Shown here: positions 1-64,000 of the stretch, in pieces
How positions within the stretch are numbered: position 1 is the first letter of the stretch
How the letters are laid out: the number at the start of each line of letters is the position of its first letter
Virus record (IMG/VR): IMGVR_UViG_3300017990_000011
DNA: 64,000 nucleotides
Reading direction: 5' to 3' (one strand)
DNA from: an uncultured virus (IMG/VR IMGVR_UViG_3300017990_000011)
Taxonomy: Duplodnaviria; Heunggongvirae; Uroviricota; Caudoviricetes
The notes under the pieces: generated by a model
Told to the model about the DNA's origin: nothing
Databases searched by the model: none
What the model saw: the letters and a program-made list of their open reading frames with translations, nothing else
Program-made: the position numbers and the translations under genes

Positions 1-381
1 TGGGTACTGTGGGGGGTGCTATGGTAGCATCTCAATACAGTATGAAAGGAGGTGTATATGGACGAATCGCTACTGTGAGGCTATCGTCTAGAGGGGTAGA
101 GGTCTAAGGACCCCTACTACAATGACACCCTTAAACACGAAGGGAGCCGAAGTTGTCGTGTTATGTTGAATCACCACGATTGTTGTCTACCACTCTACTA
201 AACAATAACATCTATATGCTGAAGCAAGCATCAGCGGGACTCTACGCGCATGCGTGGGAGACCACGTACACGCGGGAGAGTACTCTCTACGCTATCCGCT
301 TCCTGACACTCATAATCTCGGACATAAGGACGAGTTAGATATATTCATATCCACAAAATCACCAACAAAGAGGAGGATATT

Positions 382-855
382 ATGACTAAGTACACAGTAG
401 TAGAATGTTTGGTAAAAGCTTGTCGCGCAATCACGCTAACCATGAAGTATGTCAAAGAGTTGGGGTACACCCAGTCGACAAAGGTGTTCGATTGTCCCGT
501 ATGCAAGACCAGAGCGTTGAAGATAGCGCAGAAGAAGGGTACCAACCCCATCGTACGCGCGTACAAAAAGGTGCTTATCTTCAAACACCCCTCTGAGGAC
601 ATCACCATAGCAGCATGTCCATGTGGGTACCGCAAGATACGCAAACCCAAAGGTTCCTCCAATTCCATCGATGCTGCTACACAAGGGATGATCCAGGGAG
701 CTAAGAATGCTGCTGAGAGACTCAGTGGTATTAAGTGTGGATGTGGTGGGGATGTACCTGAGGGTAGGACCAAGTTCTGCTATCAGTGCAGACCCAGACG
801 TAAACCTCCCACAAAGGAGGTAGATAGTCAGTCTTCTCAGAAGACCGTCTATTAG
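382..855 (+). CDS. Cys-rich basic hypothetical protein (probable zinc binding)
   Basis: SD AGGAGG upstream; CPVC, CPCG, CGCG and CYQC motifs. Confidence 0.7.
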   Translation: MTKYTVVECLVKACRAITLTMKYVKELGYTQSTKVFDCPVCKTRALKIAQKKGTNPIVRAYKKVLIFKHPSEDITIAACPCGYRKIRKPKGSSNSIDAATQGMIQGAKNAAERLSGIKCGCGGDVPEGRTKFCYQCRPRRKPPTKEVDSQSSQKTVY

Positions 856-1032
856 GATATTGGAAATGTTGAGTGATGGTACCGTTAGCTTGGTTGTTAA
901 CGGTACCACCTACACCTATGGTATGGATGCTGCTAAGCACTTCCATGTACGTGATCTAATGGAACATACACCAGGTAGAGCATTGAACTATATTAAACGA
1001 GTTGCTAATTGGAGCAGAAAGGAGATTATATC

Positions 1033-1695
1033 ATGACTAAAGTACAAGAGGAAAAGAATGAATTGATGAATGAAATTATGGACCTCATCCAAGGAATTAA
1101 TATTATGGTACAGGAAACTGGTATCCAAGATGAGTGGTCATTAATGTTTGATATTGTCAAGAAAGAATGCAACAAGTACACAACCACAAACTACGTTCTG
1201 ACTCTGCAAAACGAGGAAAAGACCGAGCTTTGCAACACTAGGAAGCTTGTGGATGTACTCCTGGCACTCGCTAACATTAGAGACCTACACTTCATGTATA
1301 CCAAAATGATACGTGGAATAGAGAGAAATAAGCATATAATGCTTGTTTCTCATGAACACAAAATCACTGAATTGAGTGGGGAAATCAACGATCTGAAGAC
1401 CAAACTCATGACCAACAATGTGTTCCCTCCGCGCCACACTATAGAACACTACATCAAGACCAATGATGTGGTAAACTGTCTCTACTACTGGGATGTGTTG
1501 AACAAATCCTTTCAGAAAGGGTTAATCCAACCTCACGCAATTGACGCTGGAGTTATCAACAAAGCTGAGATGCTCAACGCTGAAGCAATCGATTCTTGCA
1601 GTATCCTGTGGATGGATCTCAAGAAGAGATTAATCAACAAGTATCTCACCGCTATTCAGTTTGCTATGGTATATGAAGCAAACAATCAGATCTAG
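1033..1695 (+). CDS. hypothetical protein, partly coiled-coil
   Basis: Long ORF; ATG at 1033 follows SD AAGGAG. Confidence 0.7.
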   Translation: MTKVQEEKNELMNEIMDLIQGINIMVQETGIQDEWSLMFDIVKKECNKYTTTNYVLTLQNEEKTELCNTRKLVDVLLALANIRDLHFMYTKMIRGIERNKHIMLVSHEHKITELSGEINDLKTKLMTNNVFPPRHTIEHYIKTNDVVNCLYYWDVLNKSFQKGLIQPHAIDAGVINKAEMLNAEAIDSCSILWMDLKKRLINKYLTAIQFAMVYEANNQI

Positions 1696-2017
1696 GATGT
1701 AATCATGAAAGGAGGTGATGCTGTGTGATGAATCTTGATTCTAACCTTCGGGGTGTCTCCTACCGCCCCACCCTTTTACAGCTCGCTCTGCTCGCTCTCT
1801 TAAACAGTATGGTGTGTGATATTAGCTATATGGTACGATACACACTATCCGCTACCTTTAGCTCATTTGAGGTAAAGTAGGGACGGCATGAGGTGTTTGA
1901 GGTTTTGAGGTCTTGGGGGTTTCTCGGGACCGTGGGATGGGGACGGGATGGTCTCGTCTCCGATAGTACTATCTAACTGGGGTTTGATTCCCCACAACTG
2001 CCATGAAAGGAGATAAA

Positions 2018-3739
2018 ATGGCTGATGAAGCAAAGGCGGCAGAGGTCGCAAAAGAGGCAGAAGTAGTGGTACCGTTGAGGAATGAATTTCCTACACCGGC
2101 TATCACATTGGACGGTACATGGGGAACAACTGCGCTGTTTGGTTGTAATCTTGTATCACCGAAATTCCATCAGGTAATTCAGCACATTCTTGCTGGATGG
2201 GATGAGTTCAACCTGCAGATAGGCGACGCACCGAGGCACCATGGAGTGCATTCCATTATCTTCAGGGAAGATGGAAATCCCAGGAATAGCAAAGGCGAGA
2301 CTGTATTCGGTCATGCTTTGGCTACCGTTGGTGGTATGGCAATCAATCTGGAGCACGTCTTCACCAAGTCCATTGAAGATGCTATTGAGGCTTCAGAGGA
2401 TTACCCCACGACGTCCATCTATTGCAATATCTGGCATCACATGATATTGACAGTAGTTCATGAAATGCATCATCTGTCAGCGATGTATAATGATCCGGCA
2501 GGGGTACTGGAAAACGAGGAGAAAGATGCATCTCTATTCTCCATGGATTTCAGCTACTTCCTGGCTCAGAATTATGACATTGAGCCGCCGGCATTGGCAG
2601 AAGAACCTCTCTTCGGTAAGAAAGTCCTTGAGATGCTTCAGGAGTTCGCTTCTGATGAGGCAGCCAAGGATGATGAGGTGGAGTTCTACAAGAAACAGCA
2701 GATGATGTCGCTGGAAGGTATCATGTTCTGGGTGAAAGGTGAGGAAGAAGGTGAGGATCGCATTCTGAAATCCTTCCGTGAATTCCTGCATTGGACATCT
2801 CAGGACGAAGCTGATGACCCCAAGTGGGCTAAGCTGTATACCACGGCTGAACCTGCTCAGGCATCTGCAACACCGGCACCTGCTCCGGCTGAGGCTGCGG
2901 CACCAGTGGTTGAGACACCTGCAGTGGCTCAGGATGCTGTTGAGGTCAATGCGTACACAGGTGAGGAGACCTATGTTCCTGATCTGGATCCGTATATGGA
3001 TGCATTGGAAGATGAGATTCCATGGGATACCACACCGGCGCCCGCTATGGCGGCAGCAGGTGGGGCGGCTGCATCAATCACGCAACCGGCAGCGGCGGCT
3101 CCGGCACCTGCACCAGCACCGGCAGTAGCGGCACCGGCAGCAGTAGATCCAGCGTTGATGCCCAACTCATCGGGTATGGCACACGGCTTGAGTCCCGCTC
3201 AGGTTGGTGAGACATGTATGGCAGTCTATCGTAGGCTGTTCAACCACATGTTCACAGTGTGCGGACAAGTGAAGATCGACAGCAACACCATCCGTCCTGA
3301 TGGTCAAGATAATGGGTGTGGTGGATTCAATGCATACACTGCGTTGCAGACACCTGTTCCGATTTCGGACATTCCGAATGCGGAAAAGATCTTCGTCCAG
3401 ATGGATGCCAAGGTCAATGGCAGGTGGTCTAAAGGCGTTGCTATCACAGGTAGCGTCATTGGTTCCGATACTGGGAACAAGACCATGCTTCCGAAGTATG
3501 ACCTGTACATCATCAACGATCAGGGGCATATGGAAAAGCGTACGTTGCTTCCTCAGAACCCTTGGAAGACGAAGATGGGTGCAGATGGTATCACACCTGA
3601 ATTCTCCAAGCCAGCAGTTGAGGCTCAGAATGGCAAACGTATTATGTACATCTATGCGGGTAATGTCATGAAGCTCAAACTGTTGTGGGAAAACGGGCGT
3701 GAGTGGATTGAAGACGCTAACTGGAACGTAATCGGTTAG
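2018..3739 (+). CDS. large hypothetical protein with HExxH (zincin-like) motif and Ala/Pro-rich linker
   Basis: VVHEMHHL motif; PAPAPA-type linkers; SD AAGGAG before ATG 2018. Confidence 0.65.
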   Translation: MADEAKAAEVAKEAEVVVPLRNEFPTPAITLDGTWGTTALFGCNLVSPKFHQVIQHILAGWDEFNLQIGDAPRHHGVHSIIFREDGNPRNSKGETVFGHALATVGGMAINLEHVFTKSIEDAIEASEDYPTTSIYCNIWHHMILTVVHEMHHLSAMYNDPAGVLENEEKDASLFSMDFSYFLAQNYDIEPPALAEEPLFGKKVLEMLQEFASDEAAKDDEVEFYKKQQMMSLEGIMFWVKGEEEGEDRILKSFREFLHWTSQDEADDPKWAKLYTTAEPAQASATPAPAPAEAAAPVVETPAVAQDAVEVNAYTGEETYVPDLDPYMDALEDEIPWDTTPAPAMAAAGGAAASITQPAAAAPAPAPAPAVAAPAAVDPALMPNSSGMAHGLSPAQVGETCMAVYRRLFNHMFTVCGQVKIDSNTIRPDGQDNGCGGFNAYTALQTPVPISDIPNAEKIFVQMDAKVNGRWSKGVAITGSVIGSDTGNKTMLPKYDLYIINDQGHMEKRTLLPQNPWKTKMGADGITPEFSKPAVEAQNGKRIMYIYAGNVMKLKLLWENGREWIEDANWNVIG

Positions 3740-4119
3740 TGCATCCCATTAAGGGACTCGTGTGCGGCTCTTCTCAGGGTAAGCTAGTCGTCAAGCTTGC
3801 TACTGGGGAGACCGCACGTGTACCTAAGCGAGAAGGTATTATGGTTGGCGACAACGTGTTATTGGGTTATGATTTCGGCACTGGTCGAATCAATCACATT
3901 ATTCCCAATCAGCACGGTGCGTTGAGGGAAAAGCACGAACCTCAGGTTAAATACGAACGACCTAGCGAAGAACCTTTAGGAGAGCAACCATCCTTTGAGG
4001 ATATGGGGGTTCTCTTACAGGGTAATGAGGAGTTTGAGGAACTTGAGGTCGATGATTTTGAGGTTTTGAGGTTTCTCTCACAGGGTAGTGAGGACAGTGG
4101 GTTCTCAACGGGGGAATAA
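3739..4119 (+). CDS. hypothetical protein with acidic C-terminus
   Basis: GTG start overlaps the upstream stop codon. Confidence 0.55.
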   Translation: MHPIKGLVCGSSQGKLVVKLATGETARVPKREGIMVGDNVLLGYDFGTGRINHIIPNQHGALREKHEPQVKYERPSEEPLGEQPSFEDMGVLLQGNEEFEELEVDDFEVLRFLSQGSEDSGFSTGE

Positions 4120-4171
4120 TCCCCAAACGTATTACTTATTATTTGCCATTTGGCAGAAAGTGAGGCAACAC

Positions 4172-5038
4172 ATGGGTAGAGCAATTGGTATGAAAAAGGC
4201 AGAGTTGATCGGTGCACGCATTGCAGGGAAACATGATCCCAATGCACCCAAGCACATGATCTACGTTCCGGCGCACATGAAAGCTGGCAACTTCATCAGT
4301 CAGCGTGTGTCGTTCAGCGTGTACGTGAATGCCAACCGTGGGAAGAAAGATCCCGCAACTGGCAAGGTGCAGGCAGACAACTTTAACTGCACCGCTTGGG
4401 GCAAGCTGGCTGATGCCATCGCTCGTGGCGGTTCGGTTGGTCGTGCGTTTGATCTGTTCTGTACACCCACGTCTTACCTGAAACCCATCGTTGATGCGGC
4501 CGGCAATCCCGTCATGAATCGCAATGGTACGCAGTTGCAGATTCCCACGGTATCCTTCCGTGTTGATGACATGATCTTTGGCGAAGAGGCGACATCTGTT
4601 GTTGCCAATGAGGTCGCTCAAGGTCTTCGTCCTGCTGGCTGGAATAATCCGGCTGATCAGCAGGCTCAGGCAGTCTGGCGTCAAACGTGTGCGCAGCACA
4701 ATGCGCAGGTTCCCAATTTTCAGATGGGTACCTTCGTTAACGCAAGGATCATCATGCCTTCAGGCGTCGGCATTCAGCTTGTCGATCCTGAAACCAGGCA
4801 GCCCATTAATGTTCAGGCTCCGGTAGCAGGTACAGTACCGGGCGTGGCAGCCAATGTGGGTACTGTAATGCCTGGTCAACCTGCACCGGCATACACGGCT
4901 CCGGCCCCGGCAGCACCAGCACCTGCGGCTCCAGCAGTTCCCGCAGGGTATGTGCTCCAGGCTGATGGTACAATGGTACCGGCAGCCTCTACTCCGGCGG
5001 CGGCAGCTCCGGCTCCAGCAGCAGGTGCGGTGTACTAA
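4172..5038 (+). CDS. ssb: single-stranded DNA-binding protein-like (OB fold) with Ala/Pro-rich tail
   Basis: RVSFSVYVN...ADNFNCTAWGKLADAIAR resembles the SSB F-x-x-x-x-W-G-K-x-A-E motif; SD GAGG before ATG 4172. Confidence 0.65.
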   Translation: MGRAIGMKKAELIGARIAGKHDPNAPKHMIYVPAHMKAGNFISQRVSFSVYVNANRGKKDPATGKVQADNFNCTAWGKLADAIARGGSVGRAFDLFCTPTSYLKPIVDAAGNPVMNRNGTQLQIPTVSFRVDDMIFGEEATSVVANEVAQGLRPAGWNNPADQQAQAVWRQTCAQHNAQVPNFQMGTFVNARIIMPSGVGIQLVDPETRQPINVQAPVAGTVPGVAANVGTVMPGQPAPAYTAPAPAAPAPAAPAVPAGYVLQADGTMVPAASTPAAAAPAPAAGAVY

Positions 5039-5074
5039 TAGGGTATTATGAGTACTCTGTAAGTGCACACAAAT

Positions 5075-5113
5075 GGGTATCCCTGGCTTCGGCCGGGGGT
5101 ACCCCATTTTTTT
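5075..5113 (+). terminator. intrinsic terminator
   Basis: GGGTATCCCTGGC-TTCG-GCCGGGGGTACCC stem with C(UUCG)G loop, followed by a T run. Confidence 0.85.
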
Positions 5114-5323
5114 GTGGTTATACAGAATTTGTTTGTTTGAGGTGAGGATATGGCATACCAAGATTGTTCGGCCTTACACAGCTTTTACATGTATATAGGA
5201 CTGTATACAGCATTTGTTTTCTGAGGCGAGGCTGAGATCCTGGGGGAGGGAGGTCGGTCTTAAGGACCGGCATTTCCATTTAACGCGCGACCTGAGGCAA
5301 AGTAGAATAGTAATAGTATAGTA

Positions 5324-5509
5324 TTAGTCATCTAGTGATTGAGTGTAGTCGTATGTAATGCCGAGCTTGATGAGTTCACGGATCGCCTCTGATTGTGAAT
5401 GTATATTATGTTGTCTTTGAAAGTTCTTGATAGCTACGTCCAATTTGTCGTCGCACCGAAAGTTTTTGGGGTTCTTATCTTTACCACCATGCTTTGCATC
5501 TGATCTCAT
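5324..5509 (-). CDS. ribbon-helix-helix DNA-binding protein
   Basis: KNFRCDDKLDVAIKNFQRQHNIHSQSEAIRELIKLGI has RHH strand-helix-helix spacing (S-E-A-I-R-x-L-I); SD GGAG 6 nt before ATG 5509. Confidence 0.7.
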   Translation of the reverse strand: MRSDAKHGGKDKNPKNFRCDDKLDVAIKNFQRQHNIHSQSEAIRELIKLGITYDYTQSLDD

Positions 5510-5524
5510 TGCAGTCTCCATTGT

Positions 5525-5670
5525 GTATTACATCTCCTGAGGTGTATTACATCTTAGGTGTATTACATGTAATACATGTATTACATCTTAGGTGTATTAC
5601 ATCTTCCTAATAGGTGTATTACATCTTCGGTAGACATGTATTACATCTTTACCGAAGGTGTATTACATCT
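5525..5670. repeat. iteron/operator-like array of GTATTACAT
   Basis: Direct copies at 5525, 5544, 5560, 5578, 5594, 5616, 5638 and 5660; one inverted copy forms the palindrome GTATTACATGTAATAC (5560-5575). Confidence 0.9.
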
Positions 5671-5738
5671 TCATTAATTCTTTTCTACATACAATATAAG
5701 CACTAAATCCTAAATGTCAAGCCCAAAAGGAGAAAAAA

Positions 5739-6260
5739 GTGTCTGAGCCATTAAAAACATACACTGTTCATGACCCACATCAAGACTACCAGACTGGGTA
5801 CAACTATCATCACCGGCCAATAGAACCTGGTGGCTGGATTCTAATGATAATAACAGTATTTATAATAGGTTGGGTCATATTCTACAAACTGATGAACTGG
5901 TGGGATAACCTAGGTATGCCATACGCATACAACAGAGGGCCCAATGACAAGTACTATGACTATAATAATAGTAATACTAGTATCTTAACTGGTGTCAATG
6001 ACCAGTACGATAACGAACAGAAGGCTAAACCTCAGGCCAAGAAGTGGGTGAACCACCTATATAAGCCTAAACCAGTGGTACCACCGCGTATGTTTGTAGC
6101 TGGTAGAATGAACGGTAAACCCTTCCAAATGGAGGGTGAACCAGAGCTAAATGGTCTTACTTGGGCAGAAAAGAACCGATATTGCGAACAAAATCACATA
6201 TATGGAGCTAAACGCAAGAAATTGATGAACGAAACCGAAGATGAAGATATTTTCAGCTAA
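5739..6260 (+). CDS. hypothetical single-pass membrane protein
   Basis: SD AAGGAG; hydrophobic segment WILMIITVFIIGWVIF. Confidence 0.65.
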   Translation: MSEPLKTYTVHDPHQDYQTGYNYHHRPIEPGGWILMIITVFIIGWVIFYKLMNWWDNLGMPYAYNRGPNDKYYDYNNSNTSILTGVNDQYDNEQKAKPQAKKWVNHLYKPKPVVPPRMFVAGRMNGKPFQMEGEPELNGLTWAEKNRYCEQNHIYGAKRKKLMNETEDEDIFS

Positions 6261-6424
6261 TATGTGAAAACTAAAAGATTTTAGCAACTTGAGGTGAAAT
6301 TATGAACACTACAGCACTTATTTTCATGGGTTTTGGACTGCTGTGTTTGCTGGTATCACAACTGCTGAAAGCCGAGGACCACCGAAGGAGCAGACGCAAG
6401 AACAAGGACTTCAAGTACTAGAGA

Positions 6425-6740
6425 GATACTAATACTATGCACAGCGAGGGGGTAGCGATACTAATACTATGATATTACTACTACTATCGATCGATTGTAT
6501 CAACAAAAATAGATGTGTGTCGATCGATGAAACTTTCGACGTCGATTATTGTGTCGATCGAGCACCCCACAAGGTGTAATTACAGGATGTATTACATGTA
6601 ATACAAAATAATATAGTAGTAATAATATAATAATAATCGTAGTATTAGTGATGTCATCGTAGTATTAGTGATGTCATAGTGGTGGTGGCATAGCAGTAGT
6701 GGTATCGTAGTATGAGTGATGCTGGTATCGCTATGCTCGT
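6425..6740. repeat. non-coding region with direct and inverted repeats
   Basis: GATACTAATACTATG twice; ATCGTAGTATTAGTGATGTC twice in tandem; several TCGATCGA palindromes; GTATTACATGTAATAC at about 6589. Confidence 0.7.
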
Positions 6741-6886
6741 GTCTGGTGTTGTTGTAATACAAGTGGTGAAACCACAGGTACGAGTGGACAGTGGTGTACT
6801 CTATACTATTATACTATTGTATAGGTGATATCGGATACAAATTTTCAGCGCGGATTTTGAAAACTGTTAAATAACAGGAGGTTGTT

Positions 6887-7222
6887 ATGGATAAAAGAAT
6901 ATGGACATTTGACAAAGCAGTGATGTTATACAGATTATTGGTGTTGTATTTCGGGCCATATAAAGACTGGGAACTAACAACGTATCCAAAGAGGGACCCT
7001 AAAGATAGAGAGCAATACGAGAAGTTCTGTGATGATATGGCCAGATTGTTTGGGGCCAAGTCTGGTGAAGCAATTAAGAACCAGGTAGCATGGGCTACTA
7101 CGGAACAGACCAGTATCGAGGGTGGTTATATAGAAACCTGGTATCGTAATTCTGTTGCAGCCAAAGAGGCTGGCTTCATTGGTACTGAGCTATTACCTAA
7201 AACTATATTATGTGAATATTAA
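6887..7222 (+). CDS. hypothetical protein
   Basis: SD CAGGAGG; 111-aa ORF. Confidence 0.65.
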   Translation: MDKRIWTFDKAVMLYRLLVLYFGPYKDWELTTYPKRDPKDREQYEKFCDDMARLFGAKSGEAIKNQVAWATTEQTSIEGGYIETWYRNSVAAKEAGFIGTELLPKTILCEY

Positions 7223-7481
7223 CTGAATTTCTTTATATAACAGTAATATAGTGGTAGTATAGTAGGAGGTGTATCATGTTCTTCTTCGTGTATATGTGTA
7301 TGTGTATGCTGGTATTCACGGTGGCGTGTGGGACTGATACGAGTGTGATTGAAAGGGTAGTCTTCCTAGCCTTCTCCTATACTCTATATGGTATTGTTGA
7401 ATTGTTTCTTTACTTAGGTGATATCGGAAGCAAACTTTTAGCGCGCGGGATGAAAATACTTAGATAACAGGGAGATATGTT

Positions 7482-7697
7482 ATGGGATTAGATCTATTCG
7501 GAGTTGAATCACCGACCGGCTGTGTCCATCTAGCAGAAGACGCTGGTATGAAGGACAAATCCCTTGTTATGCCGTACTGTAATAGTATGACATGGCGTGG
7601 TGATTACTGGGGTAAGCGTTGGAAACGTGTAAAGAAACCAATCACTTGTAAGAACTGCCTTGCTAAATTCAAAAAGAATGGCACATGCTATTGTTGA
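7482..7697 (+). CDS. small H...C...CxxC zinc-finger-like protein
   Basis: CVHL...YCNS...ITCKNCL, shared with ORFs at 20346 and 39135. Confidence 0.6.
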   Translation: MGLDLFGVESPTGCVHLAEDAGMKDKSLVMPYCNSMTWRGDYWGKRWKRVKKPITCKNCLAKFKKNGTCYC

Positions 7698-7891
7698 AGG
7701 AGATATAATGAGGTGTTTATGAAGAGACGTCTAATAGTACTTACATTGGTACTGATACTTATACCATTGATGGAGCGACCAGGTAATATGCTTATGGCTG
7801 CGGTACACTTCTTCGTTATCTATAATATAGTTGTCAATGGCATGAGAGTGGCAACTACAGGTCATAGTTTGTAAGATTACAGGAGGTTAGT

Positions 7892-8296
7892 ATGACAAGA
7901 TTTCCTATAAGTAGGGATCCAGTTGGTCTGTTTAATACAGTGGTAGGTGAGCCGCCAGCATACAAGATACCGTCTTGTTTTAGTACATGTGTTCTTGATG
8001 TATGTATATATGATGACTGCACAGCATATAGACGAGTTCTTAAGGAAGACAAGGGGTTAGATATAACTCTGACTCCAGAAGAAGCAGCAGAATTTGAGCG
8101 CGAGCAAGCCGAAGAGGCGGCTGAAATGGAAGAACAAGCCAAGGCTGAGCGGACTTGTGTTGGTGAAGGTTGTGGTTGGTGCATGTTGATAAACGCAGTT
8201 GGTGTGAAGACATACACCTGTAATTTCGAAGGATCACCTGCTCACGGCCTTGTTTTCGTTGTAAGCCATCGCGTATGTGAAGAGATGTATGACTAA
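7892..8296 (+). CDS. Cys-rich hypothetical protein
   Basis: SD CAGGAGG; multiple Cys pairs. Confidence 0.6.
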   Translation: MTRFPISRDPVGLFNTVVGEPPAYKIPSCFSTCVLDVCIYDDCTAYRRVLKEDKGLDITLTPEEAAEFEREQAEEAAEMEEQAKAERTCVGEGCGWCMLINAVGVKTYTCNFEGSPAHGLVFVVSHRVCEEMYD

Positions 8297-8696
8297 CAAT
8301 AACAGTAGTATAGGAGTATAGTATGACAGTAGCAGGGGTATTATTCGCACTTATATTTCTATCACCATTCCTACTCATACTTGGCTATATAATATGGATG
8401 GGTGTTAGTGATTGGTGGAACTACAGAGCGGACAAAGATAAGCTGGTTGTACTAGCATTGTCAGGTTCTATGTCATTAGGCTGTACTTTTATCTTTACAC
8501 TGTGGCTTATGGCGAAAGGAAAGCTTTGATGAAACAATCCAAGACTTTAGCTGAGTGTATGCAGGACTTGCATGATACTTGGGCTGCTTTATTCTATGTA
8601 TCATATGGTGTCCTTTATGGATACTATGTTAGATATATACTATGGTACCGGCGGAATATTACCGGCCGGCCAAAATACTACAAATAACAGGAGGTT

Positions 8697-9161
8697 GTGA
8701 TGGGATATATACTGACTTTGTTTATTATTTGGCTGTTCATTCAAACGCTTACATTCATCTATGATAGGAAGAACATCGCCTTCTCTATGATAATATGCTT
8801 TATTTTCGGCGCATGTTTTGTAGCCATACCAGTGATTGGATCATACATCAACTATGTTAGTATGATGAAGACCAAGGCACAGCTGACTCAATATGCTGAT
8901 TCCATTGAGATATATTATAATAAGGGCGTCGAGAAGATGGCATCAGCTAACACCGGCAGTAATGAGATCACCGACTTTAAGTACGGCAAATACCAGGAAG
9001 GTATAACTGTGCTGCTCAGGGAATATCGAGGGAAAGCAGCATCTTATAATAAAAACCTAGCCGGTAAGCTAGTGATGAACAACTCATGGTATTGGAACTG
9101 GCTCATCTTCGTACCAGAGAACACCACACCAGTTGAGATGGCTGAATATCTAAAGGAATAA
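8697..9161 (+). CDS. hypothetical membrane protein
   Basis: Two N-terminal hydrophobic helices; SD CAGGAGG. Confidence 0.65.
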   Translation: MMGYILTLFIIWLFIQTLTFIYDRKNIAFSMIICFIFGACFVAIPVIGSYINYVSMMKTKAQLTQYADSIEIYYNKGVEKMASANTGSNEITDFKYGKYQEGITVLLREYRGKAASYNKNLAGKLVMNNSWYWNWLIFVPENTTPVEMAEYLKE

Positions 9162-9356
9162 GGAGGTTATATGACATCTGACTTACCGCATAACTATGCT
9201 ACATGTGCATTCAGATGTGCTAAGGCTAAGCGTTGCTTTACCATGGGCGGTGAGCATCACGTCTACAAGTGTAAGAACAAGCAGTCTGACCACTTCGATC
9301 ACTATTTTGGAGAGAAGCACCGCATATGTGTGCACCTGGTTAAGAAAAAAGAATAG

Positions 9357-9550
9357 TGTAATACATGTAATACACAATGAAGGTGTAATACAATAAAGAT
9401 GTAATACATGTAATACAAAACTGCACCAAAATGCACTAAAAATGCACCGATATAAGGAGGTGATATAACAGTAGTTTTTTTAGCATCGGGATGGTCTGGT
9501 AATTTTAGTAATAATATAGTATAGTTATAGTGTAATACATGTAATACACC
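9357..9550. repeat. second cluster of TGTAATACA (reverse complement of the 5525 array motif)
   Basis: TGTAATACATGTAATACA at about 9358, 9400 and 9531, plus a single copy near 9384, all in intergenic DNA. Confidence 0.8.
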
Positions 9551-10788
9551 AAGATACCAGACTGTTATGGTTTTCTTACAATTAGTAGCGTAATTACAGG
9601 AGGTTAGTATGTTGAACACGTTGTTCGTAGTTTTGACGTACCTGCAGGCGAACACTAAGCCCAATGGTGGGGTGTATTACATAGAAGCCCATCTCATGGG
9701 AAAGTTAGCAAGTATGCTCAATTTTATGGACTATCTTTATGATGTGCCTTACCCCATGAGATCACCTGATTCAATGAGCAACGAGCGTCTGATAGCAGGT
9801 GGTCTTAAGGTAGGTAGGAATCTCAAGGGGTATTACATCAAGAATTATTCGGACTCAGATATCCAGTACCTAATTGATACTCTGTGGCCAAAAGGAGAGC
9901 CATGAAGAATCACATATCGTATCGTAAGATACACAAGATCACAACGGCTATATTAATACTGATTGGTATTGTGGTACTGTGTGCTGTTGACTGGGATAAG
10001 CCAGTGGAAGAGACAGCGTTGACCAAACCATCAGCGCCGGCGGGATTCAGGTTGGTACTCACAGTCAGCGAAGAGGAGGAAAGGCCATGACTATGTTCAG
10101 AGCCAAACTGATAGTGGTAGGGTCGCTGCTCATCGTGGCAGCATGGGGACTGTCAACTGTATTAGCATTGGTACCTTAGGAGGTGATAGGTGATACCCAA
10201 AGTTATAAGTGTACTCAGATGGCGTCAAGATGCTGAGAAGGGTGAGATGATAGAGCAGAAGGGCAAAGGATTAGAGTATTGTAAGACACATCTTATCCTA
10301 CCTGGGCACCCACTCACGCCACGTGAAATGAACAAGGTATGTCTGGCTGTTAACCTAGTACTCGCAACATGTGATAGTGAACTGCGTGTCAGACACAACA
10401 CGAAACGTTTTCTTCCAACAAAAGCAGCAGTATATAAAGGAGGTGAAGTAGAATGGTAGGCACATTTGGTATCGGCTGGGCAAACAGCGTCAAATCAGAT
10501 GTATCACCAGCCACAGACAATGAGATAGCAGATGCAATGTGTAAGATCAGGGCTTTAGCTAAGAAACCAGGTAACGAAGGAGCAGTTACTCTGTCATTAA
10601 GAAGAGAGGTTGCTGAGGCTGTGGAGAAAGGCATCAATGGTTATAAAGGACACAATACCAAAGCGTTGGCTAACTTCGCTGATGACCCAACGTATAGCAA
10701 GAAGAAAGGTTACTATGTGTCTGATCTGCTTGTGGCAAGAGACAGAACAAGACTGTTCGCTTATGTAGATAACTTTTAAGGAGGTGTC

Positions 10789-11349
10789 ATGCCAATTACA
10801 ATGTGCTTTACAGGGCACAGGAACATTGTTCCACTAGGACATACGGGTTCACCATGGCCCGATCAGAATTCTATCATCAAGAATTACCATGAGATATTCG
10901 TGGCTACATTGACAAACATTCTGCGCCAGCTGAATGAAGTCAACTACACTACGTTTATATCTGGTGGTGCTTTGGGCGCTGACCAACTGGCAGCCCAAGC
11001 AGTAATCAACCTGAAGAAAGAGGGCAGAGCAGCACATCTCATCATCGCCCGGCCGTTTCCAAGCCAAGCTAGTAAGTGGCCTGGCAAAAGCAGGGTGGAA
11101 CTGAAACGGATATGTGCTCTAGCAGATCAGGTTGTGGATGTATCGCCGGATCCATATTCACCAGCTAAGATGCAGGTGAGAAATGAATGGATGGTGAATA
11201 ATTCCAACACAGTGATGTCTATATGGAATGGAGCTAAACAAGGTGGTACATGGAACTGTATGAGATACGCCCTCGCTCAAGGTAAGGTGCCATGGGTTTT
11301 GAACCCCTTCACATTTGATTTAGGTCAATATAAGGAGGATTTAATATGA
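10789..11349 (+). CDS. SLOG superfamily protein (YspA/DUF1273-like)
   Basis: CFTGHR; FISGGALGADQLAA; MQVRNEWMVNNS; GGTWNCMRYA. Confidence 0.85.
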   Translation: MPITMCFTGHRNIVPLGHTGSPWPDQNSIIKNYHEIFVATLTNILRQLNEVNYTTFISGGALGADQLAAQAVINLKKEGRAAHLIIARPFPSQASKWPGKSRVELKRICALADQVVDVSPDPYSPAKMQVRNEWMVNNSNTVMSIWNGAKQGGTWNCMRYALAQGKVPWVLNPFTFDLGQYKEDLI

Positions 11350-11684
11350 ATTGGGCAGGAGATAGGGTATCGGCATTCATGCTCGGCGTGCTTTTCGGCG
11401 TCGTCGGAACAGTATTAATATGGGCGGTGTTCACACTGCCAACAGGAGGTGTATGATATGGTAGAACCAATCATTGCGATCAAAGGTAAGGAAGACAAAC
11501 TCGACAAGGCGATAGACATACTGGACGGATTGCGTAACGTCCTGGAAGTGGCCATGATAGGTGATGAGTATATGCAGTTCAGTAAGGCTCTGAACTTGTT
11601 GAACAAGGTGAAGGCTGAGCGTGATCAGATACTCACCATCACACCACGGATCAGTGTATCTGGCGAACTGTCAGGAGATTAACC

Positions 11685-11933
11685 ATGGCATATGTGTATA
11701 AGATAGGTTTTATATCGAGGCCGAGAGACGACCAGACACAGACACATGAGTCGACAACAGTTGCTGGTGTAGATGATAATCACGCTGAGTCAATACTGGA
11801 TCAGATGATTGAGCGACACATGGAAAAGTCTGATGTCCCATGTATCTACAAACGATTCGTAGAACGTAAGTCTAAGATCCTTGGGTACAGGTCATCAACA
11901 CCGAAGACAGGTAGATGTAAATCCATCTGGTAA
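11685..11933 (+). CDS. hypothetical protein with C-terminal GRCKSIW tag
   Basis: Ends PKTGRCKSIW-stop; SD AGGAG. Confidence 0.75.
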   Translation: MAYVYKIGFISRPRDDQTQTHESTTVAGVDDNHAESILDQMIERHMEKSDVPCIYKRFVERKSKILGYRSSTPKTGRCKSIW

Positions 11934-13005
11934 TTCTACGAAGGGTAGGAGGCGTGCATGAAACACGAGATGAAACAGATAGCCAAGCCCGTTGGCATAG
12001 TAAAGCGAGATGACGGGTCCATTGATCTAAAGGTACGCTCTACTATCTTTGATGAGACTGACCCTATAGCCAGGCGATACCCTACTGAGTGGGATCTGTC
12101 TAAAGAGATGCTTGACATCACAGATAAAGAACATATCAAGGCCCGACTTGGTTTGACTGACGAAACCTATCAGTACTGGATGGACCAGCTTAAATAGAGG
12201 TATACCATGAAAAAGAGAATTCATTGTCCATGGTGTTCAAGGAAGGTGCGTGTTAAGAAGGGGCGGCTTTCATCCCATGTGGACTACGGTGGGAAGAAAT
12301 GTATTGGCGTGGGACAGCCTGCCAGACGCATCAAGGAAATGATTAAAGTCAATGAAGAAAGGAGGAAACATGACGGACGGAATGTTGAGGGGCGAGGCGC
12401 TAAAAGAATACGAGGCGTTCGAGCATTTGTTCAGACTATACCAGCAGGACGCAATCGCAAACTTCCTGCTTAAATATCCAATGCTTAAGAAGTACAAGCA
12501 CAACCTCAGTTGTAGTAATGCTTTGATTGAATCTTCGCATGGTGTGGCATTGGAGCTGAAGTTTGATGGTGATGTAACTATGATACATGCCATAGCCATG
12601 GCTAAGACAGGCGACATGACTGAATGGAACCACAAACTGGGTGAGATGAAACAAGTACAAACACCAGGTCCGTTGGTCATTACAGTCAGACTACAGCTCG
12701 AACGTTTTTACTTCACGCCGTTAAGTGGCGAAATACTCACAATGTAGGAGGGATTATGATTATTAGCGACGGCTCTCATGTAGTTGAGATGCCAAAAGAC
12801 AGCAAGATGGTTAGCATCAAGGTACACTACGAATGCTTCGCAGAAATATGTGTGTTCGCCGATGATGTTGACACGGTTAAGGAATTCGCCAGAGGCAGAG
12901 AAGTTCGCATGCCTCTTCCTTTCAAAGGTCAAGACGGCAGCCAGAATCTGATACTCAAATCTGTTATGGTTGGTGGTGAAGAACTTGTGAAAGGAGGTGG
13001 ATGAT

Positions 13006-13815
13006 ATGAATAGGAAACCTGTTGATTGGTTTAACAGACGAATAGCTGAGGAATTCACTCGCATGTTTGCCAATGCTGCACACCGACAAGAGCGAGCGTT
13101 GAAGAATGAAGGTGCTGGTGAAAGAGGTAGCAAGAATGGATCCTTTCCCTTTATTCCTATGGGTACACAATCCGTAGCCAAAGATTTCGTGCTGACTGCT
13201 GACTTAATCCGCCAGAAGTCACGTAAATACTGTGAACAACCAACTCACTGGATGTACAACAAAACATCATACCAACTGACGTTCCTTGATGCTGGTTGTG
13301 GCATAGGCAACATAATGCTGATAGCCAACATGTTCGGTCTCGGTGGTGAACAGCATGGTATAGAGTATGACAAGAAGACCATCGATGCAGCACACAAGTT
13401 CCTGCGCACATACAGTGACCGCAACAATTTTGTCATACACCACGGTGATATACTCACCTTCCCGAACTACAAGGACTATGACATAATCTATTACTACTGT
13501 CCCTTCAGTAGCTACCTTCTACAGGCTTTCTTTGAGGAACGGCTTGAAGATGAGGTGAAGGTTGGTACCATCATCATGCCATATCTTAAACGGAGCGATG
13601 TGGTAAGGAAGGACAGTCGATTCAAACGACTAACAACGAGGAGGAATTATCCCAAAGTTTTACTCAAGGTCAGAGATGGCGAGAGAAAGCATAGTGTCCT
13701 ACCTGCGATGATGAAGGACCCAGACAGGTGGACTAACCTCAAGATGCCGAAGCATTATAAGAAGATGGTAACCCAGCGTCTCAAGGATATGGAGGAACGT
13801 GGATGTTTTTCATAA
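13006..13815 (+). CDS. class I SAM-dependent methyltransferase
   Basis: Motif I FLDAGCGIGN; GIEYD; GDIL; DIIYYYCPF. Confidence 0.85.
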   Translation: MNRKPVDWFNRRIAEEFTRMFANAAHRQERALKNEGAGERGSKNGSFPFIPMGTQSVAKDFVLTADLIRQKSRKYCEQPTHWMYNKTSYQLTFLDAGCGIGNIMLIANMFGLGGEQHGIEYDKKTIDAAHKFLRTYSDRNNFVIHHGDILTFPNYKDYDIIYYYCPFSSYLLQAFFEERLEDEVKVGTIIMPYLKRSDVVRKDSRFKRLTTRRNYPKVLLKVRDGERKHSVLPAMMKDPDRWTNLKMPKHYKKMVTQRLKDMEERGCFS

Positions 13816-14329
13816 CGAGAGTGTGCTGTCACTGCGACAAAGAGATGGGCACCATACCAACAGAGGTGAAACCTAAACCAGGTCTGGATAAATCACATGG
13901 TATATGTGATGACTGCATGCAGACCTATTATCCTAATGTCAATAGGCAGTCGGATGATACACCAAAGATTATTAAGGAAGGGGGTGTTTGTAATGAGTGA
14001 CGAAGCCAGTCACATCTACGTGTTCAAAGTAGATGAGCGGCATTTTACTACAACTGGTATCGCTATATTTGCAGCGGATACAAAAGAAGAAGCACGATCC
14101 ATGTTCTACGGCCTGAAGTGGAAGGACGTCAGGAATGCTAGCGTATCCACCGATACCGATAATGATCCGTTCGTGGATCAGAAGTACATCAAAATTCTGT
14201 TTCATCCACCATCCACCATCAACAGGTTCATGACTACTGTTTGGTGCCTGGAGTATGAATTCTTCCTTCGCGTGCCAGTTGCGAAGGGACTCAAAACTAT
14301 AGCTTATAGCAGTTAATAGGAGGTAGTTT

Positions 14330-14770
14330 ATGGCAAAGGAACTAACGCCGGAGGAATTCTCCGAAAAGTATGATGAACTGTATCAGCAAGCATTAGCGGT
14401 GTTTGCGGAGTATAATCCATGCAAGATAGAGGATTGCAGCGATGGTGAGCATAAGACATGCGCACGTGGTAGATTACATGATCGCGAATCCTTCTGCTGT
14501 TATGGGTGTGAGCACCTGTCAGATGATGGTTGCACCGTGGAATGTCTGTGGTGTAAGCTGTGGTTCTGTCAGGGGCCGCCCAACTCACAGTATGATAAGT
14601 ACCGTGGGAAACTTCTTAATGTACCCTATGAATTCTTTACCAAACTGGGAGCACTGAGGGTAGAAGCAGAGGGCTTGGGTATGATTGCTTATAGGTGTTC
14701 CAAGGAACGATTAATGGAGGAACGTTATGGAACTATGGACAGCGCAGTTCGGGTACTCAGGGCCGGATAG
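14330..14770 (+). CDS. Cys-rich metal-binding hypothetical protein
   Basis: FCCYGCEHL...GCTVECLWCKLWFC. Confidence 0.6.
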   Translation: MAKELTPEEFSEKYDELYQQALAVFAEYNPCKIEDCSDGEHKTCARGRLHDRESFCCYGCEHLSDDGCTVECLWCKLWFCQGPPNSQYDKYRGKLLNVPYEFFTKLGALRVEAEGLGMIAYRCSKERLMEERYGTMDSAVRVLRAG

Positions 14771-15119
14771 GCTTGATGTCACATACAAGACGCATGAAGC
14801 CATCAGAGTGGCCGGTGGCGGTGAACTGAAGCTGAACTTTGAAGCCAGATGGGTAGCACCTACCAAAGAGATGGTACATGGCTACAAGTATGGTTGGCCT
14901 GAGCTTGATCAAGAGGGCAAGGAAATCAGATACGTGTACATGTATCACAAGATCATGGAAAAAGCTTGGGAAGACCATCTCATGGACATGTATAATGTTG
15001 TCCAGAACTGGCCAGAGATGACCATTGTCTGCTACTGCAAATCGGGCGAATTCTGTCATCGATTGCTGCTTGTTGAGTATATGAGGCAACTAGGCGCCAT
15101 TTATATGGGCGAAAGGTAG
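14727..15119 (+). CDS. DUF488-like protein
   Basis: WVAPTKEM...IVCYCKSGEFCHRLLLVEYM resembles the DUF488 C-x(n)-CHR signature. Confidence 0.6.
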   Translation: MELWTAQFGYSGPDRLDVTYKTHEAIRVAGGGELKLNFEARWVAPTKEMVHGYKYGWPELDQEGKEIRYVYMYHKIMEKAWEDHLMDMYNVVQNWPEMTIVCYCKSGEFCHRLLLVEYMRQLGAIYMGER

Positions 15120-16677
15120 GATTATGGATCGATTGACAAAGAGGGCGCTAGCTGTGTTAGAGAACGTAGCGCAAATGCAGGCTAATGCAACACCAGCCAG
15201 TGCAGCTAGATTGGCAGCACTAATACCAGCATTCAAAGAGCTGCCATGGGATAATATCCACACTGTTAGAGTAAAGTGGGATATGATAGCAGATGACCTC
15301 GTGCCAACACTGGAAGTGGTGATGAAAGGGGACTTACCCTAACGGATGGGGTCCAAATGAGCGCTGGGGCGCGCGTGTAGGCGTCTAACCGACTGTTTCT
15401 GCTGAGCATACTGCTGATATTGGTATCGTGGTCGGTATGTTCAGTAGGAGCAGAACTAAAATGAGGAAAAGGAGAAGAGTGTATGAATATTATAGACAAG
15501 GCACAGGTACTGTTCAACCTCTGTATGGATAAGTTCGCAGATTGGTTGTTCAAACCGAAACCTTTTAAACCTGTTCCAGCCAGGAACAATTGGAATGGTG
15601 TACCTAAACCAGGTCTTACATGGGATGAAGTGCGCAAAGGCGCTGAGGCTATAGCACCTATCATACCGATGACCTGGGAAGTGGAACCAAGCGAATGTCC
15701 AGTGTGTAATGGCCCACTTGAGAAGTATAAGTCTGACTGGTGGGAGATTGAAGACAGCGGTCAGTATGCGGTGATAGGGTTGTACTGTAAAGAAGGGCAT
15801 TGGACACACTTAGACTGGATGTAATAGGGAGGTGCTATGGGTAAACGAACAAGGGCTCTTGAAAAACTAATGGAAGCCCACAACAATGCTATGAAGCGTG
15901 CACTTAGGTGGGCCCGCAATCATGGAGCAGAGGTAGATAAGTATGATATAGAACGTGTTGGTAGGAATACTCACGTAAAATTCTGCATCTACCATGCGAA
16001 TGATACGATTGAGGTGGGGTCCTTATTTGCTGATAAAGAAGATAACATGTGGTCTATGTATTCGGAAGAGGACTTTACCTTCAAGGTGCATAATGAGAAT
16101 GTTTCAATGTTTCTCAAGCACGTAAGCAATCATCGATCGATAGGTAAAGGACGCATCGATCCTAAGATCGAAATAGATACAGACGTCGGCAATCAGTATG
16201 TCATGCATAAGAGGCTGGAAATAGGCGGCTTCAATGACTATTCGTATACAAACATCAGACTAACGTTCCACATATACCATATAAAGGAGGTATTCTAAGT
16301 ATGCCAGACAAAGAAAGTAAATGGTTGGTGGTGTGGTATGACTGCTGTGAAGACCCTGATATGGACGATGAAGGTTCATATGCAGTGCGTATCAATGGCG
16401 ATATAATAAATAAACTCTATCTGGATTTTAAGTATGTTAACTTCCCATACAAAGGTAAGGTTGATGAGTGGAAGAGGCAATACTGGGCAGGTGTAGGGTT
16501 ACCACTGGATACATCAACTTCCAAGCTACAAGATTTTTACGGCGATGAAAAGACTATTGCCGAGCTGCCGGACATTACTGAGTATGTTATTAATACTGAA
16601 ATAAGTGATGTTGAACGTAAACTACGTAATAATGTAGCAAGATTGAAAGAACTCAAGGATTCGAAGGAGGTGCTCTA

Positions 16678-17172
16678 ATGTTTCTGATTAATGATTACAC
16701 ACCTATGACCATACCGGAACAACTGGAATTCAGGCCTGTAATCGAAGATGGTAAACACGTCACTAATTTGGACGGCGAAAAGAAGTTTCAATTATTCATC
16801 AACGGTGAGCCAGTCAAATGTATATGCCAGCACATGGACTCATGCACATGGCCGCCTGATGATTACATCCTACCGGAAAGTAGGGTACAAGACATTAAAG
16901 ATGGTTTCGCCAGCCTTACCGAGGAATTTCCATTTAAGATTAGGAACTTCTCATATAACGGTTTCTTTGGGCGAACAGAAGAAGGATACGCACCATATCG
17001 AGCGCAATTCCTTCGGTGGTCAGGCGACCCAGGTGTTGCAGTAATGTCTTGTTCAGATGGGGAGGATAGGTTTATACCTACCTACGCATTGGAAGGCCCA
17101 CACTTGGCTATACCACCAGATAACACAGCATTTGAGGACAAGCTGATGTTTGGTTATGCGTCAACGTCATAA
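16678..17172 (+). CDS. hypothetical protein
   Basis: SD GGAGGT; start overlaps the upstream stop. Confidence 0.6.
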   Translation: MFLINDYTPMTIPEQLEFRPVIEDGKHVTNLDGEKKFQLFINGEPVKCICQHMDSCTWPPDDYILPESRVQDIKDGFASLTEEFPFKIRNFSYNGFFGRTEEGYAPYRAQFLRWSGDPGVAVMSCSDGEDRFIPTYALEGPHLAIPPDNTAFEDKLMFGYASTS

Positions 17173-17181
17173 GGAGGAACT

Positions 17182-17643
17182 ATGCACAAAGATACACAAA
17201 TTAAACTTAGAATGCTAATGACTGGCATACTATGGTTCCTCATTGGTATTGGAGTCACTATCTGTTTCGTATTGTTTGCTGACAAGGTTTGGGCTACTGG
17301 GCCATTAGTATCCGACGATCACAACACACTTACAGTAAAGGCAAAGAATGGATATTATTGGATGGTCTCGGTGGATGGTTCTGAGCCGATGCGAATCGAT
17401 GCTATCAGGGATACAGAAAAGAACGAAGGTAAATTAGAACTCGATATACGTGGGATACTATCCTCTCCTGGTCAGCATACAGTAAAGATAGATGTATACA
17501 ACTACTATGGTACACCAGCGAGGGTTACTCCTGTCGTGGTATTCGATGTATTTGAAGATGGAACATTCACGTACAGGAATAGCCCTCTATATTTGGACAT
17601 GAAACCCAGACGCATAACAGACCTGATAGAAAAGGAGGAGTGA
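17182..17643 (+). CDS. membrane-anchored beta-rich protein
   Basis: N-terminal TM helix followed by a beta-rich region (PGQHTVKIDVYN). Confidence 0.55.
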   Translation: MHKDTQIKLRMLMTGILWFLIGIGVTICFVLFADKVWATGPLVSDDHNTLTVKAKNGYYWMVSVDGSEPMRIDAIRDTEKNEGKLELDIRGILSSPGQHTVKIDVYNYYGTPARVTPVVVFDVFEDGTFTYRNSPLYLDMKPRRITDLIEKEE

Positions 17644-18184
17644 TGTTTGAAGCCAAAGGAGAAAGGATTGAGGTGATAGTAATCAAGGACTTTCCTAAGC
17701 CACATGGCAGAGAGTTCATTTCTATCTATGAGAGTGAGAGTGGACACACCACACTCAAGACATCCAGCAAGGAGTTGACCGACCATTTGGTTGTGACACT
17801 AAGAGGCTCCAATGTAAACATGTTCGCTGAACAGATAGACTCTATAGTAGTGCCAACCAAGTACTATCATAGTAGAATAAAGCCACCCATTATGGCTAGG
17901 TATAACTGCTACTCCTCTTCTGAAATACCGAGCCCAGTTGTCAGTAGTGCGCCGATTAAAATTGTGCCAGAATACTCCAAGAATTCGATACAAATGCCTG
18001 ATGATGGACTGAAGGTGACATTCAACTACTCACCGTCTAAAATTATACCGAGGCGTAGAGCAACACTGACCATTGGATATGGGGACGATACTATCACCAT
18101 TCCAGCCACAAAGACAGACCTCAAACATTTCATAGTTGGACTTAAGGATTGTATACGTCTCATTCTTAATATCGAGAGGTAAGT

Positions 18185-18511
18185 ATGGTTATCAGCTCTA
18201 ACAAGAAAATTCTCTACTTTTCATTAACTACACAGGACTTCGAAACATTCGATAAGTATGATCTATTCATGGATAACATCATGGATGCTACCTACTCCAA
18301 AGCCTTGTTCATGCTCACCAAGTATACTAAGCACAGGGATAAGATGATAGAAGTAATGAGGGGAGTAGATAAATCCAGAGATGTGCGTGCTTTGTCAATA
18401 AAGGTAACTGGTATGAATGGTACGTTGGCTATAACCAATAATGCTTACAATGCATATAACAGTGAGAAAGAAACTTACAGCTCTAAAGGAAGGTGCAAAA
18501 GCATCTGGTAA
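18185..18511 (+). CDS. hypothetical protein with C-terminal GRCKSIW tag
   Basis: Ends SSKGRCKSIW-stop. Confidence 0.75.
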   Translation: MVISSNKKILYFSLTTQDFETFDKYDLFMDNIMDATYSKALFMLTKYTKHRDKMIEVMRGVDKSRDVRALSIKVTGMNGTLAITNNAYNAYNSEKETYSSKGRCKSIW

Positions 18512-18520
18512 GGAGGTACG

Positions 18521-19339
18521 ATGGCAGGGGAGAAGAAAAAGAAACTGATTGAGGTACAAGGGAATAGCAACTATAATCTAACGGGAGTTATTAATTTTTC
18601 TTATGTGTCCTCACCAGCTGATGGTAGACGACAGCTGAGTTCCTTTTATACATGTCGTGATTATTTGAGTGATGACTTATTATCACGCTACGGGGCCAAA
18701 GGCAGAACTGGTTCAGGTTCCATAGACACAACACGTTTGAGGTTATTAATAGGTGTAGGCCTAACAGACGACACCGCTGAAGAGTGGAAACAGTCTCTCT
18801 ATGATGCTAAGCGTATCATCAACATCTATGAAGAGGTAGCTGGCTTCAGTCGTACCTCTGTTCTTACTCGTGTGAACTACATGTATAACGGGAAGAAGTC
18901 AAGCAATGTCAAACATTGCTGGTTGTTGACTGGGCCTGAGGAATGGATGCGGTACTCTCAGTTAGTGTCTATGGTGACTTTGATACTCCGTACTGTCACC
19001 AGGTACAAACAAGCCAGTGAAGTGGAAACTATCGAGCAGGTCGAAGAATACTGGCAGAGATTGATCAAAGAATCCAATGCTAATGGTGCTAAGCCTGGCC
19101 TTAGACACGCAGATACATCAGACTATCTACCTCGTTGTTGGCAGAAATTCCACATGATGATGAGGTGGTTTGATAAGATCTTTACCTTGTCAGGTGAGAA
19201 AGCACATAAAGACGCAAGAAACTGGCATTCAAGGGGTGGTATCAATTCTCTTTGTACATTCAATACTGGTTTAAGACAGATAGACGAACCGATGCGGGAG
19301 GCATGGGAAGAATGGCGAAAGAAATACCCAAATACATAG
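18521..19339 (+). CDS. uncharacterised protein, paralogue of 59035 and 59839
   Basis: Shared FSYVSSP, CRDYL, WLLTGP..W...QLVSM.T.ILR and GGI.SL blocks. Confidence 0.75.
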   Translation: MAGEKKKKLIEVQGNSNYNLTGVINFSYVSSPADGRRQLSSFYTCRDYLSDDLLSRYGAKGRTGSGSIDTTRLRLLIGVGLTDDTAEEWKQSLYDAKRIINIYEEVAGFSRTSVLTRVNYMYNGKKSSNVKHCWLLTGPEEWMRYSQLVSMVTLILRTVTRYKQASEVETIEQVEEYWQRLIKESNANGAKPGLRHADTSDYLPRCWQKFHMMMRWFDKIFTLSGEKAHKDARNWHSRGGINSLCTFNTGLRQIDEPMREAWEEWRKKYPNT

Positions 19340-19590
19340 ATGAAATCACAATACACATGACATTTGAAGACGCAAACGCATGGGCTGCTCTAGATAGAAT
19401 GGACTTCGATACCACATTCATGGCTTTTAAGGGATGGTTCGGAGATAATGAGGAAGCGCAATCTAAACTTAAGAATGCTGGTAAGATGATACTCATCAAC
19501 GACGCCAATGGTGATGCATCGGTTAAGGTCCACCCAAACTATGTCATCTATGGTGAGTCCAAGACTGGTAGATGTAAGTCCATCTGGTAA
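19312..19590 (+). CDS. hypothetical protein with C-terminal GRCKSIW tag
   Basis: Ends SKTGRCKSIW-stop; start uncertain (19303 or 19312). Confidence 0.7.
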   Translation: MAKEIPKYIDEITIHMTFEDANAWAALDRMDFDTTFMAFKGWFGDNEEAQSKLKNAGKMILINDANGDASVKVHPNYVIYGESKTGRCKSIW

Positions 19591-20052
19591 GGAGGAACAT
19601 GCGACGTATAAGACGCAATGATAAACGTAAGAAATGCAAGCGATGTGGTTCCTCGATAAAACGGAGACTATGGGTATGGCCCATCGGTTGTATAAACTCT
19701 GAATGTAATAATTATTATAGGAGGAAAACTACATGACGCACTTTGTGCGTCGTATCGATTTCAGGAGGAAATCAATATGTTATTCAAGGATTTTCAACAG
19801 GATGATGCGCCGGATAGAACCTATAGATGTGAAAGCTGTGAACGTACATTCCATGCAGTGGACATAGTATTAGTCAACCCACCGAAATCTTTTGTGACGC
19901 CTCCAAATGGCTTTCGCTTTGTCAACAAATATGGACGGGTTCGTGGTGGGACTAAGCCACCCAACGCTGGTATTGATGATAAAGTATACGGTTGTCCTTT
20001 CTGTTTACACCCACACATGGGCGCGATGTCAGCCATATAGCAGGAGTATAGT

Positions 20053-20325
20053 ATGCCTTTCGCCAATACACTTACATTTGATAATGCCAAGGTAGGCATG
20101 CGTGTTATGTTGGTGTCTGATCAAGGGGGAGACTATGATATCGGCGAGTCCAATCCCCTTATCGACACTGAATATGAATGCGAAGGTGTGATTGAAGAAA
20201 TAGAACCTGGTGTTGAGATATGTGTTGAATGGGATAACGGATCCCACAATATTTATTTATCAGGGGACTTAGTTTCTCTTAATGATATGGACAGACCAGA
20301 TGGTAAGTGCGTATCCATTTGGTAA
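20053..20325 (+). CDS. Mib/HERC2-like (SH3-like) small protein with C-terminal GKCVSIW tag
   Basis: KVGMRV...EGVI...VEWDNGSHNIY; paralogue of 46488. Confidence 0.6.
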   Translation: MPFANTLTFDNAKVGMRVMLVSDQGGDYDIGESNPLIDTEYECEGVIEEIEPGVEICVEWDNGSHNIYLSGDLVSLNDMDRPDGKCVSIW

Positions 20326-20345
20326 GGAGTCAAAAGGAGATCAAT

Positions 20346-20957
20346 ATGGTAAAATATAGTAGAGGTGCGACTGCGAACATAGATGACGTAGTCAAAAGGA
20401 TGAACATCCAACAGACAAGAGGCGGACAATACTTAGGTGCTATAGAGAATGCTAAGACCGGCACCGTACATGCTATCATAAATCCACAACTTGCTACGTA
20501 TTACGGTAATGGTACTGGTATCGAGTTACAGTGTTGTAGTGTGATAGCCAACTTGAAAGAGTACGGCACGACCACAGGTCTTCATACACGACCCAAATAT
20601 CGAGTATGCAGTAGCCCATTTGCTGTCAACTGTAAGTCCTGTCTCAAACGTAAAATATCACTGAACAACGGGCAAACAACTACCATCAAGAGAGAACTAT
20701 ATGTACTTCAGCGGGGTTTGGTGTACGAAACACCAGCAGACCCTATCAACGATGTGGTTCTTGTAATGCATGGAGAGGTTGAGTGTCGTGCATCAGGTGT
20801 CGAAGGTGTATTAGAGTACCTCAACGAATTTGGACACCATCCTACTGAAATAATAGAGAACTTTAAAGATGGTACGTTCGGGATCTTTTCACTGACCGAA
20901 CTGCAAGTGAGGGTCAAGACTGAAACTAAGATCATAGGACTGGAGGTGAAAGAATGA
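20346..20957 (+). CDS. hypothetical protein with H...C...CxxC zinc-finger-like domain
   Basis: TVHAI...QCCS...VNCKSCL; SD AAGGAG. Confidence 0.6.
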   Translation: MVKYSRGATANIDDVVKRMNIQQTRGGQYLGAIENAKTGTVHAIINPQLATYYGNGTGIELQCCSVIANLKEYGTTTGLHTRPKYRVCSSPFAVNCKSCLKRKISLNNGQTTTIKRELYVLQRGLVYETPADPINDVVLVMHGEVECRASGVEGVLEYLNEFGHHPTEIIENFKDGTFGIFSLTELQVRVKTETKIIGLEVKE

Positions 20958-21140
20958 AGACATTGGCAGATATATTGAGAACATTAGGTGCACAACAAGT
21001 AGACCCAGACATACCTACTGGCGCTTATCCACAAATCAATCCATTCACTGGCAACCCTATGGCCGGCGGTTTCTATCTTGACGGCGGTGTTTGCCCTGTG
21101 TATGAGGAGTATGAACAAATAAATAAAGGAGGTGACAATC

Positions 21141-21581
21141 ATGACGGCTCCGATCACGGAGTTTAAAGACGACTATAGATTTCTTTCTAACTTTTATCCA
21201 TCACCATTTGTCTATAACGGCGTACACTTCGCTACCAATGAACACTTCTATCAAGCATACAAGGCAGTAAGAAGAGACCAGTTCCTGCAAGTAGCTAGCG
21301 CGCCCACGCCAGGGGCAGCTAAGAAACTAGGTAGGACAGTCCAGATGATGGACCAATGGGATATGTATAAAGAGCAAATTATGTTCGTAGGACTGCAACA
21401 CAAATACTACAACAACCCTCAATTGAGGCAGATGCTCATTGATACAAATCCACGCATGTTAATAGAAGGTAATTGGTGGGGTGATAAGTACTGGGGTATA
21501 TGCCTCAAGACAAACGAGGGTGATAATAGGCTAGGTCACTTGCAGATGATGCTACGTGATCAGCTAATGCGAGGTGAATAA
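21141..21581 (+). CDS. NADAR family protein (YbiA-like)
   Basis: FLSNFYPSP; TNEHFYQAYKA; AKKLGR; LIEGNWWGDKYWG; GDNRLGHLQM. Confidence 0.92.
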   Translation: MTAPITEFKDDYRFLSNFYPSPFVYNGVHFATNEHFYQAYKAVRRDQFLQVASAPTPGAAKKLGRTVQMMDQWDMYKEQIMFVGLQHKYYNNPQLRQMLIDTNPRMLIEGNWWGDKYWGICLKTNEGDNRLGHLQMMLRDQLMRGE

Positions 21582-21936
21582 TGCAACGCAGAAAACCCGA
21601 GTCGATGTCAGCAGAGTTCTTCTGTCGAGACATCATAAGAATATTCAAGCAGACCATAAGGTCAGAGATGTCAGCCAGCCATGTTACATATGGTACTGGT
21701 ATACTAATGCAAGTAGATAAGAACCTTGAAGTGCCTAAGAGATTCATCATTACCACCGACGGACCGACTACTTTCGGGGCGGTAAAGATGATACTCGAGG
21801 ATTTGGGGTTGAGGAGAGAGGTGCCATCATGTAGGCACTATCTACTTGGTACCATCATTAGCGTCAAAATTGAACGGGCTAATGAGAAAGAAATATACAG
21901 CAATTACAAACGTCCAGGTAAATGGGATACAATAAA

Positions 21937-22407
21937 ATGATGGAACTGAATCATAACGAGTCAATAATGTTAAAACCAGGCAAGACGGTGGTATCTGTAG
22001 CTTTGGTTAAACAATACAACTCAGGTACCCCCGTCTTTGTTAGGTGTTACAGAAAGTCTAACACCTGGACACTGCCATCTACTGAAGTGGACTACACTGA
22101 TGAAGAAAGTCCAACTCGTACAGTATTATCTGTAGTGCATATGCTAGAGAAAGTATTGGATGATGATGCTTCTAGCTTCTCAATCAAGTCCATTGAACCA
22201 ATATGCGATATCATTGATAAAGATATACCATCCAGAGTGATGATGTATCTGGCCAAATTAGATAAGGGTATTGACGCATACCAATTATACACATCATCGG
22301 ACTGTGATAATTATCGTATCTCTCGCTTTATGCATCAGAACCAGTTGTTTAGAGTATTCAAAGCCATTACCCTCGAGCTGTATGTTAAGTATCTGAGGAG
22401 TTTATAA
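21937..22407 (+). CDS. degenerate Nudix-fold-like protein
   Basis: WTLPSTEVD...EESP resembles the W-x-L-P-G-G...E-S-P lead-in, but the REUXEEXGU helix is absent. Confidence 0.4.
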   Translation: MMELNHNESIMLKPGKTVVSVALVKQYNSGTPVFVRCYRKSNTWTLPSTEVDYTDEESPTRTVLSVVHMLEKVLDDDASSFSIKSIEPICDIIDKDIPSRVMMYLAKLDKGIDAYQLYTSSDCDNYRISRFMHQNQLFRVFKAITLELYVKYLRSL

Positions 22408-22859
22408 TGATAATCGTATTATTTATATTCATGATCTACGTATTCGGGATGATATTGAATTACTCAATGACGTTTGCATATCTCCAGAGAACTGTAGATG
22501 TAGCAAAGACCGGCTCTGCTAAGTTATCGAAGGATGTGTCATTCGCCTTTGTGTTGTCCTTTACAAGTTGGATTGGTGCGTTGTTCATATTCAATCATAT
22601 AATAAATAACTTACCAGGTACTAAATTCTCCGGCCTTCGTATTAACCCAGCTGAAACCAGTGAGTATTGGCAGGATCATAAGATGGAGACGCGGGCGATG
22701 GAAACAGCACGAGAAAGATTTAGAAACGCTGCTCATAAGCGAGACCACTATTTTACTACTAATGGTGGTAATATAACATTCCGTAATGGTCCACACTTTA
22801 AAGAAGAACCAATAGCAGTATCCAATAAAACGGGAGGTAGGTGCAAAAGTATATGGTAA
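22407..22859 (+). CDS. membrane protein with C-terminal GRCKSIW tag
   Basis: Two hydrophobic helices; ends KTGGRCKSIW-stop. Confidence 0.75.
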   Translation: MIIVLFIFMIYVFGMILNYSMTFAYLQRTVDVAKTGSAKLSKDVSFAFVLSFTSWIGALFIFNHIINNLPGTKFSGLRINPAETSEYWQDHKMETRAMETARERFRNAAHKRDHYFTTNGGNITFRNGPHFKEEPIAVSNKTGGRCKSIW

Positions 22860-22933
22860 TACTTTCGCGGGCGAAGACTGCAAAAGTATATGGTAATACT
22901 TTCGCCGGCGAAGACTGCAAAAGTATATGGTAA
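22860..22933 (+). repeat. two tandem 37-nt units, each ending in codons for CKSIW-stop
   Basis: TACTTTCGC(G/C)GGCGAAGACTGCAAAAGTATATGGTAA twice. Confidence 0.9.
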
Positions 22934-23240
22934 CCATGAGGGGGTGTAGTATGCCGAGTATGATTGAGTATTTGAATTCATATGGTGACAGGTATCAAAT
23001 ACCTAAAAGATCTGTAGCCTTTTTCCGCAGTAGAAAGAAAGAGCCGGTTAAGAATGAGGTCATGGAATTGACCAAGAGAATAAAGAAGAGGCGCGGCCAG
23101 ACTGCATCTATAACTCAACATAACGCGTCATTAGAGCTGGGGGTAAAGATGGAAGTAATAAGGCGGGTATTCACTGACCTTATAAAGGAAGGTGTGTTGA
23201 AACAAACAGACCGAGATGAATTTAGTATAGAATAGGAGGC

Positions 23241-23825
23241 ATGATGAGGCCGGTAATACAAGAACTTAATGCTTTTATAGTAGCAGAGCCGATAATGGCA
23301 CTTCTTTTTGGCTTAATAGCTATGTGTTTCATTATACTTATACTAAAGATGATGAAAGCATTCTTACCACCTAGCTTTTATGAATTCAAACGTATAGGTA
23401 AGTTCGTAGGCAAAGTACTTGAAGCATTTGGTGGCTTCATGATGTTTCTGGTGAGCATACCATTCAAGATACGTAAATCTATTAAAAAGGCAAAGTATGA
23501 GCGTAGGCTTAAGAGAGAGGCACAGATAGAAGAGGCCGCACGCAAGATGGTGGATGCCTTACCTAAGGTGAAGACTGTTATCAGAGAGATGGATGAATAC
23601 ACCTACTGCTATAACTGCGATATACACTATAATAAAAAATTACCTGAATGCCCGAATTGTTTTGCTCAAGATCTGGCAAAGGCGGATGTCAAGGCCATAT
23701 TCAGCATACTCAAAGGTGTTCGTGAGTTCAGATACCTATCATTTGATAGGGAACAGGATCTAATCAAGTTTATCAGTGAAAGAATGATAGGTGATAAGAT
23801 CGATGATTTAGGTAAGAAGGATTGA
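23241..23825 (+). CDS. membrane protein with zinc ribbon
   Basis: TM helix; CYNC...CPNC. Confidence 0.6.
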   Translation: MMRPVIQELNAFIVAEPIMALLFGLIAMCFIILILKMMKAFLPPSFYEFKRIGKFVGKVLEAFGGFMMFLVSIPFKIRKSIKKAKYERRLKREAQIEEAARKMVDALPKVKTVIREMDEYTYCYNCDIHYNKKLPECPNCFAQDLAKADVKAIFSILKGVREFRYLSFDREQDLIKFISERMIGDKIDDLGKKD

Positions 23826-23827
23826 TT

Positions 23828-24892
23828 ATGGGTAGATTAATGAGAAAGAAAAAGAAGAAGACCAAAGGTAAGAAGTTCGTAAAGGACGAACTTGTATCCA
23901 TTGTACCGGACACAGACAAACGGTATAATATGGGTGGCCCGGCCAGTAAATCTTTTTGGGAAGAGCCAGAGAAGAAAGTTGAAGAACCTGGCACTGGTGA
24001 GGTTATTCATACACATATGAGCAACCCATGCGCAGAGGTGAATATTAATGAGACCAGGCCAGTCGGTGAGAAGTTAGAACTCCATACATTTGGTGAGCCC
24101 ACTACTTATATTGATACCGAGGGTATAAAACATGGTGTGTTTGGCGCTGACCCTGATACTGCTGAAATTGATGGAGGATCCAACATACACATCGGTGAAG
24201 TAGATGATAACAAATGGATTACCTATGATAACGAAGACATGACCCTGAAGTGGACTGGGAAATGGGATGACGAGCCTGAGGAAATCAAAGAAAAGACTGT
24301 TGACCAGATGACCGAAAGAATATCTAAGGATTTAGCATTCGCTACTAAATATGGTATGAAGGGTACTACCAAAGATGAGATGGTAGCTAAGTTCAGTGAC
24401 ATCATCAATGAAACTTTGGAAAGTATAACAAACGAGCCTGATGATGTTGCTTTCGATGAGGAATTGGAAGATGCATTAGAAGAAGCAGCCAATGAAACTA
24501 CTATGGTGCCTGAGCCTAAACCACATAACTATTTTAGGTCTGGCCAACACATCCATATGGCAATAGACGACATGCCCGAAGAAGTGGATCCGGTAGATGA
24601 GGACAGAGAATTCTATCTTACTCATCAATTCAGTGTAAGTCCAAATGATCATGGTGAACCATCTAATGCATCGATAAATTTCTTAGCTGAGATAGCTGAT
24701 TATCTTGGGTACAACGCTACTGAATTACTGGCTGAAGCTCACGACATGAGTGTAGAAGAGGCGTATGACACTGAATTTAAACAAGCGTCGATAATCATGG
24801 GCATAGACTACGGAAGATATGTAGTTCGCAACGGCGGCGGCCCTGCTAAGGTATCAGACACAGCAAGGGGCAGATGCAAATCCATCTGGTGA
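23828..24892 (+). CDS. acidic hypothetical protein with basic N-terminus and C-terminal GRCKSIW tag
   Basis: Ends TARGRCKSIW-stop. Confidence 0.75.
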   Translation: MGRLMRKKKKKTKGKKFVKDELVSIVPDTDKRYNMGGPASKSFWEEPEKKVEEPGTGEVIHTHMSNPCAEVNINETRPVGEKLELHTFGEPTTYIDTEGIKHGVFGADPDTAEIDGGSNIHIGEVDDNKWITYDNEDMTLKWTGKWDDEPEEIKEKTVDQMTERISKDLAFATKYGMKGTTKDEMVAKFSDIINETLESITNEPDDVAFDEELEDALEEAANETTMVPEPKPHNYFRSGQHIHMAIDDMPEEVDPVDEDREFYLTHQFSVSPNDHGEPSNASINFLAEIADYLGYNATELLAEAHDMSVEEAYDTEFKQASIIMGIDYGRYVVRNGGGPAKVSDTARGRCKSIW

Positions 24893-24929
24893 TGGATTCG
24901 CGGTCGAAGACTGCAAAAGCATCTGGTAA
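24893..24929 (+). repeat. third 37-nt CKSIW cassette
   Basis: TGGATTCGCGGTCGAAGACTGCAAAAGCATCTGGTAA; 31/37 identical to the 22860 unit. Confidence 0.85.
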
Positions 24930-25184
24930 GGAGTTAACATGAAATGCAAGAGATGTGGTGCACTGATGATACCAGTGCTTACAGATAAGAAAGTCCAATG
25001 TACTGAATTCAGATGCTCTGACGACGGCTGCTACTGGGCTTCGGTCGAACCATGTGTTTTATGTGGTAAGCCATCAGGTTATCTCAAGGGAGATAATGTG
25101 GAAGGCAGAGCGAATTATACAGCGGCTGGGCAATTGTGCCCTACCTGCGCACAAACGCTCCAATAAGACAGGAGGTAAAAGGCA

Positions 25185-25712
25185 ATGAACAAAGGAGTTA
25201 TGGCCATTATTGGCATCGTCGTACTGGTGGTAGGAGTAGGTCTGTTCGGCTACAACGTTAGTGTGGACAACCGTGCAGTCATGCTCGGCAACAAGTTCGA
25301 CAAACAACTCGGCCTGGTAGAAGGATTCCACGATACCATGTGGAAGACCATCAAACAACAGGCCAACGTCACCGACAAGGCCAAGGACGCTTTCAAAGAG
25401 ATTTATACACCACTTATCGAAGGTCGATACTCACAGGGCGATGGGACGCTGATGAAGTGGGTCAAGGAACACAATCCTGAATTCGGCACCGAGATGTATC
25501 AGAAACTTATGGTGTCCATCGAATCTCTAAGAAAGCAGTTCTTCCATGTACAATCACAGGTCTTGGCCACCATCCAGGAGCATGACAACCTGCGGGAGCG
25601 ATTCCCGTCCAAGGTGTTCTGCAACGCGGAGCCTCTCGAGTACGAAGTTATATCTTCGACCCGCTCGAAACAGGTGATGAAGGACGGCAAGGACGATGAC
25701 GTCAGCTTGTAG
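25185..25712 (+). CDS. LemA-like membrane-anchored helical protein
   Basis: N-terminal TM, long helices, C-terminal HDNLRERFPSKVF (LemA-like YN...FP). Confidence 0.55.
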   Translation: MNKGVMAIIGIVVLVVGVGLFGYNVSVDNRAVMLGNKFDKQLGLVEGFHDTMWKTIKQQANVTDKAKDAFKEIYTPLIEGRYSQGDGTLMKWVKEHNPEFGTEMYQKLMVSIESLRKQFFHVQSQVLATIQEHDNLRERFPSKVFCNAEPLEYEVISSTRSKQVMKDGKDDDVSL

Positions 25713-25737
25713 ACTCGGAGTCTATAAAGCTGGTCAA

Positions 25738-25795
25738 GGGAGGCTACAGGGGTTTTAAACCACCTTTTTTACCCTGTACCTCCCTCAACTTTTTA
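25738..25795 (+). terminator. hairpin, putative terminator
   Basis: GGGAGG(C)TACAGGG...CCCTGTACCTCCC followed by CAACTTTTT. Confidence 0.55.
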
Positions 25796-25809
25796 AAGGA
25801 GGATATGTC

Positions 25810-27120
25810 ATGTTTGGTATGATGTGGTACGGGCTGCTGATACCAGTAGTCATTACGATCTTTCTATTCGCGTTCCATCGCAAAGCTACTGCATGGTGGG
25901 AACTCGTCGTCATATGGGCGGTCTCACTAGTAGTAATAGTAGTAGCACAAGTAACAGTCCAGCACTTCGCAGTTCAGGACAAGGAGTACTGGGGTAATCT
26001 AGGTGTAAAAGTACAACACGATGAACCATGGGCAGAGTGGAAGATTAATGGCTGCTCACGACAGGTACCATGCGGACAGACATGTACAGGTACCGGTTCG
26101 TCTCGCTCTTGTACAACCAAATATTGTACTCAGTGGTATGATTGTCTGAAATCCTATTCAAGGAAGACCTACCTTGTCAATAGACGCAACTCAGGTATGC
26201 GTGTATCATACAGTAAGTACAAGGAGCTGGTCAAACGTTGGGGTACTGGTGAAGAGTTCATTGACATGAAGCGCGAGAAGAATCATAACGTGCGTTCTCA
26301 TGGTGCCTATGATGGTGATAGGTATATATGTAAATGGGATAAGGATCCGTTTACTTCGGAGCCCATTGTCAGTGAGCACTGGTACGAGAACAGGGTGGCC
26401 GCTTCAGATAGTATACTCAACTTCGCTGATGTAAGCGAAGAGGATGTGGAATTCTATGGCTTACATGAGTATCCTGATGTGCCTGGTTGGTTAATCAGAA
26501 CCATAATGGATACCAAGAACTGGAAGAAACCGGATAAGTATTTCCAGTATCTGAATGGTAAGCTGGGGCCTGAACGCTTCCTGCGTATCTGGGTGCTGGT
26601 CTTCCGTGGTCAAGCTGATAGGATAGCAGCCTATAAACAGGTAGACTACTGGAAGAACGGTAATAAGAATGAATTCATCTATTGTATCGGTGTAGACAAG
26701 GCGGATAACATTCTGTGGGGTGAAACCATATCATGGACGGAGAAGGAAGACCTGAAGATTGAAGGTCGAAACTTCATTGAAAATGAAATGGGCGACAAAC
26801 TCACTGATGATTCCCTGATGGCGCTGGCTAAACACGCAGAGGCTACACTCGGTAAACGCTATGTTAAACCAGAGTTCACTGAGAAGTACAGTCATCTGTC
26901 TGTCACACCCAGTATTACTGCTATCATGATTGGTTGGTCTATCATAGCACTAATCAACCTTGGTATTGTGATATGGGTCATCAAGAATGAGTTCAAGATG
27001 GATCAATCATCACGGAGTAGAGACCCCAATGATCGTCCGCTACGTGGTATGTCCAAAACCAAGAAGATGAAACCTACACGTAGGCGTCGTACTTCCAAGC
27101 CTATAAGGAGGAAACGCTAA
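25810..27120 (+). CDS. multi-pass membrane protein with large extracytoplasmic Cys-containing domain
   Basis: Two N-terminal and one C-terminal TM helices; CSRQVPCGQTC...CTTKYC loop; adjacent to the LemA-like gene. Confidence 0.7.
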   Translation: MFGMMWYGLLIPVVITIFLFAFHRKATAWWELVVIWAVSLVVIVVAQVTVQHFAVQDKEYWGNLGVKVQHDEPWAEWKINGCSRQVPCGQTCTGTGSSRSCTTKYCTQWYDCLKSYSRKTYLVNRRNSGMRVSYSKYKELVKRWGTGEEFIDMKREKNHNVRSHGAYDGDRYICKWDKDPFTSEPIVSEHWYENRVAASDSILNFADVSEEDVEFYGLHEYPDVPGWLIRTIMDTKNWKKPDKYFQYLNGKLGPERFLRIWVLVFRGQADRIAAYKQVDYWKNGNKNEFIYCIGVDKADNILWGETISWTEKEDLKIEGRNFIENEMGDKLTDDSLMALAKHAEATLGKRYVKPEFTEKYSHLSVTPSITAIMIGWSIIALINLGIVIWVIKNEFKMDQSSRSRDPNDRPLRGMSKTKKMKPTRRRRTSKPIRRKR

Positions 27121-27536
27121 TGCTGTTAGGTGTACTTATTATAATGGCAATAGTCGCTGTATCACTGTGCATGGGGATCGGAGTAACTATATCCTTCCCC
27201 GTCGCAGTGGTACATGTAGTACCACCTGCTATGCTACTCTTTGCTTTCGGTTATATCAAAGACATGCTCACTAAGTCCAAAGATATATACGAAAGATTTT
27301 TCAACCTATGGATGGTAATCTTTTGTGGTTGGATGTCGATTAGTGGTAGTGTAGCATTAGGTAAGTACTACAATGAAGGTATAATACCAACAGCATCATG
27401 GACTGAATTGCCTGAAATACTCACATGGGCAGCAATTGGTATTGGTGTTGGTCTAGCCTTACACTTTATTGTTAAACGATTACGTATGTACCCAAGGAGG
27501 AATTACAGTGGCCCTAAATATCATAACTATAGATGA
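27120..27536 (+). CDS. hypothetical membrane protein
   Basis: Four hydrophobic segments. Confidence 0.6.
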   Translation: MLLGVLIIMAIVAVSLCMGIGVTISFPVAVVHVVPPAMLLFAFGYIKDMLTKSKDIYERFFNLWMVIFCGWMSISGSVALGKYYNEGIIPTASWTELPEILTWAAIGIGVGLALHFIVKRLRMYPRRNYSGPKYHNYR

Positions 27537-27963
27537 GGATCCAGGCAAATTATTAAGCCAACCATGCAAAACCGTGCCGCTAGATAAGATAAAAGATTAC
27601 TCTGATCTGGCACACGACATGCTTGACATGGCCAAAAGCATAGGTGCTCTGGGTCTGGCAGCCAACCAGGTTGGTGTGAACCGACGTCTGTTTGTATTGA
27701 CTAATGGTTCTATTATTGTGTTTAACCCTGAGATTATAGCCAAGTCCAACTTCATCACCTCTCGTGAAGAGGGTTGCCTCAGCGTGCCGGACAAGCGGTT
27801 CGATATACGTAGAGCCAAGACCATAGTGATCAGAGGCTATGATGTAGAGGGTAATGAATTCACCCTCAAGCCGAAGAAGAAGATGGACGCCATCGCTATT
27901 CAGCATGAGATAGACCATCTTAATGGTTTTACTCTTAATGACTTGGGAAAACAGGTGAGCTAA
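27508..27963 (+). CDS. def: peptide deformylase
   Basis: All three motifs present: GLAANQVG, EGCLS, QHEIDHLNG; GTG start after SD AAGGAGG. Confidence 0.95.
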   Translation: MALNIITIDEDPGKLLSQPCKTVPLDKIKDYSDLAHDMLDMAKSIGALGLAANQVGVNRRLFVLTNGSIIVFNPEIIAKSNFITSREEGCLSVPDKRFDIRRAKTIVIRGYDVEGNEFTLKPKKKMDAIAIQHEIDHLNGFTLNDLGKQVS

Positions 27964-28308
27964 TGGCTAATGCAGAACATGAGATAGTAAAGAGTTTCCT
28001 CATAAATGCAGGGATAACCGTGGCATTCTCTATCGTCTTATTAGTTATGGTCAAACAGTGGATAAAGGATATGTTCCGCCGCTATAACAGCCATGAAATA
28101 CATGATATCGGAAATATGTTTCATGAATTCAGGTGGAGCCTGGATTTCAAGATGACTATAATGATAAGCTATATTGTGATTGCATTATTAACCGGCCTCA
28201 TTGTATCCACAGGTTATAGCGCTGTTAGCACTTGGATACAAGGTGAAAATTTAATCACATGTATGAACGATGTCGAATCATTAAACTACCAAGCGAGGTT
28301 ACAAGGCT

Positions 28309-29643
28309 ATGCAATTCCAACGACTGGTGAGGAATGTGTTCAAGAAGACAGCGAGGCCGGAGGAGACGATAGCAAGGATTAAAGAAGGCTTCAAACGACT
28401 GGGACTTGATGAGGAGTTCACTATTGCACACCACTTTCCTAACGCGTACTCTACTCATATGCGTATATCAGACTTAGGTGTGTTCTCTAACGGCAAAGGT
28501 TTGAGTGAAGAGTTATCCGTAGCCTCAGCATATGGAGAGATGGTTGAACGTCTGTCTGCTGGTCTTCAAAACTTTGAACAACAACCATTCAAACAGTACT
28601 ACGGCTTGGATTCTATTATAAAGAGTCGCTTCGACACTTACCAGTACTTGCCTGGTTATGTGTGTGAACACGAGGATGCCATACCCAATGCTATACGAGT
28701 AGAGGACTTACTAGGGCACCTCAAACACTTGAAGAAGGCCGACCTTGAATTCATTAGGGATGAGTCTGAACTAACTCGACACTGGGTGGATGGCTATTCA
28801 CTATTGAATGATCGACAAGTCAAAGTACCACTCATGCTAGTGCGTTGGATTAGTGCCACTAATGGCTTAGCAAGCGGAAATACTATGGAGGAAGCCATAC
28901 TACACGGCTCGTATGAGTGTATTGAACGCTATGCTACCATCAAAGCAGTCAGAGATAAGATGATATTTCCCACCATAATATATGACACTATTAATGTTGA
29001 CTACTTAAAAGAGTTGATGAATACACTATATCAAAGTGGTGTTGAGTTTCATATAAAAGAGATGTCAATGGACTTGAGCATGTATATAACTGGTGTGGTG
29101 TTCATCAATCACAACGTACCAGAGGACTGCTTAGAACACATGTCCATCAAAGTGGGGTGTGCGAGTGATACTGAAGAGGCACTGGCTCGTTGCTTCACTG
29201 AGAGACTGCAAGGAGCCAACCCAGTACAAGAAGGTATGGCTCCTACATATATAACACCTGAGATGAAAGAAGATTATCTACCTATATTCTTCAAGGGCTA
29301 TAGTCCCAAACCATTGGAGATGATGAAACTCGGTACACAGATTAATTTTGAACGTGGAGATTCTCTCAACACTGGTACTGAACTGACCTTATTGAAGTCA
29401 ACATGTGAATCATTAGACACTGATTTAATAGTGGTTGATCAAACGCATCCTGTACTACAATTCCCTACAGTTAGAGTAATCATGCCGGGTATATCCGATT
29501 CAATGAGGTACTGGTCTGAGAAAAGCCTAACAAAAGAAATGATATCTAATACGTCCAAAGAAGATAACCGTAGGGATACTATGGTCATAAAACTAATGCG
29601 TTCGTTCTCGGAGGAGGCTTCAAATCCTGCCTCTGCAGGATAG
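28309..29643 (+). CDS. ycaO: YcaO-family protein
   Basis: PEETIARIK; SNGKG...ASAYGEMVER; TNGLASGNTMEEAILHG.YECIER; PTVRVIMPG.S. Confidence 0.88.
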   Translation: MQFQRLVRNVFKKTARPEETIARIKEGFKRLGLDEEFTIAHHFPNAYSTHMRISDLGVFSNGKGLSEELSVASAYGEMVERLSAGLQNFEQQPFKQYYGLDSIIKSRFDTYQYLPGYVCEHEDAIPNAIRVEDLLGHLKHLKKADLEFIRDESELTRHWVDGYSLLNDRQVKVPLMLVRWISATNGLASGNTMEEAILHGSYECIERYATIKAVRDKMIFPTIIYDTINVDYLKELMNTLYQSGVEFHIKEMSMDLSMYITGVVFINHNVPEDCLEHMSIKVGCASDTEEALARCFTERLQGANPVQEGMAPTYITPEMKEDYLPIFFKGYSPKPLEMMKLGTQINFERGDSLNTGTELTLLKSTCESLDTDLIVVDQTHPVLQFPTVRVIMPGISDSMRYWSEKSLTKEMISNTSKEDNRRDTMVIKLMRSFSEEASNPASAG

Positions 29644-29661
29644 TACCGAAGGGAGGTCGGT

Positions 29662-30075
29662 TTGGGTGAAATAATAAGTCCAAGGCCCATATTTAAAAAG
29701 GATGAGATACCCAAGAACAAGAGGGTTGAAAGACTGTTACTTGGGAGCCAAACGTCAGGCGTTGTCTTCGATGTAACCCGTAAGGGACTTACGGTTAATG
29801 GTTATTATCCAGGCGGCAACAACGGCACATTGTATGGTATACTCAGTAAACCTATTGAGATACCATGGGATGAGCTGGATAAGATGCGTAAGGCTGTCTT
29901 CCGTCCTAAGGGCAAGAAGAAGAAACAGATTGAGTTTGACATTGATGACAATCCAGATCAGAAATATCTTGACAAACTACCTAAAGTGACTATATTAGGT
30001 AGAAAGTATTATATAGATGCCGAACGGAAAGAAAGACGTCCGGTCGATTATCCAAATAGAGTGTATAAGTTTTAA
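29662..30075 (+). CDS. hypothetical protein
   Basis: SD GGAGG before a TTG start. Confidence 0.6.
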   Translation: MGEIISPRPIFKKDEIPKNKRVERLLLGSQTSGVVFDVTRKGLTVNGYYPGGNNGTLYGILSKPIEIPWDELDKMRKAVFRPKGKKKKQIEFDIDDNPDQKYLDKLPKVTILGRKYYIDAERKERRPVDYPNRVYKF

Positions 30076-30085
30076 AGGAGTTAAT

Positions 30086-31072
30086 ATGGCTACCGTATCA
30101 TTTGAACCAGGACCACCAAGAACATCAAAACACAAACACTTGATGTGCCCAGCATGTGGTTTTCATCATGTGTATTTAAAACACCGGCCCAATCGTTGTG
30201 AAGGCTGCGGAGAGAAACTAGACGGACGGGATGAACCAATTGCTAAAAAGATAGAAACGGTATGGTCTTGTTCTAATTGCGGTCGTATAAACAGCCGCAT
30301 GCTGGATGAGGGGGCCAACCACTATCTAACATGTGAGTGCGGTCATAAAACAACAATCAAAGTAGATAAGAATGCGGAGAAACAGACAATCGGGCCTAAT
30401 CGTAAATACTACACCAAACCTATTAAACAAAACATGAAGAGTCCAAAACCAACCCCTTCTCATAGATTCACATGTATGAATTGTGGTCGTAATGAAAGAT
30501 ATAAGCATGATGTACGTGAATTGTCAGCGGTCTGTCGAAACTGTGGTAGTAATGACATGAGAGATGAACATGGTATTTTATTATTAGATCGGCAAAATCA
30601 CCAACGATTAGAGATCAAGTCCGGCAAGGTGAAATTCAAGAAAGAGGCGGCCTCGGCGCCATCACCAAAGCGTAAGTATGCCAGGCCCATTGATAGAAAA
30701 ACATTCCAGTGTAGGGGTTGTGGCCATATAGTAAGATATAAAAAGACCGTTCATGAACTAAGCGATCACTGTCGTCAATGTGGTAGTGGTGATGTAATGG
30801 ATGGGCAAGGTACAACAGTGTATAGACGCAAACAAGCGTCACCTAAGAAGAAAATAACCGCTAATAGGATACTCACATGTTCGAATTGCAATCACAAAGA
30901 GTCATACAATGTGATACGGGATGACAGACCAACAAATTGTCCAGACTGTGGTGCTGAGTATCCTGATCCATATCAGTATAAGAAGAAATGGAGCGGTGGG
31001 CCAGGTTTGTATAAGCCAGAAAAGAACAAAGTGACTATCACCAAGGCTGGTAAATGTAAATCAATTTGGTGA
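30086..31072 (+). CDS. multi-zinc-ribbon protein with C-terminal GKCKSIW tag
   Basis: Five CxxC...CxxC-type ribbons with basic linkers; ends KAGKCKSIW-stop. Confidence 0.8.
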   Translation: MATVSFEPGPPRTSKHKHLMCPACGFHHVYLKHRPNRCEGCGEKLDGRDEPIAKKIETVWSCSNCGRINSRMLDEGANHYLTCECGHKTTIKVDKNAEKQTIGPNRKYYTKPIKQNMKSPKPTPSHRFTCMNCGRNERYKHDVRELSAVCRNCGSNDMRDEHGILLLDRQNHQRLEIKSGKVKFKKEAASAPSPKRKYARPIDRKTFQCRGCGHIVRYKKTVHELSDHCRQCGSGDVMDGQGTTVYRRKQASPKKKITANRILTCSNCNHKESYNVIRDDRPTNCPDCGAEYPDPYQYKKKWSGGPGLYKPEKNKVTITKAGKCKSIW

Positions 31073-31096
31073 AGCAGATGGTAATAGGAGAGCTAC

Positions 31097-31546
31097 ATGC
31101 AGGAAATAATAGGCAATATTCTTAATGTAACCTCTGGTATAATATGCCACCAAGTTAATTGTCGTGGTGTAATGAATGCCGGCATCGCTAAAGCTATACG
31201 AAACCAGTGGCCTGTAGTAGCAAACGACTACTTCGCTAAGTACAACTCAGCAGGCATAGAGCTGGGTGATGTCATCTTATCGCACGTAGATAAAGAAAGA
31301 AACATATTCGTGGCTAGCTTGGCAGCACAAGATCGATTTGGTTCGGGGCTAAGGTTTACAGATTATGGTGCGTTAAGAATGTGTTTGGCTAAACTGAATT
31401 ATATCAACGCTGGCAAACATGATGTGTACATACCAGTAGGCATGAGTTGTGGATTAGCTGGTGGTGATTGGCAGAAGGTGTTAGAAATTATTACTATGGT
31501 GTTACCTAACTCAGTGCTGGTACGATACAGGCAAGGAGTCAAATAA
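31097..31546 (+). CDS. macro domain (Appr-1-p processing / Poa1p-like) protein
   Basis: IICHQVNCRGVMNAGIAKAIR; TDYGALRMCL; GMSCGLAGGDW. Confidence 0.9.
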   Translation: MQEIIGNILNVTSGIICHQVNCRGVMNAGIAKAIRNQWPVVANDYFAKYNSAGIELGDVILSHVDKERNIFVASLAAQDRFGSGLRFTDYGALRMCLAKLNYINAGKHDVYIPVGMSCGLAGGDWQKVLEIITMVLPNSVLVRYRQGVK

Positions 31547-31767
31547 TGGTTAGAGTAGTAGAAATCGGCGAGGCCGTAGCTGTTAGAGTAATATGTAACA
31601 GTTGTTATCAATCAACTTCGGGCCCACTAGATGAATTTAAAGGTGAGGATGGTGAGGAGTTAGATCTCTGTCCTAATTGTATGTCAGACATACCGATTGT
31701 ATCACACCTTATAGATGAGGTAATGGCAAGGATTGCATACTTCTACAGTCAGGAAGAGGTATACTAA
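31546..31767 (+). CDS. zinc-ribbon array member 1
   Basis: CNSC...CPNC...ARIAYF. Confidence 0.75.
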   Translation: MVRVVEIGEAVAVRVICNSCYQSTSGPLDEFKGEDGEELDLCPNCMSDIPIVSHLIDEVMARIAYFYSQEEVY

Positions 31768-31768
31768 T

Positions 31769-31990
31769 ATGTTATCAGTAAAAATAAATGTAGAAGACCC
31801 ATTGAAGTTAAACTGGGGACTTAAAGACTTCAATTGCCCTGAATGTGGGGGTCGTGATTCGTTCACAAGTATGATGTTATCACCTAGGAATTGCTGGAAA
31901 TGTGGTGCTCCGTACCCAGAGATAACTCACATGTTGAAGGAAGTATTCAGTAGAATAAACTATTATCTATCAGGGCATAAAAGATTATGA
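31769..31990 (+). CDS. zinc-ribbon array member 2
   Basis: CPEC...CWKC...SRINYY. Confidence 0.75.
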   Translation: MLSVKINVEDPLKLNWGLKDFNCPECGGRDSFTSMMLSPRNCWKCGAPYPEITHMLKEVFSRINYYLSGHKRL

Positions 31991-32199
31991 TGACACTAAT
32001 TGATTTACCAAAAGAAAGTAGGATGGCTGTGGTATGTCCTAAATGTGGTAAAATAGAATACTTCTATACTAGTATGCAATCACCATTCTATTGTAGGAAC
32101 TGTTATCTGGTGTTCGTTAATGTCATGCCTATGACTGATAGTATATGGTTTAGAACCTGCTACTATAAAAGCGGTTCGACCAACAAACGTGCGCGATAA
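31987..32199 (+). CDS. zinc-ribbon array member 3
   Basis: CPKC...CRNC...FRTCYY. Confidence 0.75.
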   Translation: MMTLIDLPKESRMAVVCPKCGKIEYFYTSMQSPFYCRNCYLVFVNVMPMTDSIWFRTCYYKSGSTNKRAR

Positions 32200-32231
32200 A
32201 GAGGTGTATATACCGCTCCGAAGGAGTTAAT

Positions 32232-32450
32232 ATGCTTATAGTGGAAGAAAACATATCCAAATTAATGGGCGGCCGCACAATATTCAAGTGCCCATTGTGT
32301 GAATCAAAGAATGTAACTTTTGTATCGGCAAGACAGACCTGTGATACATGTAAGCAACACATACCAAATGTGTTCAAGTTAATAAGAGATAGGGAGTATA
32401 GGATAGACTACTACCATGGTGTATTAAAACTATTAAAGGTGATCAAATGA
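32232..32450 (+). CDS. zinc-ribbon array member 4
   Basis: CPLC...CDTC...YRIDYY. Confidence 0.75.
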   Translation: MLIVEENISKLMGGRTIFKCPLCESKNVTFVSARQTCDTCKQHIPNVFKLIRDREYRIDYYHGVLKLLKVIK

Positions 32451-32484
32451 TTCGCCTTGCGAACCGTAGAAATCGGAGATTGTC

Positions 32485-32727
32485 ATGATCAGACTATTCA
32501 TAGACCCACTTCTCGGTCAGGATCCGTGGGTGGAAAAAGCATTAATATGCCACCACTGTGGAGAACCTATAGTATTCAGGCAAGTGGTTCCAGCTCAGTG
32601 TAAAAACTGTAAAGCAGACCAACCATATGCCGAACACTTGTTGAAAGAAGTAGCAGGTAAGAAAGCACAACTGGTATACTATAAAGAGGGGGATATAAAG
32701 GATGCTAACTGTTTCAACTTCAATTGA
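32485..32727 (+). CDS. zinc-ribbon array member 5
   Basis: CHHC...CKNC...AQLVYY. Confidence 0.75.
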   Translation: MIRLFIDPLLGQDPWVEKALICHHCGEPIVFRQVVPAQCKNCKADQPYAEHLLKEVAGKKAQLVYYKEGDIKDANCFNFN

Positions 32728-32911
32728 TGGGCCATTCAGAAGTCGCAAGCCATCATTCTTTATATGCCCACAATGTATGACTGGTATAAGTTTCTTTATG
32801 TATACAACACCATGGTGTGAGATGTGTGACTTGTCGCATATGAAAGTAATGCCCATGATACAAGGAGATGAAAAGGCCAAGCTTGAGTATTATAAAACGG
32901 GAGAACTCTAA
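32702..32911 (+). CDS. zinc-ribbon array member 6
   Basis: CPQC...CEMC...AKLEYY. Confidence 0.75.
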   Translation: MLTVSTSIDGPFRSRKPSFFICPQCMTGISFFMYTTPWCEMCDLSHMKVMPMIQGDEKAKLEYYKTGEL

Positions 32912-32914
32912 ACG

Positions 32915-33130
32915 ATGATAAAAATAACTGCATTACAAAAGAGACACCCGCATAGACCCAGAAGAAAAGTATTCAAGTGTTGTAAATGTCATCGAGAAAA
33001 TTGGTTTAACAGCATAGCACCGATGAAATGTCAATATACCAGTTGTCAACAAGACTTTAAGAACATGGTGTTAATAACCGAGGACAATGAGAAAGCAAGA
33101 ATAGCCTATTACAAAGAAGGAATAATGTGA
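32915..33130 (+). CDS. zinc-ribbon array member 7
   Basis: CCKC...CQYTSC...ARIAYY. Confidence 0.75.
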   Translation: MIKITALQKRHPHRPRRKVFKCCKCHRENWFNSIAPMKCQYTSCQQDFKNMVLITEDNEKARIAYYKEGIM

Positions 33131-33345
33131 TGCTCAAAATAGAAATGCTAGAATTAGAGTCAGACTTTTCCAAATTCAGAGCAAACTTCACATGCCCCAA
33201 CTGTAATAGTATAGTTTGGTTTTTTAGTAAAGAAGACGCACCAAACGAATGTCCTTATTGTTACTACGACTTCATCAGATTATTTGGCTTAGTGAATGGT
33301 TACCGATTTGCCAGGCATAGCTATTATAGGTACGGAGATACATAA
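33127..33345 (+). CDS. zinc-ribbon array member 8
   Basis: CPNC...CPYC...ARHSYY. Confidence 0.75.
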   Translation: MMLKIEMLELESDFSKFRANFTCPNCNSIVWFFSKEDAPNECPYCYYDFIRLFGLVNGYRFARHSYYRYGDT

Positions 33346-33526
33346 TGTTTAAATTTACAAGCAAAGGGCTTATTGAAGAAGGAGAACCCTGGGACATCAC
33401 GATAGAAGATCATATTGAGATAGAAAAAATATTCTCAGCAGCAGCAGACTATAACCCACTCGAGAAGATAGATGGAGTGTGGCAACACATGTATGAAGAT
33501 AATCATACTAAAAGGTTATTATAAAA

Positions 33527-33754
33527 GTGATCTCAATACAAATACGCAGTGTAGACTTTAGCAGTAAACAGATGGTAGGCTACATCTACTGTCCAGACAC
33601 AGACTGCAAAGCTCAGGTATTGATCTATACATTAGATAGAACACCTGACTTCTGTCCGTATTGTCAAAGAGATCTAAGATTACATGGTGGCTTAGCACGG
33701 AGAAATAAACATGCTATGCTAAGGCATTATAATATAGGAGATGTTGGAGGTTAA
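33527..33754 (+). CDS. zinc-ribbon array member 9
   Basis: CPDTDC...CPYC...AMLRHY. Confidence 0.7.
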   Translation: MISIQIRSVDFSSKQMVGYIYCPDTDCKAQVLIYTLDRTPDFCPYCQRDLRLHGGLARRNKHAMLRHYNIGDVGG

Positions 33755-33820
33755 AGTGGAATTCTTTACAGCAGATCAGCACTATGCGCAACGTAGCGCT
33801 GATCTTGGAGGATTAATATA

Positions 33821-34363
33821 ATGGAATTCTTTACAGCAGATCAGCACTATGAACATGCTGAAATGATCAATCACTGTGATAGGCCAATAAAGAAGATACA
33901 GCAGATGGATCAGCATATTATATTCAAACATAATGAAGTAGTCACTGACAAAGATACCGTTTGGAATATAGGCGACTTCTCTATGCTATCACCTGAATTC
34001 ACTGGTAGAATAGAACGTAAGCGGAGAAAATTAAAGGGAAGACAGCATCTTGTGTTGGGCAATCATGACAGATTAAAACCACAAAACTATGTTGAGATAT
34101 GTGGTTTTATTACTGTTCATACTGCTTATTGGTTTGAGCGTGCAGGCTACCGCTTTGTTTTAGCCCATGACCCATCTGTATACACAGCGTGTGGTAAAGA
34201 TGATGTATTACTACATGGTCATCTACATAAACTATATCAACATCTATTACCGGACAGAAGAGTGATTAACGTTGGCGTGGATGTATGGGATTTCGCTCCG
34301 GTTAGTTTTAAACAGATACTAGAACTATTATACGAACATGATATCAGACCAGTAGGGGGATGA
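33821..34363 (+). CDS. calcineurin-like metallophosphoesterase
   Basis: TADQH; GDFS; LGNHD; LHGHLH; INVGVD. Confidence 0.9.
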   Translation: MEFFTADQHYEHAEMINHCDRPIKKIQQMDQHIIFKHNEVVTDKDTVWNIGDFSMLSPEFTGRIERKRRKLKGRQHLVLGNHDRLKPQNYVEICGFITVHTAYWFERAGYRFVLAHDPSVYTACGKDDVLLHGHLHKLYQHLLPDRRVINVGVDVWDFAPVSFKQILELLYEHDIRPVGG

Positions 34364-34811
34364 ACAGTGAATAGATTAATCGGCGTTAGTAGGATCAACA
34401 TAGATCTGGAATTAGTATCAGGCACTTTTGTCTGCCAGGAATTCATAACACCAGATTTCACTGAGGTAATTAGAACCGTACTGAGTGACGACAGTAATAT
34501 GAATATAAAAAAGATTGATGTCATGCCAAATATGAATCCTATACCAGTGAATTCTTCACCAATGGGGTTTATATATTAGGAAAGGAAAATCAATATGTTT
34601 GGTCCACATTTTCCAGGTATGCCAAAGATGACCATACCTGTTACTAAAAGCGATGTAAAAATAGCTAAGCGTATGGCGAGTGGTAGTCTGATGTTTACTG
34701 AATTCAGAGGATTCGATTTAGATTTGAGAAGCTCTATAAACAATATATTCGATGGTGATCGAGATATTGATCACGCAATTATAGAAACATATATTGAAGA
34801 GGAGGATTGGG

Positions 34812-35060
34812 ATGAAGGACACGAATGGGGGTACTGTTAAACCACGCAAAGAAGATCGCGTACCAGTGATTGAGAAGTGCGAGGGCTGCGAGCGCACTGA
34901 AGTAATCAACGATCAGGAACTGTGCTTGGCTTATCTCACACCAGCAGAACACTGGCGCCTGGGTGATTGTCCACTCGGTACCCATGTGGTCACCATGGTA
35001 AGTGAACAGCAACAGGGTAAGAAGCGTGTCGGACAGCAAAAACAGAAGAGGGGTAGGTAA
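34812..35060 (+). CDS. PxxKW-like cysteine-rich protein
   Basis: PVIEKCEGC...LCLAYLTPAEHWRLGDCPLGTH plus basic tail. Confidence 0.6.
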   Translation: MKDTNGGTVKPRKEDRVPVIEKCEGCERTEVINDQELCLAYLTPAEHWRLGDCPLGTHVVTMVSEQQQGKKRVGQQKQKRGR

Positions 35061-35244
35061 TGGGCACTCTACGTTGTCATATTGATACAACATACATCGA
35101 CAAGTTCGGCAACTCCATTACCAGTTGGAGATCTATCCCTGGTAATCTAAAAAAGGGTATAGAGAATGTAATGGAGAACTTCGCTTATGAAGACAGAGAT
35201 CTTCTATGCGTTGATCTTGAGGTCAAGGAAGGCTACTAACACAC

Positions 35245-35330
35245 GGCCCAGTGGTGGAATTATGGTAGACACAGCAGGCTTAAGACTTGCTGCTCGTAAG
35301 AGCGTGAAGGTTCAAGTCCTTCCTGGGCTA
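35245..35330 (+). tRNA. tRNA-Leu(TAA)
   Basis: Acceptor GGCCCAG/CTGGGCT; anticodon arm GCAGG-CTTAAGA-CTTGC; long variable arm; T arm GAAGG-TTCAAGT-CCTTC; no encoded CCA. Confidence 0.9.
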
Positions 35331-35762
35331 AAGAATATCTTTGAGATTAGAATAATCTTTAACAAGACGCTGCCTACTCTTTGGCATGGTTTTGTGTGAA
35401 GAATATTCTTCTCTAAATGTTAGTGTTCTCTTAGTTTTTATATCTTTAGATAAAATAAAACATGTTGTATCAATTGGTTTAATATAACAGGCAACCATAT
35501 CACATGAATTAGAATCAAATAACTTCACTCTGTTGCCATTGTTGTTGCTTCGAGCTGCCCTTATTGTTATAATATAGTTACCATTTTTGTCTAGTGAATT
35601 AGTGGACTTAACTTCTACACGAAGTAGGTTTCCATCTTTAACCGCTATAAAATCGAAAGGATCATTACCTTCGGAAAATGGTGTAAAAACTGTATAGTCC
35701 AATTTCAAGAATTCAGTAATAGCCTTAGCTTCACCAAGGCTGCCAAGTTTTGTAGTTATCAT
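35328..35762 (-). CDS. PD-(D/E)XK free-standing endonuclease (group I intron-associated type)
   Basis: GSLGEAKA...PFDFIAVKDGNLLRVEVKST; SD AGGAGG before ATG 35762; AT-rich. Confidence 0.8.
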   Translation of the reverse strand: MITTKLGSLGEAKAITEFLKLDYTVFTPFSEGNDPFDFIAVKDGNLLRVEVKSTNSLDKNGNYIITIRAARSNNNGNRVKLFDSNSCDMVACYIKPIDTTCFILSKDIKTKRTLTFREEYSSHKTMPKSRQRLVKDYSNLKDIL

Positions 35763-35850
35763 AATATTAACCCTCCTACATATAGGAAGGTTAGTTAAAC
35801 ACAACTGACACCCACTCATGTGTGTTAGTATTACCGTAGAGGGAGGTAGT

Positions 35851-36693
35851 ATGACTATCAAAAGCAAAGTTGGTTTAGAGGCAGAATTTCTGTTAAGAGA
35901 TTCTAAAGGTAGTGTAATCATTCCACCCGCCGGTTGGGATCGAGATGGGTTCCCACTGTTGGCCGAGATTCGTGGTGAGGAAGCTGAGACAGCGGCAGAA
36001 GTAGTAACAAACTTCATGGCCAAGAAACTGGAGATCGTCGGCCGTATGCGTAAGACGCAGACCATGGATTTTGCTGCGTTAGAACGTATTCCCCTGTCCC
36101 TGTACAAGAAAGCCAATCGGGAAATCAATCCTGATGAGAAAGCAGGTATGGTCGATAAGATCCGCAACATCCATGACATCGACATCAACGAGTTCTCTGA
36201 CCAGGTCATTAAGAAGAACAAGATCCAAGGACTCAATGTCAGTTGCGGCCTCCATGTCCACTTCTCATGTATGGAAGTAGATGAGACCGAGGTTAAGAAA
36301 GCGGAATACGAGAGCGTCAACATCCCCATCAGCCAGGTCTTTGCGGAGGATATACCAGCAGCTGATGGCAGAGTGATGGCAGAACTGATGCGTCCTCATC
36401 TCAATCTCTATCGCTATAAGGGATACGAGGTAGAGGAGACTCTTACTGCAATGGCCAGTCGGCTCAACAAGCCAGCAGTTCTCCACATCGTGGATGCCAT
36501 GGACAAGGCGTTCTTCGATCGGTTCGCACCGCCGGAAGACAGGCGTACCAAGTACAGACAGCCAGGTTTCTATGAATTGAAACCCTATGGCTTCGAGTAC
36601 CGGTCTCTTCCAATGACCGATGAGGTGGAAGCGCATCTCTTTGAGATCGCCACCACAGCGTTCGAGATTCTGGAGGACGTCAACGAGTTCTAA
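35851..36693 (+). CDS. COOH-NH2 ligase (glutamine synthetase / glutamate-cysteine ligase fold)-like protein
   Basis: VGLEAEFLL; DG...AEIR; GLHVHFS; YELKPYGFEYRSLP. Confidence 0.75.
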   Translation: MTIKSKVGLEAEFLLRDSKGSVIIPPAGWDRDGFPLLAEIRGEEAETAAEVVTNFMAKKLEIVGRMRKTQTMDFAALERIPLSLYKKANREINPDEKAGMVDKIRNIHDIDINEFSDQVIKKNKIQGLNVSCGLHVHFSCMEVDETEVKKAEYESVNIPISQVFAEDIPAADGRVMAELMRPHLNLYRYKGYEVEETLTAMASRLNKPAVLHIVDAMDKAFFDRFAPPEDRRTKYRQPGFYELKPYGFEYRSLPMTDEVEAHLFEIATTAFEILEDVNEF

Positions 36694-36863
36694 AGGAGTT
36701 AACATGGATTCCTATAGTGATACACAAATCAAATGTCCCGAATGTCGTGCTGAACACTGGTGTCTCAGCAAGACAAGGATGCCGTACGTAGGGCCTGGTG
36801 ACTCCAATGTCACCATCTGCAAATGCAACAAGTGTGGTCACAAATGGGAAGAAATTGATTAAA

Positions 36864-36946
36864 GGGGGGTTATCCCGTAGGGGTAGCGGTGCTGGCTGTA
36901 AACCAGTTGTCAATTGGCTCGGGTGGTTCGACTCCATCACCCCCCA
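36864..36946 (+). tRNA. tRNA-Tyr(GTA)
   Basis: Acceptor GGGGGGT/ACCCCCC; anticodon loop CTGTAAA; T arm GGTGG-TTCGACT-CCATC. Confidence 0.88.
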
Positions 36947-37314
36947 ACGAAAGGACTGTCATGGAAATATCAGTAAGTTCAAAAGCCATGAAAGAAATCT
37001 CAGAATCCTTGAGGTATTACCTCTCAAGATACGGTATGGGGATGGATGAACAAGTCATTGAAAATCTTAATGCCGTTATAGAATTAGGCGAGAAAGGAGA
37101 GCCATGCAGTATACACTCTATTGGTTGGACGGTAAGCGGGAAGTAGTCGAAGGCGATAGCATAGCACAAGCAATGACATCAGCAGGTTATGGTGCTGGTG
37201 CTGTCAGAGCCCTGGACTTCTACGCTGATGGTGATGACCACAACTATGTCTGGAAACAATTAACCTCTATTGGATCCACGAAGAAAGTATGGCAACGGAA
37301 GCCATAATATAAAC

Positions 37315-37385
37315 GGCGGCATAACCAAGTGGTAAGGTAGCTGGCTGCAACCCAGTGTTCGGTGGTTCGATTCCATCTGCCGCCT
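37315..37385 (+). tRNA. tRNA-Cys(GCA)
   Basis: Acceptor GGCGGCA/TGCCGCC; loop CTGCAAC; U73 discriminator. Confidence 0.9.
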
Positions 37386-38229
37386 TAGGAGATATCATGA
37401 AAGTTAAACTAGAGATAGACACAAACAATCCCTTTCCTGGTGCATTTGACTTCTTATCTGCCCGGCATCTCAGTGGTCCACAACCACTAGGCTTTAAGGT
37501 ATTTGCAGTATTCGTATTAATCATGGCTATCATCTCGCTTGTAGCGTTCTTTATGTTGACACCCAGTGCTGAAGCGGGTGAAAGAAGTATCACCTCAATG
37601 GATAGGGAATTAAGAAGGTCAGTACCATGCAACGGACATGTTGAGGGTCCTGTGTATCTCAGAAACCTTTTCAAAGGTGCCAGTATACCACAGTATGCAT
37701 GTTGGCATGATGTAGACAGAGATGGTAATCCAGATGTAGCACTCATCTATATATTTAACATAAACGACAACATGTTCGAATTAGTCAGAGCCATGAGGAT
37801 GATAGAATACTTCCATGTGGTAGAAGACGAAAGGGCTTTGGAATGATTACCGTATATATAATACTAGCTATCTTATTCATATCATCGTTCCTGTTGGCAA
37901 CAACAAAGTACTTCGACCTGAAGGATGTGTCGGTGATGTGGTGGGGGATGACCCTGACAATCATAGCTGGCTTTCTCTTTAGGTTCGGTATGTTTATATT
38001 CGAACAGGCCATTAAATGGAACTCAATCTCATTCTTATGGGGAGGTGCCTACTAATGTTCTTAGAAATATTAGTATTATTAATTATGGCAACAGTCATAC
38101 TGTGGCTGTTCGGCGTTGACTGGGAAAAATTAGCCGGTATATGGGCGAGCTTAGTTGCATGGTTATTGTTCGGTTTGTTCATCGGCGCAAGTGTGTATTA
38201 CTTTAATCAAATGATGGCAGGAGGGTAAC

Positions 38230-38742
38230 ATGGAAGTATCAGGATTCCAAATCAAAGAAGCATTGAAGATGAAGAACTTAGAGCTGGATGCTGTTCGGCT
38301 GCAGTTTGATGATTCACTTCATGCCTTCAAAGATGAAAAGAAAATGTCCCCGCAAGAGATCATGACAGAGGTCTCGAAGCTGGAACAGGAGATTGCTGTA
38401 CTTCAAACGGCGCAACGAATCTTCAATCTTGAAACAATCGTTAAGGTAGGTGAAGCTACCATGCCGTTGGAAGCAGCGATCAAACTGGTTGGTGGTGCCG
38501 GCCGTTCATCTGGTATGTGGCGTAAAGCCGCGGGTTCACGGAGACGCAGAGGTTACTACAATGAGCCGTCTCTGTCCCGTAGAGCCGATGAGGAACAGGC
38601 ACAACCAACTGTATCAAGGGCAGAAGCCCTCCAATTTGCTAAGGAGGCGGAGAAGTTTGCTTCACAACTCCGTGGTGCCATAGCTGTTGGTAATACCCAG
38701 AAGGTAGACATTGATTCGGTGACGCCTGCGTTGCTGGATTAA
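38230..38742 (+). CDS. DIP1984-like helical protein
   Basis: IKEALK...SPQEIM...LQTAQRIFNLETIVKV...MPLEAAI; similar architecture to 39813. Confidence 0.5.
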   Translation: MEVSGFQIKEALKMKNLELDAVRLQFDDSLHAFKDEKKMSPQEIMTEVSKLEQEIAVLQTAQRIFNLETIVKVGEATMPLEAAIKLVGGAGRSSGMWRKAAGSRRRRGYYNEPSLSRRADEEQAQPTVSRAEALQFAKEAEKFASQLRGAIAVGNTQKVDIDSVTPALLD

Positions 38743-38749
38743 TGTTGTA

Positions 38750-38919
38750 GGAAGAATGAGTCGCCTACACAGATTAGGTGAGAGGTCACCTGGCTGGTTC
38801 CCTCGGCTCGGGTTCCTTGTTACTGAGGCTAGCAAACTTTCTAAATGTACGCCCACAAACAAACCCGTCTAAGGTAATTTGGGAAAATACGATACTCGTT
38901 TCTAGTGATTCATTCTTCC
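38750..38919 (+). ncRNA. putative structured RNA downstream of DIP1984-like gene
   Basis: 15-bp closing stem GGAAGAATGAGTCGC/GTGATTCATTCTTCC with internal hairpins. Confidence 0.55.
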
Positions 38920-39045
38920 GCCTTATACAAGGCGGAGATTTACAATGCCGCCTTATACACACCTGGATCAAGGCGGGGGTATCACGCCCCCGCCCCTGGT
39001 GTAGCTTTAAACCGTGGGGGCCCTAGTGGCCCCCACCTGGCCTAT

Positions 39046-39118
39046 TGGCGTGTAGCTGAGTTGGCACAGCAGCTGGCTGTTAACCAGAAGATCGAAGGTT
39101 CGAGCCCTTCCACGCCAG
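39046..39118 (+). tRNA. tRNA-Asn(GTT)
   Basis: Acceptor TGGCGTG/CACGCCA; loop CTGTTAA; T arm GAAGG-TTCGAGC-CCTTC. Confidence 0.9.
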
Positions 39119-39134
39119 ACGAAGAGAGGTTAAT

Positions 39135-39677
39135 ATGATCTGTAATATCAAAGGTATCCGTGATTACCCAGATAGAGGTAGATGTGTGGGTAGTAGGGTC
39201 ATTCATGCAGCAGTAGGTAGTAATAATAGAGGAATTTATGTCTCAGCATGTAATAGTAGGACATATTTCAGTCTCTCTACTGGCTTCGAAATATTAAAGG
39301 ACAGACCGGCCATCACTTGCAAGTCATGTCTTAAAGTGTTAGAAGCCTTGTCCAAACAAGTATCAAACATACGGTATGTATTGGCGCACAAGAAAGTGGG
39401 TTTATACTACAGCAGTTCAGAAGGCTGGGTACCCGATCTCAATGAGGCCACACTGTATAAGAACACCAAGTATATTAAGGGCATCATCGAATCCTACGTT
39501 TACTATAAAGATGGTAAGATCATAGATCGGTGGTATTGGGAAAACGGACAACGACTTCTGCGGATGCGTGGTGCTAACCACAAACATATAGCATCACGAT
39601 TCACCAAGGTACGTCATGAAGAAAGAGACTACCGAGTCATAAAGGTAAGAAGAAAGATAGAAATCATTGAGGGGTGA
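39135..39677 (+). CDS. hypothetical protein with H...C...CxxC zinc-finger-like domain
   Basis: VIHAA...ACNS...ITCKSCL. Confidence 0.6.
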   Translation: MICNIKGIRDYPDRGRCVGSRVIHAAVGSNNRGIYVSACNSRTYFSLSTGFEILKDRPAITCKSCLKVLEALSKQVSNIRYVLAHKKVGLYYSSSEGWVPDLNEATLYKNTKYIKGIIESYVYYKDGKIIDRWYWENGQRLLRMRGANHKHIASRFTKVRHEERDYRVIKVRRKIEIIEG

Positions 39678-39715
39678 CTCCTCAGGCCAGTACATCAACG
39701 CCGGTGTACTGCCCT

Positions 39716-39789
39716 GTGGCCGTAGCTCAATGGCAGAGCGCTGGGATGTGGCCCCAGTGACGAGGGTTCGATTCTCTCCGGTCACCCCA
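39716..39789 (+). tRNA. tRNA-His(GTG)
   Basis: Acceptor GTGGCCG/CGGTCAC; loop ATGTGGC; C73 followed by CCA. Confidence 0.9.
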
Positions 39790-39812
39790 TCAACAATCAA
39801 AAGGAGGATGAC

Positions 39813-40313
39813 ATGCATATCTTAGCAGCATTAAAAAAGATCAAGCATCTTGATCGCAAGAGTGAGAAGGATCTTCAACGTATTCGTCGGTGGTCTTCAT
39901 ACATCCAGGAGGGTGATGAGATCCCTGAAGTCAACAAGGAACAGCCCCTGTACGACGAGGAAGAAGTACGTCGTATGTTACAATCCGTCATGGATATGGC
40001 CAATGAAAAGGCACGCATTCGTCATCAGCTGCACAAAACAAACATGATGACTACCGTTACTTTCCAGGGCAAAGAGAGAACTATTGATGAGTTGCTCATT
40101 CTCCAAAGTATTATCATCCCGGCCAAGATCAACGCCCTGAATCACCTTAATCGTAAGGAGAAGGGCTACGGCCACCATGACAAAGCCGATCGAGTGATCA
40201 TGCAGTACGACCCCAAGAAGAAGACCAAGGCTATCGATGACCTTGAGAATCTGGCAGAGGAAGTTAATGCATTCCTCGATGAGGTCAGCATGAACACTGA
40301 ACTAGTGGAATAG
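39813..40313 (+). CDS. DIP1984-like helical protein
   Basis: ILAALKKIKHL...IQEGDEIP...LHKTNMMTTV...TIDELL...QYDPKK...LDEVSMNTELVE. Confidence 0.65.
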   Translation: MHILAALKKIKHLDRKSEKDLQRIRRWSSYIQEGDEIPEVNKEQPLYDEEEVRRMLQSVMDMANEKARIRHQLHKTNMMTTVTFQGKERTIDELLILQSIIIPAKINALNHLNRKEKGYGHHDKADRVIMQYDPKKKTKAIDDLENLAEEVNAFLDEVSMNTELVE

Positions 40314-40318
40314 GGTTT

Positions 40319-40521
40319 GGGGCATGCCTGGCGATAAAGATCTGCGAAAGGCAGACAATTGCAAAGGACTGGCTGGACTACCAGCACGTGACGGGCTTGA
40401 GTCTTAGGGTTTATTGGCTCAGGGCTTAGGATTTGATTCACAAATGAAAATCCTGAGTGTAGAATAAGGGTTTGAATTGTCGCTATCCTGCAGGTGCTCC
40501 TCAGGCAGCCAGGTGTGCCCC
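40319..40521 (+). ncRNA. putative structured RNA downstream of DIP1984-like gene
   Basis: 14-bp closing stem GGGGCATGCCTGGC/GCCAGGTGTGCCCC; several internal hairpins; heptamer-periodic core. Confidence 0.6.
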
Positions 40522-41221
40522 TACTTAACTGGAGTATATTATGAATGTATTCAAAATTAGAATGTATATAGGCTGGACCTTATTAATAGCTGGATGTCTG
40601 ATAGCATGGGTTCCCATTATTGGCGGCATCTTATCAATAGTAATAGGGTGTGTATTCCTAGTGCCGGGTATACTCGTAATACCCAGCAGTGATATGAAGT
40701 TCGGTGGCCGTACTGTTATCAAACGCAAACACACTATAACCATGACGAGGAATGATGATGATACCTATGAGCAAAGAAAGTCTAAAGAATTATAAGTTAG
40801 TCGATGGTGTGTTGGTATACCAACCGAATAAGTTTCGTATATACTGGGACAGATGGCTAACATCATGGACTGATCTAGCTGATGGTCTAGCTGGGGTGTT
40901 GACACTGGGTATTTGGAAGTCTGGGTTCTCATTCAAGATGATATGCTATCAGTCAAAGAGGAATTTGCGACGGTCTAAGGTTGCAAGTGATTACAACGAA
41001 GAAAAACGCACAAGACGTGCAGCATTTTGAGTGGAGGAAGGGGGGGGGGTATGGCCTATCCATGTTTTGGTTGTGGAGATGAAGTAGGCTCAGAATGCCT
41101 TTGTAAACTTTGCGAAGACATGATAAAGAAAGAAATTGTCAATGGTCAGTGGTGCTCAAAACACCAGATAATTCACTGGCGTGGTGAAGAGTGTCCACTA
41201 TGTAAGATTGAGAAACAAAAC

Positions 41222-41295
41222 GGTGGTATGGACTAGCGGACTAGGTCACGACTCTTTCACAGTCGAAATCGCGGGTTCGAATCCCGCTACCACCA
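41222..41295 (+). tRNA. tRNA-Glu(TTC)
   Basis: Acceptor GGTGGTA/TACCACC; arm CGACT-CTTTCAC-AGTCG; T arm GCGGG-TTCGAAT-CCCGC. Confidence 0.9.
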
Positions 41296-42112
41296 ACGGA
41301 GTATAACATGAATATGAAATTGAAAGACCCAAAGGAAACCAAATACCATATCGATATGATAAACAAACATCTGGCTTACTTTGATGAAGTTGTCCTATGT
41401 GTACCAAACGATGGGTTGTTTGAATTTCAGTTTATAAGCCCCGCACGTGGCGATGACCGTCTGTATATACACGGCTTTAAAGTGGTGCCGGAAGATTAGG
41501 AGAAAAAAATGATAAAGATAGATGATAAAACTGCGCAAGACACGATCAGTCTTCTAGAAGATTTCAGAATGCTGGCAATGGAAAATGAAGATTATGTGTC
41601 AGATATAGAAGGCACATTAGAAAAAATAGGCAATGTAAAAGGTACAATCAGTAAAGAACTACACAGCGGCTAAAGAATAGGAGTAATGTTATGTCTATCA
41701 GCAGGTTAAAAGCATTGAAACAAATGCGTGATAATACCAGTTCGTGTCTAGAGGTTGAATTCAGAGACATGGCTGACAAGTGTTCACACAGAAAGACACA
41801 ACCAGCACCAAGCCGTGGTGACAGTGATTGGTATAGTTGTACCAATCCTAAGAACTTCTGGGGACAGTATCTCACTGCTCACTGCTGTGTAAATGATTGT
41901 CCATTGTTGCAGGAGAAGAAGAATGGAAAAAAGCAAAACATTAAAGGCATTAGAGCACGCAAGTCACCGTCTAAACGAACTTCCTCATAGGTATGAGGAT
42001 ACTAATTTCAGATTGATTGAGAGCGTATTAATAGATAAATATGTAAAGGAATCTATTTCGGAGAAAGATATTCCACCACACTTCAGAGATCGTGTCAGAA
42101 AGATGAGGACTA

Positions 42113-43015
42113 ATGATGATACAGTTCGATCCCAAGAAAATTAATCTTACACTTGGTTCCCCTAAATATTTCATCGATTACTATGTGTTGTATGCGCCTG
42201 GTAATATCATCAACATAACCGAAACAATGATGAATCGCAGGAAATTTAAAAAGATTAAGAACGACAATAAGGCGTGCTTTGCTGGGTTTAGGTATATGGT
42301 GCAAAAATTTAGAAAGGATTATGGTAAGCCAGCTAACCGCATTCTTTTCAAATGTGACAAGGCATACAAACACATAATTAAGAAACATCATCTTACTGAT
42401 GAAGAAATAGAAATCTGGGTGAAGTTATGTCGTCGAAACAGATTGATGCCAAAGAATATTGGTGAACATTTCCTCAAAACTATGAACTATGTAGTGAATT
42501 TGGACACAGTATCCTATAACAGGCTCTACATGTATCTTACAGCAGCACGGTATATACAGGAGATGCCAGCCTTTGTAAGAGCTATGGTGCATCTGGTAGA
42601 TGAGGTGGGTATAGATTTCTTCATCGCATTTAGTATCGCATCGACTTGGTGTGCACACAACACTGGCCACCATATTATTAACGTGGGTAGAACTTATTCG
42701 CTAAATGGATTCCGTGGTGATATGAATGACCTCAAACACCAATCATTCAACCAGTTTAGTATAGTACAATCAGCAAAGTTGGCTAAGTATGCATTCAGTA
42801 AAGCGAAAGAAACACCAGTGTCAGAGATTAAGGAGTTAACATATTTCAAGCTACAAGACACTATCGATAAAGAGAGTTTGAAGAGAGGCCATCGGTATAT
42901 AATCAAACGTAGACACCTACTCAATAAAGAGGTGGTTAAGGCCGTTCGAACTGGTGATCTAAGCATAGTAGATAAAATCTATAAGGAGGATTTGAAACAT
43001 GGCAAGCAAGTGTAG
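42113..43015 (+). CDS. hypothetical protein
   Basis: 300-aa ORF with coupled start; no recognised motif. Confidence 0.7.
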   Translation: MMIQFDPKKINLTLGSPKYFIDYYVLYAPGNIINITETMMNRRKFKKIKNDNKACFAGFRYMVQKFRKDYGKPANRILFKCDKAYKHIIKKHHLTDEEIEIWVKLCRRNRLMPKNIGEHFLKTMNYVVNLDTVSYNRLYMYLTAARYIQEMPAFVRAMVHLVDEVGIDFFIAFSIASTWCAHNTGHHIINVGRTYSLNGFRGDMNDLKHQSFNQFSIVQSAKLAKYAFSKAKETPVSEIKELTYFKLQDTIDKESLKRGHRYIIKRRHLLNKEVVKAVRTGDLSIVDKIYKEDLKHGKQV

Positions 43016-43634
43016 TAAATGCGGTACCGAAAAAGTAATGCATTATCTGATGTTCTGTCCTAAATGCTATATACCAATAGGTTCAAACAGAACAGTGTAT
43101 GAACTATACAAGTGCTTATATCATGCAGAAGCTGTGTTGGAAGAGCCTGGCTTCAAAGACACATTTCTTAAGAAAGTCAATGAATATGTCGATCTAAGGA
43201 ATGAAAGCACTGTTTTACTAGCACGTGCTGATGAAGGTGATCCAGAAATGGAAATTGTAAATAGATTCTTCGATGCTTGTGGATGGACTGATGTTGATCA
43301 GGTATGGTTCGAAGTTAGCTATTAGGAGGATACGATGGGACGCAAAGCACCACAATATCCACCAAAGAACGCGATTAAGCCACCACCACCGCCCGCACCG
43401 CCCGCATTGACAGAGGGTAATACAATGGGTGGTAATGGTGTTATTTATGAACTCAAAGGTACAATAAGACCAATCAAACCACCACCTATGAAGATCGATC
43501 GACAAAAGAGTTCGATTTAACATCGAGAGCCGGTGCCAGGAGGTATAAGTTGGTGCTTTTACTGGTAAAACTGGTAATAGTAGTATCATGGTCGACATGT
43601 TTTAGTGGTCAAAAACTAAAATTAGGGGTTTTGA

Positions 43635-44153
43635 ATGAAACGCAATAGCAAATACGTAAAAGCAGTAATACAAGCCTACAGGATGGGGTACAGAGTAAAG
43701 GACGGTAAACTGTATAACGTAGATGGTAATGAACTAAGACCTTATGTCAATCCAACTGGTTCTGGGTATTGTGAGTTTACTATTAGGTGGAAAAACACAC
43801 GTCATAAAGTGCGAGTACATCACTTAATAGCATTCCAGAAGTTTGGCAACAAAGCGTTTGAACCAAGTGTGCAAATTAGGCATCTTAATGGCAATTCCCT
43901 GGATAATAGTTATAGTAATATAGGTATAGGTGATGCTAGTGCTAATTCTATGGATAGGCCACCAGAAGAAAGACATGCACACGCTGTTAAGGCAGCAACA
44001 GACAGAAGAATATTTACCGACCATGAGGTAGCTACAATGCGTCGTCTACATGCAGAAGGATGGACATATAAGCGACTTATGGAAGAATTTGGGGTCAAGT
44101 CAAAGGGACATATGTCTTACATAATTAATCATGATTATATCACTAATAAGTAG
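43635..44153 (+). CDS. HNH endonuclease (free-standing) with C-terminal HTH-like region
   Basis: VRVHHLIA...QIRHLNGNSLDNSYSNI...ASANSMD. Confidence 0.85.
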   Translation: MKRNSKYVKAVIQAYRMGYRVKDGKLYNVDGNELRPYVNPTGSGYCEFTIRWKNTRHKVRVHHLIAFQKFGNKAFEPSVQIRHLNGNSLDNSYSNIGIGDASANSMDRPPEERHAHAVKAATDRRIFTDHEVATMRRLHAEGWTYKRLMEEFGVKSKGHMSYIINHDYITNK

Positions 44154-46399
44154 TATTATATAGTTTATACGTTAATGAAGAGGATTACCTCAAAAGAAAA
44201 GATGTTCGATATCATTAACAATAACTATAAAGTGAGGTAATTATGCAGGCACATATGGTACTATCCCATGAACCAAAACCAGAAAGACTGTTTATAAAAC
44301 CAGGTCTATATTTAATAGGTAATGTAAAATGCCATAGAGCTATGAACATAAGAGTCTTTGGCGACATAATCAATGTGAAAACGGAGTGTGATCAGTTTTC
44401 TTATACTATTAGGGGTCGTGATCCAGTGACCGGCTTCTTTGTAGTATCACCACTATATGGTAAAGTATCTACCGCCATAAGCATTCATAATGATGAAGAA
44501 GCTTTCATGAATATGCCTAACGCATGTAAGAAATGTGCCAAGAAGAATAGAAATGCTCATACCAGTATAAACATAGGTACATTTGTATCACTTGATGACT
44601 TAGATAGTGATTTTGCTGAATTTGTGTTTGGTCTTATACCATTACCTACATTAGTAACATAGGAGCAGCCGTGGATACAACAAGTAAAGCACATGTAGAA
44701 TGTCCTCAATGTAATAATGCGGATGCTACCATTATCTTTGTTATGGTGCCGCCAAGAAAGCATCTTTCTACACAGAATGATGTCATATGGTGCGAAAATT
44801 GTGGTACTATTATGTTATATAATCCAGCTGTACAAAAGGTGAAGAAAGTATTAACTCCAATGTCAGTATTTGGTAGTAAACGAATAGGGGGTCCTTAATG
44901 GCCATATATAAACCAGCAAGTGAAGAATACAGCCTATTCAAATGCACCTTTCAGACTAAAAAGGGTAAAGAGACACGGTATGTAGTGGAAAGAGATCGTA
45001 CTACAGCCGGCTTGACACTCATGCTACAGGGTAGAATCAAGCACACCCATCCCAGTATTGATATCGAAAAGGTAGAGGACGCGGTTGTACCCAAAGGACT
45101 GAGAGTTGTGAAACACATTATAAAGATGAAGGGAAATCGTAATGCAGCGCGTAGAAATAAATAAATACTTTAATAATAAGGTAATAGCATTAGGTATGGA
45201 GCTTGATTGGTCTAGCGCTGATAAAACATTGGAAATTATGATTTGGAAATATAGTATATTAATATATTTGAATTAATTAGGGGTGATCATGACAACAGTA
45301 TTAGTAGCAGGTGGAGCCAACAATCTTGAAATTCCTTGTAGATTATTTGAGGATATGGATACTGCGGTTAAACGCTGTGCAGAGATATTCGGTGTTCCAG
45401 GCAGGGAGTTATCCAACGGTCGTGTAATATGGAGCAATGATGAGATAAACTTCGACAAGTATGATGATAACATCAAGAAGATATCTGAAATACTGTTTAC
45501 CAGACACTATTACGGCTGCGGTGCTCCAGACATCTTTGTGCTTAAGGAGGTACCATTCGATGAAGCATTCACTGGTTTCGATTTGGACTAGTATTATAGT
45601 ATTAGTACTACTACTACTAGTGGTACCACTGGCATCTGCTAAGCATCTGTATTGCAGTATGCCTACTGACACGCATGTGTACCACTTTTCTGTTAGTATA
45701 CACCCACTGGATGGATTTGTTGATGCTGATCTACCAGACGACAGTGGGTTCAATTATCTTGATATATCTAATTATGTTGAAGTGGGACCATCTGATACAC
45801 CTGGTTATACTGAATATAAGGTAATGGATGTAAGCTTTTTGAAAGATGATGTCCAATACCGCGTAACTATAATACCAGCTATAACAATGATAGACTTCAG
45901 AGACGCACCAAAAGTTGGCCGCTGGGTATATGGTTATGGTGGTGTATCAGAACCATTATATGTCAATGCAGTACCATCAATAGATGGGCTACAAATTTTG
46001 GAGATAAGATAATGAGTGTCGAAGTAATCAAAAACCTCAAGAAAGAATTTAACTTACCGATAAAAGTATGTGATGATTGTCTGGGTGATGGTACAATTAC
46101 TACATTCTGCGGGCATGATTTTGTGGAATACTGTCGAACATGTGAAGGAAAAGGCTATATAAAAATCAAAAAAGGAGAATAATATGGCTATGCCAAAGAA
46201 AGGACGTAGGAAGATCGTAGTAGATGAGATAGTACATTTCTATATGATCAAACCATATATCTTCGGTAATGATAGTGATTGTGGTGCTAACCTAACTGTT
46301 GAAATGCCAGATGGGTCGTACAAATCCAGACAATATCAGGAAGCTGTTACTCCGGCCATGGTTGAGGCACTCATCAGAGAAACTATTTAACATGATTAT

Positions 46400-46477
<78 letters not shown>

Positions 46478-46487
46478 GGAATCTATT

Positions 46488-46778
46488 ATGTATTTTGATG
46501 AAGATAAATTACTATCAACATATGACTGTAAAGTGGGTATGAGGGTTGTATTAGCTAGCCCAGACAGGAATTACAGCATTGGTGGCGCTAACCCCGCTGT
46601 AGATTCTAGATATGAATGTGAGGGCACTGTTGTTAAAGCTAAAGACGGAAGCGTTAGTGTTTCATGGGACAATGGTTCTCGTAATGGGTATAAAGATTAT
46701 GAATTAGCAGAAGTAGATGGTCCTGAAGGCATGTGTGATAGTATATGGGATAACCATCCATTATTTGATGATTTTTAG
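46488..46778 (+). CDS. Mib/HERC2-like small protein, paralogue of 20053
   Basis: KVGMRV...YECEGTV...VSWDNGSRNGY...EGMCDSIW plus 9 further residues. Confidence 0.65.
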   Translation: MYFDEDKLLSTYDCKVGMRVVLASPDRNYSIGGANPAVDSRYECEGTVVKAKDGSVSVSWDNGSRNGYKDYELAEVDGPEGMCDSIWDNHPLFDDF

Positions 46779-46854
46779 CCACCGTAGTTCAGTCTGGCAG
46801 AACGACTGCCTTGTAAGCAGTATGTCACGGGTTCAAATCCTGTCGGTGGCTCCA
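46778..46854 (+). tRNA. tRNA-Thr(TGT)
   Basis: Acceptor GCCACCG/CGGTGGC; arm ACTGC-CTTGTAA-GCAGT; CCA encoded. Confidence 0.92.
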
Positions 46855-47860
46855 TTCTTAAGGAGTAAATTATGGCAATGCCGGGAGTATGGAAAAGTGC
46901 GGATTTATCAGAGAAATACGATGAAGATCTATTCGAGTGCAAAAACTGCAATGTTGAATTTGCTCTAAATAGCGATAAAATCGAGGGTAAAAAGATAGTA
47001 TGCCCAGTATGCCAGCGTTCACTCAAAGCGTGGCAAAAAAGGTGGAATCCATAATGGACTTATTTCATGAAGAATACGGCACATATAATGACGACGCACT
47101 AGCGTTGGATATTGAAGCCGCCAAAGTATTAAAGCCCTTATTCGACAAATATGTTCGAAAAGGCTGCAGATTGAAAGAAATTGCATATATTATCACATCT
47201 ACTGTTTCAATGGAAGAAATGGAAAGAAGACTTACACGAAACAGTAAGATAGCAAAAGCAAAGAGGGATAATCGGGCCAATGTCAAAATTCAAACTGGAA
47301 GTATACAAGAAAAGGAAGACCGCAGAGAAGATAGGTGATAGATGGTGTGATATATGTGGTCATGAAATTCCTAAAGATTTTGAATTCTGGTTTATCTACA
47401 CCAATTGTCAAAAGCCTATCCTTTCAGCATGTAAGGTTTGTGCTGCAACAGTGGAGGTCACAGATGGCTGATAAAGAAGCGTTGAAAAGAGCATTATCAT
47501 TTATGATAGGTCTGATAGGTCTAATCGGTGCTGCAGCAATCTGGGCGTCACACACTGCACCACCAGAATGGGTAAGGACATGGTATGGAATAGCACTTAC
47601 ATGCACATCCTTTGCCGGTATATTGTCAATAATTGTATCTTTGATGGACTAGGTGATATTATGATGTACGTATTCGACATTTCATACCCAAAAGACGGTG
47701 TAATTGAATCTTTCTCTAAAAAGCTTGATTGTAAGACAGAGCAGGACGCATTTGACTATTTTAATGAGCTTTTAGAGCAATATCCCCCAGATAGATGGTA
47801 TTATTTGTGTAAATTCTATGAAGAAGATATGGAAAGTATGTTCTTCTAATCGAGGTACCT

Positions 47861-48688
47861 ATGAAGATATTATATGCAACAGATTTGCATGGAATTAAGT
47901 GGAAATTCGAGCGTCTTATGGAAATTAAAAAAGACTGTGATCTAATGATCATCGGCGCTGATATTCTACCCAAAAATCAGCAAAATATACACAAACAACA
48001 GTTCGGTTTTCTTACAAAGTTCCTGCCAAGGTTCTTCAAAGCTATAGAAGTACCTATAATCATCGATTTCGGTAATGACGATCATAAAGCACTCTATAAT
48101 GTATTTAAGGATTTAGTAGATAGGACACCAGATGTATATTATAGCCATAGGCGTTATTTTGATATTGGTGGGGTATGGTTTGCTGGCGTACATTTTGTTC
48201 CAGATTATCCGTTTGGATTAAAAGATTGGGTTAGACTGGATCGTAGTGATGACGATCCTTTTGACTCCAATATTATGCAATTTGGACCGCCTGTACTGTC
48301 CACTAAAGATGGATACGAAAATATTGCTGATTTCAACGGCTATCTTAGTAGTAATACTAGTATACAAACAGCATTACGCACTCTTGGTACTCCAGACGTG
48401 TTATTAGCACATAGTCCACCAAGAATGCTTGGTTTTGATGTTTGTTCTACTATGGAAGAAGTTGGTTCTCGTGCAGTAACTGACCACATCTTAGAAAACA
48501 AGATTAAACTTACATTACATGGTCATATTCATGAAAGTCCATTTATGTCTGGGAAAAGTATGGGGTCGCTCATCGAGGGCTCAATTTCGATTCAGCCAGG
48601 GCAAAACGGGATTAATGAATTGGTTTACTGTGAATTTGACTTGGACGACATTGAGGGGACTTATGCTAGAACAATTCGAAGAAGGTAA
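47861..48688 (+). CDS. Icc-like metallophosphoesterase
   Basis: YATDLHG; GADIL; GNDD; AHSPP; LHGHIHES. Confidence 0.85.
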   Translation: MKILYATDLHGIKWKFERLMEIKKDCDLMIIGADILPKNQQNIHKQQFGFLTKFLPRFFKAIEVPIIIDFGNDDHKALYNVFKDLVDRTPDVYYSHRRYFDIGGVWFAGVHFVPDYPFGLKDWVRLDRSDDDPFDSNIMQFGPPVLSTKDGYENIADFNGYLSSNTSIQTALRTLGTPDVLLAHSPPRMLGFDVCSTMEEVGSRAVTDHILENKIKLTLHGHIHESPFMSGKSMGSLIEGSISIQPGQNGINELVYCEFDLDDIEGTYARTIRRR

Positions 48689-48844
48689 ATTCGTTATTGT
48701 CGCCGGTGAAGGTGATGAAGCGTTTGTAATAAGACGGATTGACGAGGCAAATAAGAGACTGGCATTGAGTAATGGGGTTTGGGAACCCATGGATAAATGC
48801 AGAGTCGTTAAACACGATGATGTCGTCAGGAGAATAACTTATCA

Positions 48845-49402
48845 TTATACCGGAGTGTAGCTCAGTCTGGTAGAGCGCGCGGTTTGGGTCCGCGAGGTTC
48901 GCAGGTTCGACTCCTGCCACTCCGAACGCCATTTTTCCATATAATTTAATATCTTATCTTCTATTAAATGTCTGTAACCGCTGTGCCAATATGTGTGGTG
49001 GGTGGGACATAAGGGTATTAGATTTGAAGGATCATTGTTTTTATTGTTATTGTCTAAATGATGAACAGCAACTACACGCTTTTCACCACAAATAACACAC
49101 TCCCTCTTGTGGTGCTCAAAGCATGTTTTTCTAATAGTGTAGCTGCTATTAGGATTAGTTATATTTCCATAATTTGGATTATCCTTACCAGACCTAAAAT
49201 ATGTATTCGCACAACCATAAGAGCATGTAGTACTAGTTTTCCAATTCTTTATTGGTTCGTCACAAACCGGACATAGCTTCTTGTTATCTGGATTGAGATA
49301 ACAATGTTTTTCGTGTTTTGACAAAGAACATGAATTAGTTTTATGACCACAATATTTACAATTCCTATACACATAAGTTCCTGTAATACTAAATTTTCCC
49401 AT
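48845..49402 (-). CDS. HNH endonuclease with zinc-finger N-terminus
   Basis: ECVICG...VHHLDNNNKNNDPSNLIPLCPTHH; AT-rich; 3' end reads antisense through tRNA-Pro. Confidence 0.85.
   Translation of the reverse strand: MGKFSITGTYVYRNCKYCGHKTNSCSLSKHEKHCYLNPDNKKLCPVCDEPIKNWKTSTTCSYGCANTYFRSGKDNPNYGNITNPNSSYTIRKTCFEHHKRECVICGEKRVVAVHHLDNNNKNNDPSNLIPLCPTHHTYWHSGYRHLIEDKILNYMEKWRSEWQESNLRTSRTQTARSTRLSYTPV
48851..48925 (+). tRNA. tRNA-Pro(TGG)
   Basis: Acceptor CGGAGTG/CACTCCG; arm CGCGG-TTTGGGT-CCGCG; T arm GCAGG-TTCGACT-CCTGC. Confidence 0.9.
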
Positions 49403-49461
49403 ATGTTTGTCCCCCTACTAATAGGAGGATAGTTTATTAACCCTTAGCAAGGAGAAGACGT

Positions 49462-50205
49462 ATGTTTGATTATCTGGCAAGATATTTCGAAGATTGGAAT
49501 CTTTGGGATTGGACGTGGACGTTAACAGCCTCGATCGTCGCTATCTGGTTGGGGGCTCACTGGGGAGCTGGTGATTGGAACACAGTAATCAGCGTAATAA
49601 CCTGTCTGACAGGTCTCTGGTGTGTAATTTTGGTAGCAAAAGGACGTATCTTTAATTATTATGTTGGTATTATTAACGTAGTCGGTTATTCATGGATAGC
49701 TTACCAATATCAGTTATATGGTGAAGTCATGCTCAACGCCGGTTACTTCCTACCAATGCAATTCGTAGGTCTCTACATTTGGATGAATAATAAGGAGCCT
49801 AACGCGATTGACACGGTCAAAGTTAAATTTATGACCGCTGGTCAACGAATTATGTGGGGTTTTCTATCAGGGTGTGCTGTGATAACATACGCCTTCATTC
49901 TACAAAGAATGGGAGATCCGCTACCTCTTCTAGATTCTGCATCGACCGTTTTGTCCGTTATAGCAATGGTTCTAATGGCTTGGCGCTTTATGGAGCAATG
50001 GATTCTCTGGATTGTTGTAGATGTGGTTTCTATCGCTATGTGGTGGTTGATCATCGGCGAAAATGGCGCTAGAGATATTGCCATGCTCGTTATGTGGTCC
50101 GCTTATCTGATAAATGCTGTTTATGGGTTTATCGTGTGGATTAAGATGTATCAGGAACAACATTGCATCGATAATCACTATCCGCAACAAAACGTACTGC
50201 ATTAG
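49462..50205 (+). CDS. pnuC: nicotinamide riboside transporter PnuC
   Basis: Multi-TM; LVAKGRIFNYYVG; LYGE; PLLDSASTVLS; EQWILWIVVD. Confidence 0.9.
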   Translation: MFDYLARYFEDWNLWDWTWTLTASIVAIWLGAHWGAGDWNTVISVITCLTGLWCVILVAKGRIFNYYVGIINVVGYSWIAYQYQLYGEVMLNAGYFLPMQFVGLYIWMNNKEPNAIDTVKVKFMTAGQRIMWGFLSGCAVITYAFILQRMGDPLPLLDSASTVLSVIAMVLMAWRFMEQWILWIVVDVVSIAMWWLIIGENGARDIAMLVMWSAYLINAVYGFIVWIKMYQEQHCIDNHYPQQNVLH

Positions 50206-50698
50206 GAGGCCACATGGGAACTGGTAAATTCAAAGAGATTGATGGTTTGAAGTACGAGGAAGAGGGGCCATACTGTATTCTATGTGGAGCCCACATGGGT
50301 ATGTACTATTGTTCTGATGGTGAACCGACATTCCTCAATCCTCATGGCTGGGAAGGCTATGGTAATAATAACTGCCCACAATGTAATGCGAGTTATCCTT
50401 ATGAAGAGGGTGTAGATTTAGAACTTACTATAGAGGATTTAAACGCTATTCGCAAAGCACGTGGCATCGAAGCAGGAGTAGCTTTGCCGTGGAAAAAACA
50501 GTGGGAGGATTAGTATGGAAAAGATATATGCCCTCGTTTGGACTAGCCAAAGTTTACAAACAATTCATGAAGTATTGTTCAGGACTAGGGAGAGAGCGCA
50601 AAGCGTCGCAGACAAAACAAATGCGGAAATACCTTGGTGGAAACGGAGGCTCTTTGCCCTTAAATGGATAGTTCGTGAATACAAGTTGGAGGATTAAT

Positions 50699-51757
50699 AT
50701 GTATAAAATCGGTGCAGTACCAGGTAAATTCTTTTTGCCGCACCGAGGACATATCTACCAAATTATCCGTGCTGCCACATTATGCGAAAAACTGTATGTG
50801 GTAGTATCGGATAATGAGGATATCGCCCTCGACAAGTGTCGTAAAGATAACCTGCCTTATGTTCCTATCAAAACCCGAGCTCTTTGGATGTCATTGGAGC
50901 TACAAAACATTAGCCACATCAAAGTAATTACTCTGGATGAAACTGGTATTCCAGAATATCCAGATGGTAGTGAAAAGTGGTGTGAAATGCTCAGAAACGC
51001 TATCCCTGAACAACTCGACGTTATTTTCGGGGGAGAAGAGGAATATCAACACACCTACATGAAATTTATGCCTGGTGTTAAGTATGATGTCTTCGATTAC
51101 GCCAGAAGTCGTTATCCGATAAGCGGTACTGAGATTCGGCATAACTATCTGGAACATTGGGACTATATTCTTGGTCCAGCGAGACCTCTTTTTGCTAGAA
51201 GGGTCTTAATTGCTGGTACAGAAAGCTGTGGTAAGACAACCTTGGTTAAATACCTTGGAAAGATCTTCCATACATCATGGGCCGAAGAATACGGACGCTA
51301 CTACTCCCGAGATTGTTTGGGAGGCAACGAAGATCTCTTTTCTATCGAGGACTTCGAGAAAATTGCTATAAAACAACGTGAGTGGGATGAAAATGCGCTT
51401 AGAACCGCAAATAGAATTGCATTCTTTGATTCTGATGCTGTTATTACCCAATATTACTGTGAATTGTATATGGGACAGCCTAATCCTAAATTAGAGGCGT
51501 TTGTTGACCCTCAAAAATATGACGTAGTGCTTTTTCTAGCCCCTACGGTAAAATGGGTGCCTGATGGACTGAGGCTTAAGGGCACAGACGGCATGCGGAA
51601 ACGGCTACACCAGAAGTTGCTGTATATGTACTATGATAGGGGATTTAAGGATAAAATCATCGAAATCGACGATCCTGAATACGATGTACGTCTTCAAAGA
51701 GCTATGTCTATCTCAGATATGCTCCTAGGAGACCGAAACTATAAAAGTCGTTATTAG
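50699..51757 (+). CDS. nadR: NadR-type NMN adenylyltransferase / ribosylnicotinamide kinase (no HTH)
   Basis: GKFFLPHRGH (HxGH); ISGTEIR; P-loop GTESCGKTT; EYGRYY; WVPDGLR. Confidence 0.92.
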   Translation: MYKIGAVPGKFFLPHRGHIYQIIRAATLCEKLYVVVSDNEDIALDKCRKDNLPYVPIKTRALWMSLELQNISHIKVITLDETGIPEYPDGSEKWCEMLRNAIPEQLDVIFGGEEEYQHTYMKFMPGVKYDVFDYARSRYPISGTEIRHNYLEHWDYILGPARPLFARRVLIAGTESCGKTTLVKYLGKIFHTSWAEEYGRYYSRDCLGGNEDLFSIEDFEKIAIKQREWDENALRTANRIAFFDSDAVITQYYCELYMGQPNPKLEAFVDPQKYDVVLFLAPTVKWVPDGLRLKGTDGMRKRLHQKLLYMYYDRGFKDKIIEIDDPEYDVRLQRAMSISDMLLGDRNYKSRY

Positions 51758-51961
51758 GAGGTGTAATATGTTCAGATGGCTGAGAAATATATTCCCCAGC
51801 TTCAAAGATCTAGGTAAATTCGAATATGAGTGTCCCAGGTGCCATAATGGCAATGTAGTAGCCAAGATGTATGGTACATACGATCAATTCGAAGAAGGTG
51901 CCTGTACCACATGTGAGTATAAGTACAATGGACTCACGGAGGATTATATACAGGAGGCAAC

Positions 51962-52414
51962 ATGATAAGAATAGGTCTGGATCTACATGGTGTGGTTGAC
52001 GAAGATCCAAAGTTTTTCACTGACCTCAGTGCCCTTATGCTCGAAAATGAAAATGAAGTGTATATAGTGACAGGGCGCGAAGAGTGCTCCGGTCTTAATA
52101 AGGAATTATCTCTTTTAGGAATGGAAAACGAAGGTGGTAAACTATATAATGGTATATTATCTATTACTACTTATCAAAAGGGCATCGGAACGCCTATTGC
52201 CTATCTTAATGGCCGAAAATCACAACCAATGATGGATCCAAGAATATGGAACCCAACAAAAGCCATGCTGTGTGCTACAGCAGGTATTAATATAATGATA
52301 GATGATTCTGCAATCTACGAAGAGTTTTTTCGTGATATAAAAACACAGTATATAATCTACACACCTGAAATAAAGCATTTCTTAAAAGAGATGTTCTACT
52401 ATGGAGGAATCTAG
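51962..52414 (+). CDS. HAD-superfamily phosphatase-like protein
   Basis: IGLDLHGVVD; IVTGR; MIDDS. Confidence 0.65.
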   Translation: MIRIGLDLHGVVDEDPKFFTDLSALMLENENEVYIVTGREECSGLNKELSLLGMENEGGKLYNGILSITTYQKGIGTPIAYLNGRKSQPMMDPRIWNPTKAMLCATAGINIMIDDSAIYEEFFRDIKTQYIIYTPEIKHFLKEMFYYGGI

Positions 52415-52972
52415 ATGAAAGTATTAATCGTAGTAGACATGTTAAATGATTTTTGTCATGAAGATGGTATTCTGGCAAAATCCATCATCACCGGCGAGTA
52501 TTATGCCAAACCCATCATTCCCAATATCATGAAAAAGATAGCGACCTATCGCCAGGATAAAGCCATCATCATATACCTCTGTGATGCTCATGCACCAGAT
52601 GATGAGGAATTCAAACGCTTTCCGCCACACTGCGTAAAGGATACTTGGGGTGCTCGCATCATAGAAGAGCTGAATCCTGCTTTGATACATTCATCCAACA
52701 ATGAGATGGTTATCGAAAAGACCAGATACAGTGGTTTCTATAATACTACACTAAACTATGTTATCCAAGCGATGAAGGCCAGTTTCATGTCCTTTGAAGT
52801 CGTCGGTGTTTGCAGCAGTATCTGTGTTATGGACACTGTGGGCGGTCTGGCAAATCGGGACTACGATATCGTAGTGGATAGGGGTTGTATTGCGGATTTT
52901 GACCCTGAAATGCATGAAATGTCTCTCAAGAGGATGGAAAACCTCTACGGAGTTAAAATCATAGGTGAATAA
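52415..52972 (+). CDS. pncA: nicotinamidase / isochorismatase-family cysteine hydrolase
   Basis: VVDMLNDF; DAH; FPPHCV; KTRYSGF; ICV; adjacent to pncB. Confidence 0.85.
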   Translation: MKVLIVVDMLNDFCHEDGILAKSIITGEYYAKPIIPNIMKKIATYRQDKAIIIYLCDAHAPDDEEFKRFPPHCVKDTWGARIIEELNPALIHSSNNEMVIEKTRYSGFYNTTLNYVIQAMKASFMSFEVVGVCSSICVMDTVGGLANRDYDIVVDRGCIADFDPEMHEMSLKRMENLYGVKIIGE

Positions 52973-54173
52973 AATGATCAAGAGTCTTCTGGACACTGAT
53001 TTTTACACTTTTACTATGATGCAGGGTATTTTTCACAGATATACTGCTGCAGAGGCGGAGTTTGAGTTCAAGTGGCGAAATTGGGATCTGATGAACCTGA
53101 AAATCTCGATGGATGACTTCATAGGCCGCTTGAAAAAGCATGTAAACGCTCTGTGTGAATTGCAATTCACCACTGATGAGCTTGCATACCTCTATGACAT
53201 CCCTTTCATGAAGCCGGACTTTGTAGAGTATCTAAGGCTCTTTAAACTCAATCGCGGGCATGTTCGTATCTCAAATGAGGATGGTATGCTTGCAATTAGA
53301 ATTCGAGGTCCGCTTTTAAATCTAATTTGCTTTGAAGAGCCCCTTTTAGCCATGATTAGTGAGCTTTATACCAAAAATTGTGGTGAAATTGCCTTCAATT
53401 GGCAACAAAAGGGCAAAGAACTCCTAAATGCAAAATTGGACTTCATAGAGAGTCAACTTCATCGAGATATGGACTTCAAATTTGCGGATTTCGGTACTAG
53501 GCGACGTGCGGGATTCGAATGGCATGATTTCATCTTAAAGACCATTCTGGAAAGGTGTCCACATCGATTAACCGGTACTAGTAACGTATATTTCGCCAAA
53601 AAGTACGGAATCAACTATATCGGCACAATGGCACACTTATGGGTCCAAATTCATCAACAATTAGGTCCCAGATTGGTTGATAGTCAGTCAGCTGCCCTCC
53701 AGGCCTGGGCAGATGAATATAGAGGTGAATTGGGGATAGCTTTGTCAGATACATTGGGATTTGATGCATTTTTGGTCGATTTTGACCGATATTTTGCATT
53801 ATTGTTCGATGGTTGTCGTCATGATTCAGGAAATCCCATTGTTTGGTGTGATAAGTTAATACACCACTATAGACATCTTCGTATAGACCCGAAGACCAAA
53901 ACTGCGGTATTCAGTGATGGTCTTACCTTCGACACCGCTGTAGCGCTCTATGAGATGTTCTGTGGTCGTATTCAAACATCTTTTGGTATTGGAACTTATC
54001 TAACCAATGATTGTGGGTTTAGAGCACCACAAATCGTTATCAAAAACACCAAAGTGAATGGCAACCCAACAGCCAAAATTTCAGACAGTCCTGGAAAGGG
54101 TATGTGCAAGGATGAAAGCTTTTTGGACTATCTTAAAGGTGTTATAACCAATAAAGTAGAAAGGAGAGTATAA
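52965..54173 (+). CDS. pncB: nicotinate phosphoribosyltransferase
   Basis: LLDTDFYTFTM; ADFGTRRR; GTSNV; GTMAH; RHDSG; FSDGL; FGIGTYLTND; KISDSPGK. Confidence 0.95.
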   Translation: MNKMIKSLLDTDFYTFTMMQGIFHRYTAAEAEFEFKWRNWDLMNLKISMDDFIGRLKKHVNALCELQFTTDELAYLYDIPFMKPDFVEYLRLFKLNRGHVRISNEDGMLAIRIRGPLLNLICFEEPLLAMISELYTKNCGEIAFNWQQKGKELLNAKLDFIESQLHRDMDFKFADFGTRRRAGFEWHDFILKTILERCPHRLTGTSNVYFAKKYGINYIGTMAHLWVQIHQQLGPRLVDSQSAALQAWADEYRGELGIALSDTLGFDAFLVDFDRYFALLFDGCRHDSGNPIVWCDKLIHHYRHLRIDPKTKTAVFSDGLTFDTAVALYEMFCGRIQTSFGIGTYLTNDCGFRAPQIVIKNTKVNGNPTAKISDSPGKGMCKDESFLDYLKGVITNKVERRV

Positions 54174-55193
54174 AATGTTTGGGAAAAGGGAAAAACGGAT
54201 GACTGACAATGATTTCAGCAAAGCAGCCGTAATGCAGTCACTTCACAAAATGTTCCGTGTCGGCGGTCATTTCAACATTTGTGATTTCGACAGACAGGCC
54301 AAGGTTATGGGTGTCGAGATACCCGAAGAGGAGCGTGAAAGACTGTCTTTGTTTCACTGTATTAGCTGGAGTGAAATGAACCATGAGCTCAGGGACGAGA
54401 TCTGTGCACGTGTTATCGAGGTTCTCACCGGCGAACGTGTTGAATTGAGTAAAAATGAGATCATCGAACTCTTTGCTGGAGTTGATAGGAAGAAGGTCGG
54501 TGGGAAGGTTTATAGGCTCTTGAAAGCAGGTGAAAATAATGAATAAAGATGTTATTTCATCTGGTCATACAGATGCCGAGTGCTATGCTATGTTTTATGG
54601 CACAAAAGAAGAGGTTGACGCCAAACAGAAAGACTATCTACGTCAATACCACCCTTTTGGGTATAACACCCGAACCGCCTATAAAAGGAAAGAAGGTGGG
54701 GAATGGGTATGTCGCATGACTCGGTGGCATTCATGTGATTAGGAGGTAAAGATGATTGGATGTAAGGTTATATCGATAGCTGAGAGCGAGCCAGACGTCG
54801 AAAAAAGCGATACAAAGCGCTTTATTGATGCTGGATATAGGGAACGTGAATTTGACAAAGCCTTGGCTAAATTAGGCAATATAGAGCTCATAGCCGTAAC
54901 TGTCGACAGGGATAAATATGCAGTCAATTATACATTAATTTACGAGGTGTAAAGTGTACTTCGAACCAACGAAATGTTTTTCCATAAACAGCTATAACCT
55001 ACATGGTACATCTAGAATGGTATCCAGACAGTATGAAAATATTGCTGAAGCAGTGCATAAGGTTATTGCCGAAGACTCATGGTGCAGTAAAGACCCTGTA
55101 GTATTCGCAGACATAAAACACCCAATTAAATCAGCTGTTCCATTAACCACGCGTGCATAAGCATGCTACAACCGCACAGAAAGGAGGCAACTC

Positions 55194-55799
55194 ATGTCTA
55201 CTCAGATGCAACTGGCAGAGGACGTAAAATACATGAAACCTATAACGATGCCCGATGGGAGCACGATCGAGGTGCCGATCAAAAAGACACCTTACGAGAT
55301 GTATGGTCCCCCGCTACCGTCCGGCCTTGAGCTGACCGACGCGACCATTGCTGAAAAAGCGGAAAAGATCGCTGCTGACGCCGGCAGCCATGTCATCCGG
55401 TATATTCGCAGGGCCCCGGCTGTTGCTGTACGTACAGTGAAAGTCGATGATGACAAATCGTTCAAACAGGCGTATGTTGCCAAAGGACATCCCTACGGTG
55501 TTCTCCTGGCGTTCAAAGATGGAGACAAGCTCCTTGTGGGCTGGTCTCAGCACAATCAGGCTATCGTGGATGAAGAATCTGGCGAGCGTCTCGAAAAGCT
55601 CCCCTTCACCCGCCAAGATGCCCTGAAGGTGGCTGCCATGCGTGCATTGGCAGATGAGGTTATTATCAAGAAGAAATCCGCCTTCACCTCCGGCGGTCAA
55701 GTTCTTCCTGATAATGTATGCCGAGAGATGAAGACATTCGTCGAGCGTGCAGAGCGCTACTACAAACTCGACGCTGCAAATGTTTCCATCCTCGGATAG
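55194..55799 (+). CDS. hypothetical protein (GC-rich codon usage, possibly highly expressed)
   Basis: SD AAGGAGG; followed by hairpin GGGGCCC-AGAA-GGGCCCC. Confidence 0.7.
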   Translation: MSTQMQLAEDVKYMKPITMPDGSTIEVPIKKTPYEMYGPPLPSGLELTDATIAEKAEKIAADAGSHVIRYIRRAPAVAVRTVKVDDDKSFKQAYVAKGHPYGVLLAFKDGDKLLVGWSQHNQAIVDEESGERLEKLPFTRQDALKVAAMRALADEVIIKKKSAFTSGGQVLPDNVCREMKTFVERAERYYKLDAANVSILG

Positions 55800-56558
55800 T
55801 GTTGTTGTTTTTTGTAGATGAAGGTATGCTGTAATAAGGGGCCCAGAAGGGCCCCTTGTTATTAGAAAGGAGGAAAGTCATGTCTCACAAAGTTCAATAT
55901 TATAATGAAAGCCCTCCACTTGATGAAGAAGATGTATCTCCAGGTATAAGAAAGAAATTACTGGAGGTAGCAGCGACCAACGCTGAAGACGATTACATCT
56001 TCGCCTCAGAGGTAAATGAGACTGAAGAAGGTCTCGAGCTAATCATGGGTGATGGTACTCAATTCGTCGTAACTTGCAAAAAGGTGAAATAATGCTGAAT
56101 CCGATTTCAAATACTGCTAAAGAAAGACTCAGAAAACACGGTATTATCTTACTAAAACCTTTAAAAGATGTACCCAAGAGTATGGCGGCAATGGTGGAAT
56201 GGGAAACAGAGCCATACAACATCTTTTATTCGGCTAAATCTGATCAAATGTTACATCTTTTTACTGCTGAAATAACTGTTAGTAGGAAAATTGCAGCATT
56301 GCGTAATCTGTCCTTACCAGAAAGGTCTGATTTAATAAAAGATGAACCTATGATGACAGCTATGATGGAATATACTCTGGAAAAATTCGCTAAATGGGGT
56401 ATGTATCTTAAGAAAAAGTGGGCTATTGCTGATTCATGCCTACCCCATTTTGATGTTGCATTGAGAAACACAGGGTATGCCAAGATGGTCCTTGGAACAA
56501 TGGAAAACACTGATACAGAAATATGGCATCGTGGTCGGAAACTTCTCGAGGAGGAAAA

Positions 56559-57299
56559 ATGAAATTTGACGTAGGTCGTTTTGAAATCCGCACACCAAGT
56601 GCTGTCGATATTATGGCAATACTGGTGATCATCGTCATGAGTATAGTGAGTGTATCCTTGTGGGAAACAAACAAGAACCATGAGATAGTCATACAACAGT
56701 GGTCAGACAACTATGATTTATGGATGAAGGAGAAAGAAGAACTTCAGGGCGGGATGATAGTCTATAAAGACAGCTACGAAGAACTGATAGCTAAAGCCTG
56801 GCATAATTCAGACGATCTCATCGCTTATATTGATTCTGAATACACACACGTTCCCCAGGAGGTAGCTAAAGCTATAGCTGATGCAATAGCGTCCACTCTT
56901 GAGAAACACAAGATGGATTTCTCACTAGTGGTAGGAATGATAGAAGTTGAATCACGCTTCAACCCAATGGCTAGATCTAAGAAAGGTGCTGTGGGACTTA
57001 TGCAGATTATGCCTAATATTTGGGGTAAGGAGTTGTGCGTTGCCACTGAGAAAGAATTCTACGATATCAGTACTAACATAGAGTGTGGAGTAAAAGTCTT
57101 TCTTCATAATCTTGAAAGATCTAATGGAGATATAGGCGAGGCTCTATGGCGTTACAATGGCACAGGTGGTAAAAAGGGTGAGTTTGCCGGCTTAGTATAC
57201 AAAGCAGTAGGTAAATTCGAAACATTCAGAGCTATAAAAAATGGAGAATATGAAAGTGACCAACAAGAGCCCACAGAAGTCACAGTATCCCTCGATTAA
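56559..57299 (+). CDS. membrane-anchored lytic transglycosylase (SLT domain)
   Basis: IEVESRFNPMARSKKGAVGLMQIMP; NIECG; ALWRYNG; N-terminal TM. Confidence 0.9.
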   Translation: MKFDVGRFEIRTPSAVDIMAILVIIVMSIVSVSLWETNKNHEIVIQQWSDNYDLWMKEKEELQGGMIVYKDSYEELIAKAWHNSDDLIAYIDSEYTHVPQEVAKAIADAIASTLEKHKMDFSLVVGMIEVESRFNPMARSKKGAVGLMQIMPNIWGKELCVATEKEFYDISTNIECGVKVFLHNLERSNGDIGEALWRYNGTGGKKGEFAGLVYKAVGKFETFRAIKNGEYESDQQEPTEVTVSLD

Positions 57300-57792
57300 A
57301 AGTTTTCTGGTTCAGAATAAAGAATCAGAAGATCAATCCCTTCATAATAAACTTCTCGATGTAAATATGCGATTGTTTGACAGCAACAGAGAATATTATA
57401 GTATTATAGTACTAGTAATAGGCTATATGAAGAAGTTATTTGCAACAAACTTCTCTGACTATAGCCAGTTAAAAGGTATCTCTGGTGCTAATATCGGTAT
57501 TCCTATCAACATCATCGGCTTTGTCGATCAGCTTGGTAAAGTCCGAATCATGATAAACCCATCCATAAAGACACATTCCAAAAGAAAACAGATGGTATCA
57601 TCCAATTGTGGTTCCCTAGTATTACGTAAGGCTGTCAAAGTAGAGCGTAGTTGTAGGGTTCTTGTCGAATACTACGATGAAGATGGTAAAAAGAACAATA
57701 ATTTTTTCGAAGATAGGGATGCCTTTGTGATACAACATGAAATTGATCATAATAATGGTATATTGATTATCGATAGAGAAAAGAGGGAATAA
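57241..57792 (+). CDS. divergent peptide deformylase homologue
   Basis: QHEIDHNNG intact; motif 1 GISGANIG and motif 2 SNCGS altered. Confidence 0.75.
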   Translation: MENMKVTNKSPQKSQYPSIKSFLVQNKESEDQSLHNKLLDVNMRLFDSNREYYSIIVLVIGYMKKLFATNFSDYSQLKGISGANIGIPINIIGFVDQLGKVRIMINPSIKTHSKRKQMVSSNCGSLVLRKAVKVERSCRVLVEYYDEDGKKNNNFFEDRDAFVIQHEIDHNNGILIIDREKRE

Positions 57793-59003
57793 TGCTAGTT
57801 ATCCAATCATTCTTAGATAGATTTAAAGAAAGTACTGAAGAAGGCCATAAATGGTTGAAGAATCAGCACCCAGTAGACATCACCCTCGATGTCTTGTCAT
57901 CAAAACTTGAGGCGCATCATCAGATATTAGATGATGTGTTTTTGATCAACCACAATGGTACTAGTAATTATCACACGAAAGTCAGTGATGAGTGTGTTGG
58001 TCTTATCTTGGATAGAGAACATAGTGTTGTGAGCAGATCGCTTAACCGAATACATATTGATGGCCGTCAATCTGCCCCCGCTATGGACTGGACTCGTGTA
58101 TTCATTGAGCCTGAATATGATGGTAAACTAGTAACATTCTACTATTATAAAGGCACTTGGTACATGCAGACCATGGGTAGTGTACAAGGTGGAGAGTTGG
58201 CAGATCTACCTGATAGGTCTGTGTCTTATAGAACATGTGTTCTGGATTATCTACGTGATAATAAAATAGCCAGTGATTTCAATGATCTGTTCAAAACAGT
58301 ATCCAAACAGGCTTGTTTTGTGTGTATATACACTCATCCGCAGTTGCATATATGTGGACCGCATGGTAAAGAGGAGTTGTTATTGTTGACTGTTATGGAT
58401 AAAATTCCTGGAAGATTGCATTCAATGGATCAAATGTTTCCGGCATATGTTGATGAACTTGCTGACATGTTGGGATTAAATAGACCATCTTCTCTACAGA
58501 CAAACAGCAGGGCGGCAGCGATAAATTGTGCTGAACATCTACCGGCCTGGCGCAAAGGTATTATAGTTCAAGATTCTAACTATACCAGAGTAAAAATACA
58601 GAATCCTAAATTTAAACCAATAACTAGGCTGTTGAGAGCTGGAGATAAATTCACAAAGAATCAACTGATCAGAATGTTTTTAACTGGTGCCGGTGATGAG
58701 GTTGCAAAGTTAGAGGGTAGATATAACGAGCCTCTGAAACTATTCAACAGAATGGTGGATATCAGGTTTAAAACAACTAAAGAATTGTTTGACAAGAATA
58801 AAGACAGCACCTCACAGAAGGAATTTGCTGAAGCAGTAAACCATAGTTTACTAAACTATATTATATTTCATGTAAGAAAAAATGGACCAATAGATAGACC
58901 TACATTTATAAATATGATAAAACCAGATGCAGTCGAAGGCTTTATTAAAAATATAGGAGAACTTGATGCTTTCAAGAGATCTATTGAAAAAGCAATGGGC
59001 TAA
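57792..59003 (+). CDS. T4 Rnl1-like RNA ligase fold, catalytic motifs degenerate
   Basis: ECVGLILD; EPEYDGKLV (motif I); RKGIIV (motif IV); RVKIQNP (motif V). Confidence 0.65.
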   Translation: MLVIQSFLDRFKESTEEGHKWLKNQHPVDITLDVLSSKLEAHHQILDDVFLINHNGTSNYHTKVSDECVGLILDREHSVVSRSLNRIHIDGRQSAPAMDWTRVFIEPEYDGKLVTFYYYKGTWYMQTMGSVQGGELADLPDRSVSYRTCVLDYLRDNKIASDFNDLFKTVSKQACFVCIYTHPQLHICGPHGKEELLLLTVMDKIPGRLHSMDQMFPAYVDELADMLGLNRPSSLQTNSRAAAINCAEHLPAWRKGIIVQDSNYTRVKIQNPKFKPITRLLRAGDKFTKNQLIRMFLTGAGDEVAKLEGRYNEPLKLFNRMVDIRFKTTKELFDKNKDSTSQKEFAEAVNHSLLNYIIFHVRKNGPIDRPTFINMIKPDAVEGFIKNIGELDAFKRSIEKAMG

Positions 59004-59034
59004 AGCGACTTTTCTTCTGGAAAGGAGTTCCGTA

Positions 59035-59823
59035 ATGAGCAGTAAGAAACCTAAAGTTGAGTGGTATAAGCAAACGAACAGCCTCAATGAGATATATCAA
59101 CAAACTGGAATGTTCTTCAGTTTTGTCACTTCGCCGAAGGATGGGTTAAAACAATGCCATCAGTGGGTAAAATGTAGAGATTATCTACATGATGCTGTGA
59201 GAGCTTGTCATACTGGCCAAAAATTCAGAATATATGGATTCTTCTATGACCCCGACGTAAATCCTAGAATCGATTTAGAAAAGATGAGGATGCTTGTGTC
59301 AAGAGATTCATTAGATAAAACAAGTCTGCCAGAGATGAAGGCATCCATGAAACGATCTCTTATACTTCTTAACCACTATGAGAAGCTCATGTCAATTGGA
59401 CTCTCGAAAGTCGAAGAAGTAAAGGGCGGTGCCAAAAAATACAACTGGATGTTCACTTCATCCAAGGGGTGGTTGAAATCCCCACATCTTGTATCTATGT
59501 ATACGTTCCTCATCCGTCTTGGTGTGAAAGAAATCAAGTTTAAGACCAACGCGCAGCTTAAAAAGGAATTAAAGAGACTGAGTGCATCTGGCGGCGATAA
59601 TGACAGCACCTATCTCACATCAATGTGGAATCATCTTGACTGGGTAGCCAAGAACTATAAGAAATATCTACTAGGTAAAGATGGTATTGATAGTATATAC
59701 CTCAATAAAGACATAACGATTAACAGTTTTCACAATTCTGGTGGCATTAAGAGCCTTATAGACTGTTGTACACCGTTGTCTGAACGCAACGATGAAATTA
59801 GAAAATTAATCAAAAAGAAGTAA
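59035..59823 (+). CDS. uncharacterised protein, paralogue of 18521 and 59839
   Basis: FSFVTSP; CRDYLHD; WLKSPHLVSMYTFLIRLG; GGIKSL. Confidence 0.75.
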   Translation: MSSKKPKVEWYKQTNSLNEIYQQTGMFFSFVTSPKDGLKQCHQWVKCRDYLHDAVRACHTGQKFRIYGFFYDPDVNPRIDLEKMRMLVSRDSLDKTSLPEMKASMKRSLILLNHYEKLMSIGLSKVEEVKGGAKKYNWMFTSSKGWLKSPHLVSMYTFLIRLGVKEIKFKTNAQLKKELKRLSASGGDNDSTYLTSMWNHLDWVAKNYKKYLLGKDGIDSIYLNKDITINSFHNSGGIKSLIDCCTPLSERNDEIRKLIKKK

Positions 59824-59838
59824 TAGGAGTGTGTAGTT

Positions 59839-60660
59839 ATGGCGAAAGCTAAAAAGAAACTGATACGTGTTAAAAAGTGGCCAGCGGATGAAGGTAATCC
59901 TTATGGGTACAACAAACCACAGTTTGCATGGATGTCACCACCAGTTGAGGGTGTCAGAACTCAGTTGACTCCATTTGTATATTGTCGAGAACAGGTCACA
60001 GCACAAGCACATGCGGCTATGAATGATAAACGTCACAACGATTTCAAGCCTTCAGAAGGATACAATTTCGATAAGGAAAAAGTCCGCATCCTTATTGCTA
60101 GAGACCCCAAGGACTTCAATGAATTCAGAGATAAGCTTTTTAATGCGAAGGCTGTGATGAATGTATATGAAGACATCGCCGGGTGGGATCAGAGTAAAAT
60201 CACCACCGTTAAACATGAGATACACGACAATGTGTGGTTGTTAACTGGCCCTGGTGGTTGGTTAATGTCACCTCAATTGATATCAACATTTACTTTTATT
60301 CTTCGTCTTGGTGCAGAATATGGTCCATTTGATGTAGATGGTGGTATCGATTCAGTAGAGCGGGATTTCAAAGCTCTTGTCTCTGAACACCAAGGTAAAG
60401 ATGGGCACGGTGATATCACCAGATATCTTCGCAGTTTCAGAAATGAGATATATATCTTATTGAAGTACCATAAAGAACTCTTTGGTAAAGAAGACCATAA
60501 GAAATTGTGGGCACCGAAAGCTGGATCATCAAACATTGGTGTGTATGGCGGAATGCTAAGCTTCTGCTCCACTTATGGAAATAACAGTGATTTTCAGTAT
60601 AAACGTTTGAAGAAAAATTTCATCAAGCTCTGCAAAGAGCATTTACCTAGAAAGAAGTGA
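59839..60660 (+). CDS. uncharacterised protein, paralogue of 18521 and 59035
   Basis: FAWMSPP; CREQV; WLLTGPGGWLMSPQLISTFTFILRLG; GGMLSFC. Confidence 0.75.
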   Translation: MAKAKKKLIRVKKWPADEGNPYGYNKPQFAWMSPPVEGVRTQLTPFVYCREQVTAQAHAAMNDKRHNDFKPSEGYNFDKEKVRILIARDPKDFNEFRDKLFNAKAVMNVYEDIAGWDQSKITTVKHEIHDNVWLLTGPGGWLMSPQLISTFTFILRLGAEYGPFDVDGGIDSVERDFKALVSEHQGKDGHGDITRYLRSFRNEIYILLKYHKELFGKEDHKKLWAPKAGSSNIGVYGGMLSFCSTYGNNSDFQYKRLKKNFIKLCKEHLPRKK

Positions 60661-60672
60661 GGAGGAAGAGAG

Positions 60673-61596
60673 ATGGCAAAGAAAGTTTTCAGCATTGGTA
60701 CAGATCCTGAATTCTTCCTGGCAGAGAATGAAACCGGCCAGTTGAGGTCTGCTATACCACATATCAATGGGACAAAGGAAGAGCCGGCACCGTTACCAAA
60801 CGGTGGCAACATCCAACGCGACAATGTCGCTGTGGAATTTGCTACAGATCCGGCTGTAGGGCGAGATGACTTCGTCGGCAAGGTACAACAAACATTCAGG
60901 GATGTATTGGGAGCTATTCCTAAGGGACACAAGCTGGCTGCACTACCATCAGCTCAGTTCGATCCCGCAGAGTTGGATCACCCTGAAGCCAAACGTTTCG
61001 GCTGTGACCCTGACTATGATGCATGGAAAATGCAGGAAAATGAGGCACCATGTATAGATGATAAATGTTTCAGAAGTTGTGGTGCTCATATCCATGTTGG
61101 ATGTGAAGAGGGTTCTGGCAATGAATTTCTTCTGGATTTTCCAGGTAAGGTAGCAATGGTGAAGACTATGGATTGTATGCATGGTCTCTTGTCCACTATT
61201 TTGGACAATTCTGAAGAAGCTATTGCCAGAAGAAAACTATATGGCAAAGCTGGTTCACATCGACCTAAGGAATATGGTGTTGAGTACCGTGTTCTTAGCA
61301 ACTATTGGCTAAAAAGTCCCGTGACAGTCATGTTAATGTACTGTTTAACTAAAGATGCTTTGAAAGTTGTTCGGGATGGTAAAGATGAAGAATTGATTGG
61401 GGCTGTCGGCGAGAATGAGATTCAGAATATCATTAACAATGGTCTGTCTGATGAAGCTACAAAGGTCATGGAAAAACATGTGATGCCCCACTTAAGTGAG
61501 GATTCTGTCCATTACTTCAATGAGGCACTGGCAAAGATCAAGAACGATGACATGCACTTAACAAAAGAATGGGAATTGGAGGAGACTAAACCATGA
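60673..61596 (+). CDS. phiEco32-like COOH-NH2 ligase type 2
   Basis: IGTDPEFFL; GTKEEP; QRDNVAVEF; FGCDPD; RSCGAHIHVG; RRKLYGKAG.HRPKEYGVEYRVLSNYW. Confidence 0.88.
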   Translation: MAKKVFSIGTDPEFFLAENETGQLRSAIPHINGTKEEPAPLPNGGNIQRDNVAVEFATDPAVGRDDFVGKVQQTFRDVLGAIPKGHKLAALPSAQFDPAELDHPEAKRFGCDPDYDAWKMQENEAPCIDDKCFRSCGAHIHVGCEEGSGNEFLLDFPGKVAMVKTMDCMHGLLSTILDNSEEAIARRKLYGKAGSHRPKEYGVEYRVLSNYWLKSPVTVMLMYCLTKDALKVVRDGKDEELIGAVGENEIQNIINNGLSDEATKVMEKHVMPHLSEDSVHYFNEALAKIKNDDMHLTKEWELEETKP

Positions 61597-62393
61597 AAAA
61601 GATTTGTTTGCCCGCGAGTAAAAGTAAAACGCAGTACTTCGTCAATCAGGCTTATGCCAAATATGTTATCGAGGCCGGTTATATGCCAATCATTACCACA
61701 CCAGAAAACGTGGTAGATGCATCAAAATTCTGCGATGGCCTATTACTGCCTGGCGGAATTGATATCGATCCCATATATTATGGTGAAGACAACATCGCGT
61801 CTTATTCAACCGATCCTGATAAAGATGAGTTCGAGCGTTCCTTGCTACACGAATTCGTAGCCATGAAGAAACCAGTTTTCGGTATCTGCCGTGGTTTCCA
61901 ACTAATTATTCGTGAATTCCTAATGTCCATGAAAGAGGATGCATTTAATGACTGGTTTACTTTCTATCAGAATGTATCATCCCACAGTCAGACAAATGGA
62001 TTGAGCCTTGTTCGTGATATTCCAAGTCACTTCGTTGACGCGAATGTGATGGGTTTGTACGGAAGATCTGGAAAGAAGATACGAAGAATCCCAGTAAACA
62101 GCATGCATCACCAGTGTCTTGCCTTGAGTACACAAGGAAAGGCACCAAGTGTCTTGAAGAAAGATCTTGATGTCTTGGCGTGGACGGAGCGTGGGTTCGA
62201 CAAGAAAGACAAAGAGGTAATGATTGAGGCATTTGCGATCAAAACCTGGCCGAGCAGGATTCTTGCGGTTCAATGGCATCCTGAAGAGCTGAACGATACA
62301 GCTCTGTTGAGAGGCTTTTTCTCACCAAAGAGGGCTAAAGATGACAACGAACACGAGCAGAAGGCTGTGGCAGGTCAAGGTAGCGCTTCATAA
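61593..62393 (+). CDS. class I glutamine amidotransferase, peptidase C26 (gamma-glutamyl hydrolase / PuuD-like)
   Basis: GLLLPGGIDIDP; PVFGICRGFQ; VNSMHHQ; VQWHPE. Confidence 0.9.
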   Translation: MKKICLPASKSKTQYFVNQAYAKYVIEAGYMPIITTPENVVDASKFCDGLLLPGGIDIDPIYYGEDNIASYSTDPDKDEFERSLLHEFVAMKKPVFGICRGFQLIIREFLMSMKEDAFNDWFTFYQNVSSHSQTNGLSLVRDIPSHFVDANVMGLYGRSGKKIRRIPVNSMHHQCLALSTQGKAPSVLKKDLDVLAWTERGFDKKDKEVMIEAFAIKTWPSRILAVQWHPEELNDTALLRGFFSPKRAKDDNEHEQKAVAGQGSAS

Positions 62394-62585
62394 AGGCAGC
62401 ACCTCGTCTATGTCTTTTTCAATCAGGCAGCTGTCGAAATTCATTAAATCATATAAAAAGCACTACAATGATAAGACGAAACGCTCTTATCTTGAATGGG
62501 TAATGTTGGCTGCCAGTGAAGTAGCAAAACAAACTTTTCCTGAAGAGGAAATAACATCCATAACTATAAACGATAAGGTCAAACA

Positions 62586-63572
62586 ATGTTTAAAGTAGGA
62601 TATAAAAAGGAGATTTTAAACGTTGACTGGGTCAGCGAAATTATAATTGAACGGTTTGATGCTGCATTCGAATTATTAACTGACAATGCTGTCATATATG
62701 GCGGTGCTGTCAGAGATGCTCTTGCTGGCAAACCATTGGTCGGAGACCTTGACATATCAGCGGCGCCTAGAGAGTTCGAAAATATACATCAATCCTTTAT
62801 CCGCAGCGCCAGATGGAAACAAGTACAAAAGATGCCAGGTGTTCCTCAAAAAACTGATAGGTATGGAAAGAGAAAGATGCCTATCAATAATGTTGTGGAA
62901 TTTGAAGGCATCAATGGCGCTTGTGCTCAACTAATCTGTTCGTCTGATCATAAATCCTCTAGAAAAGAGGCAACCCTTCACGTTCCGCGAAATGTAGACA
63001 TAATATGCTGTGGTGTTATTATAGACATCAACGGCAGAGTCTATGAGGTAGTGGAAGGCGCACATGATGATTGTTTGAAAGGTATCCTTAGACTTAATAA
63101 GGATATGGATCATCCACATCTTGAATCATTACTACAAAGAGCGGCTAAACTTGAGAAAAGAGGTTGGGTAAACAAGCTTGATCTCAAAGAGGCGAAGAGG
63201 TTGGAGCGTAAAAAGAAACCTAAAAGTGCTCGGCTAAAAAAAGCCAAGTCGGCATCTTCTGCCAAGTCCAAAGGTAAGATCAAGATCACTGGTGATCTAA
63301 GCACAGCAGAAGAAAGGGTAGTGGCCGCAACCCCAGTACAAACGTGGCCGGAGCCAACTGATCCTGTGCCTGAACATTATGTTCCAGGAGAGAAAAGAGG
63401 TGAGTGGGTGAAGGGTGCAAACTATGGTAGAATATCTTCTGATGTTATTCCTTCCGAGGAGTTTCGTAGAAAATATATGATATCCGACGATGATGAGGAT
63501 GGTTCAGAAGCTAAGAAAGAACGTCTCCGTGAGATGTATGGAGCAAAACCTAGAAAGTGGAGGGAAATGTAA
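62586..63572 (+). CDS. nucleotidyltransferase (class II CCA-adding / poly(A) polymerase head-like)
   Basis: IYGGAVRDALAG...DLDI. Confidence 0.65.
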   Translation: MFKVGYKKEILNVDWVSEIIIERFDAAFELLTDNAVIYGGAVRDALAGKPLVGDLDISAAPREFENIHQSFIRSARWKQVQKMPGVPQKTDRYGKRKMPINNVVEFEGINGACAQLICSSDHKSSRKEATLHVPRNVDIICCGVIIDINGRVYEVVEGAHDDCLKGILRLNKDMDHPHLESLLQRAAKLEKRGWVNKLDLKEAKRLERKKKPKSARLKKAKSASSAKSKGKIKITGDLSTAEERVVAATPVQTWPEPTDPVPEHYVPGEKRGEWVKGANYGRISSDVIPSEEFRRKYMISDDDEDGSEAKKERLREMYGAKPRKWREM

Positions 63573-63956
63573 ATGGCAAAGATTAACAAAGTGTTTGTAT
63601 ATGGAACACTAAAAGAGGGCGGTCATTTCGCACAAGGATTTGATAAAGTCCGTGTAAGCACCATGAAAGCCACCATGGTTGGTAAATTGATGGATGTAAA
63701 TGGTTTTTATCCTGGCCTGGTGGAAGGCGATGGTGTTGTACATGGTGAAGTCCATGAATATAAACACATGGATGATGTCATCAGTGCCATGGATTCTATT
63801 GAAGGGTACGTCAGACACAACCCAGACCGTAGTCTTTATAAACGTAAGGTGGTAAAGGCGGAGACTGAGGATGGTGAGGTTGAGGTCTTTGCATATTTCT
63901 TCAATCAACCAACAGAGGGGCTCAAGGAAGTTAAAAACGGAGTATGGGAAATATAA
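63573..63956 (+). CDS. gamma-glutamylcyclotransferase (AIG2-like)
   Basis: VFVYGTLKEG; YPGL; VHGEV; MDSIEG; LYKRK. Confidence 0.9.
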   Translation: MAKINKVFVYGTLKEGGHFAQGFDKVRVSTMKATMVGKLMDVNGFYPGLVEGDGVVHGEVHEYKHMDDVISAMDSIEGYVRHNPDRSLYKRKVVKAETEDGEVEVFAYFFNQPTEGLKEVKNGVWEI

Positions 63957-63965
63957 GGAGGCGAG

Positions 63966-64000
63966 ATGAAAATTCTGGCAGTAGTTACAAATACAGGTGC
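63966..64000 (+). CDS. partial CDS truncated by window end
   Basis: SD AAGGAGG then MKILAVVTNTG. Confidence 0.5.
   Translation, partial: MKILAVVTNTG

Follow-up and report, generated by a model that had tools for sequence, protein, structure and literature searches.

A portable C-terminal peptide ending in Ser-Ile-Trp on unrelated proteins of uncultured phages, a putative short linear motif

In several phages, a single seven-residue peptide ending in Ser-Ile-Trp is attached to nine or more protein bodies that are unrelated to one another. We found this starting from a window of 64,000 nucleotides (IMG/VR record IMGVR_UViG_3300017990_000011), the whole stretch of DNA that was analysed, which comes from an uncultured virus of the Caudoviricetes. 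The nine bodies comprise seven families encoded in the window, a family of helical proteins and a membrane protein that is possibly homologous to one of the window families. This peptide, which takes the general form G-[RKN]-[C/Y/F/V]-x-[S/D]-[I/L]-W, is probably a portable short linear motif, i.e., a flexible C-terminal peptide on a polar linker that putatively connects otherwise unrelated phage proteins to a single shared partner.

A six-frame search of the window for G.C.SIW recovered eight matches, all on the + strand and each in-frame with a long ORF. Seven ORFs are closed by G[RK]C[KV]SIW with the stop codon directly following, and the eighth copy (GMCDSIW) lies nine residues before the end of its ORF, in agreement with the original prediction. 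The carriers are as follows:

11685..11933, + strand: 82-aa carrier ending in TGRCKSIW-stop (tag DNA 11910-11933), with no Pfam or PHROG family
18185..18511, + strand: 108-aa carrier ending in KGRCKSIW-stop (tag DNA 18488-18511); its stop adjoins the next gene's GGAGG
19252..19590, + strand: carrier of ~77-112 aa (start codon uncertain) ending in TGRCKSIW-stop (tag DNA 19567-19590)
20053..20325, + strand: 90-aa SH3-like (MIB/HERC2-like, phrog_18715/11307) carrier ending in DGKCVSIW-stop, from the home family of the tail
22407..22859, + strand: 150-aa carrier with hydrophobic N-terminal segments, by eye a membrane protein, ending in GGRCKSIW-stop
23822..24892, + strand: 356-aa acidic carrier ending in RGRCKSIW-stop; an ORFan, whose sole match in 5.8 billion clusters is itself
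30017..31072, + strand: 351-aa multi-zinc-ribbon carrier ending in AGKCKSIW-stop
46488..46778, + strand: 96-aa paralogue of the SH3-like carrier 20053-20325, in which GMCDSIW is internal (46728-46748) and followed by DNHPLFDDF

The region in which they lie has an early look, with short + strand accessory genes and not structural ones.

Chance does not account for these matches: each of 200 mononucleotide shuffles of the window contained none, as against eight in the window itself, and the shorter C.SIW was observed 11 times, whereas shuffles contained it 0.225 times on average and never more than twice. DNA identity among the carriers is 57-95% inside the tag versus 13-43% over the 60 nt upstream. 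When the carriers were compared with their tails removed, only 20053-20325 and 46488-46778 were related (E 2.5e-16), all other pairs giving E > 0.1; hence, the eight carriers represent seven families. Thus, the earlier description of the carriers as otherwise unrelated holds for six of them but not for these two paralogues. In the within-window comparison no carrier reproduced a piece of another protein. The motif was not found in the cellular genomes searched, and the first impression that it is not a described motif was matched by our search of the literature, in which we found no published description.

The tail has its home in a phage family of ~80-aa SH3-like (MIB/HERC2-like) proteins, represented by 521 clusters at E <= 1e-3. 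Two of the window carriers (20053-20325 and 46488-46778) belong to it; the other six lack the domain and have only the tail in common, the match of the family profile to them being confined to their last 10-25 residues. Likewise, the PHROG families phrog_18715, phrog_11307 and phrog_9469, which are of unknown function, are matched by 20053-20325 (E 5.4e-7) and 46488-46778 (E 3.8e-5), and no such PHROG match was obtained for the six others. Pfam scores stayed below the gathering cut-offs, both for MIB_HERC2 (PF06701; 13.6 bits for 46488-46778 versus 33.5) and for DUF4314 (PF14192; 15.5 and 12.5 bits for the two SH3-like carriers versus 27). Among the best 150 of the 521 clusters, 111 have x-[ILMVF]-W at most 12 residues from the end (exactly SIW in 80 of the 111), a share that is inflated because the profile by which these 150 were ranked itself contains the tail. 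About 39 of the best 150 have a different tail or none, as does the homologue from Proteus phage Pm5461. The Cys position of the 111 tails is occupied by Cys in 56, Tyr in 23, Val in 9, Phe in 8 and by others including Ile, Met and Leu; Trp is the last residue in 57, and 1-8 residues lie beyond it in 54, with Glu or Asp directly after the Trp in 24 of these. The tail is kept across the family at 30-40% protein identity. Sequence comparison identifies it as the native, ancestral C-terminus of this large SH3-like family of uncultured phages, and with the same tail native to other phages the label 'phage-specific' has to be dropped.

Beyond the window, homologues in related phages keep the tag. 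One homologue (P0002), with 67% identity, ends in GRCSSIW, and L009/L066, from a phage with a GC content of 30-31%, end in GRCKSIW. A further contig (L037) encodes seven tandem copies of a helical ~100-aa protein, the first of which is truncated at the edge of the contig; the six complete copies show 33-41% identity to the reference copy and end in KCxSIW. The xSIW end is found in all nine clusters of this family, with Tyr replacing Cys in one member (P0162). Finally, a protein with two transmembrane segments (L053) ends in GRCKSIW and, as a weak full-length match with 26% identity, may be homologous to window carrier 22407-22859. Since homologues elsewhere keep the tag, the original prediction survives the test that it had set itself, namely loss of the tag from homologues. 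The portability of the peptide is borne out both by the six window carriers that have only the tail in common and by these further bodies. Scans of IMG/VR yielded one real further carrier among 15 loci and one doubtful one among the 120 matches listed, so that the known spread of the non-SH3 carriers rests on few contigs.

The AlphaFold2 model of 20053-20325 (pLDDT 82.9) has a confident SH3-like beta-barrel at residues 1-78 and a tail at residues 81-90 with pLDDT < 50. Its best fold matches, at E-values of just 2.5e-4 to 5e-2, are YorP (2heq), the HECTD1 CPH domain, Tudor and MIB-HERC2 domains and phage DUF4314 proteins. For the helical family of L037, the model shows a helical domain predicted with moderate confidence (mean pLDDT 70.9), again followed by a tail of pLDDT < 50. 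The tail is thus predicted to be disordered behind two different folds.

Codon usage speaks to the level at which the tag is conserved. G, C, S, I and W are invariant in the eight window copies, with 15 synonymous changes among their codons. Relative to the commonest codons, a hand count over the same copies gave 18 synonymous and 5 non-synonymous changes, the latter all at motif positions 2 and 4. As originally claimed, the window tags vary synonymously at Ser (TCC, AGC, AGT, TCA), Ile (ATC, ATT, ATA), Cys (TGT, TGC) and the stop (TAA, TGA); across 18 DNA copies from five sources, Ser is encoded by TCC, AGC, AGT, TCA and TCT, spanning both the TCN and AGY families, and Ile by ATC, ATT and ATA six times each. 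The fixed residues, the synonymous changes, the switch of Ser codon family and the placement of all matches in the ORF frame establish the peptide, and not its nucleotides, as the conserved entity and point to purifying selection on it, as had been proposed. The DNA has a history of its own, however: each of the five Arg residues in the window tags is encoded by AGR, versus 50% CGN among all Arg codons of the window, and this, along with three extra intergenic copies of the form GAC TGC AAA AGY ATM TGG TAA (at 22879, 22916 and 24912, each preceded by a 19-nt spacer), counts as a mark of copying at the DNA level. These copies lie in the following units:

22860..22935, + strand: two extra 37-nt units, with a 19-nt spacer containing the TTCGCSGGCGAA inverted repeat, then GAC TGC AAA AGT ATA TGG TAA; an in-frame start codon is present for just one of the two
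24893..24929, + strand: one extra 37-nt unit, with spacer TGGATTCGCGGTCGAAGAC, then TGC AAA AGC ATC TGG TAA, directly 5' of the GGAG of gene 24939 and with no in-frame start codon

The tag DNA thus also persists beyond coding sequence, which counts against a reading in terms of the peptide only. One could accordingly suppose a nucleic-acid element (a hairpin, a processing site or a recombination cassette) with a fixed stop codon, of which the recurring peptide would be a mere consequence. The absence of an in-frame start codon from two of the three intergenic copies would fit this, as would the strong predicted RNA folding of the duplicated units relative to shuffles (z -2.8 for 22860..22935; z -3.98 for 24893..24929 plus the tag of gene 23822..24892). 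The AGATG/CATCT hairpin, of which the original prediction had warned, can indeed form with all five pairs in six of the eight window copies, but it is kept in just 1 of 10 copies from other phages, a lack of the covariation expected of a structured RNA stem; moreover, the codons of the peptide themselves dictate three of the five pairs, and for single tags the folding was no stronger than in shuffled sequences (z -0.9 and -1.9). Nearly all changes are synonymous, with Ser switching codon family, and the motif is in-frame even where it is internal (46728) and is retained by a protein family at 30-40% identity. We hence regard such an element as very improbable; as the primary explanation it is already largely refuted. 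An added RNA-level constraint may exist in this phage, given the six hairpins and the fact that in seven of the eight window copies the second base of the R/K/M codon pairs with the third base of the Ile codon (equalled by 1.2-3.6% of permutations). Even less credible is a cis-acting nascent peptide, in which SIW-stop, while still inside the ribosome, influences termination or the coupling with the gene that follows: in seven of the eight window copies the stop codon comes immediately after the tag, and the next Shine-Dalgarno directly adjoins four stops (18511, 19590, 20325 and that of the intergenic copy, 24929), but the motif lies 1-8 residues from the stop in 54 of the 111 family tails and nine in the 46488 copy.

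Other alternatives accept the peptide and differ in what reads it. It could be a degron by which a ClpXP-, Lon- or FtsH-like protease, from the host or the phage, clears early proteins on one schedule, which would make it a special case of docking with the carrier itself as the substrate. A C-terminal peptide predicted to be exposed and disordered on small accessory proteins of an early-looking region would suit this, and a cytosolic tail on the membrane carriers is compatible with it; however, the tail is unlike any C-terminal degron class known to us and the 1-8 residues after Trp in 54 of 111 family tails are unusual for degrons read at the free end, making this reading unlikely. The original prediction had also raised modification of the Cys or the C-terminus by YcaO or COOH-NH2 ligases. 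In the form considered here, YcaO, or a COOH-NH2 ligase, peptidase C26 or GGACT, would act on Cys/Ser or extend the C-terminal carboxylate. Such enzymes are indeed encoded in the window:

28309-29643: YcaO gene, which precedes the tagged zinc-ribbon gene by 374 nt
60673-63956: COOH-NH2 ligase, peptidase C26 and GGACT genes

The Glu or Asp that comes next in 24 of the 54 continuing tails and a weak structural similarity between the SH3-like domain and a COOH-NH2 ligase from a phage (E 6.7e-3) point the same way. Against this, Cys is replaced in about half of the family (55 of 111) and by Tyr in P0162, so that a conserved Cys is not the indispensable residue expected of a YcaO substrate, and Trp is non-terminal in 54 of 111. 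The window has both tag and YcaO, whereas the L009 phage has the tag, with neither YcaO nor the ligase found in its 72-kb record, which is weak evidence because that record is 30% complete and the ligase model was silent in all control genomes. The modification idea is weakened by the replacement of Cys and seems to us quite unlikely. That the tail is a signal for packaging into the virion, binding the procapsid interior so that the carriers are packed and injected, would agree with a short address peptide common to small unrelated phage proteins on a predicted flexible linker. We consider it highly improbable: window carrier 22407-22859 and the L053 protein seem to be integral membrane proteins and therefore could not be packed, and the carriers sit among early-type accessory genes rather than structural ones.

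The docking motif that we favour has partial precedents. The gp43, gp33 and gp55 proteins of phages T4/RB69 bear C-terminal tails that bind the sliding clamp, and as in that system unrelated proteins of one phage have one short C-terminal peptide, with the hub here being a proposed one. It differs in that the hydrophobic clamp motifs, as we know them, have another sequence, the window has no clamp gene, the carriers are small accessory, membrane and zinc-ribbon proteins instead of replication or transcription factors, and the tail spans many phage lineages. SspB-type adaptors carry a C-terminal ClpX-binding (XB) peptide; the models for two folds suggest the same architecture, in which a flexible linker joins a folded body to a short conserved peptide at the C-terminus, whereas the peptide sequence is another, there is no link to ClpX and many bodies bear one and the same peptide. 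Encapsulin cargo-loading peptides and the T4 capsid-targeting sequence are likewise short address peptides common to unrelated proteins, directed to an HK97-type shell or the phage head. However, the T4 sequence is N-terminal and cleaved off by the prohead protease, the tag is C-terminal in 8/8 carriers, and the apparent membrane carriers argue against packing. The home family has the same SH3-like fold as MIB/HERC2 (known as peptide-binding modules), CPH, Tudor and DUF4314 domains, none of which has been described with a G-x-C-x-S-I-W tail. Class I PDZ ligands have the form S/T-x-hydrophobic-COOH; by comparison, S-I-W is terminal in seven of the eight window copies and 57 of the 111 family tails, with 1-8 residues following in 54.

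We envisage that recombination carries the tag to new genes on a short 3' cassette, consisting of the last codons and the stop, often with the Shine-Dalgarno of the next gene, and that the 37-nt intergenic copies would be scars or by-products of this process. The peptide, probably forming a short amphipathic segment, would then occupy a hydrophobic pocket on a single partner, which may be a host-derived or a conserved phage protein, and the carriers would be interchangeable bodies (binders, membrane anchors and zinc-ribbon proteins) on a common handle. More tentatively, and as a possibility that we would not yet call probable, the tail may be the handle of a modular targeting system in many large uncultured phages, its bodies being SH3-like peptide binders, helical domains, membrane anchors and zinc-ribbon proteins, by which the ligands of the bodies are delivered to, or blocked at, one conserved hub, e.g., an AAA+ protease of the host or some other central machine.

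Short linear motifs that give unrelated viral proteins one partner are well known in eukaryotic viruses; to our knowledge, such shared motifs have barely been charted in phages. The tail described here is a sharply defined heptapeptide in which the Trp does not vary, and it is found on at least nine bodies and in hundreds of protein clusters of uncultured phages. It offers a direct experimental handle, as the partner could be captured with a synthetic version of the peptide, and a query with which to annotate phage accessory proteins that otherwise defy annotation. A 3' cassette of ~24 nt could retarget a gene by recombination, and the modular targeting system, if true, would be the bacterial-virus counterpart of the host hijacking by short linear motifs that is practised by eukaryotic viruses.

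A six-frame search of the window for G.C.SIW, the core of the C-terminal tag G-[RKM]-C-x-S-I-W, returned eight matches, every one of them on the plus strand and in frame with a long ORF. This confirmed the tag of the original prediction, with both its coordinates and its sequences proving correct. The comparison with shuffled sequence that the prediction had proposed yielded no G.C.SIW in any of 200 shuffles of the window, and the shorter C.SIW, found 11 times in the window, averaged 0.225 per shuffle and never exceeded 2 (200 shuffles). The ORFs bearing the tag (hereinafter carriers) are as follows:

ORFs ending at 11933, 18511 and 19590, plus strand: three small carriers with no family assigned; tag directly before the stop codon
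20053-20325, plus strand: SH3-like carrier; tag directly before the stop codon
22407-22859, plus strand: putative membrane carrier with hydrophobic N-terminal segments; tag directly before the stop codon
23822-24892, plus strand: acidic ORFan carrier of 356 aa; tag directly before the stop codon
30017-31072, plus strand: multi-zinc-ribbon carrier; tag directly before the stop codon
46488-46778, plus strand: SH3-like carrier; tag nine residues before the end

The window has a GC content of 42.4%, with 112 of its 132 ORFs (greedy call) on the plus strand, and is part of a large phage, as proteins encoded in it are also found on a 144,731-bp contig. Nine tRNA genes (Leu, Tyr, Cys, Asn, His, Glu, Arg, Thr, Pro) lie among small ORFs in 35245-48925, a region that also includes a PD-(D/E)XK endonuclease (35328-36329, minus strand) and an HNH endonuclease (43635-44153). 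An NAD salvage set, comprising an NMN transporter, AAA_28, an isochorismatase-type nicotinamidase and NAPRTase, together with NADAR and Macro domains (49462-54173, 21132-21581 and 31097-31546 in all), suggests that NAD and ADP-ribose are a strong theme of the phage. Elsewhere, a peptide deformylase is encoded close to a stand-alone YcaO of 444 aa (27469-29643), the two being separated and flanked by small hydrophobic ORFs, and a phiEco32-like COOH-NH2 ligase, a peptidase C26/GATase and a GGACT (gamma-glutamyl cyclotransferase) occur in a row at 60673-63956, an arrangement suggestive of a module for peptide or gamma-glutamyl ligation.

Upon removal of the tails, only the carriers 20053-20325 and 46488-46778 are related to each other (E 2.5e-16), with every other pair giving E > 0.1. 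The eight carriers thus represent seven families; their description as unrelated holds for most of them but not for this SH3-like pair. Consistently, when the profile of the SH3-like family was run on the six other carriers, the match was confined to their last 10-25 residues. The carriers were also compared with other window proteins as possible sources of copied pieces, and none was found. The 356-aa acidic carrier retrieved no homologue but itself from 5.8 billion clusters, an IMG/VR search found no relatives of it or of the YcaO, and a near-DNA search with 17000-25000 gave no match among 50,697 phage records.

The 21 nt encoding the tag are 57-95% identical among the window copies, whereas the 60 nt upstream are 13-43% identical, which is the random level. 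A hand count of codon changes in the eight window tags, taking the most frequent codon per position as the reference, gave 18 synonymous and 5 non-synonymous changes, with all five of the latter at motif positions 2 (R/K/M) and 4 (K/V/D). The Gly, Cys, Ser, Ile and Trp are invariant despite 15 codon changes at these positions, and the Ser is encoded by both the TCN and the AGY codon families, a switch that is impossible by single synonymous steps. When the window copies are pooled with those of four other sources (18 DNA copies of the tag), five Ser codons are used and each Ile codon is used six times. This combination of invariant residues and synonymous variation indicates selection on the peptide, as had been proposed in preference to selection on the DNA. 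The caveat that the copies might form a hairpin fared less evenly: all five pairs are possible in 6/8 window copies, but are kept in only 1/10 of the copies outside it. The peptide's codons dictate three of the five pairs, and the free pair (codon 2 base 2 with Ile codon base 3) is present in 7/8 window copies, a frequency that 1.2% of permutations attain with Watson-Crick pairs only and 3.6% when wobble is allowed. RNA folding of single tags does not surpass that of shuffles (z -0.9 and -1.9). Given the peptide-fixed pairs, the weak folds of single tags and the loss outside the window, we regard the hairpin as at most a local, secondary constraint.

The home family of the tail is that of the SH3-like carriers, a MIB/HERC2-like phage family of about 80 aa. 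A relative with 67% identity to the SH3-like carrier ends in GRCSSIW, and another from a phage of GC 30-31% (contigs L009, L029 and L066; 72- and 280-kb contigs) ends in GRCKSIW; hence, homologues in other phages retain the tag, the loss of which would have spoken against the original prediction. A family profile built from four members, tail included, was run against 1.84 billion representative proteins; 521 passed E <= 1e-3, of which 141 also passed E <= 1e-10, and most are of 73-100 aa. Among the best 150 of these 521, x-[ILMVF]-W occurs within 12 residues of the C-terminus in 111, a different basic tail, PNxxF[RK]xKK[RK], in 9 and neither tail in 30, the tail-bearing shares being inflated because the profile contained the tail. 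In the 111 tails, the Trp is the last residue in 57 and is followed by 1-8 residues in 54, which start with Glu or Asp in 24; exact SIW is seen in 80, Cys occupies position -4 in 56, with Tyr there in 23, Val in 9 and Phe in 8, and Gly occupies position -6 in 64. The alternative basic tail [DN]PNxxF[RK]xKK[RK] is borne on the SH3-like body by the collection proteins P0083, P0099, P0109, P0123, P0126 and P0129, and further by P0134, P0140, P0142, P0147 and P0151; a search for it in the window found none.

The family matches phrog_18715, phrog_11307 and phrog_9469, whose function is not known, and scores below the cut-offs of Pfam MIB_HERC2 and DUF4314. A tblastn search of the 50,697 phage records with the SH3-like carrier gave no match; with P0011, a protein from the collection, as the query, matches were in Proteus T4-like phages only, and the homologue in Proteus phage Pm5461 has a C-terminus unlike the tag.

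Scanning metagenome contigs for the tag DNA gave 66 loci, mostly chance matches in short frames, and added two further protein bodies, from contigs L037 and L053. L037 (1-2246; 2,246 bp, GC 32%) is filled by seven head-to-tail copies of a protein of about 100 aa, of which the first is truncated at the contig end, and represents tagged proteins expanded in tandem: identity to the reference copy is 33-41% for the six complete copies, and [AGNT]-K-C-x-S-I-W-stop terminates all seven. In the protein collection this family forms nine clusters, all ending in xSIW, one with Tyr for Cys. The protein encoded on L053, of 126 aa, has hydrophobic segments at its N-terminus and ends in GRCKSIW; in a single comparison it gave a weak full-length alignment with the carrier 22407-22859 (26% identity, E 1e-5). 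In 185,579 species genomes, we found no relative of the SH3-like family and no convincing tag carrier (52 pattern loci, with none of four ORFs of at least 40 aa convincing). In IMG/VR, there were almost no tag carriers among the matches listed: the pattern with Arg gave 15 loci with only one real carrier, K-C-x-S(TCN)-I-W-TAA gave, among at least 120 matches listed, one in an ORF of at least 50 aa that is probably due to chance, and a search with the family alignment found only the L009 contig.

The pattern TGYNNNWSNATHTGG occurs at 12 places in the window, 11 of them on the plus strand; the single minus-strand match, at 53659, is unrelated. Three of the 11 are intergenic tag copies, two behind the gene 22407-22859 and one behind 23822-24892. 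Each is a 37-nt unit in which a 19-nt spacer, containing a small GC inverted repeat, precedes GAC TGC AAA AGY ATM TGG TAA. Counting the genes' own tags, these units (tag end plus 19-nt GC-hairpin spacer) are arranged thus:

22842-22935, plus strand: three 37-nt units
24875-24929, plus strand: two 37-nt units

Two of the three intergenic copies have no in-frame start codon, and hence these copies are not independent genes. The period of the unit is 1 mod 3, placing each copy in the +1 frame of the preceding one, and together with the genes' own tags the units have strong RNA folds (z -2.8 for 22842-22935 and -3.98 for 24875-24929). We read them as duplication or recombination products of tag-coding repeats, which suggests a short 3' cassette as the form in which the tail moves. 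Half of the Arg codons window-wide are CGN, whereas each of the five in the window tags is AGR, which is consistent with copying rather than convergence. The tail would accordingly spread between genes by recombination.

An AlphaFold2 model of the SH3-like carrier, using 41 family sequences, has a confident barrel (residues 1-78, mean pLDDT 82.9), with the tail (residues 81-90) at pLDDT < 50; that of the L037 family is helical (mean pLDDT 70.9), with tail residues 93-98 likewise below 50. In these models, therefore, the tail lies outside both folds and would be a floppy appendage on two different folds, part of neither. Fold searches with the barrel recovered YorP (2heq), CPH, Tudor and MIB-HERC2 domains and phage DUF4314 proteins with weak E values; there is also a weak fold match to the COOH-NH2 ligase of Pseudoalteromonas phage RIO-1. 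Reading of the tail by its own SH3-like domain within one molecule was dropped as an idea, as the tail is undocked in the monomer model. Internal variants of the tail follow hydrophobic-x-D-[IL]-W-x-x-hydrophobic, a spacing that, judged from sequence, is that of a short amphipathic helix; by analogy only, they are reminiscent of docking motifs of the F-x-x-L-W type.

The tail is thus conserved at the peptide level, portable and modeled as disordered, and these findings support a peptide address label as the kind of element proposed, its function being predicted. The best-supported reading is that of a docking peptide, whereby the tail would dock many clients to one common partner. A degron would be a special case of such docking and is inseparable here from the general case. 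The option of a Cys or C-terminal modification site may still apply to this particular phage, as it encodes YcaO, a COOH-NH2 ligase, a C26 peptidase and GGACT, but is weakened by the replaceability of the Cys in family tails and by the often non-terminal Trp (54 of 111 SH3-like family tails). A virion-packaging signal is disfavored, since some carriers appear to be membrane proteins.

Under the docking reading, the 300-aa protein 42113-43015 may act as a functional partner to the SH3-like family. In the phage of contigs L009 and L066, homologues of this protein (E 1e-41) and of a small 79-112-aa protein (47000-47338 in the window; E 4e-10) are encoded directly upstream of the SH3-like gene (E 8e-24), and in the window 42113-43015, 46488-46778 and 47000-47338 lie within 5 kb of one another. 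The candidacy rests on synteny in one other phage, which is not evidence of binding. The three-gene neighborhood in this phage of GC 30% is located as follows:

L020, 3551-4996
L066, 8579-10024

The 300-aa protein has no family and no PDB relative, and its Atlas model is poor. In the same GC 30% phage, a 530-aa protein adjoining the SH3-like gene (L009 3444-5036) has, by eye only, a TROVE/Ro60-type look.

Our search of the literature on the motif, phage SH3-like/HERC2 proteins and short linear motifs found no description of the tag. Among its nearest known kinds are the clamp-binding tails of T4 and RB69, SspB-type docking peptides and capsid or encapsulin targeting peptides. It would belong to a known kind, docking motifs common to several proteins at their C-termini, in a sequence variant that appears new, and stands out as a sharply defined and portable tag spread among uncultured phages.

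Follow-up and report, generated by a model that had tools for sequence, protein, structure and literature searches.

The window analyzed here, a 64,000-nt stretch of DNA from an uncultured virus of the Caudoviricetes (IMG/VR record IMGVR_UViG_3300017990_000011), carries two pairs of a small protein gene and a downstream structured RNA in its tRNA region. The first pair, protein A and RNA A, occupies 38230-38919; the second, protein B and RNA B, occupies 39813-40521. The window also encodes an Rnl1-like RNA ligase. The features considered below are as follows.

38230-38742, plus strand: protein A gene, 170 aa, ending in TAA.
38750-38919, plus strand: RNA A, a structured RNA of ~170 nt with closing stem P1, hairpin P2, a long arm P3-P5 and a 3′ motif.
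38750-38764 with 38905-38919, plus strand: P1, 15 bp with two G-U pairs; all nine modelled pairs covary and 96% of cells are paired.
38774-38793, plus strand: P2 hairpin with a GAGG loop; most relatives have GNRA-like GAGA or GAAA.
38798-38885, plus strand: long arm P3-P5, with conserved CCUU..UAC and the loop U.CUAAA (TCTAAATG, 38840-38847).
38892-38903, plus strand: 3′ motif ATACTCGTTTCT (family consensus aUaCUcGuUGCU), immediately 5′ of the 3′ arm of P1.
38918-39036, plus strand: four GC-rich, lineage-specific hairpins without a T tract, between RNA A and tRNA-Asn.
39045-39120, plus strand: tRNA-Asn (GTT), the next gene downstream.
39813-40313, plus strand: protein B gene, 166 aa, DUF6847 family, a relative of T5.085 (phrog_1491).
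40319-40521, plus strand: RNA B, a structured RNA of ~203 nt with closing stem GGGGCATGCCTGGC / GCCAGGTGTGCCCC; conserved parts are the GGCTGGACTACCAGC hairpin (40371-85) and AGGTGCTC (40492-99).

An earlier sequence-only reading of this DNA had placed a 15-bp stem 7 nt past the stop codon of the 38230-38742 reading frame, and this stem is present, with GGAAGAATGAGTCGC (38750-38764) pairing to GTGATTCATTCTTCC (38905-38919). The AGGTGA-GAGG-TCACCT hairpin that it described lies at 38776-38791. Its proposed folding-energy check gave a minimum free energy (MFE) of -58.8 kcal/mol for 38750-38919 versus -42.2 ± 4.2 for shuffled sequences (z = -3.92, with 0 of 200 as good), and the longer stretch 38743-39044 reached z = -5.74 (0 of 100 shuffles as good). 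The inner arm suggested by the same reading (GCTGG..CCTCGG/CTGAGG..CTAGC) did not hold up: although possible in the window sequence, it is absent from both the MFE fold and the consensus of the relatives. That consensus pairs TTCCC at 38798-802 with GGGAA at 38881-85, GGGT at 38810-13 with ACCC at 38863-66, and GGCTAGCA at 38827-34 with TGTACGCC at 38846-53.

At the gathering cut-off, the 4227 models of Rfam 15, which include tRNA, tmRNA, 6S, RNase P, SRP, Y RNA, GOLLD, ROOL and DUF-associated phage motifs, retrieved only tRNAs from the window. With permissive filters and E ≤ 10 over 34500-49500, nothing overlapped 38750-38919 or 40319-40521. ARAGORN found nine tRNAs, none of them within 38743-39044 or 40314-40540, and no tmRNA or cloverleaf in those two stretches. 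A second copy of RNA A was not found in the window, and Tandem Repeats Finder (TRF) detected no tandem array within it. Coding use of 38778-39026 was considered and rejected; this is a mechanical open reading frame, in which the indels among relatives are not multiples of three.

The hairpins said to trail RNA A were located as well: two CCGCCTTATACA hairpins (38918-38935 and 38948-76, the only two occurrences of CCGCCTTATACA in the window), GGGGGTATCACGCCCCC (38975-91) and GTGGGGGCC-CTAGT-GGCCCCCAC (39014-36). The only TRF hit here is a weak 15-nt repeat (38918-38959). L001, whose protein is 84% identical and which is the closest relative, has no counterpart of the first trailing hairpin, and its sequence diverges at the last; the hairpins of 38918-39036 are outside the conserved unit. 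An intrinsic terminator there was ruled out, the hairpins having no T tract, and 34500-42500 contains no terminator-like site on the plus strand (all eight are on the minus strand). Between the protein A gene and RNA A, no promoter-like site rises above chance.

The protein A open reading frame is preceded by GGAGGG, a strong Shine-Dalgarno sequence. There are 13 further matching proteins (90% clusters), and at E ≤ 1e-3 the family amounts to 614 representative clusters. Relatives were retrieved from 68 loci, metagenomic or viral, with those in IMG/VR found by alignment-based scans; single-protein scans gave none. Protein A matches nothing in Pfam, PHROG or NCBIfam, its relatives are absent from GenBank phages by tblastn, and blastn matches to GenBank phages are confined to tRNA. 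Alignments of proteins A and B gave zero matches in representative bacterial and archaeal genomes, and sequence searches of the PDB, made with each protein and each profile, returned nothing significant. Every BFVD match was to an uncharacterised phage protein (best E 1e-3), and PADLOC assigned no family (best E 0.031). Among 63 loci, no neighbouring protein is common to more than four, leaving the RNA as the sole conserved neighbor, and tRNA or tmRNA genes are present at 35 of the 55 loci scanned for them. The window stretch itself was found in eight public DNA runs from sediment or seawater metagenomes and in no public RNA sequencing run.

The AF2 model of protein A (pLDDT 88) contains an Arg-rich disordered loop at about residues 103-122. 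Prediction as a homodimer yielded an ipSAE of 0.55 versus 0.01 for the best control, and of 30 solved homomers, 20 attain this value, as does one of 23 monomers; at least 93% of contacts agree between runs, with a pLDDT of at least 84. As modelled, protein A is a small, probably dimeric protein with a DIP1984/DUF6847-like fold.

Just 3′ of the stop codon, relatives of protein A display an element of 165-200 nt closed by a stem of 9-16 bp, whose sequence varies by lineage while its complementarity is kept. Two covariance models (R1 and R2) gave 20 significant matches, comprising the window and 19 other loci, some of them duplicates, and every match starts 1-32 nt 3′ of the protein gene's stop. 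The window element, which was in the seed, scores 177.5 bits (R1) and 144.6 bits (R2); the others matched in the same position at E ≤ 3.7e-4 (4.2e-5 for L021). A closing helix, defined as a perfect helix scoring at least 10, spanning 150-215 nt and opening no more than 60 nt from the stop, follows protein A relatives in 29 of 51 distinct stretches, compared with 22 of 512 controls from the same loci.

Covariation was computed on 11 and on 17 sequences. In the larger set, 89.6% of cells pair versus 39-43% with the partners slid, and double, compensatory changes occur at 38 of the 39 modelled pairs; none of 500 shuffles matches the observed values. At the paired positions, 61 cells are G-U as opposed to 12 that are A-C or C-A, an excess expected of an RNA read from the plus strand but not of a hairpin in DNA. 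When 14 sequences were aligned with plain MAFFT and analyzed with RNAalifold, P2 alone was recovered (six of six pairs compensatory), and support for P3-P5 comes from model-fitted alignments, which lean to the model structure, together with a three-sequence MAFFT alignment. The unpaired motifs (the GNRA-like loop, the U.CUAAA loop and aUaCUcGuUGCU) are kept where the stems of lineages have wholly changed. On this comparative evidence, RNA A is a real RNA gene.

More distant protein relatives (~40% identity) gave seven full-length weak matches in the right place (E 0.07-3.4) among 26 in total, the others being scattered; their membership in the RNA A family would follow from the closing stem and motifs as judged by eye. 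In 6 of 47 candidate elements, a plus-strand tRNA begins 3-7 nt past the stem, and with so few, processing by RNase P is not general.

The second pair begins with protein B, which matches phrog_1491 at E 8.8e-10. Against Pfam PF20935 (DUF6847) it reaches 13.1 bits (E 0.097), below the cut-off of 27, over profile positions 28-141 of 141, and a precomputed PF20935 match exists for 15 of 89 protein B homologs. No NCBIfam match was obtained for it. Weak similarity of protein B to DarP/YjgA (E 0.016 and 0.06) was also seen. RNA B folds with z = -3.44 and is conserved in one relative, L070, where 13 of 43 pairs are compensatory and the closing stem is wholly different. An exact-pattern scan of IMG/VR for GGCTGGACTACCAGC returned 119 stretches; among the 80 examined, the L070 contig was the one true relative, and the other pattern matches look like chance. 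Model R2 did not match 40319-40521 in the window (E ≤ 1) and, with filters off, matched at none of the expected places in L070 or T5-like loci. RNA A and RNA B had been likened to each other, and they do share position, size and closing stem, with RNA homology undetectable by R2.

The two proteins had also been described as looking related, a claim that stands for fold and fails for sequence: both align at full length to PDB 3kdq, while BLASTP gives E 23 and hhalign assigns a probability of 1.3% to protein A versus the protein B family. DUF6847 was not detected by sequence in any of 14 protein A family members at E ≤ 1. The suggested structure prediction and Foldseek comparison returned 3kdq_A as top match for both AlphaFold models, that of protein B having a pLDDT of 90. 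Protein A aligns to 3kdq_A with Z 12.7 and rmsd 3.7 over 149 residues (next-best Z 8.4; Foldseek E 3e-4, TM 0.64-0.70), and protein B with Z 12.3 and rmsd 3.5 over 149 residues (next-best Z 9.4; Foldseek E 2.5e-2, TM 0.69-0.74). With helical proteins, Z values of ~12-13 may stem from an arrangement that many of them share; here the two alignments extend over 149 of 152 residues and lie 3-4 Z above the next match. Both models run in the order helix, helix, β-hairpin, helix, basic loop, helix, and in the Atlas, protein A adjoins DUF6847 and "DIP1984 family" clusters by structure (TM 0.74-0.85). As modelled, then, proteins A and B share the DIP1984 (3kdq) fold. The reference structure is from Corynebacterium diphtheriae ("DIP1984 family") and resembles both proteins; protein A has no sequence-level match to the DIP1984/DUF6847 family. 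Full-text literature searches found nothing on DUF6847 or 3KDQ and, for DIP1984, a single mention that its title and abstract mark as unrelated.

Protein B also connects the window to cultured phages through T5.085 (T5p083, ORF080; phrog_1491), whose homolog in the Enterobacter phage KKP_3711 matches protein B (tblastn E 6e-3). A T5.085-like gene occurs in 702 GenBank phage records, and phrog_1491 is often annotated as "tail fiber protein", a name without support here; literature searches for T5p083 and T5.085 found nothing. This gene is located within the tRNA region or at its edge, and in seven of seven cultured phages sampled an unannotated gap of 360-640 nt follows it. Five of these gaps contain a long closing stem of 16-21 bp spanning 298-443 nt, the chance control for the gaps being a single folding z-score. 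The T5-type proteins (205-217 aa) and their downstream elements (300-440 nt) are larger than protein B (166 aa) and RNA B (~203 nt).

Stable RNAs without an assigned function, among them the species 1 and 2 RNAs of T4, are a long-recognized feature of phage tRNA clusters. The record of phage DT57C annotates five such RNAs among its tRNAs (RNAI, RNAIII, RNA2H, RNA3 and RNAX), which are structured non-tRNA RNAs on the same strand as the tRNA genes, some of them abutting tRNAs; no partner protein gene is annotated for any of the five. RNA2H, at 172 nt and with a closing stem, is near RNA A in size and folds modestly better than shuffled sequences (z = -2.16, 5 of 200 as good). Its 3′ end carries GCTCGAAGCGAAGGTGCT, which by eye resembles GCTCGAAGCT of distant RNA A members and AGGTGCTC of RNA B. 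RNA2H is not adjacent to the T5.085 gene, and model R2 matches none of the DT57C stable RNAs, RNA2H included.

We consider it somewhat better than an even bet that 38230-38919 is a module of a protein and its cognate RNA forming a trans-acting phage ribonucleoprotein, and that 39813-40521 is a second such module. RNA A would be a Y-shaped non-coding RNA of ~170 nt, cognate to protein A and beginning 7 nt past its stop codon. Gene and RNA would be co-transcribed from the plus strand within a long tRNA-cluster transcript, from which RNA A would then be trimmed back as far as the long closing stem; RNase P, in maturing the tRNA that follows, would in some relatives cut 3-7 nt past this stem. Protein A would bind RNA A, and the resulting particle would act in trans in the infected cell, its likeliest targets being tRNA, translation or RNA-targeting host factors. 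A second module of this kind, anciently diverged, would lie at 39813-40521; it is related to T5.085, which would likewise have an RNA of its own downstream. The sequence-only reading had argued that independent recurrence makes chance folding unlikely and suggests cognate protein-RNA pairs, an interpretation supported by the protein fold that the two share, by folding energies better than those of shuffles and by an adjacency conserved over many loci with covariation. From sequence comparison, these are probably co-evolving protein-RNA modules in phage tRNA operons that form ribonucleoprotein particles, and they add at least one new structured RNA family, probably several, none of them in Rfam.

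The strongest competing explanation, which we nonetheless regard as unlikely, is that RNA A is a cis-acting 3′ untranslated element that protects against exonucleases after tRNA excision or mediates autoregulation of the protein, with no trans-acting RNA involved. The placement of the RNA 1-32 nt past the stop in 20 of 20 model matches, on the strand of the gene and without an intervening promoter-like site above chance, is what such an element would show, and because the region is free of terminators, 3′ protection would be useful. A simple hairpin would suffice for this purpose, however, whereas a three-way architecture with unpaired motifs is kept across lineages whose stems have changed, and proteins A and B, alike in fold, are each accompanied by an elaborate RNA unlike that of the other. 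The 6 of 47 elements that directly abut a tRNA, as stable RNAs of T5-like clusters do, also argue against this explanation.

That RNA A is an independent stable RNA of the tRNA cluster, with no functional tie to the neighboring protein gene, appears less probable still. The five stable RNAs among the DT57C tRNAs provide a precedent, among them RNA2H, which is not adjacent to the T5.085 gene and has a closing stem and a 3′ GCTCGAAGCGAAGGTGCT that resembles GCTCGAAGCT and AGGTGCTC. This likeness was judged by eye and R2 does not match RNA2H, however, and nothing except the RNA is conserved beside the protein gene over 63 loci, all else being shuffled, with tight spacing in every model match.

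As a special case of the ribonucleoprotein reading, the pair might function as a toxin-antitoxin-like or counter-defense system, with the RNA neutralizing the protein or the two acting together against a host defense, a specialization to which we assign a low probability. In type III (ToxIN-like) toxin-antitoxin systems, the gene for an endoribonuclease toxin is preceded by a tandem array of short RNA repeats. A pairing of protein and RNA genes and the phage context fit this explanation, as does the RNA ligase in the window, and PMC12803027 describes tRNA clusters as a putative anti-defense system. Against it, the fold of protein A is not nuclease-like and PADLOC recognized no family (best E 0.031). 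The type III assignment was rejected: RNA A is not a tandem repeat array by TRF and lies downstream of the protein gene, with no PADLOC match. An element acting as DNA (a cruciform, a recombination site, or a small mobile element bounded by terminal inverted repeats) is highly improbable. In its favor are the 15-bp terminal inverted repeats around 140 bp, and phage tRNA clusters are known hot spots for mobile homing genes; against it, the arms are conserved in complementarity only and not in sequence, the G-U asymmetry would not be tolerated by a DNA hairpin, the internal helices covary, and the element has no second window copy and a constant position relative to one gene.

Extending the preferred reading, a trans-acting ribonucleoprotein, beyond this window is more tentative. 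We put at just under an even chance that DUF6847/DIP1984-fold proteins are subunits of a large class of phage ribonucleoproteins, in which each protein lineage has co-evolved with a structured RNA of its own encoded directly downstream, usually in or beside a tRNA cluster. Such a class would take in an unannotated RNA of ~320 nt after T5.085 in phage T5 and its relatives, and rV5-like, jumbo and Clostridioides phages would have comparable elements. If so, function would be directly testable in E. coli, with T5-like coliphages as a tractable model in which the gene is mis-annotated as a tail fiber and the RNA is unannotated. DUF6847 proteins are common in large phages, and the tie between fold and RNA would give both orphans a particle hypothesis. 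A literature search found nothing on the protein A-RNA A pair. In passages of a survey of 10,006 candidate viral structured RNAs (PMC10690425), tRNA-like candidates are mentioned but nothing is identifiable as RNA A, and the supplements of the survey might list it.

Among known systems, GOLLD and ROOL occur beside phage tRNA genes, and to our knowledge, no dedicated protein partner has been described for either. Like RNA A they are structured non-coding RNAs; unlike it they are 500-800 nt long and form RNA-only assemblies, according to PMC12286853, which also mentions tRNA arrays. Both are in Rfam, whereas RNA A and RNA B have no Rfam match even at E ≤ 10. A further comparison is offered by bacterial Y RNA. 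The Y RNA YrlA has a long closing stem, its gene lies beside that of the Ro60-like protein Rsr, which binds it, and it is found in some phages. RNA A differs in having no Rfam match and no tRNA-like module by ARAGORN, and Rsr/Ro is a ring-shaped protein of ~500 aa, in contrast to the 170-aa helical predicted dimer of protein A. The likeness lies in the arrangement: in both cases, a long stem closes a non-coding RNA whose gene adjoins that of a protein.

RNA A, a structured RNA of about 170 nt, begins 7 nt past the protein A stop codon, where the sequence-only reading had placed a 15-bp closing stem with two G-U pairs (38750-38764 with 38905-38919). That stem stands, and the enclosed 170 nt folds at -58.8 kcal/mol versus -42.2 ± 4.2 in dinucleotide-shuffled controls (z -3.92; 0 of 200 folded as well). 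The same reading had drawn an inner arm pairing CCTCGG with CTGAGG, which is absent from both the minimum-energy fold and the conserved structure; apart from this arm, the observation of stem, folding and hairpins is confirmed. The hairpins that it noted at 38918-39036 are present in the sequence, though the nearest relative does not share them as a conserved feature, and the four GC-rich hairpins after 38919 lack a T tract. RNA A matched nothing in Rfam, at gathering thresholds or at E ≤ 10, and ARAGORN found no tRNA-like gene in its region.

Features of the protein A gene and RNA A
38230-38742, + strand: ORF of protein A, 170 aa
38750-38764 with 38905-38919: P1, closing stem of RNA A
about 11 nt: junction
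38774-38781 with 38786-38793: P2, hairpin with a GNRA-like loop
38798-38802 with 38881-38885: P3, long arm
38810-38813 with 38863-38866, plus 38817-38819 with 38860-38862: P4, long arm
38827-38834 with 38846-38853: P5, long arm
38892-38903: conserved 3′ motif aUaCUcGuUGCU, immediately 5′ of the P1 3′ arm
39045-39120, + strand: tRNA-Asn, about 300 nt downstream of the protein A ORF

The long arm carries a conserved CCUU..UAC and a U.CUAAA loop. Conservation of the RNA was followed through relatives of protein A, which matched 13 other proteins in 90%-identity clusters and 614 representative clusters at E ≤ 1e-3; alignment-guided scans yielded 62 metagenomic and six IMG/VR loci encoding such relatives. 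In a per-sequence search, a perfect helix had to start no more than 60 nt past the stop and to span 150-215 nt; such a helix scored at least 10 in 29 of 51 distinct downstream stretches versus 22 of 512 controls from the same loci, and at least 11 in 22 of 51 versus 7 of 512. The closing-stem arms vary in sequence between lineages, and the span stays near 165-200 nt. A covariance model seeded on the window and two relatives (R1) was rebuilt on 11 sequences (R2), which returned 19 matches at E ≤ 3.7e-4, plus one at 4.2e-5 with filters off (locus L021), some from duplicate contigs. Every R2 match starts 1-32 nt past the stop of a protein A homolog, a position that would also suit a cis-acting 3′ element of the protein mRNA. 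Among 24 more distant loci, R2 with filters off gave seven more full-length matches at the expected position (E 0.07-3.4), standing among scattered short matches; membership of these loci in the family would rely on the closing stem, a P2-like hairpin and 3′-motif variants judged by eye. At locus L004, a second weak full-length match (1190-1387; 20.6 bits, E 0.035) directly follows the first copy (982-1160) and may be a tandem second RNA.

Across a 17-sequence alignment, 89.6% of cells are paired versus 39-43% with the 3′ partners shifted by 1-3 columns. Both sides change in 38 of 39 pairs, and no observed measure was matched in any of 500 shuffles. The 11- and 17-sequence alignments were fitted to the model and are biased towards it, and the inner helices depend on such alignments. 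The per-sequence stem search and two MAFFT alignments serve as model-independent controls: with three sequences, 15 of 39 pairs are compensatory, and with 14 only P2 is recovered (6 of 6 pairs compensatory). The paired positions hold 61 G-U cells versus 12 A-C/C-A cells; this excess favours a + strand RNA over the rival of a DNA-level element such as a DNA hairpin.

Clustering of every + strand ORF lying up to 2.5 kb from the protein A gene, over 63 loci, showed no neighbouring protein gene common to more than four; RNA A is the sole constant partner of this gene. A toxin–antitoxin-like pair is a rival, less likely reading of this partnership. The window encodes nine tRNA genes within 35245-48925, all on the + strand with small ORFs in between, and tRNA or tmRNA genes were found in 35 of the 55 fetched stretches scanned, some with 15-28 tRNAs. 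RNase P cuts at the tRNA 5′ end. A + strand tRNA starts 3-7 nt past the closing stem in 6 of 47 candidate elements, and in this minority the cut would leave an RNA ending at its own stem. A stable RNA independent of the protein gene is a further rival. Phage-encoded tmRNA genes lie within tRNA arrays less than 1 kb from the protein A gene at two loci (L033 802-1213 and L038 5381-5729). No + strand terminator-like sites occur in 34500-42500 and promoter-like sites are at chance frequency there, so the stretch looks like one long transcript, on which gene and RNA would be co-transcribed.

Protein A matched no family in Pfam, PHROG, NCBIfam or PADLOC and, by sequence, no relative in the PDB. Its AlphaFold model (pLDDT 88) has four helices: the first two are long and are followed by a beta-hairpin, and an arginine-rich disordered loop separates the third from the fourth. 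Protein B (39813-40313) matches phrog_1491 (E 8.8e-10) and, weakly, DUF6847 (PF20935, carried by 15 of 89 homologs); its model (pLDDT 90) has the same element order. Neither BLASTP (E 23) nor profile comparison (probability 1.3%) relates the two sequences, which the sequence-only reading had judged to look related. Their predicted models do share a fold: the top structural match of each, also by Foldseek, is 3kdq, the DIP1984 protein of Corynebacterium diphtheriae (over 149 of its 152 residues; Z 12.7 versus 8.4 for the next-best with protein A, 12.3 versus 9.4 with protein B). In the Atlas, protein A sits with clusters of DUF6847 and the "DIP1984 family". A protein A homodimer is supported by the model's own confidence (score 0.55 versus 0.01 for the best control; runs agree on at least 93% of contacts, pLDDT at least 84). 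Of 30 solved homomers, 20 attained this mark, as did 1 of 23 monomers.

RNA B (40319-40521; folding z -3.44), which follows protein B, is kept downstream of one close protein B relative (L070, 44% identity) with a wholly different closing stem. In this comparison of just two sequences, compensatory changes occur in 13 of 43 pairs, and several unpaired motifs are the same in both. Conservation of the RNA, its linkage to the gene and the common protein fold are observed. On the best reading, protein and RNA co-evolve as a module, probably a ribonucleoprotein particle, of which this phage carries two anciently diverged versions; the RNA would be trimmed and bound by its protein, and the pair may act on tRNA, translation or host RNA-targeting factors.

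Other phage genes in the window encode NMN adenylyltransferase, nicotinamide phosphoribosyltransferase, an Rnl1-like RNA ligase (57792-59003; phrog_562, E 2.7e-7), COOH-NH2 ligase and transglycosylase. Of the two COOH-NH2 ligase-like genes (35818-36693 and 60673-61596), one is clear (E 5e-60) and the weak one (E 0.0019) sits within the tRNA cluster; with the RNA ligase, they give the appearance of heavy investment in RNA and tRNA biology. Two overlapping ORFs of 70 aa, hydrophobic and membrane-like (37843-38055 and 38016-38228), immediately precede protein A; the second is common to the closest relatives only (three loci). A small Cys-rich ORF (41027-41236) just upstream of tRNA-Glu starts with a run of about ten G (GGAAGGGGGGGGGGTATGG, 41030-41045), which may be a slippery or assembly-prone tract. 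No close relative of the window was found among the GenBank phages searched; public DNA runs containing its sequence are sediment and seawater metagenomes.

T5.085 of T5-like phages belongs to the protein B family. The KKP_3711 homolog has matches in 702 GenBank phage records, and "tail fiber protein" is the label in many of these. An unannotated gap of 363-637 nt follows the T5.085-like gene in all seven phages sampled (KKP_3711, DT57C, GAP31, PN09, Bennett, Desertfox and phiCDIF1296T), and in five of them a perfect helix of 16-21 bp, with a span of 298-443 nt, brackets it; the control for these gaps is a single folding z-score (-5.40). In T5-like phages a 21-bp stem (AAGCTAGTAAATCGGTAGACG / TGTTTATCGGTTTACTAGTTT in DT57C) closes about 330-357 nt of this gap, with inner motifs conserved between DT57C and KKP_3711; it looks like an RNA gene missing from the annotation of a model phage (DT57C: L081 3140-3581, KM979354.1 about 33124-33565, minus strand; also L069 4631-5014). 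In the same cluster, another protein gene precedes a large stable RNA: T5.081 (L082 9679-10113, minus strand; 144 aa), with a weak match below cut-off to the tRNA-related YqeY-like domain (E 5e-4), lies directly upstream of the 636-nt RNAX.

Literature searches for DUF6847, 3KDQ, T5p083 and T5.085 found nothing, and a mention of DIP1984 looks unrelated by title and abstract. Broader literature searches and passages of the viral structured-RNA catalogue PMC10690425 gave nothing identifiable as RNA A. The tRNA region in the DT57C record includes five annotated stable RNAs of unknown function. One, RNA2H (172 nt; L082 5117-5288, minus strand), is closed by a 10-bp stem, and its 3′ GCTCGAAGCGAAGGTGCT resembles the 3′ motif GCTCGAAGCT of RNA A variants (L025, L034, L036) and AGGTGCTC of RNA B. 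R2 did not match RNA2H, which folds only modestly better than shuffles; a superfamily joining it to RNA A and RNA B is a possible lead. Stable RNAs in phage tRNA clusters are of a known kind; what appears undescribed is a dedicated protein partner with a conserved fold, as well as these RNA families in particular.
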